A stretch of 64,000 bases of DNA. Origin: Mytilus californianus (Eukaryota). The position numbers were made by a program, and so were the translations under genes. Within the stretch, counting starts at the first letter, position 1. Each line of letters starts with the position of its first letter. A model generated the notes under the pieces. It made no database searches. It was not told the DNA's origin and saw only the letters and a list, made by a program, of their open reading frames with translations. Positions 1 to 64,000 of the stretch are shown one piece after another. The stretch is from the NCBI RefSeq assembly GCF_021869535.1, contig NW_026262684.1, positions 62,001 through 126,000 of the forward strand. Reading direction: 5' to 3'.

Positions 1-26
1 TGTAATAATTGAGACATCAGGTGGAG
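1..26 (-). CDS. Gene C exon 3, 5' part (start of an Ig domain)
   Basis: Acceptor ttttcgttAG at 27-28, then CT CCA CCT GAT GTC TCA ATT ATT ACA (PPDVSIIT). Matches gene B exon 3 start (PPDVSINT, 46396). Confidence 0.8.
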
Positions 27-3000
27 CTAACGAAAAGAAACTGGACATGAAAAGATTTTAATGTTAAATTTATTTTGAAGTTATGGGCAATATGTTTAAG
101 GAGAAATAAGACATTTAATTACAACATATTAACATGATTAATACATGGCACTAACACTCAATATACCCATTTGAATATTTTGCTTCCATCAATGGTCGTC
201 CTAAATACAAAATATTCGTTATTCAAATGTTTCAAAAGTTGAAGCAAATGTATCACAAACTAACACTGAAAAATGTACATCATCTAAGTAATAATAAGTA
301 TGCGGGAAGTAACATCATCGGTTTTATCTGTTAACATAATTTAACGTCTCAGCTTTCATGACTTCACCTTGATTTACAGATTGGCATATCAAAAGGCATT
401 TGATAATTGTTGCAGGTCCAATTGTGACGAATGGATGTTTAAGAACTTTTGAGTCGTTTGGTTGCTGACGTATACGCTGACGCGTATACCCAACTTTCCC
501 CCTTTTTATATCAGACCATGACAACAACATTACTTCAAAGTAATATTATGCTAGTATAAAATCATTCCTAACTAGTTCTACGCTTGATAGCATGAACAAT
601 TGATATAATTATCTATGGAAGAAAACAAACAAAAAACTATTATTAACATTTAGCATATGGTCTGCGAAACGTAACAGTAAAATATTACGAATTATCGACG
701 CAAACCATGCAACTTACATACATTTGTACAGGTAAAATCGAAAACAGGTGCATTTAACTCAGTCTATGATTGCAGGAATGTTATGTTGCAATCAACATGT
801 AGGATAATTAACAACTCGGGAAATATACTTCGAGCAGATATTAACTTCATGTGCAAGCTTTTGCAAACATAAATGGTTAAAACTGAATAGCATAGATACA
901 GTTGGAATCAGTTTAAATCTTCAGAAACTATCAGGAGAACTATTCTTCAACAGTTTATAGAACAGTTCTACTCTCACCTTTGGAACAATTTTCGATAGTA
1001 CTTTTCGTTTGATACAGGTATTTATTTAAATTATTTAACGAATTTGTGTAATTCATATATTCAATTTACTGATTGTTTTTATTGTAATTTTATTTATTCT
1101 ATTTATTTCGTTGTATTAATCTTATTCATTTTATTTATCTGTTTTCAATTATTTAGTATTGTTTATAAAAAAAAAGTGTTCCTGGACCTGTATAAACTTG
1201 TATAAATTTCTTTATAAAGAAAACATACTACTAGTCATGTTTATAATAATTACGATAATATACACTGCTAATGTTTTTTCTATATAAAAAACAAATATAA
1301 TGAGTACTTACTCTGTATGAGAACTCTGTAAAAACGACTAATTGTTGTGTCATTTTCTACGTATTGACAATGGTATTTTCCTTCATCATCAGACGAAAAT
1401 TTTTTAATCATTAATTTACAAGTTCTGTTCTTATAACTTCCCACAATATAATATTTTGATAAGTTTAATTTTGAATTACGTAGCGTCCCCTGTGAATATG
1501 GCATTAATGTTTCCTCGTCCAGACCGTTTATCCTTGATGCTGACTTATTTGGTCCATCCCAGAGCCCGTTTGTTTGATTGGTGCATGTACAATTTAAGAC
1601 AACTGTATCACCTGTTTTCACAAATACTTCCTGTATGATTCCTATAGATTATAAAAAAAAAGTTATATCGTTAGAACTTTAGTAATCCACAAATGCAAAC
1701 AGAAACGAAATATTTTTTTCTGCCTGTAAAATGCATTAATGCCTTATATATATTTATGGGCTATTGATCCATAGATATATATTTGTGTGGAGTATGTCTA
1801 ACGAGAGATTGCAAATAACATGATTTATTGATTGATTGTGTTTAAGTCACTTTCAGCACTCTTTGCTATATCGCGGCGGTCAATTATTTAGGTGGAGGAA
1901 GCTGGAGTGTTTATGGAGAATCACCGACAATCAGCAAGAAAATTGGCGCTACAATTTTGAAATATAGATAACATTATAAATCCAGCACTTTAACCTACTG
2001 ATTGAGAAATCAAAGGAAACCTATTGCTCATATAAGCGTCTTTTGGTACAAAAATAGATGAAGATTGTTATAGAGTAATTAATATGTCATACAGAAAGCT
2101 TTTCTATCAAAAACATATTAAAACTTTATTCAAAGTGTTGTAGTTCGTACTTAAATCGTAGTTAACATTTTCGTGTTATCTTATTGATCTTAGTCAAGTG
2201 GACTGTTAGTACCGCTGGATATGACCAGACTAGAAGCTTGTACTTTTGTTTTCCTTGCAAATACAAAAATGATTTCATTGTAATTTGGTGTTATGAAGTT
2301 TTGAAATCTATTTTAAGGATGTTGGCTGATCTTAATGTTGTTTTTTTGTAAGATATTCGAAAACCTCTGATGTTATCCATGTATTTCTATTACAAGTTTT
2401 GCCCACTCACTCCTTCTTTTCTTTTCATATTTTGATTACATACAATTCAAAAAGCCAGTTTTGAAAATCTTATAAAATCCTTGTTATTATTTCATAGTTT
2501 TTGAAAGAAAAAAAGGATGTCATTGTTAGATGCAAGAAAAATCTAGAAAGAATCATTTAACTATATACATGAGATGGATTATATCTATATAAAAAAAGAA
2601 GGACACGGACCTCTCATTTTTGTTTTTTTTTTTTTATCTGAATATACTATCAAGTTATAATATTTTGAAACAGAGCAGACAACATCCTTATATACGAAAG
2701 TATTTTCCTCATGCATAGCTGTAAGTCGTTTTCCTGATTTGGCAATACTTTTGGCACTTTTTAGGCTTTTAACCTTTAACATTTGTAATAGGCTTTGATT
2801 TGAAATAGTTTTGCCCACCATTTTTACTAATATAAATATAACTAAATGATTTCATCCTAATTTTTGTTGTAGCATTTTTCGATATATAATAAAAAATTTT
2901 ATGTCTATCATTTAATGTATCAATCATGATAGTAGAACAGTTTTGTTCCTAGACAATCGCTGATAGTTTTATTGGTCTTACAACGGCTGATTATTTTGCA

Positions 3001-3084
3001 TATTACTATTAAGACTTATATTATATTACCTGCAACCTGCAACACTTTCAGGAATACAAAAATAAATTTCTTTCTGTCCCACAT
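1..3084 (-). CDS. IgSF receptor gene C, partial (exons 3030-3084, 1312-1641, <1-26; continues off the left edge); recent paralog of gene B
   Basis: GT-AG bounded phase-1 exons splice in frame to MWDRKKFIFVFLKVLQVAG-IIQEVFVKTGDTVVLNCTC...DEGKYHCQY...VLIQ-TPPDVSIIT. Colinear with gene B exons 1-3. Confidence 0.85.
1312..1641 (-). CDS. Gene C exon 2: V-type Ig domain
   Basis: 330 nt, acceptor ctatAG (1642-43), donor GTAAGT (1306-1311). Has B-strand Cys (LNC), C-strand Trp (LWDGP) and the D-x-G-x-Y-x-C motif (DEGKYHC). Confidence 0.92.
1822..1940 (-). mobile_element. Truncated V-domain-type SINE with (AATC)n tail
   Basis: Plus strand gattgattg...cgcggcggtcaattatttaggtggaggaagctggagtg...gagaatcaccgac. 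Same family as the cleaner copy at 25479-25662. Confidence 0.6.
3030..3084 (-). CDS. Gene C exon 1: putative signal peptide
   Basis: 55 nt (18 codons +1), MWDRKKFIFVFLKVLQVA-G, donor GTAATA. Conserved in gene B (54873-54927). A polypyrimidine-AG 2 nt before the ATG suggests an upstream UTR intron. Confidence 0.65.
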
Positions 3085-3466
3085 GTCTAAAAAAAGAAAG
3101 TAGAATACTAATTGGTTTATTTCAGTTTAAATAAATTGTACAGATTTATATCATATGGTCTATTTTACTTGCTTTACGTTATTCTAAATATAAGAATCTG
3201 ACATTCACTATATACGTAAAAAGTTTTACCTGTTTTTTCATTCTTTATTGTGTTTTCCCCGTGTTAATTACATACATTAAATTTATTGAGCTATAATCAT
3301 TTGACATCCACAATATTTAATAACATAAAAACTTCCTTCTAAAATCACTGCCGGTCACGGCAAAAATATTAAATCGGAAATTGGATTTCAATAGAGATGT
3401 ATCAATGAACACTATTTTTTTAATATTCAGTATGACGCTTCATATTATTCTTGTAGTGACGTATTA

Positions 3467-4994
3467 TCTATATTACTAAATGAATAGAGTTGAAATTGGG
3501 TGTCGCGTTTTCTTCTTTCACATAAAATCCACGAATATTACTAAATGAATAGAGTTGAAATTGGGTGTCGCGTTTTCTTCTTTCACATAAAATCCACGAA
3601 TATTGTTTTATACCATAAAGGGGTAATGACCAGTGTAGTTTATTATGTGTTCATTTCAAGATCTTTTTGGGGGTATTTGGGGGTTAAAATCGAACAAAAG
3701 CCAGTTCGGATCGACCATCCTTCACGACGTTCGGCTCTGAAATTTACGTGCCGTCATCATTTCCGTCATTGCACATCTGCTCGGCAAAATTAAATTTAAT
3801 TTCGTAGCAGATACAGTTAATATTGACCTTACACTGAAACACTTTGTGATAGCCATTCCTTTGACGCTCTCAGCAATTTAACAACAGATTTTTACACGTC
3901 AAGAGCTTTTCCTTCTGGGGAACTTTCAACATGAAAAGGGTGGGGGGATTACTTCAGTTTTCGGTTAAAAATGTGTACCGAAGTGCGGCTGGAATGTGAC
4001 CCACCCCCATTCATATATTAATGCATAAAATTTTCAGCCCACTCATATATAGGGGTGGTTCTGAGCACGGAAACACTTGAAATCAGGAGCCGATCCAGGA
4101 TTTGAAGGGGGCGCAAAATATTGTTCCACCGAGAGGAGCGTGGTGCAAAATCCTTTTGGGTAAAAATGTCAAAATTAAACCAGGTTTTTAATAGAATGGT
4201 GCAAACAAGATATTTGATCAACACAAAAAACATGTGATGAAGATTGGTTCATTAGCAACAAATGATTTAAGATTTCAGTTTAAAAAGGTGTAAACGAGAT
4301 AATTTGCCAATCGGAGGGAGGTGGGAAAATTACTATTATATAGTTTGCAGTTGAAAAATAAATGTGATTTGCTATAACGAATGTTCAACTGTGTTACTGT
4401 CACCACTTATTGATAATGGTTATTTGAACTCTTCCATATTTAGAAGCACCAAAGAGGTCACCCAATAGAGGGTTGGTATAATGACACCACGTTCACATCC
4501 CGTATTAGGCACGGACCATTTGATTTTCCGTGGGATGGGGCTGGGATTGTCATCCGCACCTGGATTTTTTATCATTCAATGTTTTCCCTATGTGTTCAGT
4601 ACACAAAATTTATTTCCAAAATTTTTTGGGGGACTGGCAAAACTGCTTGAAGTGCTAGACAGATTTTTTATTTTTACCAAATCAGGGTCAGGATATTTTT
4701 TGTAAAAGATCCCAGTCAGTTTTCACTCTATATGTCACCAATTAAAGGTATTTATAAACGCATATTATATTGATCAGTGCAATGCATCCAGGGTATAGCA
4801 ATGACATAACATATGATTAGATCACAAACGCCAATAGTTTCTGTCGAGAAGACTATTCTTTTGGGTGTCATATTGAGTGGTGGTATTTCGTCTGTGACAC
4901 GCTTCAAAAAGATTTAAGATCTTAATATCGCCTTACACCAAAACTATATATCTTCAAATTATGAACCAAAGTGTATTTCGCGGGTATTTTCTAG
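3467..4994 (+). mobile_element. Non-autonomous Helitron-like insertion
   Basis: Starts A|TCTATATTACTAAA and ends cgcgggtattttCTAG|T, with no TSD. Absent at the paralogous site (about 55300: cgtattg|tatgtttt). The subterminal hairpin is not clearly intact. Confidence 0.7.
3470..3604. repeat. Exact 65-bp tandem duplication at the 5' end of the Helitron-like element
   Basis: ctaaatgaatagagttgaaattgggtgtcgcg...aatccacgaatatt occurs at 3476 and again at 3541. Confidence 0.95.
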
Positions 4995-7275
4995 TATGTT
5001 TTATTTGAAAAGCGAATATGTAATATTCGACAATAATCTTAACACTGGTTTTGTCTGTTATTTTGACAATAATATGTTCAATTCGATCTCGATATATTTA
5101 TGGTTCTTGTTTTTTTCCCTCACTAATTAATCTAGATATAAACGTTAGAAATCACTGTCCAGTTACAATATAAATGTTACAGTGACTGCACGAATTAAGA
5201 AGCAAATGAATTGTAAGATGATGAAAAATACAAGTCATTTTGTGAGTAATTTATCATATCAGCTATATAAAGGGGGTGCTATTGTTTTTCTCTTGTTTCA
5301 AAACATTTATCACGGAGAAGCAGATTTTTTTTTCACAATCTTTTAACGAACTTTTCAGAATAATTGTTTTCTCTCCTACTCTTCAAAAGAATGACCTTTC
5401 GTTCTGAAAGAAAATATAGGTATATGAGAGACTAATAACGCCGAATAAAAATTAAAAAATAATTCATGTAAGCCATAGATTTGTTGGAAATGTTCACATG
5501 GCCTGAGGGAGTTGAAACCCGTATTAACATATAATAAAAACCTATTCTTATCTTTATCATTTAGAAACTAAGGTCCAACTCCCTGAAGGCAATTCTAGCA
5601 ATGAAGTAATTTGCTTCGAACCCACACACTTTATAAAGTATTATTGTCATAATTATATTCAATATGAACCTGCGTGTGTAGACTTATTTTGTGTCATTGG
5701 TTTTCCAGTTTTTTATGTAGCTAATTCCTTTTATTTCCCTGTTAACGTAATATGTATATAGGAAACAATTCAGATACAAAATGTGCCATCGTTTCCTGGG
5801 GTCAATTGCTATTGTTGTTTCAAAATTTTCCAGCCCTTATCAATAATAATTTCCTTGTTTGATTGAAAATAATTCTTGGGTTCTCCATAATGCAAATTTA
5901 TATTTAAACTTGACATTCTGTAGAGTTATTTTAAACATACAATTTAAATTTCATCTTGACATAAATGTTTACCGAATGTAACACTAACTCTCATTGCAAG
6001 GACTCGCGTAGTTTTGGTGTATTGTACGAACTTAACTTAACAATCTAATCTGTGAAAATGTACTTGCACTGAACGACGAACTGCAACCTTATATATATTC
6101 ATAATTAAGAAATTGATACTCAAGAGGTCAATGATTTAGATTGACTACAAAATGAACATTTAAGTTTTGATATTAGATGAACTTTTTATAACTAAATCAA
6201 CAATGAATACACAACCTTTGAAAAACGATATGTTACATAACTAGTCTAATAGATAAATACATAATTTATTATCTATATGAAACAGAAATAGTATAAATAG
6301 TGTTTGTTTTTGCTACCATTTCTCCATGTGTTTCTCCAATTCAGCTCCTTGCACTTTTTGTTTATAACCACCAAGGATTTTAGAAATAATCGACTAATAA
6401 AATCGTGTGGTTTTAATCGCCATATTGCTACGAAAAATCATAGTATTTTGAAAATTTTGTAAAACGATGAAACTGTATTGATGTATTTCAACATTGGCAA
6501 GATTAATTGGTTAATTAAAATTTTCATAAACTTCACCACTTGATTGTCTCTGTTTCAACATTTTTCTGAAAATCGTTGTTATCATTTATTACTGATGTGT
6601 CGTCACGATTGTCTGTTGAAGAGTTAGCACTTGGTCCAAATATCATATTATTATGATTTATTATCCTTCATCATCATAAAACTGTTTTGGATCACCACGT
6701 TGGATTTCTTCTCGCGCCACAGAAAGCCAAAAAATTAGTGAACCAATTCAACCAATTACAAATCATCCAATAACACTGCCAAGTATTAACCAGAAAAAAA
6801 CCGGTTGTGTCAGCAAATTTATATTCCTCATTTTAAAATTTGATAATATAAGACTTAAATAGTTTTTTTTATTGTATACGTGATAAGTTAACTGGGTTCT
6901 CATATCATTACGATAATTGTTAGTATTGGTTATATTTACTGGAAGGATAATCATAAAACAAATATTGAGCGTTTCACAAAAAAATAAATCCTGTTCATCC
7001 TTCAACACCCGTTAAACACCCAACCCGTTACAATAGGACTGTACAAATAGTATAAACATCACAACCTGGTCAAACTTTGATCGGAATTTTATCCGAAATG
7101 AAGAGTGTATGATTCAACGTGCAAAAAATACTAAAAAGTGGTATGCTTTCCGTGGTATATGCTGTATTATTAAATGATATGAGCAAATCAGCCCTAATAC
7201 GGATAAATCAGCATGTGCAATACTGATAACGTTGCCTGTCGATATAAATCAAGAGTTACTATTGCTTTTCAGACA

Positions 7276-7305
7276 GGGCCAATACGGAAAAAGCCGTATT
7301 GGCCC
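7276..7305. other. Perfect 12-bp-stem hairpin GGGCCAATACGG-aaaaag-CCGTATTGGCCC inside a copy-1-specific segment
   Basis: Directly visible. Related GGGCCAATAC motifs at about 7190, 7308, 7389 and 7421. Confidence 0.8.
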
Positions 7306-8923
7306 ATGGGCTAATACGGGACGTTCAATTCCGGTTTCAATTTTCTTACGCCTTACATAACTTTGGACGTATCTACTCTTCGAGTCTCGGGTCCAATACA
7401 GCTGACCTCGAATCTATAACAGGGCCAATACAGAAACAGCCAGTTAATAACACTATAATATGCTTCTACAGCTTATAAATTCATTATAACGTATTTGAAG
7501 TTTATGATTATATTTGTGTTATAATGTAAATATTGTGTCTGGTATTGGTAGGATTAATATCCTTCATGGTTTATGACTTTGCTGTATTACATCTTCTAAA
7601 ATATATTGCTTCCAATTCTAGAGAGAACTATAGAGTGCTCTCCTATTAGAATGGTTAACTCTTTTAAGCTGGTTTTCATTGTTGCGGATGTTGTTTGATA
7701 CGGTAATATTTATAATTGTCTCGTGATGGTCTTGTCTTCAATGTCATAATAATAGTTTTGAGTGTCTTTCTAAATTAATTTGACTTTTATATTCTAAAAT
7801 AAAAAAAATATCACCTATGCATGTTTGCTTTCTGTTTCATTATAGGAGCACCACTATAAAAACAAACACACTGTATCGGCACAGATTGATGTATGCCTTT
7901 ACTGACCCAGTCCATCAACCTTGCCGTGCAAAGGTCTTAGTACGCGAAAATGAACCTTCCCAAAAATCATGATAAATGCAATGCAAATAAAACATACATT
8001 TGCAATCACCCAATAATGTTTTGAAGCTCGAAAACGTATTTCAACATAGTGGCAATTTTGTTTTCATGTTATTTTCTGGCACACGATAGGAACCTCGTCA
8101 ATTGTTGTCGTTTGTTATATATTCTTATGTTATATTTAATTTACAAAATCTGATTCTGATGGTCGATCTCTATTATTTACTACTAGATGTATACTTAAGT
8201 CGATTATCAGGTTAATGTTTCTCAGAATGTTTTTCTATTGTTGGAGACCAAATATTTTTAGAGATCGTGCAAACTATGTATTTCTGGCAGCAATTTTACA
8301 AAAAGGCTGTTCAAATCATAAAGTACCACGTCGAAAAATATTGCAAAGAAATGGCATTTTCTTTTCAGAACAGGTGTAATACTTTTCATTACTGCGAAAG
8401 ACTATTGTGTCGTGTTATTGAGTCTTTAATTAAATTCAAGACAGCATTATTCATTATTTCTTTGTTCTATATTACATTGTTTCATCAAAGCAAGAGTCTG
8501 TATCTGTACACGAATACTATTACTTAAGCCTGCAATCAGTACTTTCTGCCAACAGTTCAGTTACTAATTTGACAGACACATCTTTGTAAATTATATGCTG
8601 AAAAATTGGCATGTTTTTTCAATGCTTAACTATTTTCAAGATATGTCAATATCCTCATTTTGTTACTGTATGATTTTTAATAAGGTAAAATATATAGCAT
8701 ATTATTATTCATTATTCATTTGTATTACACAATATAGTCCTCTATATGCATGGAATAATTTCTCAATGGGCTTAAGGCAAGTAACAATCAATGAATTAAG
8801 CATTACACAATGATATCCTTTCATACAATCAGTGCAAAGTTTGCTTGGAATTCAGAAATAATACACCATATATATTTTTAAAAAGATATATCGATAAAAT
8901 TGGAAAACAAAATATGAACCTGA

Positions 8924-9110
8924 TAGTTAGTTTTCTCGTTTGAATTGTTTTACATTTGTCATTTCGGGGCCTTTTATAGCTGACTATGCGGTATGGGCTT
9001 TGCTCATTGTTGATGGCTGTACTGTGACCTATAATTGTTGATATGTGTGTCATTTGGTCTCTTGCGGAGAGTTGTCTCCTTGGCAATCATACCACATCTT
9101 CTTTTTATAT
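8924..9110 (-). repeat. High-copy dispersed short repeat (head gatgtggtatgattgccaa..gagacaactctcc); class unresolved
   Basis: Further copies at 14597-14960(+), 15283-15490(+), 38010-38298(-), 58304-58496(-, paralog of this copy) and 63095-63158(-, fragment). Confidence 0.85.
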
Positions 9111-12100
9111 GATGAATAGTCAATAGTTATATGTGTCTGAAATAATTTGTCTTTAAACTATATCATTTATAATTTCTATGAGAAGGAGTTTGAAAAATGA
9201 AATACTATTTCTTTTCTGCATTTAATGTGACGGTGCTAATTTTCGGAAAGGTTATATGTAAAATGGAACAAAAGATCATAATAATCACATTATCTATTTT
9301 CACTGGGGTCAGTCGTTTCAGAAGGGTGACGACGATGATATGAACTAAGACAATCAACTACTTTTAAAGGCGATAAGTCATAAAGATCCCTTGGTAGGGT
9401 GAAACTATCTATATCAAATACTCAATTCACAACTTCTTAAAGGCATCTCTTTTAGAGGAGGATCCAACAATACACACGGAGACGAACCAAGATGGATATG
9501 ATAAAATAGCTTTACAGAATTCCACAACAAAATAAAACTTTTAATATGCTATACCATATCGCATGGTGACTGGAATCTAGCGTATAGCTTGCATATTTGA
9601 CACTCTGTTTGGTTAATCAGGCTAAACAAAGATAACACTGAATATATTTTTTCTTTATCAATTGCATTACCAAAAAATGTTGGTGTGAAATCTTTTTAGT
9701 TGTTTTAACATTTGACTGAACTCTATTTGAATCTCACTTCTCTCCTCTGTTGGTAGTAAGTAAACAAAGAAGGCCAAATCTAACAGATACAATGTTCCCA
9801 CGTTCATTCATACGCGCAGGTTAGGTGGAAGATAAATGTCTCACGATTAAAGTATTTCTATAATAGGATACAGTATCACTTTTAGTATTTCTATTAACAG
9901 AATCTATCAACATTATAAATGAAGTCATGGTCTATGAGCAGAGTAATCGGTACAAACTTATAAATTTAATTCGATGAATGTGTTTTTCTATTCCAGTTTA
10001 TCTGTAAGTTGCATTAAACATTGATGCATCAATGCAAAGTACTCGCTGTTTAAAGATATTGGAAATAAATATAAATGTGTACCTTGTATATTATTTACAC
10101 GTTATGTTGTCGTTTCTGCGTTCCAACACACTCACAAAAGACGTTTTTTTTTGCGTTTAACCTTACTCATAGATTATCTAATGTAAAAATGCATGGTTGG
10201 GGTCTTGTTGCGCAGTCAGTTTTCTACGCAGTATTTTGTAAATTGTTATTTATCTATTTGTTGTTTTTATGGTTTTTTACCATGACGTTGTCAGTTTGTC
10301 CTCGACTCCTGAATTTGATTATCTTTTGAGTATTTTCCGCCTCTCTTCTTCTACCGTCACATCATTTCCTTTGAAATAAATGTAGTACATATACATATAC
10401 ATATACCTACTTTGTTCGATAAATACTTTATAAACGACAATCTGAAATAAGACTGTTTAACGAACTTCTATCTAAACCTAAATACCAAAATGTTAGAATC
10501 ATTCTATACTTATTTACCAAGCTTAAATGAATATAAATGATTTAATAAATAGAATAGCACATGAATAGGATAAGTGTAGCAGCCTTCGATATCTGTTATA
10601 ATACATATTCTTCGAACTAATGTCACTTCATTATAACCTCACGCATGCACTACCAATCTAAGCATATCAAGTATATACACAATCAACATTTTTTCTACAA
10701 AAGAGGAAAAATATATTTTTGTAAAAGTTAATATAGTTATATACCCACATTAACAATAATCGACTCAAACAGGATGGGTGGGTCGGTAAAAATAATAACG
10801 AACTGCTGTCACATAAACTATAGGCAAAGTTCGATTAACTTCAAATACTTCATCCAACCCGTTTCGTAATACTTAACCATGCCCTTCATGAATCTCAAAA
10901 GCCGCATTGTGGATATATTCCATCGCATCATAACAGACATAAACACAAAACATGTGCTTAATATAAACACAAACATGTGATTATAGTAAACAATAACATA
11001 ACCGTTACTTCATCATGTGACCAATAACTTTAATAAATAAGTATTAAGTAGTTATCGTTTCTTTAGTGTTTGCTAAGTACCTCAAGTATTACGATGATAA
11101 AAAGATTAAAAGTTTTGATAAGTGTTTTATCCAGACAATTGACTTCAAACTAGCTGTAAAGACTGGGAAATGAATTTATCTAAATGATAATGATCACCTA
11201 GTTTGATGAAGTTTTATGTCGCCGCTTAATCTGCATCGCTCAGCTACATGTAAACTTTATATTTGAGTCTTTCTTTTTAAAATCATTCAACGACATTTTC
11301 GTGTTATTTATATACATTACGATAAAAATCGACTTAGTCGTTAGTTTTATTGTGAAGTGACTAAAATCAAAATCATAATAGCGTGATACATAAATACATT
11401 GTCACGTAACAAGTCCTAAGACTAAACAAAATGCAATTGTACAACGACAAACAAAGACAAATTTAGTAGCACTGATTTCATGGAGGAGTACAAAGAAAGC
11501 ATATATGTTTGGTTTCAGTGTGATGTGACTTATCATTTGACATCGGAAATTACATTGAATTAACCGGCAGTAGAAAATCATCCAAGAAGACAAACTATGG
11601 CATGGTATTGGTTGCAAAAATTTAATATTTTTCATTTGAATGCAATATTTCTTATTTGATCGGTATATTTCTTCATTTAAATGCAATATTTTTTTATTTG
11701 AATGGTATATTTTTTCATTTAAATGCAATATTTTTTATTCAAATGGTACAATTTTTCATTCAAATGGTATAATTTTTCATTCAAATGGTATAATTTTCGT
11801 TCAAATGCAATATTTTTTATTCAATTGGTATAAAATGTCATTTGAATGCAATATTTTTTATTCAATTGGTATAGTAGTTTTTTTATTTATATGCAATAAT
11901 TGCATCATGGGAAATTCTTTGACGTCATAAGGTCAAATTTGCAACAACGTTTGTGATTGGTCGGTAGTTGTTTGGATTTCTCCCCTTTCTTTCTAAACTT
12001 GAGTGACCAAGAATTAAAAAACGCGTCAGAATATCGCCCCTCTAACTAAATTTGGCGTTCGTGCAAGTTCGTGCACTGGCTGTTAATGCCAATAATGGCC

Positions 12101-13834
12101 AGGACGAGCAAAAAATGCGAGTGACAAGTAATAATAATTAATTTGACACACAACTTGTTCATTGATAGAAACAGATGCCTGCGTGCATGGCCAAAACACC
12201 TCCAATAAAAACCTTTTCTGAAGAAACTCTCCTACAGTCTACACATTGAAATAAAAACAAAATACAAAGCTAGTCCCCCTCCCCCTTCTAAGTCCAGATA
12301 CATGTAATCATGACGTTCTTTAGTGCTATATCATTTTTTACTTTTCTTGATCCTCAGATCCTCAGAGACGTTGCAGGAAGCACACATGAAAAAAGAATAA
12401 AAAGCATCCAGTACGTTACAATTATTTGGACTTAGCCCAATCTTTTTTACTACATGTAGAAAAAAAATCACCTAATTACGACAGCAGAACCAGAAACCCA
12501 CAAGTAGAGACATAAGCTGTTATACTCCGGAGCTTATTCTTTAATAAAGACAATTCAGGATAAATTGGAACCAGTTACTAACCCATGTTACAACAATAGT
12601 CCTAGGACACAGGACTGCACTATATGAGGCGTGAGCTTCATATTTAATACTATCTATAATATATGCTCTCATGTCTCATGCTGCAAATCATTTTACATTT
12701 AGGATTCGTTGATGAGCTTTTTTTTAATGTTCTCGTCTCCGAATCCCTTAAATAGATTTTTTTTCAAGCCCCACAGTAGTTCAATAATTACTATATGTCT
12801 TTGCATAAATAAGTATGCAGGGCATATTTCAAAACATATTTTATCTTCAGGACTTTTAAATAATTTACTTTTCAATACTGCATTGGGAAGGGGTGTTTAC
12901 AAGTTTATTTTGTGACACATTATATAATAATTAGGTATCCAACAAATTATATGATTGTACGTTTAACTAATATTTAGACCCGTACACAATGTATAATTAG
13001 ACACATTTAACAGTGGGTAGGGGTTTCAGATCAAAGATCGTTTCTATAATTCAATATCTTTTAGTTTTTACCATTTCACTCTATTCTTTATCCTTTGATC
13101 TCTATTATAGTTGTTTTAAACATGCGTGACATATTTGCCACTGGACATAAGGCAACCAAAAGTCAATCAACGTATTCTGTATATTTCATCATTTCTTTAT
13201 TATGTTATCTATAGGTTTGGTCCCGCCCCTTATCTATTTTTTTGCTCATTAGGGACGACATCAAAAGTTCAATGTAGGATAAATAAACTTAATTAATATA
13301 TTTATATTATATTAATTAATGTATGCTAGGACTTATAGATAGACGTCATTAGTCCCAGGTCATGTAATAAAGTAGGTCTTATAAAAATACAATAGCATTT
13401 TAATTTTAATGATTATATATATATGTTCATATATTTATTAATGCCATTTATTTGGAAAAAAGGGTAGGGGCAAGGCGTTTTTAAAACGTATCAATGGGGC
13501 GCGTTTTTTGTTTTTTTGTTCTTCGGAAGTGAGCCAGAAGAAGTCCATTTCTGTTTTTTTTTGCATTGGGAAGATCTTCTGGCTCTCTTCCACCTCTTCT
13601 TTTTTGATAGGTTGACGGCAGAGGCACATAACAAACATGGCGTCGTTTAGTCTAAATGAAATTAATAAATTTATGAATGCAGATATATTAGAATGTGTGC
13701 TGTTTTATAAACGTTTTTTTGGTATGACAGCCTTAGTAGGACATCCCTGTAGGACGATAAGTTGGATAAATATAAGAACTACACGGACAATAACAGTTAA
13801 GGGACGATTATTTGATATTCTAGGGAAGGGATTT

Positions 13835-13895
13835 TGATTGATTGGTGTTTAACGTTACTTTCAACACTATTGGGCTATTCCGTGGTGGTCAGTTT
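13835..13895 (-). mobile_element. V-type SINE 3' fragment inside the foldback element
   Basis: gattgattggtgtttaacgttactttcaacactattgggctattccgtggtggtcagttt, similar to the tail of 25479-25662. Confidence 0.55.
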
Positions 13896-14596
13896 AAATT
13901 TATAGATGAAGGATGGGGAAGGGAAGAGAGGGCATTATTATTCATTTCAATCTGCCGCTAATCATGCCTATTTTTCAGCTCTTACCAGGCAACCATATTC
14001 ATATATGAAATCCTTCTGTCCCCCACTCCAACAAATAAATAAATATCAAATGGTTTTCCTCTTTTTTAACACAAGTTAAAATTGATTGATTGTTTGTTGC
14101 TAATTTTAACGCCCAGTGAAAATTATTTCATGCTTGTTCAGGAAAACACGAGTTTAGAAGTCACGTATATAATATAAAAATGAAGAGATGGAATATGATT
14201 GCTAATAAGGCAACTATCCACCGGAGTTAAAATATGAAGTGAATGTAAGCAATTATAGATAAGATAAGATAAGATAAGTAAAATTTATTTTAAGTCGGGT
14301 TACATGAAATACTACAAACATAAGCTCTGTAGAGCTTTTTGCCGTCATGTAGACAAATGCTTTTTGTAGACAATCGTAAGGCCTTCAACAATGACAAAAA
14401 CCTGATACTGTAAAGTCGTCTATAAAAGGCCCGACATGAAAAGTGTGAACAATTCAAACGAAAAAAATAACAGCCTAATTCTACATAACAAAACCATTTA
14501 CAAAATATCAAATATGAGTCGAGACAGGAACCAACGATAACCATTAAACTACAGGCTCCATCCCTGGGACATGCAAATAAAAAAATGACAGGGTGG

Positions 14597-14960
14597 ATAT
14601 AAAAACGAAGATGTGGTATGATTGCAAATGAGAGAACTCTCTACAAAAGATCAAATGACATAAAAATCAACAGTTATAAGTCACCGTACGGCCTTCGACA
14701 ATAAGCAAAGCCTACACCGCATAGTCAGCTATAAAAGGCCCCAAAATAATAAATGTAAAACAATTCAATCGAGAAAACTAACGGCCGAAATAATGTACAA
14801 AAATATGAACGAAACACAAATATGTTTAAAAAAGCAACAAACGGCTACCACTGAATTACAGGCTCCTGACTTGGGACAAGCACATACATACAGAATGAGG
14901 CGGGGTTAAACATGTTAGCGGGATCCCAATAACTCCCCTAATCTGGGACAGCGGTGTAAC
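14597..14960 (+). repeat. Copy of the gatgtggtatg dispersed repeat (long form)
   Basis: gaagatgtggtatgattgcaaatgagagaactctc...gcatagtcagctataaaaggcccc...caggctcctgacttgggaca. Confidence 0.8.
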
Positions 14961-15282
14961 AGTACAACACCACGTTTGTGAGCAACCCATCCCGAAGCTG
15001 GGACAGTGGTGTAACAGTACGATAACATAACAACCTGCACAAATCAGCAATTATCTCAAAAGATCGGTACGAGACACACAAAAAAACTATCATTAAGACA
15101 ATAGACACAAAGCACCGACATAAGAGTATTTGCAATTACTGGAAGTTTGCTCAACCCTAATTACAACTGGTACTAAAATAAATCTTGTTCTCCCAGACTG
15201 GGTTATCAATCAGTACACAACGCGCGGCAACGGATTTATTAAAAAAAGAAAACAGTCTAAGAAACGTCTGGGTTACGTTGTA

Positions 15283-15490
15283 TATAGATATAAGAAGATG
15301 TGGTATGAGTGCCGATGAGACAACTCTCCATCCAAGTCATAATTTGTAAATGTAAACCATTAAAGGTCAACGTATACGGTCTTCAACACAGAGCCTTGGC
15401 TCAAATCGAACAGCAAGCTATAAAGGGCCCCCAAAAAATTAGTAGTGTAAAACCATTCAAACGGGAAAACCAACGGTGTCTAATCTATTT
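15283..15490 (+). repeat. Copy of the gatgtggtatg dispersed repeat (second subfamily, like 38010-38298)
   Basis: gaagatgtggtatgagtgccgatgagacaactctccatccaagtca...gaacagcaagctataaagggcccc. Confidence 0.8.
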
Positions 15491-16194
15491 ACAAAAACAG
15501 ATATACTTGCATATAAATCCATATACAATGAAACGGTTTTTGAAAAGTGGACCGAACGTTTTGACCATCGACATTTTGCAATAAAAATACTAGTTATGAC
15601 CACAAGATTTTAACAGCCAGTGCAAGACTCGCACGAACGTTAGATTTAGTTAGAGGGGCGATATTCTGACGCGTTTTTTAATTCTTGGTCACCCATGTTT
15701 AGAAAGAAAGGGGAGAAATCCAAACAATTTCAGACCAATCACAAACGCTGTTACAAATTTGACCTTATGACGTCAAAGAATTCCCCACAATGCAATTATT
15801 GCATATAAATAAAAAACTACTATACCAATTGAACAAAAAATATTGCATTCAAATGACATTTTATACCAATTGAATAAAAACTATTGCATTTGAATGAAAT
15901 TTTACCATTTGAATGAAAAATTATACCAATTGAATGAAAAATTATACCATTTGAATGAAAAGTGTTACCATTTGAATAAAAAATATTGCATTTAAATGAA
16001 AAAAAAATACCATTCAAATAAAAAAATGTTGCATTTAAATGAAGAAATATACCAATTAAAAAGAAATATTGCATTTAAATGAAAAATATCAAATTTTTGC
16101 AACCAATACCATGCCATAACAAACTATATAGAAATCATTATTTTACATTCAGTGTATAGTTAGCTATCATATCAAACCGGAATTGACATTATGT

Positions 16195-16460
16195 AAAACT
16201 CATCAACAATACCAAGCTTATAATTTGGTACGCCAGACAGTCGTGTCGTCTACAAAATCAGTGGTGCTTGAATCACTACAGTTGGAATTTCAAATCAAAT
16301 ACATGTAATAAGTTGTGTCTGGTGTAGGAAAACATTGATGTTTTGAATAATTCAACTTTGCATCAACGAAAATTTACAGAAAATGAACATATCAGTAATA
16401 TGCTAACCGTAAATAGCTAATTAGCTGCTTCATTTATAAAGATAAAAACAACATTTTTTT
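16195..16460 (-). repeat. Degenerate copy of the hammerhead-bearing repeat; counterpart at about 62505-62810
   Basis: ggtacgccagac..cgtctacaaa-atcagtg..cttgaatc. Lacks the ACTC core present in the 45575 copy. Confidence 0.6.
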
Positions 16461-17611
16461 GTTTGCTTTTAAAGCGGTATATGTTTTGCTATCTTTTAAA
16501 ACTCTTTTAGTATTTTCAAACTGGAAGTTGAAATATTCGATCTCATTTAGTCTCATAATTTTACATGTCATAGTATTATACTATTGTTCTCTGATGTCTA
16601 CCCATGCTTTATATTATGTAATATATGTTGTTAATTTTGCCATAGCATGTCTATGCTTTAATTTGCAATAAAGATTCATTCATTCATTTAAATTTGAAAC
16701 TAGTTACTAATAACTTATCATCAATTGTAAATGCCAGATTGGACCTTAAACTATTCTCTGATCATATTGTTTTTAATTGAAACCTTATATGAGTTATTAA
16801 CTGATTTGATTTTGATTTGTTTAGAAAGTTTTTTGAAGTCAATTTAGATCCGTTTAGTTTTTGTGCATACTGTTTAGTAGATGATATTTACTTGTAAAGA
16901 TCAACAACATACTGAATTGTCTGTAAATCTACTGAATTTACTGCAGTAGATAACTTTCAAAATTGTTTGATAGACTGTACATGACCTAATAATTTCTTGT
17001 TGTGACTTGGCAGATGATATTTAGGTCAAAATGGCATGAAACTAATATACAACGGACCGAATATGACATTTATAAACTGGAAGTACCTAGTTGATTTATT
17101 TTTAACTGAAACCCTATAAAGCAATTATGCATCTTGGTGTAAACCAACAGTTGCTTATTATTTCCCTTTTGTCATACAATTTATATGTTTGGCATTAGAT
17201 CGATTTTAAGTCATCTTCTGAAATCGAAAGTTACAGCGTTTACCTTCAAATGTGAATTTAAACGTGTAAAGAATTGCTCACTGAACAACAAGTTATATGT
17301 TGTTATTGTATTTCCCCCATGCAAGAATTTTAAAATAGTATCTTTTAATTTATTTGACATTTGGGCATTTGTTCTTCCCATTGCTCTAATTGAAAAATGA
17401 TACCCAAAATCTTTTTCGTCGTACATATTTTATGAATACATGATTATACAACTTTATACTTATTAAATTATTCTATTAATTTATTGCACATTTGTTAAAC
17501 ATTTATATTAACCATACATTTGTCTTTATAAAGCTCAGTACAGAAAACACAAATCTATTATGCAGTTACTTTCGTAGTTCAGATTTATTGCATCCTCTTG
17601 TATATAACAAG

Positions 17612-18111
17612 CTAGGGCTTTGTGTAATTATCAATTGCTGTATTAATGTACTCTGCAGATGTTGTTGCCGCGCTTGCCGGTGATATAATTGTGTTTTGAT
17701 ACATATTTGGGATGATGCTACTGTATTGGTGCATTTCGATAATTGAAGGAATTATCGCCTGATAGGGATTTTCATAACCGTCACCAGTTTGTCCTATGAA
17801 AGAGCTTGCACTTGAACTATCTCCACCACCACTCGATATAACATCGTTGCGCACGGTGTCTGTTGGTATATGGTCATTATTATCTAGTTCAAAGTTAGTT
17901 ATTGGATCAACAATCATATTGTTATAATTAATTGTTCCTATTTCATCATATTGACCTTCTGGAGTGATTTCCACCGTCGCATTAGATCTTCTTTTTCGCC
18001 TCAAACGGCAATAAATATGTGAGACAATACTGCATATTAGCATTCCTCCAACAATATTTCCAATAATCACCGAGCAATAATTGTATACAGGAAGCGTTAT
18101 TTGTTCGTATT
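17612..18111 (-). CDS. Gene A exon 8: TM helix plus entire cytoplasmic tail
   Basis: Acceptor at 18112-13. SVIIGNIVGGMLICSIVSHIYC followed by the RLRRKRR stop-transfer segment. Tail carries YDEI, YNNM, YENPYQAI, YSSI, YQNT, YINT. Confidence 0.92.
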
Positions 18112-21100
18112 CTGTAAATACAGTAATACTTTTAATTAACTTACGTCTGATTTGTCAGTATACTGAACAGTTAAATAAGTTTATTGTTGCTTTTGAAACT
18201 ACTAATTCAACTTAACTTGTAAGACGGGATTATTAAACGATATGACTAAACTTGAGTTTCTGGCAAGGTTGATGTTTTTACATATTTTATCACAATATAT
18301 TAATGTTCATTTGCATTTATTAGGAGACAACCATTCGATATTCTGAGAGAGCAAAAAAAAAGGGGGCGGTTTAGGCTTGACAATTCATTTTAATTTGTTG
18401 CTGAGCATGCTTATTTCTTGTCCACGAATTATTCTTTCAAATCCAGTCTTTTATAAGGTTATTTATATTTAGCCCTCAACAAGCCAGAATAATCATTGTC
18501 TGAAGTCTAATTAGCACATGTTATACCAAAGGTTTTTTTTATGAACATGTTTTCCCTGATTAAAAGTTATTAATCTAATATAATAAGAACCACAGTATGA
18601 TACAAAGTAGAATTATTTAAATTAATAATATGCTTAAAGGATTAAATTTAAAATGTTTATTTCTATCAAACATTACTCTTTTTTTATTTCAACGAGAAAC
18701 GATATGTGTCTCCAGAGGACGCATTTGTCAATTGGCTCTATTACATAGCTGTAATGTTTAATGAAAACCTTAATATTAGTCACAGCCCATATTATTCGCT
18801 GGATTATCAACTTGGTATGAAATATCAACCACAAAAACAGAATTTCTGAAATGAAATATGTCACTATCGGTTTTAAACTTAGTCATTCACATCTATCGTA
18901 ATTATCAGATACTGAAAAAAGTCTTTATTGCTTTACACTATTCAGAAAGAGCCGGGAGATATCAAGGGTACCATAAAAAATCATAAATCGAAGAGAAATT
19001 GACAACGTCAATTGAAAAAAAGACGACAGACAAACAAGTCCACAAAACAGTTCATAAAAAACGAATAAAGATTGGGCAACATGAACCCCATCAAATAATT
19101 GAGGGTGATATTATATGTTCCTGCAGATTATTCAGACCTTGCTCCACATCCGTCAGTTTGGTCATGGTCATTACGAATTCGGTGATAAGTCATATTATAT
19201 GATCTCACAATCTTTTACCAATTCAGTTTTTTTTTAACTATCATGGTAGGGGTTGTTGTGATATTGAGTACATATGCTCGCGCTTTAATAAACTTATTAT
19301 CTGATATTTTGAGCAATTATGTGCACTTTAGTCAGATACGTATTTACATAGGATCCTAAACGTCGATCACACAGCCAACCAGTATCTTCCCAATTATGTA
19401 CTTACCAAAAATTCTAGCTTCTGTAACACTTGTTTTTTCACTATCTCCAATTACATTTCTAGAAAACATGCACACAAAATATTGTTTATTTGATACCAGT
19501 TCATATATAGTGTACTTAATTTCATTTTCGAAGCTATATTTTACGGGACCTGTGGTTGTCCACGATTCTGTGTCAGTATTTCGATGCTGTATAAAGAAAT
19601 CTTGATTGGATCCACCATTAAAACCTGGAATCCATGACACTATCATGTGGTTTTCGTATTGAACCACTGTTATATTGTTTGGAGGTTCTGGTCGATCTAA
19701 AAGTAAAAGTGATTTATAGCCAAACACATCTACAACATGTACAATGTGTTATACAAATCAAACAAATCAAAAAGCTGAATAACAAACAAAACATGCGAGA
19801 CTTAATCGCAGTAAAGGATTCCAAGAAGTTAACGTGATAAAATAAACCAAATTATATTACTAAAAGAATATGTATTAAGTTACATGTAGCTAAGCCTTAA
19901 ATGAACTGTACTGTAACAATCATGACATTAGTTAATATCTGGTTTTGGTTGAGAGGTAATCCTACGGCAGTTTTGTTAATCGTTTAAAATACAAACGTTA
20001 CCAATTGTGCTGCACCATATGTGCCTTTTAACAATTGATTTCTCAAGGCAAAATATTTGAAGATAATAAACATACCACAATTGTGGAAGAGCTGATCAAA
20101 CCCAAAAGGATCTAAAGTATATCTAAAAATGATTAATCAAAAGACTGTTACGTGTTGGTATTTTTAATTTCATTTTGCCTTCAACAGTTTGAAAACCTTT
20201 TCAGTGCAATTATAACACAGTTTTTAGTGATATCATTTGCCATCTTAATAATTATAGATTAGTGTATATATTATATCGCATCAACATATAACTTGTAGTA
20301 AGATGAACACATGCATAGTAAAAAGATAAACAAAATAAATACGTACTCCCCGATCTGAGGTAAACAGTATATGAATTACACCCTTTAATGTTACAAGCCT
20401 CTAGAGTATAATTTACAAAGTCCTCCTCTGTCGCTAAGCCAAGATGAAACACAACTGTTATTTCAGGTAATTTTAGTTTGAAATCATGGAATATATCAGG
20501 AGTATGAGCCCTTCCCTTTGTAATCCTTGGACGTAGAACCCTGTTATGATTTGATATCTTCAGTTGTATAATATCAAGTTTACTGTACAAAATAACAGTG
20601 ATATTAAGTTCATATCCATATTGCCCAAGCTGTACTCTTTTGTTTGTTGAAATGAAGATGGGTGGTGCTAATAAAATAAGAACAAAGTTTTTTAAATTCT
20701 AAACATTGTTTTTTTTTTTCATATCATATTATTAAACATGTAAATACTCATTATTTTAGGCATGCCTACATTGACAACTCTAGGTATCTTGACTGAACAA
20801 TTATCGTAATCATTATTCCTCCTTAAAAATCCAATTTGATGGTGGAAAACTACGGAAGCGTATTAGGGCCATTCTTTTTTATTATTTTTTTTTTAAATTG
20901 TCGACTTTAATCTTGGAATTTCCAACCTTAATCTTGGAATTACCAAATTTAATCTTGAAATTATCAACATTAAACTTGCAAATTCCAACTTTAATGTAAA
21001 GTCCTTGAATCTATGCATTTTAAAATTCACCTTTCAAATTTGTTTCCAAATGAATTGCGAAAATCATAAGTGATGATAAACGTTTAGTGCCTATATAAGC

Positions 21101-24100
21101 ACGGGTCATAAATAAAATATTGTATTTTATAAGTAAAGGTCATTCTTTGTATATATTTATAGATAACATATATTAGTGAATGTTATATAAAAATGGGTAC
21201 AGTAAAGCACATCAAACAGAAGTGCACTGTTTGGCAGAGGTGAGAGTCCAGTGAGCAAAAAAAAAAATAAACCAGTAAACTAGGTCACGAGTTAGCTAAG
21301 TCGTGATAACAGTAATGCTGCTTTGAACGTTTAGCTTAGTTCTTATATATTCATGCATGTTTGATTAAGTCTGTGTATATCATCATGCTTGTCCTATTGC
21401 TTATGCTCAAAATGTATGCTATATGTGTCATTACGGAGGTGAGCATTTTGATTTTATATGGGGAAGGGGGGGAGGCCATTTTTGGATGAATCATTTATTT
21501 TCAGTCTCTGCTAAGCCAGTTTAATTAATTTATGCGATTACGCATAGCATTCATTTATTTTCAATCAATTCTAATAACAAAATACGGCTTTGCATAACAC
21601 GGCTGATTGTTATTTTTCATCCTGCCATGAATTCAGTTTTATATTTTCAGTTATTGTCTGATCTGATGATTCATTTTCACCCCCGCCCCCTCCCCGAATA
21701 TCAAGTGAGCGTCCTCTAATGCATTATTAACAAGGTGTTTTGTTTGTATTTATGTATATATATGCATCACATAGAGCTGGTAATTCCAAGATAAATGTTG
21801 ATAGTTCCAAGATTAAAGTTGAAATTTCCAAGTTTAAAGTTGATAATTCCAGGATTAAAGTTGGAATTTCCAAGAATAAAGTTGGTAATTCCAAGTTAAA
21901 TGTTGATAAATCCAAGATTAAAGTTGAAATTTCCAAATTTAAAGTTCATAATTCCAAGATGAAAGTTAATAATTCCAAGAATAAAGTAGGAAATTCCAAG
22001 ATTAAAGTTGGAAATTCCAAGAATAAAATTGATAATTCCAAGACCAAATTGATAATTCCAAGATTAAAGTTGGAAATTCCAAGATTAAAGTTGGAAGTTC
22101 CAAGATAAAAGGCGATAATTTGAAAAAAAAAAATAATTGAAAAGGATGGGCTTTATACGCTATCGCATATAAAAAAAATATATTCATCAATCAATTCATG
22201 GAACCTATCTATACAAATCTTTCCCTGAAATTTATAGAATATACTGAACAAATTCAAGAGAAATATAAATAAACTAATGAATAAAAACAAAACTGAGTAC
22301 TATTTTTAATATCATTTTGCTTTACTTTTGCAATAATATACCTTCATATTGAACGGATACTGCTCCTTCCTGATACAAATTTTCATTTGTAGCTTTTATA
22401 CCATTGGATACTCTACATACGTAAATGCCAACATGTTCAAGAAGTGTGTTATTGCTTTGTGCAATTATTGTGAGTTTTCCGTTTTGATCTCCTTCAAGTT
22501 TTTGAATTGTTTCATTGAATTCTGATCGAAAGTACCATTTTGCAAAGGTGTAATTGTTAGGTTCACCCTCTGGATGACAGTGTAGATTGATAGTTTGTCC
22601 AGTAATTGTGTACGACACACTGACCACTGGAGGGTCTATACAATATTAAAAATTTAATATTATTCAAACACAATTATGTTTTCAAGTTAAATTGATAAGT
22701 GTTAATGTTAAAAATGTCATGAACGAATACTGTAAATTCAGAAATGATTATAATTCTGTGAAAATTGCAACATTATATATTTAAAATTTTTAAGAAACTT
22801 GCGTACCATGTTGATAGGATTACTTCGTTTTCTACACACTTCTCCCTGTAATCGCAGTAATTTACCCTCGCATTTGTGTTAAACCATTTTTGAAATTTTA
22901 GTACTTAGCAATATTTTTGCGCCAGTCGGACAGAAGGTCCGACAAATCAGTTTGATTTACGATAAGATTATATAATAGTCGATTCGAATGAAGCACATTT
23001 ATCTAGAAGTTGCTGTAGATTTTTTCAAATCGCTCAAAATTAGTTTATGCAGTTGAATAAAACTTACACAGAACCTTGAAATCTATATGTAATTCTGATA
23101 TTCCTACTCTATTTGAAGCAACACAGGTATATCGTTGTGTGTGAGTACGATGGCTTGGGCTGAATGTCAAACATGATATGGTATTATTGACAACTAAAGA
23201 GTTTACATTCCCTTTCCAATTTATCTGATCCATTGGTGGATTACTGTTTCCTTGACAACACACTTGTGACGAAGTATTTTCAATCAGTTTTACAAGTGCA
23301 GGATGATCGATAGTCAGCGATGGTTTGTCTACAAAACACAACACTTCATTATACATGTTACATGATTGTGTTTTAGTGCCAAAAATCATATGCATGAAAC
23401 TGTGTGAAATTGCTATATTGGGGTTTTCTTTGTTTGTTCACCAATTCTCTATTGTGCCCATACATCTTTTGTAGTGGCGATTTAAGTCGTTTAATTAACA
23501 ATGGCAAATATTTCATTCACAAAAACTATCTTGCGTATTTGCAAGAAAAAACAAAGTGCGATTTTTAAAATGAAATGGTAGGTAGATCCTTGCGCTGTAT
23601 TTGATTTATCAAAACCGGTACAGTGAAACCGACCACATTATTTTATAAAGTTCAGATTTTCGGGAAAATGTACCAATTTCCCGAAAATTCTACTTATTAC
23701 AATTACATATATGTATACTGTATTTAAATAAGGTAAATCTGTGAATGTATTGACTTTGTAAACCCCGATATTAAATGAGACCCTATGGAGTACACTAAAC
23801 GAAACATTCCCCTAATCAAAAGGCAGTTAATTCTTTATTCATTTTTGCATTAATAAATATATTTAATAACATTTATCATGTCTTTATGCCAAAACCAATT
23901 GTTCATCAAACATTTAACCATACGTATACATGTTAAGGGGCATTAAGATAAACGCACTGAATGTTAATTGTTACATATCGTAAGTGGAGTGAATATCATA
24001 TTTAACCTTTTTTTTTAGATTGCATCTGACAATTTGCGTGGTGATTATCAGTTTCACTACTTCCGTTAGGTGATTCCATTGTTTTATTCAAAATTCAAGT

Positions 24101-27060
24101 CAATAGACAGACTTTTTTTTAAAATAAACTTAAATGCGAAATAATCAGTTATAAAAACTTTTACACAAAGGATGCAGCTGGAACAAATTTATTTATTGCA
24201 GATACTTATTTAAAACTGTATGGTTTCTCTTTAATCCTCTATTTCAGATATTTAGTAAGATGTGTTATTTCACACAAATTTTCTGATAATTAATACGATT
24301 TGTTCCTTTAATCCACCAGTTCAACATATTGTACTATCACATATTTGTTATGACTTTACTTTTGTTAAGATACATCTATCTTCCTGTATATTTGGAGGTC
24401 TGTTTGTGTTTTTTTTTTAAGTTTCCATTTGGGGCTATAGTTTCCATTGGGGGCTATTGTTTTCATTGGGGGCTAGAGCTGGGATTTGCTAATGACTTTT
24501 TTATTAAGTCGTAACTACGCAGAATTGACAATAGAAAAAAACACAATAATCTTCTACTATTTTTAATTACGTTTTTCTACATAGAATAGATAAACCAAAT
24601 TGGAAAGCACAGCAATTTTTGTAGCACAATAGACGACTTTAACATTTGTGAATTGTTCCGTACATTTCTAATGTGACAATGCTTATGTTATAACATCACA
24701 GTAAGACAACTTGAATTCTCAATGACATCATTTACTGCGATTGAACCCTGGTCAACTGGCGTAATTCATTCATAAAATTAACTCAAGATTGTTCTATACT
24801 TACATTGAATATCCAAAATAACTTCATCAGTCAATGGCCTTTCTAACGTGGCACTGACAGCAGAGCATTCAAATGATTTCATATTGTCCTTGTTGCTTGG
24901 AACAAACGAATATGCTATTTTACCACTTGCACCACTCTTAACGGTTGAACCGTTTTCTTTTAAAAAGAGAACTTCTTGCGGTTTACCGCTGTTTAGAGTG
25001 CATACGATATCTAGTTTATGCCCTTCGATTCCACGAACATGTTTTTGTTGTCTCGGTTTCAACGTATTCAAAAAAGTCAAGTTGTTTGGTGGACCTACAA
25101 ATGATCATTTCAACTCTTTATATATGACACACGACAAAACATAAGATTATATACATAATATGTATAAATAAACAAGAAACTTATTTTTACAAAATAAAAG
25201 AAACAAGTTTTTATACCATACGATAAAACTTTAGTTACATATAGCTGTTTTATATATCCATTTCAATGCAGATTCATTTGTATCACACTATCATCCAGAA
25301 TTATTTTATATATGACTTTTTCCAATTTTTTCATATATTAGCACTTGGACAATTGTATATACTAGTAGAGAAATGTCGTTTAAAAAATGTAAAATTTCTT
25401 ATATTTCATTAGTCATCGCAATGTCAAATTGCCAATTTGTCAATTCAATAAAATTAAAAATACTATGTAGTAATTAGATTGATTGATTGATTGATTGATG
25501 GGAGTTTAACGCCACTTTCACAAATAAAGTGCTATTTCGTGGCGGTCAGTTTTTATTGGTGGAGGAAGCCGGAGTCCCCGGAGAAAACCACCGACCTTCG
25601 GTAGGAAAAATGACAATCCTAGTCAATTAAGATTGGAGTCGAGTGCACCTTCACGAGGGGGTTGTAGTAATTAGACAATTGGGCTGTGTTCGACCAGTGT
25701 TCTATGAATCAAATATTAGGGGTTGTATTCGATATTAACTTTAACATATTTAATATACATCATGACACTTACTCTCTAAATGAACGGTGAATATATGTAT
25801 ATAAACTATTCCAGAATTCCAATACTCGCAAGTGTAATTCCCCTCACCAACTTCAGAGATATTTCTAACAACCAAACTGCATTTATCGCTTTCGTTATTT
25901 CCAATAATATCAATGTTTAAGTCATGAAGTTTCGGATTGAGCAGAAGCCCAGCCGTATAAGGTTCTTCCTCATTTGTATCCATTTTTGTAATTGAAGATA
26001 TCTTTGGACCTGACCATGCACTTTCATTGTGTAGACGGCATGTGCAATTGAGTACAACATTTTCACCCTTTTCTACAAAAATCTTTGTGTTGTGTCTTTT
26101 ATAAGGAAAATCATCTGCATAATAAAAGACAGATCTGTTACAAATAATTTCGTAAAATAGATAACAATATATTTTTTTTAATATGTTAAAACATGAAACT
26201 ATACTTAGTCTAGTAAATATTTACAAAATGATAGATTAATACAATTTTAACATTGTTGATTTAAAATAAGATGTCTCTTATAATTGCTTTTGAAATTTTA
26301 TTTGAAATAATGAATATTCTTAAAACACAGACATGTATATTTAATAAATGTATACTTTTTTTTTTAAATTGGTAACCAAAGCAATTTTTTTTTTTTGTAA
26401 TTTAACACTAATGATAACCCGATTATCTTGCCGTTTATGCTATGCTTGATAAGAGATACTGAAAACGTAACAAATAAGAAATTATTTCTGGATAAATTGT
26501 GTAATGTGACTTATACAAAGATGAGAGAAACTTATTTGGCTGTTGAAATTATAACGATAGTTGACTATATGCTAACTTTTAAATGTTGATAGATGGTATG
26601 CTTGTGTTCTGTTGACAATTGGCTTGTGAATTCTTTATTTTACTGGTAATGTTTACAGATTATTAATATGTTTATCGCTTTAGAAAACTGCGAAAAACCA
26701 GGAATAAACAGTTAAAAGTACAAATAAGAGGCCACAAGTAGATAAGATTAGATTGATATTGAAATTTCATACATCCATCCAGGTAACACAAATCAAGGAA
26801 CAAAAAAATAAATAATTTTGTTATCACCAGCAACTGAATTATCTTATGTCAGTATTAAAATGTGGTCATTGTCCAATATTTGAAAAGTATTTTTTTAAGA
26901 GGTTAATTATGGCAACAAGTTTTAAAAGATGTTTAAATCGTAAAATATCGATAATGTTATATTTATTCACAAGTGTCAACTTTATTCATATATTACCTGA
27001 GGAATAACAATCTAACAGATGTATCAAAAAAATCTTCAAAATACTGACGAAGATCCTCAT
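17612..27060 (-). CDS. IgSF receptor gene A, intact: SP-IgV-Ig-Ig-Ig-atypical Ig-FN3-TM-tyrosine-rich tail, 787 aa (nephrin-like architecture)
   Basis: join(26997-27060, 25773-26114, 24804-25094, 23068-23328, 22342-22635, 20347-20667, 19406-19696, 17612-18111) = 2364 nt. All introns GT-AG and phase 1; no stop seen in the spliced frame. Confidence 0.92.
18965..19170. repeat. Dispersed repeat, related copy at about 38310-38490; probably a solo retroelement 3' tail
   Basis: gggcaacatgaaccccatcaaataattgagggtgatattatatgttcctgcag versus gaacagcacgaacccctaaaaactgggggtaaactcaggtgttccggaagg. The class assignment is an inference. Confidence 0.45.
19406..19696 (-). CDS. Gene A exon 7: fibronectin type III domain
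   Basis: 291 nt. RPEPPNNITV...SWIPGFNGGSNQDFFIQ...YFVCMFSRNVIGDS, with FN3 hallmarks (W-x-P-G-F-x-G-G; Y...N-x-x-G-x-S). Confidence 0.92.
20347..20667 (-). CDS. Gene A exon 6: atypical membrane-proximal Ig-like domain
   Basis: 321 nt, acceptor 20668-69, donor GTACGT. APPIFISTN...EDFVNYTLEACNIKGCNSYTVYL. Homologous to 42480-42824. Confidence 0.85.
20851..22167. mobile_element. Foldback/MITE-like element in gene A intron 5, with 21-bp satellite arrays in inverted orientation
   Basis: 20851-20996 (about 5 units) is the inverse of about 21775-22167 (about 16 units of aattccaagattaaagttgga). Imperfect outer ends tacggaagcgtat / atacgctatcgca. Confidence 0.75.
22342..22635 (-). CDS. Gene A exon 5: Ig domain
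   Basis: 294 nt. YPPVVSV...LHCHPEGEP...KW...GIYVCRVSNG. Homologous to 46116-46396. Confidence 0.92.
23068..23328 (-). CDS. Gene A exon 4: I/C2-set Ig domain
   Basis: 261 nt. YKP...CQGNSNPP..INW...YTCVASNRVG. Confidence 0.92.
24804..25094 (-). CDS. Gene A exon 3: C2-like Ig domain
   Basis: 291 nt. IVCTLNSGKP...DNMKSFECSAVS. Confidence 0.9.
25479..25662 (-). mobile_element. 5'-truncated V-domain SINE with (AATC)n tail and 13-bp target-site duplication
   Basis: Minus strand aggtcggtggttttctccggggactccggcttcctcc resembles the V-SINE core. tgtagtaattaga at 25466-78 and 25663-75. Confidence 0.8.
25773..26114 (-). CDS. Gene A exon 2: V-type Ig domain
   Basis: 342 nt. GENVVLNCTC...AWSGP...KCSLVVRNIS..GEGNYTCEY. 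Confidence 0.92.
26997..27060 (-). CDS. Gene A exon 1: signal peptide
   Basis: 64 nt (21 codons +1), MRIFVSILKIFLIHLLDCYSS, donor G|GTAATA, in frame with exon 2. Confidence 0.8.
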
Positions 27061-29454
27061 ACTTAAACATAAAGTAACTGAAATTTCAAATTATGTAAAT
27101 GTAGAAAAGCAAAATTGTTTGAACTTGTCAATTACAAATGATTATAATCGATAGACAAATAATTTTGGCATGACATCTTTGTTGTAATGTATATTTATAT
27201 AACATGTTTCAAACATAATAAAATACACATCAAGCGTATGATCGAAGTAAATACCGACACAGCGGACCAAAGCCAATTAACTAATAAAACCTCAATGCTT
27301 TGACCTTAATAGACCAATTCATAAGATAATTACTGGCGTGAACAATGATTAGAGATATACAACTAAATATAAATAAACCTTGACCGCAGATAATTGATAG
27401 CTATTAACGACCACTCTTATTAGAACGATCACAGACACTATATCATAATTACAAAAGTAGTTATTGTTGATATAAAGCCTTAAACGTCCAGTAGGAAGTA
27501 TTTCAAGATACCCAGTCTGATATTGTTGAAGTACTGAAAAAATATAAAACATGAAAAAATAATTATTTTTATTATGCAAATATTTGGGCTTAAGGGCAAC
27601 ACGTTATGTTACAGAAAACTTCCTTGGCGTCATTGCATGAGCTAGCCACATATCTTTGACAGAAATGCGTCACCATAGGGGTATTTGCATACACGTGTGT
27701 GTACGTCTACCAGTCTACTTGTCTCAGAGTACTTTAGAAAGCCGTTCCCGAGCGGTATAGCCTTACTTGATTTTCCACGTGGTAGCGCATAAGAGTAAAT
27801 CTTTGTGGGCATAGACCGACGTGACATGGAGCTGTTGAGCAATCAAGATGAGACTGTTCCTCGTTAAGGTACGTAGGCACCCTAACTACGCAGAAAATAT
27901 TGATAAATGTCTGGCCTTAGCATTTACAATAGTAACATAACGTGAACCATAAAGGCACAACATCTTCGTAAAAATTCGGCGGTGTTGGGGCGGCTGGAGG
28001 GTTGATTAGAGTTATTTGCACTGCTACTGCTACTGACTAATTAATGCAACTGACTGAATAAGCCTGACAAAGATTGAAAATTAACACGTGCACCAAGTTC
28101 ATGAGACGGTTAAGAAAACATTGCCGTCTCTACCACACCATAAATCTAGTAATAAAATGTGTATCGTCCACCTAAATAAATAATGGATTTTGACAGAAGC
28201 CGAGTCGGACAGAACATGAAACACTAATATAAACATCAATTAAAAATTTCTAATTTATATAACATGTTTCAAACATAATAAAATACACATCAAGCGTATG
28301 ATCGAAGTAAATACCGACACAGCAGACCAAAGCCAATTAACTAATAAAACCTCAATGCGTTGACCTTAATAGACCAATTGATAAGAGAATTACTGGTGTG
28401 AACAATGATTAGAGATATACAACTAATTATAAATAAACCTTGACCGCAGATAATTGATAGCTATTAACGACCACTCTTATAAGAACGATCACAGACACTA
28501 TACCATAATTACAAAAGTAGTTATTGTTGATATTAAGCCTGTAAACGTCCAGCAGTAAGTATTTCAAGATACCCAGTCTGATATTGTTGAAGTACTGAAC
28601 AAATATAAAACATGATAAAATAATTATGCAAATATTTGGGCTTAAGGGCAACACGTTATGTTACAGAAAACTTCCTTGGCGTCATTGAATAAAAAGCGAT
28701 GAATGTAAACTAACTGACGCCAACATTATACTTAACTATCCGAGCAGTGTGCGCGGCACACTGTGTGAATGCTTGAGGATATTTTTCTCTAATATCATGT
28801 AATTCACTCAGTTCTGTCATATTGTAAATCAAGAACAAAACAAATTACATGCTACCTGCAGTTGACACAAAGCACACAGTATGTACATAAAATGATAGTG
28901 TGTTCTCAGATAATTAAGGATAATTTGCCGCTAAAATACTGTGCCTGATCTAGCCACATATCGTTGACAGAAATGCGTCACCATAGGGGTATTTGCATAC
29001 ACGTGTGTGTACGTCTACCAGTCTACTTGTCTCAGAGTACTTTAGCAAGCCGTTCCCGAGCGGTATAGCCTTACTTGATTTTCCACGTGGTACCGAATAA
29101 GAGTAAATCTTTGTGGGCATAGACCGACGTGAAATTGAACTGTTGAGCAATCAAGATGAGACTGTTCCTCGTTAAGGTACGTAGGCACCATAAATACTCA
29201 GAAAATTTGGGGAACGATATTATATTTGGCCAAATAATATATCATAGCCCAAAACGAAATATGAAACGTTATGTTGCCTGCTCAAGTTGCATATTGAGTA
29301 ACCCCAAAATTTGAAGGTGTTGTGCCTGATGAAGCCTTGTGTCTTGTTAAAATTTAAGTTGATCTAGAGAAAATTAATGTCAATATAAAAATCCTTAACC
29401 ACAATATTGAGATCAACATGAAAAGAAAAGACACAAGGCTAGGATGTAGGACAT

Positions 29455-29880
29455 GTTACAAAGTTATAACCGATCGCGGATTTAATATCCGATTTAAATG
29501 TTCTACTGTAGCGTTTAAAACAATCTGATTTCCAACGTCCTAGTGATTGTATCATGCTGTCCTCAATACCTTTAGAACTAGCGCTAGTGGCTGCACCTGA
29601 TCGAAAGGAATGTCCGCTATAATCCTTTTCACTCTATCCTAATGCCATGAGTATTGTTTTAAGCTTGCTTATAAAATAGTTCCGGGAAACTGGGTTTCCG
29701 ATTTCTTCAACGAAAAACGAATCTTTGTGCTTTGCGTTTATAGGTTTCGTCTTACACTCAGCATCTGGAATAGCAATTTATACGAAAAAGCGATGTCATC
29801 AATCCTGAACAATGAAATTATAATACCTTGTCGGAAAATATCTGTCTTTGTAGCTTTTAAATTTATAGTTACTTCGTTTC
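29455..29880 (-). pseudogene. Tyrosine recombinase C-terminal remnant
   Basis: LKATKTDIFRQG...YSGHSFRSGAATSASSKGIEDSMIQSLGRWKSDCFKRY: lambda-integrase H-x-x-R box, GRW-x-S and catalytic Tyr. One stop and one frameshift. Confidence 0.9.
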
Positions 29881-32134
29881 TGAAACGAAACATCTGAAAT
29901 AGCAATTAATACGGAAAAGCGATGCCATCAATCTTGAACAATGAAATTATAATGCTGCTAGCCGCGCCTGATTGAAAGGAATGTCCGCTAAAATCGTTTT
30001 GTCTAATTGTGTGACTGGACAAAATATCTCTATGCAGTCTAAATGGACTTCGGTCGGACAATAAATACTATTCTTGTAGTTGATACAATGTATTTGAAAA
30101 AATTACGTCGGTGAAATAGTAAGCTAACAATATGTCAAATGTAAATATAAACAGTGATGAAGATAATTGTGAGCAAAAGTTCTAAATTGCAGTTTTTCGC
30201 GCGATCGTATGTATTTAGGCCTCTTCAATAACTTCAGTTGATGTCAGTTCTTCACATAAATACGCTATAAGTATCACTTATCCAATTGGTCGAATAAACA
30301 ACAGACAAAGAGCTTCTCCTCCATATTCCAAATATGAAATAAAGAAAAAACGAATGTAACTGTGTGCACAATATCTGGTATCATTTAAAATACTAAACCT
30401 TACTATGTAATAATCAACCAAATTACAAAAAAAACAACTACTAGTAAGTAGCAAAATAATAGTTTCAATCAATCCAACCATTACATACACATGTATCGTA
30501 ACATCTAAACTTGTGATGAGTTAGATGTTTGCCCTGTGTTGAAGTGTCAGTGTGACTTTGAGATAAAGGATGGCAATAAAAGCAGATTGTGATATTGTGT
30601 CATGAATTGATATATACCATATCCTTTCTAACTTGCTCATAGTATGTAATCGTTGTCGGGGACAAATGTATACATATTAGGATAAAACGTTTAGTTGCAT
30701 GACTTGTCTATCATTCATTGTGTCATGGAACCTTAATTTCGTTAATTTTTCTAATCTGTAATCAGATTTACGTAGGTAAATTGATAAGGTCGTCGTTGTT
30801 GAGTACTAGAAGGTTAATTGTTTCATGAACTATAACAGACAGTCTGAATGACTGTTAGTTTAATGTACAAGCAGTTTTGTGGAATAGAAGTAAATGATAT
30901 TTGATGGGTGTTAGAAAGTGTCGAAAACTTTCATGAAGTGAATATAAATATATAACATGCGGGAGAGTCGAGTATGAATAGTTACAGCGAATGGACATGT
31001 ATCTGCTTAACCATGTAAATTAGGTAAAGTGTACATATACATGTATGTACATACATTTGTAAAATTGTAAATGTAAAATTGCTTTTTTAAACCAATGCAT
31101 AGGAAGAATCCCGTGGCTTATATATGTATTGCAAACAATAACAAATCTATACAACTAAAGGAAGAGAGCGATTTCATTAAGCCGCAACTCCTCTGAAACC
31201 GTACAAAGTCGGAAATATTTGTGAAATGACGTATAAATGTAGTGTTTTGTACTTCCTAAATTTGTCTTTGAAACAATCTTTTTCCACAGAAAAACGCCAA
31301 TTTTTTAAGAAAATATCCAAATTCGGAGACCGTTATCGATCCGTGTCTTATACGCTTTCGCGCATGCTCAGTCAGTCAGGGGTTGATTCCTGATGAAGTA
31401 CTATAGATTTATTTTTCATCCGATTTCGATGGGATTTTTTTCATTGTGTTACTCATTTTTGATCCCTTTCGGTAATGTCAACGGATTTGACGTAGCTCAT
31501 ACGGTTATTGAGTAAAAAGGGGTAAAATAAAACTACTGAAAATCACACATTGCCACACTTTTTTTGGGTATTTAATATCTTCATTTTCCCACCGAGATGA
31601 ATGGGGTCTTTTGCATTATGTTCCTTATTTTCATCGTTTAAAAAAAATAGAACTAAATGCATTAACCGTGTCCAAATCCTTACTGTGTCCACCTTATTAC
31701 TGTGTCCACGCTCTTTGTTTCAACAGTTGCCCAATTTTACCGCGATTTCGCGGGCATCTCAGTCTAGTACCATATAATAAATGTGTTATAGTCCGATGAT
31801 TTTACTCTCATTCTCATTATTCTTGTGAATCCGTAGCATAGTGTCAAGTAAGAGCCTCTATGCAGAACGTAGTCTTGTTGAGTGTTAACAATACTAATGT
31901 GTCATGATATATAATAGTATAGTGTAACGTTTACTAAACACAACCTGGTGTAACATCTCTGTAATCATAGTTCCATATGTACATGGTATGCAAAATCTGA
32001 AGTCTATGTGCACGTGCTAAATCAGGTGATCACCATAAACATGTCAATGATAAAACAAATATTAAATAGAAAATGTCACATTCAAGATGAACCTATGCAC
32101 TTGCGAACCTTGTGTAGCACAATAATTCTTTAAA

Positions 32135-32139
<5 letters not shown>

Positions 32140-32174
<35 letters not shown>
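32140..32174. repeat. (TA)n microsatellite
   Basis: Direct observation. Confidence 0.95.
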
Positions 32175-32175
<1 letters not shown>

Positions 32176-35100
32176 AATAAATAGAAAGTAATTGTTTCTG
32201 TCTCTTGACTACACGCGTACGTTCTATGAATATCGAAAATATATATACAACATCATGAACTCAATTAGGCGCAATAAATTCTCTTCTGTAGATCTTATAT
32301 CGAGTGAATGTGTAGATAATTCAAATGATCATGCTAAATTGCTGCTCGTCAGTTTCAAACTGCACGCATAATTTGTTGTATGACCAAAATATGAATTGAG
32401 ATGACATGTCTATCGATTATTAATCGTTTAAAAGTATCTATTTTAACGATAGCTTTCAGAAACAATGAAAAATCTAGAAAATAAAATAAATTACAATAAA
32501 CTGACCTGTCTAGAAGATAAATTTGTACCAGATTCTCAAAACACGTCTAAAAATGTTGGTATACCAGTGCAATCTTATCTGTAAGCCAATATCCAATCCG
32601 AGTCATTAGCAGAAAATATCGGCATTGACGCAAGCGTAAATAACAAACTAGTGAAAAATTCTGACGTACGTTTAGTGTTGTATACTAGATATATTTATAT
32701 ACATAGTTGTTACCATTTGAAATTTAGCATCCATTTCTATATGAACAAATAATTCCGTAGCGTCTAATAGAACACATCATTCGTAATCAGCCTACTCGTT
32801 TCCAAGTAAATGTAATCTCACAAATTGCAAAATAAAGCATTTATTCCCATCCGGATCAGTTTCGACACAATCTAAAGTGTCAAATATCGAGTATAATTCT
32901 AAATCTTCATACCTCTTGTTTAAAATGTTGCGGGTGTGTAGTATAAACACAATAAGTATATTGGCGTAATTCGTATAGTTATGTTGGCATTGTAAGAATA
33001 GTTATGAAATTACCAAAAAAAATTGATTAGAATTATTTGCGCTGCTACTGCTACTGACAAATTAATGCAACTGACTGAATAAGCCTGACAAAGATTGAAA
33101 ATTAACACGTGTTCATGAGACGGTTAAGAAAACATTGCCGTCTCTACCACACCATTAATCTAGTAATAAAATGTGTATCGTCCACCTAAATAAATAATGG
33201 ATTTTGACAGAAGCCGAGTCGGACAGAACATGAAACACTAATATAAACATCAATTAAAAATTTCTAAATAATATTGCCTTTTATATTAGCTCATATGTTG
33301 CCACATATGTAAATTTCGACAGGTTTATGTTATTATAGTGACACCACCAAATTAATAAAATATCTGCACTAATTTGTCCACATTATATTACCCTATTCAA
33401 TTATCATATTACCGAAGGGTTGACTGAGAATATTGGGTCATACATTACCTTCTCCCAACTCAGTAAAAGGGATGTGTTGCAAAGCAAAATGTCTGTCCCT
33501 ATCCCGCACTAGTAAAAAAAGGATCGTAATGTTGATATGCTGTTTATTTACACAACTTATGGCCAGTAATGTAAATCTAATTGATACTATTTTTTTTGCT
33601 ATTGTATCTGGCAAATAATCGCTGTTACCAGCCTTTACTAATTATATATTTCTCGTTACTATGGCCGTTAACCTTTGAAATTCAGAATCTAACACTTCAT
33701 GACTCGTGCATGCAATGAAGTTTTCTCAACACTTTTATAAACTTTCCAGAAAGAGAAATATACGTAAGTAATAACCAAATACGTAAACTAGTACCCTTTA
33801 ACTTGCTTATTTCAATTACAATGGATGACACCATTGAGGTAGTTGGCACCGCTACTGATAGGAATCGCAAAGACTTTGTCAAGTAATTGCGGATTGTCTT
33901 TAATGTATTGCTCTACAGTTGCATTAATGATAAAATTGTCAGTTCCTCGATTTGTATGCAGCTATATTCTTGTACATACAAATTAATATTAGATCGAAGT
34001 TAAACCTATATTCAGATATTATTATTTACTAATCAAATTAGAATAAGGATAGTACATTTTGCAGCTAGGTTATTCAAAACAACATAATATTTTTTATTGA
34101 AAGCAAGTTATTTATGATTAAGAATCCAACAAATCTAACCTGATTATAGGTGCAGTAAACCTTTTGCCGTGTATGCCTTCTAAATAAAGATGCCTGTTGC
34201 ACACGTTTATTTCTCGGTTTTTATTACCACTTCACATGTTATGTTATTATTTTTTTTGGCAAATGAACGAACAATGAAATAAATTGAACAAACACCAAAA
34301 TTGATTACAAATAAATACAAAGTTGTAAGGATAGTGATTTTTTTATCATGTTATGATCGACAAATATAAACAAACCAATGTAGTGTTTTAATTCTTCCTT
34401 CTATCGAATTTCGTTTTCCGTTACACATTCATTGAAAACAATAGGAAGAGGAAATTTTTACAATTGAAAACTTTGAACTCGAGTCATTGTAATTGTAGCA
34501 GATTAGGGTGTTAACTCCCCCTTTTAACTTCAAATTGCAAATTGTTTAATACATATTTCGACTGATGCTAAATCATTACAAATTAGTCACATTTATTAGA
34601 CTTTAGTTTTTATAATTTGCCTAGAAAAGACATTTATTTATATTCAGAAATTTATTTATCTTGCTTTGAAAAGTTTAAAAAATATTTATGATCAAAACTG
34701 AGAACCTTTGAAATTTATACGAATATTATTTAGCTAACCTTTTCGAATTGTATGATGACTGGTTACCAGTCCGCCTGGGGGAAAATCGAGCTTTCAACAA
34801 CAAGGTTATTGCATCTGCCACATACCTACAATTCCATTTATTGTTACATAATGATAATTTGGAGGTTTACATGCTAAAAGTTGTATTTGGATAATAAATT
34901 ATATATTTTGTTTATTCTGTTTTTGTTCCATTGACGTTTGATTAATTTCAGCAATGTTGTCAATGAGTCAATAAGCTAGTATTAGCTGTGATCCGCATCC
35001 TGGAATCCCAAGCAGAATTGATTCTTCTACTTAATGCCAATTGATCAGGTGTACAGAAGAGAAACAGAGCGTATATGTACTTTTCTATAGCCATTTGTTT

Positions 35101-35343
35101 ATTTTTTTTTGTTCATGATTTTATTCTTTATTTGTTTGTTGTTATTTTTTTTGGTGGTTTTGTAGACGTTTTGATTTCAATTTGTTATTTTGCTTTTTCG
35201 TTGTTGTGATTCCTAAATGTCATATTTAAAAAAAACTTGCAGAACATTTTTCCACAGTCTTAGAATATGCAGTATCAGTTACATGTATTCTCAAAATATT
35301 GTATTTCTATGCCAGAATTAAAAACAATTTATCTAACCATGTG

Positions 35344-36452
35344 AAAAAGTGAAACAACAAAAATACCGAACTCCAAGGAAAATTTAAAGCGGAAAGTCCC
35401 TTAACAATTGGCAAAAATCAAAAGCTCAAAAACATCAAAAGAATGGAAAACAACTGTCATATTTCTGACTTGGTACACGTATTTTCTTATGTAGAAAATG
35501 ATGGATTAAACCTGGTTTTAAAGATAGCTAAACTTCTCACTTGTATGACAGTCGCATAAAATTCCAATATAAAGACAACAATGTGTGAACAAAACAAACA
35601 AATATGTCAACAACAAAAAAACAAAAAATGGCATTTATACAAAGCAAATACGCAAAAATGAAACACAAGAATACAAAAAAAAACTACAGCAAAACAACAC
35701 AATGGCGTGATGTACAAGAACCGAGCAACGCCTAAAGGATATTACCAAAAATGGACCAAACAGTAAACGTTTATAATTTACAAAGACAAATAAAACAACA
35801 CTATAACACGTAATCCAGATGATAAACAACGTCAGTACCTAGAATCTATACATCAATACCATCATGTATAATTTGTGAAGCTGATACAGAATATTAATCA
35901 ACTAGGTCTTGGTATCTTCCGATGAACTTGTTTTTAGAAAAAGGACGAGACGTTCTTTGACATATCCCTGTTTCATGAACTTTCTGCTCAGACACTGGTG
36001 ACGTTTTACAAAGTCTGAATAGTAGCTGCAAGCTCTTGAATACCGAATGAGTTGGGAAATGTATATCCCATATGCAGGTGAAGTTGGTATATTGCTACAA
36101 AGGTGGGGGAGTTGATAATTTCAAAATTAAAATCGTCTCGTTTGTCATAGATTCTGATACTGAGATGACAACTTATGTCAAAATCGAGGTATAAGTTCTA
36201 AAAATGAGGCGGAGGAAGCCGTGTCTGTTATTTCTTTAATTTCTTGTTCTGGAGGATATATTAATGGAACCCAATCAGAAAAGTTTGGATTGTTTATGGA
36301 AAGAACATCATCAGTATATCTGAATGTCAAATTAAATGATCTGGCTTCTTTGATTTTCTTGTTTTGGACAAGTGTCTGTAGGAACTCCGACTCATATGGA
36401 AATAAGAAGAGATCGGCAAGGAGAGGCGCACAGTTCGTTCCCATAGGAATAT
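35344..36452 (-). mobile_element. 5'-truncated Penelope-like (probably Naiad-type) retroelement: RT C-terminal half plus 3' tail
   Basis: IPMGTNCAPLLADLFL, FRYTDDVL, YDKRDDFNF, PAYGIYISQLIRYSRAC, with frameshifts. Same motifs as 52200-52830. Confidence 0.85.
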
Positions 36453-36620
36453 ATAGTGATATTATTTCAGATTTTGATTCGCTTATTTCTTATTTTCCGA
36501 AACATCGTATATTTTTAATTTTGTCATGGAAATGCCATTTTTTATGTGGTGGATCCAAAATTTATGATCAAATACACATACAACATGAAAAAAAAATAAA
36601 TTTTAACTATTAAGAATTAA

Positions 36621-37427
36621 AGACGCTAGTTACGTAATTTTTTTGTGAACTTACGACAATATGTCATTATTTTGTATCGGCCGACACACTGCAATTCGAG
36701 TCATACCTTTATAGCTTTTTACCCCGCCGAACAAAGTAGGATAAAAATGACACACAACCTTTTGAAACCATAACGACGATTTCTTTATCGAGTTGGTATA
36801 AACACTCTGAGGTTTGTTCACTTAGTATTAAAACGCTCAAATGCACCATAGATTGAACCCAACTTGATTTACTTATATTCGTTTTTTTCATGAATCCATG
36901 CTGAAAAAAATATGAAGTTGCTATTGAACATAAACTTAACACGATCTCAGGATATATCTGCTCATGCTTAGTGCATGCTGAAATTTAAATAAAAAGCTTC
37001 TTCATTCTTCACCTTTAAATGAATATTGCGATATTGTACTTCGGTTCTAATGACTCGCTTTGACTGTTGTTTTCCCCTTTTTACATTCTGTACATTTTAA
37101 ATGGCATCCTATGGCATATGCATCACTCTGTAAAGAAGTCACCATATTTGAAGACAAATCGAGAGATTTTGATTGATCGACGACTGTTTAGCGCAAAGGG
37201 ACGAATGTATATATTCTTTTACCCAAAAAAGGTAGAACACATCTTTGAAGAAAATTGTTTTATGATATCATTAAATGCTTAAATGAAAAATGCTTGTTAT
37301 GGAATCGTTGTATAAAAGAAAAAAGTTCTATTACTTGGAATATGAAATCAAAAAAAAGATATCACTTCGTATGCATTATCTATGACTATTTTAAATGAAA
37401 GTTCAAATGATATTATGAAACGTCTCC
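36621..37427. mobile_element. Possible TTAA-flanked non-autonomous DNA transposon (Kolobok-like)
   Basis: ttaa|agacgc...cgtctcc|ttaa. The inverted match is very short and imperfect. Confidence 0.35.
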
Positions 37428-38009
37428 TTAAATGATGCTTGCATCGCGAAGAAGCATTCGTTGACATTTTTCATTCTGATCTGTACTAAAACACTCGTTT
37501 TTGTGAATTCCGTCATTAGAGAACCTTTCGAAATTGCATATTTAAACTATTTAAAAGTTGATGAGCATGTGATCACTGACAGCACCAAGTTGTGTTTTTT
37601 TCACAGAATATTTTATTCATGTATATTCTGTTGTCCATAATAGATCAAACCTCATGAGTCATAGTATTTTTTCAGACGATGATTTAGCACATTTTCGTCA
37701 CATTGAGAGCGACCATTAATTTTCTACAATGCCACGCCAATTTAATTCCTTGTTCGACGGACCCGCCCGCAAATATTATTTTCTAAACAGAAAAAAAATA
37801 TTTTTAAATATTCCCGCTTCCCGCATCCTAAAAAGTCATCGTGTCTATTTCCCGCGCCGGTTTTTTTGAAAAAATAAAAAGCGATCGCAAGAGCGTTTTA
37901 GTCAACGTCAAATCGCGACCCTTTAAACTGTTTCGAGTATTAACACAGATTTCTTATTAAAGTCAAGGACGATTCTTCACAAACTCATGTCGATTTTCGT
38001 TATTAGAAT

Positions 38010-38298
38010 AAAGGTGTATGTGCTAATACAGACTGGAGCTTACTGTTCAGTAGTTGTCGTTTGGTGGTGTGATTCATAGGTATTTCTCGTTTTGCATATA
38101 GGTTAGACCGTTGGTTTTCCTGTTTGAATTGTTTTACACTAGTCATTTTGGGGCCCTTTATAGCTTGCTGTTCGGTGTGAGCCAAGGCTCCGTGTTGAAA
38201 GCCGTACTTTGACCTATACTTATTAACTTTAAATACATTGTGACTTGGATGGAGAGTTGTCTCATTGGCACTCAGTCACACCACATCTTATTTATATA
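38010..38298 (-). repeat. Copy of the gatgtggtatg dispersed repeat
   Basis: Reverse complement of the 15283-15490 type: ggggccctttatagcttgctgttcgg...gagagttgtctcattggcac. Confidence 0.8.
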
Positions 38299-41096
38299 CA
38301 AAGTGCCAAAAAGACAAAAATGAGAACACCAAAACGACGGAGACACAGACAATCAACATATATCACAAAAAACTAAAATCTACACACATCAACGAACAGC
38401 ACGAACCCCTAAAAACTGGGGGTAAACTCAGGTGTTCCGGAAGGATGAACAGCTCCTGCTTCCTGCAAGACACACGCCGTGTTGATAGTTATAAGTCATG
38501 TCCGGTGAAGGAGGAAAGACATCTATGACTAATCAATGCAGATTATTTAAGGCAGTTGAAATAATTATTCAATTATTCAGTTCAAGATCTGATGTCCTCA
38601 GAAAGTAACAGTAATACAAGCAGTCATAAATATGCTGCAATTAAAAGTGGGCATTACATGTCTTAGTGAACAGGAAAAAAAAAAACACTTCAGCAGTTGA
38701 TAAATTAAAGAAATGTCAAAGTACAAGTGGTAAATCAAGTTTCATACCATCTTGTTTTGATCAATATTGTGAGAACCTATGATTTTATGTTTACAAAAAA
38801 AAAAAATATAATCGCTCGCTTTTACCAGTCAAGGGTGTAACTTGAATAAGTTATTAGAGAAAAATAACATACATGTGTTATTATGGATACTTTCTCTTAA
38901 TCTGTAGTAACATATGTTTGTTATCAGTTAAATGTACCATAAAAAAATTTATTTTCAGTGGGCACTTGGGAATTCTTGAAACTTGCGCAGTAACTTAATA
39001 CATAACCTTGAAAACTAATTTTCCAATTCAATTAATACATTTTTGATCAACCATGGTAAATCAATGAGACAAGGCTTTTAAGTAACAACTTAGCTGTAAT
39101 AACAATGCTTAGGTATTACAGGCATTTAACTTATTACATGAGACACTTGGGAATGACTAGGAAGCTTGCGCAGAACCTCATTACATGCTCTTATCATTAT
39201 TTATTACAATAAATTAAAATACATTGTGATATATGTAGGAGAAAAGGCTTTGAAGAGATGTAGAGAAGCTGTAATAACACCCTTTAGTTATTACAGGCAT
39301 ACTTTTTCTGTTATAACATGGGTTTGTTATGCATGATTGGCAAACTATGGGCTGTTATATCCTTCTAAAGTTTAATATACATAAAGACAATTATAATATC
39401 AAAAGAACTAGTACACGATTTAACAAAATAAAGGATGTATAATGCCCCTTTGAAACATGTAACATACATATGTTATCACAGATTTTTGATTTGTTAGCCC
39501 TCAATAACAAATGTATGTTATTTTTCTCTAATAACTTATTTAAGTTAGACCCTTGACTGTTTACTTTTCAAGCTTCGCCTCAAATATTTGCAAACTAAAT
39601 TTTTTTTTATTAAAATTTTCAAATCGCTCGCTCGCCCCAATTTCTGCAGGGAAAAAATCCGTAGAAAAAGAAATTAAATTGGTGAGCCCAACCTGATAGT
39701 TATATTACCGTATGGTAATCAATAAGCATATAAGTCATATATACAGGCACCTCGTAAATTTAAACGAATTTCATGCGTTTTAAAAACAGATTCAATTTTG
39801 ATATCGAATATCCACCAAGTTTCTATAAAACCAATTGAAAGATGTAGTAACTTACATTTGATCTGCACATCTTAATTTAACACAAATTAAAGTAATTTCT
39901 ATTAATAGTAAGGAATAATGATTTCTTGAACTTCGCCCGTCCGGTATAACACTAAAACATAAGAGGTGTTCGATCGGCTTTCGGGAAGTATCGAAAAGCA
40001 GCAACGTCCGGACGAAATGACGATATTATTGATATTGTCTATTTTCGTTTACTGTCATAGTCCAGACTTGTTGCATTGCTTATACATTTAAGTTTAAGGT
40101 GGCTTACACCAAATCTTCTTTAAATAATATTCATGTTACCCGCAAGCAAAATAGAATGCAAAACGACATATGATTTAGAATAACTCAACGTTCATAAAGA
40201 TATGTTCAAGTACTAACAAACCACATACATCTATAACGTTTCAATACAAATTATGTTATTTTTCTTTTCAATTCATGCTACCATATCCTTATAACATGTT
40301 ATCATTGAATTCTTTCAAAAAGTCACTGCTTACACTACAAATCATAATTAGTAACGAGTGCGTACCCAAAGTGCACATATTTTGTCAGATTTGTCGCCTA
40401 CATTTATCTAAGAAAGATACAAATGTTACCATTCTGTGTTTATTTTGTTGGTGTATCCTTCATGTCCTTATTTATTATATTGTCCCACAAATTTAATTTT
40501 GAAGCCAAAGTGAATCATTGACAAATGGATTTATAACTACCTCCAAATGATCCAAGATTCTGCAATAAGGGGTACCGAAATTGCACCCATGCTAAACAAC
40601 ACATCTGTAAAAATCCGTTAACTGATGTTTTGTTTTACTTCTTCACATATTTTTTCACACACTTTGGTCCATGCATGTCCTGTATTTTATATGAAATGGA
40701 TGTCTGTAACATATTTTAATCTTGAATTTTTGAATATAGACCTTTTGTACACGCCATGATGCAACGTGTCCGTAAATTTTACTATTTTGCACTGATGATT
40801 TTAACGCTTGATATAAAACGTGACCGTTTTGTGTATAATTAAGTTAATGTATGTTGAGCTATATTGAAAGACGCCAAATGGCAAATGTGGCAAATTAAAA
40901 AAAAAAACACACAAATTGTTTAATCACTATAAAAACTTATAAGATTTCCTGTGCTTTTTGTGCATAATGGATGTAATTTAGGTACTGGGTGCAATTTTGG
41001 ACTCTGACGTTATATCAAACATGAAACCAATTCATTTATTTCTATTTATATATTACAACTATATATTGTATATTGTCATTTTCTTGATTCAAGTCA

Positions 41097-41629
41097 TTAT
41101 TTTCTCTTGTATATTACAAGCCAAGGATGTATGCGAGTGAGAATATCCATTGCAATATTTAAGTGTTTTGGAGTTTTTGCCAACCCGCTTAATGGAAATA
41201 TTGTCGTGTTTTGATAATTGCAGGAGACGATATTGCTATAATGATGCATATCGATATCGCAAGGATTAATCGCTTGATACGGATTTTCATAACCATCACC
41301 AGGTTGTTTAATTGAAGAGCTGTCATCAGAGCTAACGACATCAGTCCTTAATACAATATCGTTCCTTTCGATGATGCTTGATACATTATCATTATTCATA
41401 TCTGCATCGTTGGCTATATGATCAAAAATAACATTGTTATGATTTAAAGTTTCTATATTATCATAGTTATCTTCTGGGGTCATTTGAAGAATATTGCTAC
41501 TGCAATTGTTAGCCCTCTTAAGGCAGCAGTAAATATGCGAGCAAACACATATGATTAGAATTCCTCCAACTAAGCTGCCCATAATTATCCAGCAAAAGCC
41601 ATGTGCAAATGTAGATTTAACGTCATCGT
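41097..41629 (-). CDS. Gene B terminal exon: TM plus cytoplasmic tail
   Basis: Acceptor 41630-31. WIIMGSLVGGILIICVCSHIYC, then YDNI, GDGYENPYQAI, YSNI, YQNT. Clear paralog of 17612-18111. Confidence 0.9.
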
Positions 41630-42180
41630 CTGGAAATCAATTACAAAGAAACAAGATTATTTTATGTGTATTTCGTGTACTTTTCAAAACAAGACAATAA
41701 AGAGATTATTTTATATTTAATCGAATTATGCTGTATATTTTTTAATCAGGTGTTAACACTTGAATGTTAAAATTATAATTCGAGGTTCACTTCAAGTTTC
41801 ATACACTTTCAAATTCGTGTGAAGGGTTAATTTGGCTTGGTTTTTTCTATTCTCATGGAGTTCAGTTTTTTCGTTAATAATTTTAATCAAATACCGCACA
41901 TGCTACAATACTATTCTAAATTGAATTGTGTTTTCTTTTTAAATAAAATTATAAGATCTACCTTTTCATTGTTTGAAAACAAGACATATTTCGATTCAAA
42001 AGACTGAAAAAAACTAGATGTGTCGGAACGACAAGGATGTCCCCGCTAGCAAAAAAAGATTGAAATCATTGTAGGAGTGGAAATTTTCAGTGTCCAAAGA
42101 AATTTCAAATTGCAAAAAACATCGGAGCAGAACCAAACGTAAACTTAATCTGTAACTCATCAAAGTAGACTCACATACTC

Positions 42181-42303
42181 GTCAGGAATATGACAGTTGT
42201 TATCCATTCGTTTGATGTGTTTGAGCTTTTGATTTTGCCATTTACTTCGGGACTTTCCGTTTAGAATTTTCCTCGGAGTTCGGTATTTTTGTTATTTTAC
42301 TTT
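42181..42303 (+). repeat. Solo Penelope-like 3'-tail fragment
   Basis: gtcaggaatatgacagttgtt...ggagttcggtattttt, the reverse complement of 35344-35475. Another copy at 60661-60800(-). Confidence 0.75.
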
Positions 42304-42479
42304 ATACTAAAAGTCAGTGCAATATGTGGAGGTATTTAGAAACAAATATATATATATATATATGTGTAAATGAATGGGTAAAAACGAAAAAGCACAGTTC
42401 ACTTCATGTTTATAGATTGATACAACTTACAAAACATAAACATAGATATACCGAACATATCACTCTTAACTAAAATTAC

Positions 42480-42824
42480 CTGTCGAAATGACAGCAACGT
42501 CAAAGTAACCACACTCATATTTATTACACACTTTTGCATAATAATTCTCACAATTGTCTTTCCTAGACATTGTCAATTTGAATATCAATTCGATGCACGG
42601 CAATTTAATACTGACATTATAGAATACTAAATGCTCTCTACATGTCGAATTCATCAATGAACCTACTACTGCAGGCGATTGCCCTTCGCTATTCTTTTCC
42701 CTACGTTTGATAATTGGTGCACTAGTAATATCAGATGGATTAAAGACTTTTAAAGTTAGGTTCACTTTTACAGGACGTTGACCGAACCACATTTTTCTGT
42801 TGTTTAAAACAAAAACTGGCGGCC
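42480..42824 (-). CDS. Gene B exon 4: atypical membrane-proximal Ig-like domain
   Basis: 345 nt, acceptor 42825-26, donor GTAATT. GPPVFV...VFYNVSIKLP...NYYAKVCNKYEC aligns to gene A exon 6. Confidence 0.85.
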
Positions 42825-44310
42825 CTAGAATATAATTAAAAGCTAAATTTTATAATAACTAAAACAATTCTGAATTAATAGCAATTTTATGATGTGACAA
42901 AACATGTCATACGAAACCTTTTTGGTCATCTAAACAAAGTAGACCTATGGATGAAGTTTTTATAATAATAATAGTTCGTATATTAATTGAACGACTCTAT
43001 CAGAAAGTGCTTATTATTCCGGAAAACATGAGATCATCTCTGATCGTGTTGTGAAGAGTTTAGTTTTTTTACTAGTGTTTTGTATTGTATTATCGTTTTG
43101 CAATCTTTCTTTTTATCTATGGCATTGTATTTACATCTTATTTTTTTTATTTCCCAATTGTTATCTTATCAACCTTTTTTTTTTTACATCATTCCGAAAT
43201 TATTTCGATCTGTTCATGGCATTTTTATTTTATAAATAAAGCCACAATTTTCCACATTTCGATTTTGGTACAACTTTCCATGGATGTTCAATAATTTATC
43301 TTTAAATGTATGATATTTTCAACAATGATCAAGAGACCATACTTTGATATGGCGTGAAATTTGTTTGTTCAATTTCCACTACAATTATATTTCATTTTAC
43401 AGATTAATATGTATTTTTACATACACTTTAGTTGCAGTTTTTGATTTACCATGTTTGTGTCTGTTCACCTCCTTTTTTAATCAGAGCACTAAAGAATAAT
43501 TTTATTCAGAACTATGTTAAGGAATCATAATACAAATATAACACTCTTGATGTAATACATAAACAGTACAACAGTAACATGTAAAGCAAACATTAGGTTC
43601 AAATAGTCATTTGAGACGATTAAATGCCTTTAAACTGGAATCGTTTTCAGATGGAAAGTAAGTATCTACAGAAATCGGTGGTTATACAGGCAAGCAGATA
43701 AAACTTCCATGGGAGGACTGTACTATAAAGGACGAAGAAGAAGCAAGTTATCGGTGGTAGACCGATTTCCAAATTTTAAGGACTGGTATAGTCCTCTTAA
43801 AATGTCTGTTTTGACAAACAGCTCAGCATATGACTAGTTATGAAGACAGATCTGTTTTTTAAAGTCCTTTAAACATGTTTGGGCGAAGTAAAACTATGAA
43901 CAGGTCTGCTTTTGACGGGTTCTGAAGACAAGCTTAAGTTTGCCAATGACAGGCCATCATTCAGAGCACTGTTCATCACCCCAATTAGATGAAATCAAAC
44001 ATGGACCACATTGTACGATTGCAAGTTAACAAGTCAGTTATACCCTCAGCGGGACATCCATTAATACCCCATAAAAAGAAATAATGCTAATGACTGAAGC
44101 ATCACCGCATGTAAGGAAACCAAATATTTATTCAGCTCTTTCAGATCGATTTTTCAAAAAAGATTCCAAATGAGTATCTATCATGTGCCCAGTATATACA
44201 GATCGAAATCACTTCAGCTTTCATGATCTAGGTGACAAATCTTTAATATTGATAATGTCAGCAAAATAGTCAAGGAAACGTACAAAATCAGTTTAGTCAA
44301 ATCCGTAGTT

Positions 44311-44312
<2 letters not shown>

Positions 44313-44349
<37 letters not shown>
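44313..44349. repeat. (CT)n microsatellite
   Basis: Direct observation. Confidence 0.95.
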
Positions 44350-44353
<4 letters not shown>

Positions 44354-45574
44354 GGCCGAATTTTTGGAATTAAAGATATGGAAGACACCGTTTTAATATT
44401 GTTTTTTCAATTTTCAACAGTTTTACATATTTCCATGAAAACAGAATATTATTCGCAAGAACATGTTACAGTAAAAATCAATTTCATAGAAGATATCACG
44501 TTCCAAATATTTAAAAAAAATAATGCAATAATGGACGTCTTTAGCATGTTTAGTTTTCAACATAATAAGTTTTGGTTGAGGATATCTTTTTTTATAAATT
44601 TGTGGGATAATGAGTCAATGTCCTAAATCCAATGTGACTAAACAAAATCAGCCGTTATATCGTACATTTTATCATAATGAATTGAACAACATTCTACCAT
44701 TTGTTTCTTTTGCTTGAGTACCGAGGACTTCTATTTGTGATAAACTCTTAACAACTATGGAATTATTACAAAATTGAGAAGAACTAGAATAGATTTTAAA
44801 TGAAGAAAGTGATGTAATTTATATTATTATTACGACCTGTTTTATAAACACAGAATATTTTTTGGTTTGATTTAAATGTTTGCTTACTTTGGCATAGAAG
44901 GGAAGAATATTTAGATAATTGTTAGTTAAAGAAATGTGCATAACCGGGTTAAAATTGGTCCTTAGATTTTTATAGTTTGATATATGAAGTAACATCAAAT
45001 AACTTCTGTTTGTGGCATATCACATTTTCAATTATCTGATTAGTATGCCAAAAAATTACACATCTACGTAGTTACCTTTCATTACAGAACATGTCGGACA
45101 GTATATTAAGGCAAAGGTTAAACTGGAGCTTTGCATGCAGAAAGTCATTGCGTTTTGACACATCCCCACAATGAGATGATTTCGGTGTCTTTAATTGCCT
45201 GTAATGTAAATTATGTGTTTTACTTTGCGTTGAAGCTTTAACAAAAGATCCACAAAAGAACAAAACTGTCAACTTTGTGTTATTTCAAGTTTAAATGTTA
45301 TGCTATCTCTTGGCAATCAAGAAGGTATCATAAAAAATTATAAGCCAACAAAACCATATAACCAAACAAACACGAAAACATAGAAATGACATACTATAGT
45401 CTACAAAATTAAAATAAAATTTCGTGCGCCGGTCTCAAATTCTTTGGACTTACTTTCATTAGGAACGCTTTGACCCAAACATTTTAACGCGAAGAATGTA
45501 AATGACAAAAACACACGAAGAACTATCTGACTACATAAACTCATCATAGATACCAGGATAAAAAAATCTGTACG

Positions 45575-45618
45575 CCGCCAGACGCGCGTTTCGTCTTCAA
45601 AACACTCTTCAGTGACGC
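45575..45618 (-). ncRNA. Minimal type-I hammerhead ribozyme motif within a dispersed repeat (about 45535-45720)
   Basis: GCGUCA-CUGAAGA-GUG uuuugaa GAC-GAAA-CGCGCG-UC-UGGCGG. CUGANGA and GAAA cores, GUC cleavage triplet, palindromic stem III, one mismatch in stem II. Confidence 0.7.
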
Positions 45619-46115
45619 TCGAATCAAACAAATTTAAAAGGCGAAGTTGAAAAGCATTTAGGACTTGAAATTCCGAAAGGTTTTTCCTTAATATTTAAAA
45701 GGGACCTAAAAATAGTCAAATTCAACTGAGATCAACTTTGCCTGAAGGTGTTTGAATCTTTCTTTATATATATACATTTTCAATTTCTTTGATAAAAACT
45801 ACATTGAAAACTTAGCACGAACCCTACCAAAAACCAGTGATCTCATCTACTGCAGCAAGTTAAGACCTATCTTCTCACATTTTTTAAAGGAAATTCTAAA
45901 GTTTAGTTTACACAACCTGTAGCTGGATTAAGAGCTCTATAAATTGCACCTCAGTCGTTGATGTAGTTTGATGTTTTATACTGTTTGGTTGATAATAAAT
46001 AATAAATGTCCTTCTTCATGTATACACATTCTTATTGTTAATTGGATTCTCAAATATTAATAATAATATAAAACACATTATGAGCTATTGTTAAAAGCAA
46101 GCTTTATATGATTAC

Positions 46116-46396
46116 CTTCGTAATGTACCAAGACTTGTTTTTTCTGATAAAGCTCTCCGTTTATATCCGAGATGCCATTGTTTACTCTCACATATATTTC
46201 CCGCTGTTTTGATAATTGTCTTTCTGAAGTGCAAGTGGACCGTCATGTGTGTTTTCTTTATATCGTATATGTTTACCAGACTCCGATGTATGTTCCCATT
46301 CTTTGAAAGTGTATGGCCCAGGATCGCCGGAAGTATGACATTCAAGGTAAATTTTATCTTCTAATTGTGTTGTATTTATTGAGACATCAGGCGGAG
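46116..46396 (-). pseudogene. Gene B exon 3: Ig domain with 1-bp deletion in the F-strand Cys codon
   Basis: ...GKYM TG-AGA GTA AAC AAT GGC; restoring one base gives KYMCRVNNG, matching gene A YVCRVSNG. Confidence 0.88.
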
Positions 46397-47109
46397 CTAA
46401 TGCAAACAAACCGGATATTAACTTTGTTTCTTAATTATAATGTTAAATTTATTTTGTATGTTTTTGTCTTACTTCAAGTAATACTAGTAGCTAATATGTT
46501 TAAAGAGAAATAAGATAAGAATGTTTTACATTTAATTACAAAACATAAATAGTCGATACCTACACATCATCACTTGTAGCGTTAATGCAAATATGGTATT
46601 GCGACATTACACGATAAAACATTTCATCTTTAACACTCAATATATGCAGTTGAATATTTTGTCTCCATCAATGGCCGCCCTCGAAACAAAATATTCGTTA
46701 CTCAAATGTATCAACAGTTGAAGCAAATTTATCTCAAATAAAACTAAATACATCATCTAAAGAATAATGAGAATGCAGGAAGTATCTGTTAACATACATG
46801 TAGTTAAAAGTCTCAGCTTTTTTTAACTGACGGTGATCTAAACATTTGCATATTAACCATGCACTTTATAGATGCTGAAGGTCAAATGTTGACGTAAGAA
46901 CTATTGAGCTGTTTGGTTGCTGACGTATGACTAACATTTTCCCTTTTATATTGGACCATGGCGACGGTTTTGTCAAGACATTCAAGACATTCAAAATAAT
47001 ATCATGTTAGTACAAGATCATTCCTAACTAGGTACTCCTTGGTAACATGAACAATTGATATATTTAACTATAGAAAAAAACATAAAAATATTATAATCCA
47101 TAATTGGCA

Positions 47110-48230
47110 CATGCAGTCAGGATTCTACTTTGTCAAAATTATCTCCCCATTACGGCACTTAATTTTTATAATCGTAAAAATGGAAGCCATTGTAGTGATG
47201 ACGCGCTGTCAATTTAGCTCTTGAAAACCGATAAATTTATCCACATCGTATCCTTACGATCCTTACATGCCTGTTGTATTTCAAAAGACACATGTATCTA
47301 CTAGCTATTGAGCATCATTTAATGTACTTTTCCGCATTTGGGCAACTTAAAACTATTGTCTGATCGGTTGTCAGGGGGAATTTTTGAAAGTTCAAAAATA
47401 TTTAAAAAAATTCTAATTAATTTTTTCGTGGAAGGGCAGACTAAAAATTTTCAGAGGTTGAAGACTAATTACCCTAGATAACACACAAAAAAATTTTTTT
47501 TTTATGTTATGCATTTTTAAGATCCACCAGAAAAATTTGTCGTCAAGTACTTTTAGTAAAAATTTGTTATTCGAACACACCTACTCTGTTGTTATGACTC
47601 ATTAGAAAGGTATTTCATTTGACCCATATATTTCATCTTTTAGTACTGTAAATTTTTAATGTTATTGTGTCAACCTACAGCCTAAATATATAAAAATAAT
47701 AGAATCTGAAGCGAGATGATGTATCAAATATTTTTCTTTTATACGTTTTCAAGACAGAATAGTCAACTCAAACATGCCTGAACCTAAATAGGTGTACTCG
47801 ACTTTCCCTTTTCGATGAAATTATTGCCTATTTTGGGGATTTTTTTCCAACAAACTGTCACCGGGGGCAGAGATGCAAATTAATGTTTTAAAAAGATAAA
47901 TCTATTGTCTTTCTTTGGAATTTTTTCGGCGGAATTTATGCTTATGCACAAAAAAGATCCACGTGAATTTGCACCTACCACAATCGACTGTTTTGTGAAA
48001 ATTGTCTATAATTTAAAATTTTACAAATATCTCGAAGCTCAATTCAATAATTTAAGTAAAAACACATACATAAGATGCATAAAATCGTAAATTAAGCACA
48101 TTCATTAAATTTTTAAAGCCTATAGAAACAGATGTAAACAATTCAAATTTACCAACTTCGCCTTTTTTACCTTCTCTAACAAAGATTTCCATTTCTATTG
48201 TTTAATTTCAACTGGGTTTCCGCCTGCATG
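47110..48230. mobile_element. Copy-2-specific 1.1-kb insertion with short inverted ends (MITE-like)
   Basis: catgcagtcagga ... tttccgcctgcatg. Absent at about 650-680 of copy 1; no clear TSD. Confidence 0.45.
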
Positions 48231-49234
48231 ATCATCAAAATGAAACCGTAAACTAATACGAATTATCTACGCAAACCATGCATTATACATATATTTGTAC
48301 AGGTTCAATCGAAAACAGGTGAGTTTAACTCAATCATTGATTGCAGCAATGTTATGTTGCAATCAAAATGTATGATTATTAACAACTCGGATAATATCCA
48401 TCGAGCAAATATTAACTTCATATGCAAAATTTTGCAAACATAAATGGTCATAACTGAATAGCATAGGTATAGTTGGAATCAGTTCAAATCTTTCAGTAAC
48501 TATCAGGAGAACTGTTCTACAACAGTTTATAGAACAGTTCTCCTCTCACCTTTCGAACAGTTTTCGTCAGTCATTTTCTTTTGATACAGTTATTTATTAA
48601 ATTTATTTAACCAATTTGTTCAATGCATCTACATTTATTCAATCTATTTACTGTTTTATTGTAATTTTATTTATTCTATTGATATTGTTGTATTAACTTT
48701 ATTCATTTTATTTATCTGTTTTCAATTATTTAGTATTGTTTATTAAAAATAATAAGTATTCCTAGACCTGTATAAACCTCTATAAATGTCTTTCTAAAGT
48801 GAACATACTACTAGTCCTGCCTATGATAATTACGATAATATACACTGCAAATGTTATACTATATAAAAAGAGAAATATTGGAGATTAAAATTTAGGAAAT
48901 ATTGACAAATAACAGACCGAAAACATACATTCAAGACTTGCATTACTTGTACTTTTTAATCTTTTTTTTTTTTATCCAAAACGACTAACAATGTACAGGA
49001 AAACTACAGCTAACTACTCTCATTCTGAATCAAGATCTAACTGCTACTGATATTCACGCCAAGTAAAACTGTTTTACCCGTGAACAATATCTGACAATTG
49101 AATGCATAAACCACATAGAGTAATAAAAATAAAAATGTAAACATGGTTAATGTACACAACATTTTTCATCTTCAATAAACATTCGATGCATCCAATGGTG
49201 GCAATCTTTTAACAAACGTATAAGGAGTACTTAC

Positions 49235-49564
49235 TCTGTATGAGCACTCTGTAAACATGACTAATTGCTGTGTCATTTTCTACGTATTGACAATGGTATT
49301 TTCCTTCATCATTAGACGAAAACTCTTTAATCATTAAATTACAAGTTCTGTTCTTATAACTTCCCACAATATAATATTCTGATAAGTTTAATTTTGAATT
49401 AAGTAGCATCCCCTGTGCATATGGCAATAATTTTTCCTCGTACAGACCGTTTATCCTTGGTGCTGACTTATTTGGTCCATCCCAGAGCCCGTTGGTTTGA
49501 TTGGTGCATGAACAATTTAAGACAACTGTATCACCTGTGTTCACAAGTACTTCCTGTATGATTC
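49235..49564 (-). CDS. Gene B exon 2: V-type Ig domain
   Basis: 330 nt, 310/330 identical to 1312-1641 by hand count, same splice sites. Confidence 0.92.
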
Positions 49565-49743
49565 CTATAGATTATAAAAAAAGTTATATAGTTAGAACTT
49601 TAGTAATCCACAAATAAAAACGAAATATTTTTCAAAGGTCATTCTGCCTTTAAAATGCATAAACGACTTATAGATATTTATGAGCTATATATCCATAGAT
49701 CAATATTTGTGTGGGGTATGCCTAACGAGAGATTACAAATAAA

Positions 49744-49833
49744 TTGATTGATTGATTGATTGTGTTTAAGTCACTTTCAGCACTCTGCTATATCGCGGCG
49801 GTCAATTATTTTGGTGGAGGAAGCCAGAGTATT
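49744..49833 (-). mobile_element. V-type SINE (paralog of 1822-1940) split by the Penelope-like insertion; resumes at about 53754-53785
   Basis: gagtatt|insert|tagagagaaccaccgag versus the uninterrupted gagtgtttatggagaatcaccgac at about 1906. Confidence 0.75.
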
Positions 49834-52800
49834 CACAGCATGATTGAAAACAAGTAGAATAAATACTATTATACTGGATGACACGTCGCCCAGGATAAAA
49901 AGGTGTCAATCGGATATTGTCAGGGATACAATAACACAGATTACATCAGATGTCCCCAGGACCATCTTAAAGGATGTAATGAAAACGACACATGTGCAGT
50001 CTTCTGATTCCTCGTTGTACTATAAACATTCAGACAATTTTGTTTATATTCGGCCCTGTACTGTTCAACTTTCAGATATTTTAGATTTCAATGATAACTT
50101 ACAATATTGCTCTATTTCCAAATGTAACCGTAAAAATTGTAAAACCTGTGGTATAATAATATCTGATACCCATTTTCAAAGTAACTTGACCACCAAAAGT
50201 TACAATACACACAGTCATGAGGATTAAAATTGTACTGCTTCCAATGTTGTGTACGGTATTGAATGTGCTTTTTGTGGACTGATCTACGGCGGGGAAACTC
50301 GACAAAGACTCAATTTAAGAATGAATGACCATCGGTCCAATGTTAATGATCCTAATAACAACAAATTTTATTCAGCCTGACCATTCTATTGTGTCAATGA
50401 AAGTCCGGATTATAGAGAAAATATATCATTCAACAAATGACCCCATATTGAGCACACCATATCATCTACAAAAAGAAGACTTTTGGATAAGAGAGTTGGG
50501 AACAACCATTCCCTATGGATACAATGACAAATTTGATGTTGTAGCTATTTTGTCTAGTCCCAGGTGTAGTACTGTCAATAAATTACAATTAGTTAACACT
50601 TCTGCTCGACGAAATAGAAGTCATGGTCACAGAAATTATACACCACCTGCTGTTCACACCGTGACAATTGATAGTCTGTTATCGTATGTTCAAAAACACC
50701 ATATCAGAACTTAATTATACTCCATTCCATTATCTAAACTGTATTTACTATTTCAAGAGGCCCACACTACTTCCGTTATTGATTCTACTTCTGTTTTGTA
50801 TAGATTAGTTGCAATAATCATGGACATTGCTAACCATAGACTAGTCAAACCCGTATCAACTACTTCCAAAAATGAGGAAACACGCAATTTTTATAAAGTA
50901 GAATTCGCCAATAAAGGTTAAGATGCTATCAATATTAGCAATATATTTTCCACCAAAAATCTGTACAAAAAACTATACCTGATTACTTCAAAAATAAAGC
51001 TACACCTGTAATTTCATAAACTTACACCAAGTCGATTGCATCCAAGATTTTCAACCACAAAAGGGTTTTAGAGACCTTTAACCTCAAAGATGAGAAATCC
51101 AAACCTGGGATTGCTCATGTGCATCGTCAAAATACAATTATAGTCCAAATAATCATGTTATTACTGTCGACCTTTAGCATCGTAACCAATGAACAACTAA
51201 GAGAGTTGTTGGCCAAGGGACCAAAATATAGAATTCCCCAGTCCATCAACTGGAAAAAGAACTTCAGGTTACTGATGGATGCAGTTGAGGACTATGCTAG
51301 AAAATGGGTAAAGCGCGAACCAGACGAACCAGAACTGGACACTTTGTCTGAATGGATCAAAGCCATTCGATCATGCATTCAGACGTGCATTCAGAAACTA
51401 CGATGTGCTATGAGCATACGGGTTTCTAACCCATTCAAAAACCATGAGGTTGTGGATGCTCTATCCACTTTGCATGACAAATGTGTCATTGTTTCAGCAG
51501 ATAAAGCCTCCAATAATATTGTCTTCGAATGTAAAAACCATTTTTTCCAATGTCTCACAAAAGAGCTTGGAATAAATAGCACAACTGGTAATCCTACATA
51601 TTCTTTAACATCATTTACAAAGGATGAAATTTTACAAAATCACAAATCTGTCCTTCTTTCTTTTGGTATTTACATTGAAGAAAACGAAGAAAATCTACCG
51701 TCATTATACTGGATATCAAACTTCACAAAACTCCGTCTAAAGAACGATACATAGCTGGATCATCAAGATGTTCGAATAAACATCTTTCTAAAGTGCTGAC
51801 TACTATTCTTTCTACAGTAAAAGATGGCCTTCAAGAATATTGTGATGAGATATATTCAACCGGTGGTGTCAATCCGATGTGGATTCTTAAAAATTCTCAA
51901 GATCTACTGCTAAATCTTAGATCACAATCTCTGCAATTTTGAAGCAACATTAAGACATTTGATTTTTCAAATCTTTACACTACTATTCCCCATGCTCAAT
52001 TGAAGGATCGACTTCACCATCTCGTTAAACAGAGCTTTTTCGATACAAATGGGAATCGTAGATATAAATGTCTTGTTTTGGGTTATAATAATTCTTATTT
52101 TGTGAAGAATCACACTGATTCTATCAGAAAATACACTGAAGATGATATTATTAAGATGCTGGACTTTTTAATCGACAATAATTTGTTGAGTTTGGAGGAT
52201 TGATATTTCAACAGACAGTCGGTATTCCAAAGTGTACTAATTGTGCACCCCTTCGGGCCGATTTGTTTTTGAACTCGTATGAAACAGAATTCATTCAGAA
52301 CCTTGTAAAAGACAAAAAGAAAAAGCACCTTGCAAAATTCTTTAATTTTACTCTCAGATATATTGATGATGTCCTATCACTAAATAACACATATTTCAGT
52401 CAGTACTTTCATCTCATATATCCCAGTGAACTTGAAATTAAGGATACTACTGATACTAGAAGGACTGCTTCATACCTTGATCGTTTCCTGAAATTGACAC
52501 AGATGGAAGACTTCACACTAAAATCTATGACAAACGGGATGATTTCTACTTCCCAATTATCAATTTCCCGTTTTCTCAGCAGTAACATACCCTCTGCTCC
52601 GTCATATGATGTTTACATATCTCAATTGATACGTCATGCTCGTGCATGTTCTCACTATACAGACCTCATACGGGAGTGTGCTCCTCACGCAGAAACTGAT
52701 CCAACAGAGTTATGAGGGGGAAAGATTAAAAATGACACTCCGTAAATGTTATTGACACCATCACGAATTGGTAGATCTATACGATGTGTCTGTGTCTAAA

Positions 52801-53753
52801 CTGACTAACGACATTTTTATCACGTCTTAGATTGTGGTTTAACATCTATGTCGTCGGTCTGCTAAGTACCGAACGTGACCTATTCCCGAATATGACTGAT
52901 TTGTCAAGTGTGAATTTGCATTGCTATATGACGTGTCTCGGTATTTATACATCCAACATGCATGTATTTAGTTATGTTTCTTAATTAGTTGGTTCGGTTG
53001 GATATTGTGTTATGTCTTATCGTTTGTGGTTTGAATTCTGTATTTTCGGTACATTTCACATATGTCATATTTGTCAGTATAGTCGAGTTAATTTCCATTT
53101 TCCGTGGATAAAGTATTGTGTTAGTCCAAATAATTATGATCTCGTCACAGCATTAATCTAAAATAGCCTTTCAAGACCGTCATTATAATTATAATTATTT
53201 GGATTAGTATTGTGAAAATTATTGTAAATTTTTGGATCTCGTTTCATATAATTGTATGAATTTCAGGATTAAATATACGTTAGATAAATACATCACTGTT
53301 TGTGGTGTGCTGTGCTGTTGTTAAAGGAGGATGTCCGTTGTTATTCTGCGGTTTACACGTTGAAATATACTATTATATTATTTATCTATGCGTGTCTCTG
53401 TGCTGAGTGTAATTGCGTTTGTTTGTACTGTATTCCTGTCACAAAGTGATTTTAGCGATATTTTTTAACATTGCCATATAAACGGGAGGTTTGGCTAGCC
53501 ATATAACCAGGTTCAACCAACCATGTTTTCTTAAAATGTCCTGTACCAAGTCAGGAATATGTCAGTTGTTATCAAATAGTCCGTTTCTATGTATTTTGAC
53601 GTTTGTTTTGTTGCATTTCAGTGTTTCTGTTGTTCCGTTGTTTTCCTCTTATAGTTGATGTGTTTCCCTCGGTTTTAGTTTGTAACCCGAATTTTTTTTT
53701 CTCTCAATCGATTTATGACTTTTGAACAGCGTTATACTACTGTTACCTTTATT
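49834..53753 (+). mobile_element. Penelope-like retroelement with permuted domains (GIY-YIG - CxC linker - RT), Naiad-type, decayed; antisense in gene B intron 1
   Basis: CNRKNCKTC; NVVYGIEC..CGLIYGGET (GIY-YIG) and EDFWIRELGT..PYG.ND; DCSC at 51109-20; KGPKYR; KTFDFSNLYT; GIP..TNCAP..ADLF; RYIDDVL. Ends at TAG 52828-30, then a 0.9-kb tail. Many stops and frameshifts; tatt on both flanks. Confidence 0.9.
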
Positions 53754-54872
53754 TATTTAGAGAGAACCACCGAGAATCAGCAGGAAAATGACGCTACAAT
53801 TTTGAAAAATAGATCACATTATAAATCCAGCCTTTTAACCTACAGATTTAGATATCCATGGAAATCTGTTGCTCATATTATCGTCTTTTGATACAAAAAT
53901 ATATGAAGATTGTTAAAAGTAATTACTATGTCTTACAGAAGGCTTTTCGGTCAAAAAAATATTAAAAATTTAACCAAAGTGTCGTAGCTCTAGTTAAATC
54001 GTAGTTAACATTTTCGTGTTATCTCATTGATCTTACTATGGTGGACTAAGTCTGGTGGACTGTTAGTACCAATGGATACGACCAGACTAGAAGTCTGCAC
54101 TTTGGTTTTCCATGCATATACAACAATAATGTTATTGAAATTTGGTGTTATGAAGTTTTGAAATTAAGTTTTAGGGTGTTGTCTGATCTTGATTTTGATT
54201 TTTTGTCAGATATTCGAAAACCTCTGATATTATCCATATATTGCCATTACAAGTTATGCCCACTCACTCCTTCCTTTCTTTTCATATTTTTATTACATAC
54301 AATTCAAAAAGCCAGTTTTGAATATCTTATAAAATCCTTCTTATTATTTCATAGTTTTTGAAAGATAAAAAGATGCCAATGTTAGATGCAAGAGAAATCT
54401 TGAGAGAAGCATTTTACTATATATATAAAATGGCTTATATCTACATGTATATACAAGAATAAGGACACGGACTACTCATTTTTTTTTATCTGAATATACT
54501 ATCAAGTCTTTTGAGCAGACAATATCCTTTTATAAAAAATTTATTTTCCTCATGCATAGCTGTAATTCGTTTCCTGATTTGGGTATATTTTTTGCCCTTT
54601 TTATGCTTTAAGCCTTCAACTTTTGTATTAGCTTTGATTTGAAATGGTTTTGCCTACCATTTGTACTAGTATAAGTATAACTGAATGGTTTCAACCTAAA
54701 TTTGTTTTGCATTTTTAGATAAGTAATCACATTTGTAATGTCTATCATTTAAAGTGTCAATCATGATAGTAGAATATTTTCGTTCCTAGACAATCGCTGA
54801 TAGTTTTATCGGTCTTACAACGGCTGAATATTCGGCTCATTATTATTAAATTAAAGACAAATATTATATTAC

Positions 54873-54927
54873 CTGCAACCTGCAACACTTTTAGGAATAC
54901 AAAAATAAATTTCTGTCTGTCCCACAT
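54873..54927 (-). CDS. Gene B exon 1: putative signal peptide
   Basis: 55 nt, MWDRQKFIFVFLKVLQVA-G, donor GTAATA. Confidence 0.65.
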
Positions 54928-57900
54928 GTCTAAAACAAGAAAGAAGTATACTAATTGGTTCATTTCAGTTTAAATCCATTGTACAGATTTATATTATATG
55001 GTCAATTTTACTTGCTTTAAGTTATTCTAAAGATAAGAATCTGACATTCACTATTATAAAACAATGTACCTGTATTCTCATTCTTAATTGTGTTTCCCCC
55101 GTGTTCATTACATACTTTAAATCTATTGAGCTATTATCACTATTATCCACAATATTTAATAACATAAAAACATCCTTCAAAAATCACTGACGGTCACGAC
55201 CAAAATATGAAATCGGAAATTGGGTTTAAATAGAGATCTCTCAATGGACACTATTTTTAATATTCAGTTTGACGCTTCATATTATTCTTGTAGTAACGTA
55301 TTGTATGTTTTATTTGAAAAGCGAATGTGTAATACTTGACAATAATCTTAAGACTGGTTTTGTCTGTTATTTTAACAATAGTATGTTCAATTCGATTTCG
55401 ATATATTTATGGTTCTTGTTTTTTCCCTCCCGGTCATTGCACTATGTTTTCAGCTGAACAGTTTATTTTCAATCTTTCTGAGTAATGATTAATCTTTAAT
55501 TGAAATAGCTATAATATCATTTTGAAATTTTATTTTACACTGTAAAAAAACTGACCTTTACATACAACATCAGCAGTGTATAATATCTAACTACACAAGT
55601 TATATTTTACATTTTACATCTGGCTCTCGATTTCGGTCCGTCAGCAAAAAAAACAAAAAATGTAAAAAAAAATAAGAAAAAAATAATAATTGTTTAGTAA
55701 GGAACCTTGACAAAAGAATTCAGTTAAGAAGACTAATAACGCCGAATAGAAATTAAGAAATAATTCATGCACGCCATAGATTTGTTGGAAATGTTCACAT
55801 GGCCTGAGAATGTTGAAACCCGTATTAATATAAAATAAAACCTATTCTAATAATAATTCATAATAATGTCCAACTCCTTGAAGGCGATTCTAGCCTTAGA
55901 TTAATTGGCTTCGAACCCACACACTTTATAAAGTAGTATTGTCATATATATATTCAATATGAACCTGCGTGTGCAGACTTATTTTGTGTTTAAGTTTTTT
56001 TTATGCAGCTAATGCCTTTTATTTTCCTGTTTCCGTAATATATATCGGAAACAATTCAAATAGAAAAGGTGCCATCATTTCCTGGGGTCAATTGCTATTG
56101 TTGTTTCAAAATTTTCCAGCTATTATCAATACTACTTTCCTTGTTTGATTAAAAATACTTCTTGGGTTCTCCATAATGCAAATTTATATTTGAACTTGAC
56201 ATTTTGTAGAGTTATTTTTAACATTCAATTTAAATATCATCCTGACATAAATGTCTACCGAATGTAACACTAACTGTCATGTGAAGGACTCGTGTAGTTT
56301 TGGTGCATTGTATGTACTTAACATAACAATCTAATCTGTGAAAATGAACTTGTACTGAACGACGAACTACAACCTTATGTATATCCATAATTAAGAAATT
56401 GATACTTAAGGGGTCAATGATATAGATTGACTACAAAATGAACATTTAAATTTGAATAGATGAACTTTTTATAACTAAATCAACAATGAATACAAAACCT
56501 TTGAAAATAGAAAAAAAGTCATGTTATATAACTAGTCTTATAGATAAATACATAATTTATTTTCTATAGTAAACCAAAATAGCATAATTGTTGATTTTTG
56601 GCTACCATTTCTCCATTTGTTTTTCCAATTTTGCTCCTTGCACTTTTTGTATATACATGATATAACCACCAAGGATTTTAGAAATAATTGACTCATAAAA
56701 CCGTGTGATTTTACTCGCCATATTGCTACATGTACGAACAATCATAGTATTTTGAAAATTTTGTAAAACGATGAAACTGTAATGATGTATTTAAACATTG
56801 GCAAGATTAATTGGTTGATAAGGATTTTCCTAAACTTCAACACTTGATTGGCTCCGTTTCAACATTTTTCTGAATACCGTTGGTATCAGTAATTACTGAT
56901 GTGTCGTCACGATTGTCTCTTCGAGAGTAAGCACTTGATCCAAAAGATCATATTATTATGATTTATTGTCCTTCATCATCATAAGATTGTTCTGGAGCAC
57001 CACGTTGGGTTTCTTCTCTTATTAGAATGGTTAACTCTCTTAAGCTAGTTTTCATATACTGCGGATGTTGTTTGATACGGTAATATTTATAATTGTCTCG
57101 TGATAATCCTGTCTTCATTGTCATTATTCTATTTTTGAGTGGCTTTCATAATTCATTTGTATTTTAAATTTCTTAAAAATATCACCTATGCATGTTTGCT
57201 TTCTGTCTTTTTTTATAGGAGTACCACTATAAAAATAAACACACTGCATCGGCACAGATTGATGTATGCCTTTACTGACCCAGTCCAACAATCTTGCCGC
57301 GAGAAGGTCTTAGTACGCGAAAACTAACCTTCGAAAAAATGAAAAAAAATGCAATGAAAGTAAAACATACATTTTTAATCACTCAATAATGTTTTGAAGC
57401 TCGAAGCGTATTTCAACAAAGTGGCAATTTCATGTTCATGTTATTTTATGGCACAGGATAGGAACCTTGTCAATTGTTGTCGTTTGATATATATTCTTAT
57501 GTAATTTTTATTTTCAAAATCTGATTCTGATGGTCGATCTCTGTTATCTACCACCACATGTATACTTTAGTCAATTAGCAGGTTAATGTTTTTTAGAAAT
57601 TTTTTCTATTGTTGGAGACCACATTTTTGTACAGATCATGCAAACTATGTATTCCTAGCAGCAATTTAACAAAAAGGCTCTCCAAAGCACTAAATACCAC
57701 GTCAAAAAAATATTGCAAAGAAATAGCCTTTTCTTTTTAGAACGGGTGTAATTCTTTCATTTCTGCGAACGACTATTGTGTCTTGTTATATAGGTTTTAA
57801 TTGAATTCATGAAAACATGATAAACGTAAATTTTTATTCATTATTTCTTTGTTCTATATTACATTGTGTCATCAGAGCAAGTGTCTGTACACGAACACTA

Positions 57901-58303
57901 TTATTTAAGCCTGCAATTAGTACTTTCTGCAAACATTTCAGTTCCTATTTTGATAGACAAATCTTTGGTAAATCATATGCTGAAAAATGGGCATGGTTTT
58001 TCCATGCTTAACTATTTTCAAGGAATGTAAATATCCTCATTTTGTTACTGTATGATTTCTAATAAGGTAAAACATGTAGCATATTATTATTCAATATTCA
58101 TTTTTATTACACAATATAGTCCTCTATATGCATGGAATAATTTGTCACTGGACGTAAGGCAAGTAACAAACAATCAATTAAACAATACACAATGATGTCC
58201 TTTCATACAATCAGTGCAAAGTATGCTTGGAATTCAGAAGGAATACACCATACATTTTTTTAATAGATATATCGACAAAATTGGAAAACAAGATATGAAC
58301 ATG

Positions 58304-58496
58304 ATAGTTAGTTTTCTCGTTTGAATTGTTTTACATTTGTCATTTCGGGGCCTTTTATAGCTGACTATGCGGTATGGGCTTTGCTCATTGTTGATGGCAG
58401 TACTGTGACCTATAGTTGTCAATATGTGTGTCATTTGGTCTCTGGCGGAGAGTTGTCTCCTTGGCAATCATACCACATCTTCTTTAATTTTTATAT
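58304..58496 (-). repeat. Paralogous copy of the 8924-9110 dispersed repeat (insertion predates the duplication)
   Basis: Same flanks and same truncation point as 8924-9110. Confidence 0.85.
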
Positions 58497-60660
58497 GATG
58501 AATAGTCAAAAGTCATATGTGTCTGGAATAATTTATCTTTAAACTATATCATTTATAATTTCTATGAGAAGGAGTTTGAAAAATGAAATACTATTTCTTT
58601 TCTGCATTTAATGTGATGGTGCTAATTTTCAGAAAAATTGTATGTAAAATGGAACATAAGATCATGATAATCACAATCTCTTTTTTCATTGGGGTCATTC
58701 GTTTCAGAAGGGTGACGACGATGATATCAACGAAGACAATCATCTACTTTTAAAGAAGATAATTTACTAACATCCGTTGGTAGTGTGAAACTATCTATAT
58801 CAAGTACTCAATTCACAACTTCTTTAAGGCATCTCTATTATAAGAGGATCCAACAATACACACGGAGACGCGCCAAGATGGATATAATAAAATAGCTTTA
58901 CAGAATACCACAACAAAATAACACTTTACATATGCTATATCGTATCGCATGGTGACTGGAATCTAGCGTATAGGTTGCATGTTTGACACTCTGTTTGGTT
59001 AATCAGGCTAAACAAAGATAACACTGAAAATAATATTTCTTTATGAAATGCATTACCATAAAATGTTGGTGTGAAATCTTTTTAGTTGTTATGACATTTG
59101 ACTGAACTCTATTTGAATCTCATTCTTCTCCTCTGTCTGTAATAAGCAACAAAGCAGGCCAAATCTAACAGATATAATGTTCACACGTTCATTTATACGC
59201 TCAGTTTGGGCGAAAGATAAATGTCTCACGATTAAAGTATTTTTATAATTTGATACAGTATCTCTTTTAGTATTTCTACTAACAGTGCATAATCTATCAA
59301 TATTATAAATGAAGTCATGGTCTATGAGCCGAGTAATCGGTACAAACCAATAAATGTAATTCGATGATAGTGTTTTTTCATTGCAGTTTGTCTGTAAGTT
59401 GCATTAAACATCGATGCACCAATGTAAAGTTATCGTTACTTCAACATATTCAAAAATATTTATAATGTGCACCTTGTATATTATTTACAATTTATGTTGT
59501 CGTTTCTGCGTTTCAACACACAAAAGACTTTTTTTTTGCGTTTAACCTTACTCATCGATTATTAAATGTAAAAATGCATGGCAGGGTTCTTGTTGCGCAG
59601 TCAGTTTTCTACGCTGTATTTTGTAAACTGTTTCTCTTCGTTGATTTTTGTTTGTAACCATCACGTTGTCAGTTTGTCCTCGATTCATGAATTTGATTAT
59701 CTTTTTGTCATTTGCCGCCTCTCTTCTTCTACCGTCACATCATTTCCTTTAAAATAAATGTATTACATATACATGTATCTACTGAGTAAGATAAATACTT
59801 AATAAACGGCAATTTGAAATAGGACTGTATAACAAACTTCTATCTAAACCTAAATACTGAAACGTTAGAATCATTATATACTAATTTGCCAAGCTTAAAT
59901 GAATATAAATTATTTAATAAACAAAACCACACATGAATAGGATAAGTGTGCCTACAGGTGGAGGAGCCTTTAATATTTATTACAATAAATGATCTTCAAA
60001 CTAATGTCAATTCACTATACACTCACCCGTGCACTACCAATCCAAGCATATAAAGTATATACACAATCAAAATCTTTCTACAAAAGACAAAAAATACATA
60101 TTAATAAAAGTTAATATAGTTATATACCCACATTTACAATAATCAACTCAAAAAAGTTGGGTGGGTCGGTAACGAACTGCCGCCACATAAACTATAGGCA
60201 AACTTTGATTAACTTCCAATGCTTAAGCAATAATTAATCATGCTTTTCACGAATCTCATGAGTTGCATATACCCGTAAAAGCCTCATTGTTGGTATATGC
60301 AACCCTATCATAACAGCCATAAAACACAACATGTGCTTAGTATAAACATAGACATGTGTTTATAGTAAACAATCACGTGACCGCTACTTCATCATGTGAC
60401 CAATAACTTTCATAAATATATTTAATAGTTATCTTTTCTTAAGTGTTTGCTAAGTAGTTCAAGTATTACGATGATGAAAAGATTAAAAATTTTGACAAGT
60501 GGTTTATCAAGACAATTGACTTCAAACTGGCTGTAAAAATCTAACTTTAAAGACTGGGATATAAATTTATCTTAATAATTATGTTTACCTATTTTGATGA
60601 AGATTGCTTTCGTCTAAGTATAAGTTTGCATCGCTCAACCAATTAAGCTCATTAAAAAAA

Positions 60661-60800
60661 AAGTAATATTACAAAAAAAAACGAACTCAAAGGGAAATTC
60701 AAAACGAAAAGTCCTTTATAAAATGGCAAACTCAAAAGCTCAAACACATCTAACGAATGGAAAACAACTGTCATATTCCTGACTTGGTACAGGCATTTCC
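60661..60800 (-). repeat. Solo Penelope-like 3'-tail fragment, specific to copy 2
   Basis: gaactc..ggaaattcaaaacgaaaagtcc...aacaactgtcatattcctgacttggtacagg. Confidence 0.75.
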
Positions 60801-62504
60801 TGAGTTTTTGTTTAAATCATTCAAAATCATTTTCTTGTTATGACTATTATTTATATACATTACGATAAAGATCAACTCAGTCGTTAATTTTACTGCGATT
60901 GACTAAAGGGCTAAATGCAGACAGGTTAATTGCTCACCTTTAATACACAATCAAGCAATTATAGCAGTTAAAAAAACAACTCGTTGAGCTACGATTTACA
61001 TTGAATACAATGGTTGACGACATATAATTAAATCTTTTTTTTTATCAAACGCATCATTAATACATATTTAGTAACAATCAAATTACATGCCAGCTTCAAT
61101 TAGCATTACCATGAACACTGTACATGCTGTATGACCAATCTTTTTTGTTGCATTACATTTGTAAAATATGTACTCGTTTCTTGAGATTGTATCCTCGTTT
61201 TCAATCACATATTTATTTAAACGACCTCTTTTTCTTCGACCTTTATTAAATGTTGAGATTTCAATATGGATATATTTGCATACCTTTTTTTAATACTTGT
61301 ATGCTTGCTATTTCAGCGAAAGTATAAATAATTACTTTGATACTTCTAAAACGTCTAATTCTCCCATATTGGGCAATATAACTCTTGGAAACGAAGACAG
61401 TTTCATCTGAAATAGTTTTTGTAAATTATATAAGACATGGTATCCTGCCCATATTTTAATAATGTATTTATTGATTTTTATTTTCATCTGTAGACAGTGT
61501 TTTTTTTTTTTTTCATTTCCGTTTCACCTTTGATACTTTCCTTAACCTGTTACCGCATGTTTGATAAGACGGTACAGTTTGAGCCAAAACATAGCATTGA
61601 TGATACTGATCGATGCAAAACTTGTGTTCAGAAAATTATAACGATATATTTTGAATCTTTTAAGTGTTTGTTTATGTTTTGTATCTTTATCAATGATATC
61701 AATTCAGAATATTTGAATAATAGAAAAACAAAGGATATGGGATATCCATCCATGACACAAAATCAGTACATGCACAGCATAGAAACACACAAAAAGCAAG
61801 GGAACAGTGCTTTTATTGCTGTTCTTCATCTCAAAGTCACAGTGGAGCAAAAAAAAAAACTCTCACCTTACTGCAAGTTTGGTCTATTTTCAGTTTTCTA
61901 AATTCGAACACGAGGAAGTTTTTGTGTTCTAAGTTATAAGCTTTGTCTGAAATTGCAAAAATTGCACAATTATTCAAGCGTATCACAATTATGTTTATTG
62001 TTTTTAAAAATGAATGTTTTAATTTTTTCAAACCAATCAAATGCTTTACACGCATTACTCTTTGGAATTTTTAAATTCATAAATGATTGGTCATAGCGTC
62101 ATACTTATACATTATGAGGAACTTTGTCTTTAATATAAGATTTGGAGACATTTGACCGTAAATGGCAGCCACATATGACCTTGTAAACAACTGAAGTAGC
62201 TGGAAACCAGATCTTATCGAAAATAGTTAAAAGTAAGCTATCTTTTGACGCTAAAAGTGTCTTTGAGTACTGAACATCGATTTTAAAACCCCTATTTCTT
62301 AAAATCAGTACTAAAATCCATATGTATTTCCAATAGGTTGAATGAACCTCTATATTAATGTTTTCTGAAGAAAAACATTTTTTTTTCTTCTGGCAAGTTT
62401 TGTTTCTTGCACATTAATTCTGTTTCGATATGTGTCGAAAAGATATTTGGAACATGATTATTATTATATATATTATATGACAGTGTTTCGTATAAAACTC
62501 ATCA

Positions 62505-62810
62505 TAGTAACAAAGCTTATATTTTGGTACGCCAGACCCGCGTTTTGTCTACAAATCAATGTCGCTTGAATCAAAACAGTTATAATTCCAAATCAAATAT
62601 TGACATGAAGAATGATTAATACTTGAAATATCAATTAGTTGTGACACAATATGTTTCTGGTGAAGGAAAACCTTAACGCTTTAAATATTTTTACATTACA
62701 TCAACCAAAATTTACAGAAAATGAACTTGTCACTCTTATGTAAACCGTAAATAACTAGTAATTAACTGCCGCATAACAAAAATAATAAGAACTACAACCT
62801 ATTTTTTATT
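62505..62810 (-). repeat. Degenerate hammerhead-family repeat, counterpart of 16195-16460
   Basis: Shares the core deletion and the downstream aaaatttacagaaaatgaac...aaccgtaaata segment. Confidence 0.6.
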
Positions 62811-64000
62811 TTTTCGCTGGAAGAGGTACATTTTTTTACTATCTTTTGACACTCTTTAGTGGAGTGACCAAGCCAACGAATTTTCAACTTGAATGGACCA
62901 CCTTACCTGCAAGATAAATTTTGACTTTTCGTTTAGAAAAATGTTTCATCTTTAATTTTTGCCTGGTCGTAGAACCGAAAAAAGGTGTTATCTTTTAAAA
63001 TTCGAGTTCAAAGTTCGGCAGATGAGTTTTTCATTAGTTTAAAAAAAAATAACGTCACCAGGGGTTATAGACAGTCCGAAAATAATATCTGAATAAGAGT
63101 GGTCTCTTGTGGAGAATTTTCTTATTGGCAATCATACCACATCTTCTTTTTATATATAAGACATTACTCCTTTAACGAAAGAATAAACAATAACCGTTCA
63201 TTTTCGACTCAATTTTAGAACATTGTAAACATCAAATGACCATTTTTAAGGAAATTCAGGTGGACAACAAGAAAAATGCAAAGATGAATCAGGAAATAGC
63301 TTTGAATCGATATTTTTTTTTAACATTTCAAAAGTCATGTACATTTAAAGATATAATTCTGAATTCTACGCGGTTTCTTAAAGAGTAATCGAAGTGAATT
63401 TTGTTTCTGTTTGATTATATACCAGTTGCCAGCGGCAAATATTTCACCAGGTAACTGAATAAAATGGTTTAAATGAAGTACTAATAGGTTAGCGAATATA
63501 TTTTTTGTTATGACCATTGAGATTTTAGGGGTAGAAATTTTGGAATCAGCAGCCTACTATGGAGCCCGCAGAAAGAGTTTCTGCAAGGGTTCGTTAACAT
63601 GCAAAGTGCACAACATTTTAGAACACCGGGGTCCTTATTATTCTAAAGCAGTATACACCCTCCATGAGTTCTACTGTAGCATATTTGTAAGAAATAATTT
63701 GTCATATTTTGATCAGACATCGTTTTCGTCGTCGTCTTCTTCAGAAATTGCTTGATGAGTAAGATGATTACTACATCCCACAGACCCTCCACACGATTAA
63801 AAAGTCGTACAATCGAAATATGTGTGTACATGTAACATACACAACGTTTATTTCAAGCTTTTCATCCTTGCATGTTTAAATATATTCTTGAAGGAAAAGT
63901 GACATAGGTGCCTCGAAGAAAACCGGTATGTGTTCTCAATTCTTCGAGCAAATGTAAGGTCTTTAAAAATAGTAATGAAATCTTTGATGCCTTCAGTGCT

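What the first reader, a model, noticed from the sequence alone, without database searches (positions are those of the whole stretch)
1..54927. Tandem cluster of modular, diversifying IgV-headed receptors with phosphotyrosine tails: candidate invertebrate variable receptor family
Seen: three same-strand paralogs, one domain per phase-1 exon, differing architectures (A has 5 Ig + FN3; B has 3 Ig and no FN3), one intact, one frameshifted, one recently duplicated, all led by a V-type Ig. Known: clustered birth-and-death IgSF families with tyrosine-motif tails (KIR, LILR, Siglec, fish NITR) act in immune or self/non-self recognition. Inference: this may be an analogous bivalve family, which automated pipelines would probably label only nephrin- or hemicentin-like.
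Basis: partly seen in the sequence, partly recalled or inferred. Interest (0 to 1): 0.8.

Follow-up and report, generated by a model that had tools for sequence, protein, structure and literature searches.

The report
Mussel-only Ig receptor gene cluster
This stretch of a Mytilus mussel genome holds part of a tandem row of antibody-like surface-receptor genes found only in mussels, all sharing one tyrosine-rich signalling tail. Every copy here is damaged or incomplete, and nothing yet shows an immune or "variable receptor" role.

Summary
On the minus strand lie gene A (signal peptide, V-type Ig, four more Ig domains, FN3, TM plus tail), gene B (signal peptide, V, two Ig, TM plus tail) and the first two exons of gene C. 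Each domain is one phase-1 exon.

Corrections:
- A is not fully intact. A TAG replaces the Trp of the family's conserved C-terminal PWLVIYK motif.
- B lacks one base in the F-strand Cys codon of its second Ig exon.
- B and C belong to an 11-14 kb segmental duplication with about 11% non-coding divergence, so it is not very recent.
- That duplication also carries a dead tail exon in each copy.

A profile of the tail finds 57 protein clusters. Every named one is Mytilus, under generic labels (NCAM, NEGR1, titin-like). The best-conserved tail positions are tyrosines: YDEI, and GYENPYQx[I/V]-x9-YSx[I/V], which is ITAM-like.

Diversifying selection is not shown (B vs C V exon: 17 non-synonymous and 3 synonymous changes, not significant). 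Immune expression is not shown either (one spliced contig in a sister species, itself carrying a stop codon).

Oyster CgIgR is a known bivalve precedent. This scan already reported what appears to be the same family on other DNA of this genome (s1-312180). My verdict is a new member of a known kind, of moderate interest.

The parts
26997..27060 (-). Gene A exon 1: ATG plus hydrophobic signal peptide, 64 nt, ends in phase 1, donor GTAATA
   Evidence: Read directly from the sequence; exon table
25773..26114 (-). Gene A V-type Ig exon (342 nt, phase 1-1)
   Evidence: Splice sites. Pfam Ig_3/ig/V-set hits are below the cut-off. AF2 model pLDDT 83.6. Best PDB matches are NEGR1/IgLON Ig1, CRTAM, antibody VL, CD8, CD96 and NITR10, Z 10.7-12.3.
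24804..25094 (-). Gene A Ig2 exon (291 nt, phase 1-1)
   Evidence: Matches the Ig2 of family proteins P0021, P0017, P0001 and P0020.
23068..23328 (-). Gene A Ig3 exon (261 nt, phase 1-1)
   Evidence: Pfam Ig_3 E 3e-6. Matches P0020 residues 243-338.
22342..22635 (-). Gene A Ig4 exon (294 nt, phase 1-1)
   Evidence: Pfam Ig_3 at 31 bits, above the cut-off. Paralogous to B's 46396-46116 exon.
20347..20667 (-). Gene A domain 5 (321 nt, phase 1-1): Ig-like fold that lacks the canonical B-F disulfide
   Evidence: No Pfam hit. Alignment A4. AF2 pLDDT 78.8. Foldseek matches KIT, CSF1R and NCAM Ig5 domains, TM 0.74-0.78.
19406..19696 (-). Gene A FN3 exon (291 nt, phase 1-1)
   Evidence: Pfam fn3 E 2.9e-6, 27.8 bits, above the cut-off of 25. 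Its 3' end is seen spliced to the tail exon.
17612..18111 (-). Gene A TM plus cytoplasmic tail exon, ending in TAG at 17612-17614. Tyrosine motifs: YDEI, YNNM, GDGYENPYQAI-x9-YSSI, YQNT, YINT
17585..17611 (-). In-frame remnant (LVIYKRMQ plus stop) of the family's conserved C-terminus, cut off by A's TAG
   Evidence: Translation. Relatives end in PWL[VI]IYK.
54873..54927 (-). Gene B exon 1: signal peptide (55 nt, phase 1)
   Evidence: differs from gene C's by one residue
49235..49564 (-). Gene B V-type Ig exon (330 nt, phase 1-1)
46116..46396 (-). Gene B Ig4-like exon (281 nt). One base is missing in the F-strand Cys codon at about 46188-46190, which shifts the frame and gives an immediate TGA
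   Evidence: Three-frame translation compared with P0001 and P0004
42480..42824 (-). Gene B domain-5-like exon (345 nt, phase 1-1)
41097..41629 (-). Gene B TM plus tail exon with the full C-terminal PWLVIYKRK and stop
3030..3084 (-). Gene C exon 1: signal peptide
1312..1641 (-). Gene C V-type Ig exon, 84% residue identity to B's. The later exons lie beyond the window start.
6397..6800 (-). Relic tail exon with many stops (EVYEN...INLANVEIHQYSFIV); dead before the duplication
   Evidence: tblastn; translations
56707..57020 (-). Second copy of the same relic tail exon
152..11242 (.). Segmental duplicate of 46631-60637 (71-90% identity in pieces). Carries the relic tail, the signal-peptide exon, the V exon and part of intron 2.
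   Evidence: Self-blastn; divergence figures
46631..60637 (.). The other copy of the segmental duplication. It has an extra 3.9-kb insertion at 49833-53756 in B's intron 1.

Best explanation
The window is a piece of a tandem array of a Mytilus-restricted family of type I membrane receptors of the immunoglobulin superfamily.

Each gene encodes a signal peptide, a V-type Ig head, a variable number of further Ig domains, sometimes an FN3 domain, then one exon carrying the TM helix and a tail of about 130-150 residues. Because every domain is a symmetrical phase-1 exon, domains can be lost, gained or shuffled without breaking the frame. That explains the different builds: 5 Ig plus FN3 in A, and 3 Ig in B.

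The array evolves by birth and death. It shows a segmental duplication (B/C), a frameshift (B), a late nonsense codon (A) and relic tail exons.

Inferred, not shown: ligand binding by the divergent ectodomain leads to phosphorylation of the conserved tail tyrosines (YDEI; GYENPYQx[I/V]-x9-YSx[I/V]; YQNT). These would then dock SH2 proteins directly, without an adaptor chain: a Syk/Shark-type tandem-SH2 kinase on the ITAM-like pair, and Src-family, Nck or Grb2-type SH2 domains on the others. The oyster receptor CgIgR works this way.

At this particular locus none of the three copies can be shown complete, so the local genes may be decaying members of a family that works elsewhere.
For: - Exon and domain anatomy with phase-1 borders, and one junction seen spliced.
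- Ig and FN3 assignments from Pfam and from models.
- Canonical V/I residues are conserved in 13 head domains: C23, L80, G91, Y93 and C95 invariant; G16 and W33 nearly so.
- Tail profile: 57 clusters at E<=1e-3, 38 at <=1e-10. 18 of the 20 clusters looked up carry a Mytilus name and none carries another genus.
- Over 95 tail instances the best-conserved columns are the tyrosines and their neighbours: Y of YDEI 65/67, GYENPY 67/74 and 72/73, HxY 67/70.
- Yxx[LIV]-x9-Yxx[LIV] is in register in 40 of 59 proteins.
- The ectodomain diverges faster than the tail. A vs B: V 32%, domain 5 23%, tail 42-45% identity. A tandem M. edulis pair: Ig exons 46-59%, tail 78%.
- Tandem neighbours also occur in M. 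edulis (L001) and on shared M. coruscus contigs.
- Duplication, frameshift, nonsense codon and relics.
- Precedent: oyster CgIgR has 5 Ig, a TM and an ITAM. It binds bacteria and recruits Syk (PMC6994640).
Against: - No phosphorylation, SH2 binding, ligand or tissue data exist for any member.
- The ITAM-like spacer is 9 residues, outside the classical 6-8.
- All the tyrosine motifs are also YxxPhi-type sorting signals.
- The raw RNA run of the same species gave no exon reads, though only 6% of it was read and the tissue is unknown.
- The only spliced contig, from the sister species, keeps one intron and has a stop codon in the FN3 exon.
- A lacks the conserved C-terminus, B is frameshifted and C is incomplete in the window.
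- The window's own V exons score below Pfam's V-set cut-off, and the C'/C'' region is poorly modelled.
Confidence: 0.65

Rival explanations
1. These are cell-adhesion or cell-cell recognition molecules of nerve, epithelium or development (nectin/Necl, IgLON, nephrin/Kirrel or NCAM-like), not immune receptors. The tail tyrosines would serve adhesion-linked signalling, as nephrin's YDxV motifs dock Nck.
For: - The V model's nearest solved structures include NEGR1/IgLON Ig1, Necl-1 and CRTAM.
- Domain 5 resembles NCAM Ig5 and DIP/Dpr domains.
- Ig repeats followed by FN3 next to the membrane is an adhesion-molecule layout.
- YDEI is close to nephrin's YDEV (established knowledge).
- Annotators named relatives NCAM and NEGR1.
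Against: - The family is restricted to one genus, tandemly expanded and full of pseudogenes. Adhesion molecules of those families are conserved orthologues across Bilateria.
- Antibody VL, CD8 and NITR V domains tie with the adhesion hits, within 1.5 Z units, so the fold does not discriminate.
Confidence: 0.2
2. The tail is mainly an endocytic or sorting module (several YxxPhi signals and an NPY element). On this view the proteins are uptake or phagocytic receptors that do not signal through an ITAM/Syk route.
For: - YDEI, YQAI and YSSI all fit YxxPhi.
- GYENPY recalls the GYENPTY internalisation and PTB-binding motif of APP (recalled knowledge, not tested).
Against: - The fixed 9-residue spacing and the acidic residue three places before the first tyrosine of the pair are conserved across the family. 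Sorting signals do not need either feature.
- YENP and YQNT fit Grb2-type pYxN docking (established knowledge).
- The two roles are not exclusive.
Confidence: 0.15
3. At this locus nothing works any more. A, B and C are all pseudogenes or dying alleles, and the window is a graveyard at the edge of a family that is active elsewhere.
For: - A has a TAG in place of the conserved Trp.
- B has a frameshift in the Cys codon.
- There are two relic tail exons.
- The sister-species transcript has a stop in the FN3 exon, 12 of 165 tail residues changed, and a retained intron.
- There were no exon reads in the same-species RNA run.
- The B vs C V exon evolves at omega about 1.5, as expected if one copy is unconstrained.
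Against: - A loses only 9 residues and keeps all tyrosine motifs.
- The FN3 stop is absent from the DNA runs X3 and X7, so it is an allele and not fixed.
- B's missing base and A's TAG could be allelic or assembly errors, and they could not be checked in reads.
- C's two visible exons are open.
- V-exon divergence (6%) is about half that of the flanks (9-14%), which suggests some constraint.
Confidence: 0.3

Closest known systems
Crassostrea gigas CgIgR (Sun et al. 2020, PMC6994640)
   Same: A bivalve type I receptor with five extracellular Ig domains, a TM and an ITAM in its own tail. The paper reports hemocyte expression, binding of bacteria and LPS, dimerisation and Syk recruitment. Gene A has the same overall build, and the paper supplies the proposed mechanism.
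   Different: - The tail profile finds no oyster protein at E<=1e-3, so the tails are not detectably homologous.
- A has an extra FN3 domain.
- The Mytilus motif has a 9-residue spacer and sits within a larger conserved tyrosine array (YDEI, YENP, YQNT, PWLxIYK).
- The Mytilus genes form a tandem multigene family.
- No functional data exist.
Hydractinia Alr family (Huene et al., doi 10.1101/2022.03.04.482883)
   Same: An invertebrate, lineage-restricted IgSF family clustered in the genome. It has a V-set first domain, further Ig domains, an FN3-like fold, a single TM, ITAMs in some tails, duplications, exon shuffling and pseudogenes.
   Different: - Alr Ig domains lack the canonical Cys-Trp-Cys pin, whereas the mussel V heads keep it.
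- Alr1 and Alr2 are proven allodeterminants, and nothing comparable is known here.
- No sequence relationship was found.
Vertebrate clustered immunoreceptors: KIR, LILR, CD33-related Siglecs, teleost NITR
   Same: - Tandem clusters, variable Ig-domain number, frequent pseudogenes and tyrosine-motif tails.
- NITR and Siglecs are V-headed.
- The NITR10 V domain is among the structural matches (Z 10.8-10.9).
   Different: - There is no ITIM and no charged TM residue in A or B, so the activating/inhibitory pairing typical of those families is absent.
- The ITAM-like motif sits on the receptor itself, not on an adaptor.
- KIR and LILR lack V domains.
- No homology beyond the Ig fold; high polymorphism or presence-absence variation is not shown.
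Nectin/Necl-CRTAM-CD96 and IgLON adhesion receptors
   Same: These are the nearest solved structures of the V head: CRTAM 3rbg (Foldseek E 5.9e-7) and NEGR1 6u6t (Z 12.3).
   Different: Those families are conserved across animals, have fixed architectures (three Ig domains) and carry other tails or GPI anchors. Identity is only 19-22%.
Drosophila Draper / CED-1 type phagocytic receptors
   Same: An invertebrate receptor carrying an ITAM-like pair with a long spacer, plus an NPxY-type element, in its own tail. It signals through the Syk homologue Shark (established knowledge; cited).
   Different: The ectodomain is EGF-repeat, not Ig, and it is a single conserved gene.

Membership tests
IgSF V-set domain (head domain) | Conserved core residues (Gly16, Cys23, Trp41, Leu89, Asp98, Tyr102, Cys104 in the numbering quoted) | tested here: met
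   In alignment A3 of 13 head domains, C23, L80, G91, Y93 and C95 are invariant and G16 and W33 nearly so. D/E stands two or three places before the Tyr.
IgSF V-set domain (head domain) | Pfam V-set score above the gathering cut-off (26 bits) | tested here: inconclusive
   The window exons score 16.6, 21.4 and 24.0 bits, below the cut-off. Relatives P0002 (66.7 bits) and P0017 (37.3 bits) are above it.
IgSF V-set domain (head domain) | V-type fold with C' and C'' strands between C and D | tested here: inconclusive
   [quoted passage not shown] The model shows only short bridges there, and pLDDT is below 50 at residues 42-46. The best matches are V and V-like domains, Z 10.7-12.3.
ITAM | Yxx[L/I]-x(6-9)-Yxx[L/I], as defined in the Alr paper | tested here: met
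   A has YQAI-x9-YSSI and B has YQAI-x9-YSNI. The same register occurs in 40 of 59 family proteins.
ITAM | Classical spacing of 6-8 residues | tested here: not met
   The spacer is 9 residues in virtually every matching member.
ITAM | Dual phosphorylation and binding of a tandem-SH2 kinase (Syk, ZAP-70 or Shark) | not testable with these tools
   Needs biochemistry. Syk recruitment by an ITAM receptor is reported in oyster (PMC6994640).
ITIM-bearing inhibitory receptors (KIR, LILR, Siglec, NITR type) | [S/I/V/L]xYxx[I/V/L] in the tail | tested here: not met
   None of the tyrosines in the A or B tails has S, I, V or L at -2 together with I, V or L at +3 (sequences, read by eye).
Adaptor-coupled activating receptors (KIR, LILR, NITR type) | Charged residue (K, R, D or E) inside the TM helix | tested here: not met
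   The TM segments of A and B contain no K, R, D or E.
Birth-and-death clustered immunoreceptor family (functional class) | Tandem same-strand paralogues with variable domain number and pseudogenes | tested here: met
Birth-and-death clustered immunoreceptor family (functional class) | Diversifying selection on, or high polymorphism of, the ligand-binding head | tested here: inconclusive
   B vs C V exon: 17 non-synonymous and 3 synonymous changes, omega 1.5, Fisher p 0.78. Gene A is held by all DNA runs listed for both species, with word shares that fit ordinary mussel heterozygosity.
Birth-and-death clustered immunoreceptor family (functional class) | Expression in immune cells or response to challenge | not testable with these tools
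   Run tissues are coded. There was one spliced contig only and no exon reads in X21.
CgIgR-like bivalve receptor | Five Ig domains, a TM and an ITAM in the receptor's own tail | tested here: met
   Gene A has V plus four Ig domains (plus FN3), a TM and an ITAM-like pair.
CgIgR-like bivalve receptor | Detectable sequence homology with the oyster protein | tested here: inconclusive
   The tail profile finds no protein named from any genus other than Mytilus. The CgIgR sequence itself was not available to compare.
Nephrin/Kirrel, NCAM, IgLON adhesion families | Conserved orthologues across Bilateria with a fixed architecture | tested here: not met
   The tail module is confined to Mytilus and the architectures vary.

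The most novel reading that the evidence does not exclude
The family might be a polymorphic self/non-self (allorecognition-type) receptor system of mussels. Its V heads would diversify between paralogues and individuals, and its ITAM-like tail would trigger hemocyte attack. That would bear on why mussels can or cannot reject transmissible cancer cells from other mussels. My data do not exclude this: the family is genus-restricted, clustered, modular, rich in null alleles, and changes mostly by amino-acid replacement in the one young V pair.
Probability: 0.06. Interest if true: 0.85.

Novelty: new member of a known kind. Interest (0 to 1): 0.4.

Why it matters
Bivalves lack antibodies yet resist many pathogens, and mussels in particular show very large gene presence-absence variation. 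A genus-specific, tandemly expanding family of V-headed receptors with one strongly conserved tyrosine module would be a concrete, countable candidate for cell-surface recognition in mussels. The tail exon is a convenient probe for a census across individuals and species.

As it stands, the work adds an uncharacterised family to a receptor type already shown to work in oyster (CgIgR). It also shows that database names such as NCAM, NEGR1 and titin-like hide that family. It does not yet show immune function or adaptive diversification.

Tried and rejected
- A sensitive tblastn (E up to 5) with 76 family proteins looked for hidden Ig2, Ig3 or FN3 relics in B's introns, and for Ig exons belonging to the relic tails. 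Nothing convincing turned up.
- I tested whether the duplication runs on past 11242/60637 to include an A-like gene beyond the window end. Only one 69%-identity repeat hit was found.
- Pfam on seven transposon-like ORFs (49844-52715 on the plus strand; 35905-36489 and 29442-29633 on the minus strand) gave no family at E<=0.01. Their reverse-transcriptase and recombinase look is by eye only.
- The raw RNA run X21 of the same species had no exon reads.
- RNA-labelled runs with small word shares (X16-X20) were not taken as expression, because high-copy intron repeats could explain them.
- The look-up of encoding contigs on P0005, the closest tail relative of A, found nothing on record.
- Literature searches for a description of this family found none: Mytilus with IgSF and ITAM; Mytilus with immunoreceptor tyrosine-based; and the mussel pan-genome paper searched for immunoglobulin terms.
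- The joined, spliced proteins of A and B were never built or searched. All searches were exon by exon, by reference.
- The species name was not verified. Other notes of this scan call the genome Mytilus californianus.

Full report
**What is in the window**

The window is AT-rich (about 31% G+C) and has no N runs. All the relevant coding pieces lie on the minus strand. Stop-free stretches, AG/GT borders and codon offsets give three gene units.

- **Gene A:** signal-peptide exon 27060-26997 (read), V 26114-25773, Ig2 25094-24804, Ig3 23328-23068, Ig4 22635-22342, domain 5 20667-20347, FN3 19696-19406, and TM plus tail 18111-17615 followed by TAG. The coding length is 2361 nt (787 codons).
- **Gene B:** signal peptide 54927-54873, V 49564-49235, Ig4-like 46396-46116, domain-5-like 42824-42480, and TM plus tail 41629-41100.
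- **Gene C:** signal peptide 3084-3030 and V 1641-1312. Its later exons lie beyond the window start.

Every internal exon begins at codon offset 1 and is a multiple of three long, except B's 281-nt Ig4-like exon. So 'one domain per phase-1 exon' is correct. This is also the usual layout of Ig-superfamily genes.

**Domain identities**

Pfam gives weak but consistent Ig hits for the V, Ig3 and Ig4 exons. Ig2 has only a marginal C2-set_2 hit (E 0.09), but it matches the Ig2 of family proteins. FN3 scores above its cut-off.

The window's V exons score just under the V-set cut-off, while full-length relatives score above it. In an alignment of 13 head domains, the Cys-Trp-Cys pin, the core Leu and the D/E-G-x-Y-x-C motif are conserved.

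An AlphaFold model of A's head (pLDDT 83.6) matches NEGR1/IgLON Ig1, CRTAM, Necl-1, CD8, CD96, antibody VL and catfish NITR10, all within Z 10.7-12.3. It is therefore a V-type (V/I) head, although the C'-C'' region is poorly modelled.

Domain 5 has no Pfam hit and lacks the B-F disulfide. It models as an Ig-like sandwich (pLDDT 78.8), closest to KIT, CSF1R and NCAM Ig5 domains (TM 0.74-0.78). 'Five Ig plus FN3' for A and 'three Ig, no FN3' for B therefore stand. A sensitive search found no hidden exon relics in B's introns.

**State of the three copies**

- **A** is open from ATG to stop. However, its TAG at 17612-17614 stands where relatives have the Trp of a conserved C-terminal PWL[V/I]IYK motif. 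The remnant LVIYKRMQ plus stop still follows in frame. A therefore lacks the last nine residues of the family's pattern.
- **B** has one base missing in the codon that encodes the F-strand Cys in relatives, at about 46188-46190. This gives an immediate TGA, and the rest of the domain continues in another frame.
- **C** shows two open exons only.

Self-comparison shows that 152-11242 and 46631-60637 are copies of one block, 71-90% identical in pieces. The V exons differ at 20 of 327 bases (17 non-synonymous, 3 synonymous). Flanking non-coding DNA differs by K 0.09-0.14.

Each copy of the block also carries a tail exon riddled with stops, at 6397-6800 and 56707-57020. The two relics share their defects, so that gene was already dead when the block duplicated. 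The B copy has an extra 3.9-kb insertion in intron 1. The duplication does not detectably continue past 11242/60637.

**The family**

I built a profile from the A and B tail exons (alignment A1) and searched it against 1.84 billion representative proteins. It found 57 clusters at E<=1e-3 and 38 at E<=1e-10. Of the 20 clusters looked up, 18 carry names, all from Mytilus coruscus, M. edulis, M. galloprovincialis or M. californianus. Two are known only from Logan assemblies.

The names are generic: NCAM, NEGR1, titin-like, Ig-like domain-containing, uncharacterized.

Architectures differ between members:
- V-Ig2-Ig3-Ig4-Ig5-TM-tail in the RefSeq model XP_071148147.1;
- V-TM-tail in XP_071149484.1;
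- V-FN3-tail and other builds in draft annotations, some of which are surely mis-predictions.

The M. edulis locus around XP_071148147.1 holds a second family gene on the same strand just upstream, again with one domain per exon. Several M. coruscus members share contigs.

An earlier report of this scan (s1-312180) describes a large mussel-only cluster of such genes on another piece of this genome. It reports one transcribed gene and several wrecks there. My results agree with it, so the scan has found this family before.

**The tail**

The A and B tails are 42-45% identical, against 32% for the V heads and 23% for domain 5. The tandem M. edulis pair shows the same contrast: tail 78%, Ig exons 46-59%.

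Over 95 tail instances, the most conserved columns are these:
- the Tyr of YDEI (65/67);
- G-Y-E-N-P-Y (67/74 and 72/73);
- H-x-Y (67/70).

The pair Yxx[I/V]-x9-Yxx[I/V] is in register in 40 of 59 proteins. It fits the ITAM definition used for Hydractinia Alr (x6-9) but not the classical x6-8. There is no ITIM and no charged TM residue.

By established SH2 preferences, YDEI resembles Src-family and Nck sites, and YENP and YQNT resemble Grb2 sites. These are inferences, not tests. All the sites are also YxxPhi-type sorting signals, which keeps a sorting or endocytic reading alive.

**Expression and variation**

One call of read-laying over 17615-23437 gave four results.

1. A 1.8-kb contig from a run of a sister species (labelled RNA by guess) joins 19406 to 18111, the predicted FN3-to-tail splice. 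It keeps the domain 5-FN3 intron. Applying its listed differences gives a stop codon in the FN3 exon (window 19661) and 12 changed residues of 165 in the tail.
2. That stop is absent from the two DNA runs laid, so it is an allele.
3. A raw RNA run of the same species as the window gave no exon reads. Only 6% of it was read, and the tissue is unknown.
4. Gene A is held by every DNA run listed for both species. The word shares fit about 1.6% and 4.4% divergence, so there is no sign of presence-absence variation for A, and an orthologue exists in the sister species.

The B vs C comparison gives omega about 1.5 but rests on 20 changes (Fisher p 0.78). It is also confounded by B being broken, and the exon is still less diverged than its flanks. 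'Diversifying' is therefore not demonstrated.

**Comparison with known systems**

The nearest working precedent is oyster CgIgR: five Ig domains, a TM and an ITAM. It is hemocyte-enriched, binds bacteria and recruits Syk. The mussel family has the same kind of build, but its tail is not detectably related and it is a tandem multigene family.

The nearest evolutionary analogue is the Hydractinia Alr family.

KIR, LILR, Siglec and NITR share the cluster dynamics. They do not share the tail logic, since there is no ITIM and no adaptor-coupling residue here. The nephrin, NCAM and IgLON families are excluded as homes by the genus restriction and variable architecture.

I found no paper describing this mussel family.

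**Limits**

Everything was done exon by exon, by reference. As a result, the window's own annotated proteins (if any) were not retrieved. The species was not verified here; other notes of the scan call it M. californianus.

**Verdict**

This is a real but uncharacterised, mussel-only member of a receptor kind already known in bivalves, and this scan has seen it before on other DNA. It is of moderate interest.

Noticed in passing
window 17585-17614: Gene A's stop is a TAG at the position of the conserved Trp of the family's C-terminal PWLVIYK motif, and the rest of the motif still follows in frame. The role of this very conserved C-terminal motif is unknown.
   Followed up: partly
window 19661 (plus-strand G>A in run X15): The only spliced contig of gene A's orthologue, from the sister species, carries a premature stop in the FN3 exon and retains the domain 5-FN3 intron. 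The stop is absent from DNA runs X3 and X7, so null alleles segregate.
   Followed up: partly
window 20904-20995 and 21781-22120: Two arrays of a 21-bp repeat (4.4 and 16.2 copies) lie in opposite orientation in gene A's Ig4-domain 5 intron. Contig depth there reaches thousands in DNA runs, so this is a very high-copy element of Mytilus genomes.
   Followed up: partly
window 27193-33274: Sets of 94-95% identical direct repeats (27193-27638/28253-28690, 27634-27898/28942-29206, 28002-28260/33023-33274) begin 133 bp upstream of gene A's ATG. A short ORF at 29442-29633 looks like a tyrosine recombinase by eye. This fits the Ngaro-type element of note s1-340097, but Pfam gave no hit.
   Followed up: partly
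window 49833-53756: A 3.9-kb insertion in gene B's intron 1 is absent from gene C's intron 1. Its plus-strand ORFs carry a reverse-transcriptase-like Y-I-D-D motif by eye, and a related fragment lies at 35905-36489 (minus strand). No Pfam hit at E<=0.01.
   Followed up: partly
window 11596-12086 and 15610-16118: Inverted repeats of about 500 bp (90% identity) flank about 3.5 kb between gene A's 3' end and the duplicated block. This may be a foldback or terminal-inverted-repeat element.
   Followed up: no
window 8926-9110, 14597-14782, 38110-38298, 58307-58496; L001:2851-3040: A dispersed repeat of about 185 bp (72-87% identity) is present in both orientations in the window and also in the M. 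edulis locus, so it is probably a SINE-like element.
   Followed up: no
L001:455-7451: In M. edulis a second family gene (Ig3, Ig4, domain 5 and tail exons) lies on the same strand just upstream of XP_071148147.1. Its tail is 78% identical to the neighbour's, but its Ig exons only 46-59%.
   Followed up: partly
proteins P0047-P0057: More distant carriers of the GYENPYQx[I/V]-x9-Y module have no Pfam-recognisable ectodomain and end in a further Y[I/V]NL motif. The tail module may therefore be shared with other mussel receptor families by exon shuffling.
   Followed up: no
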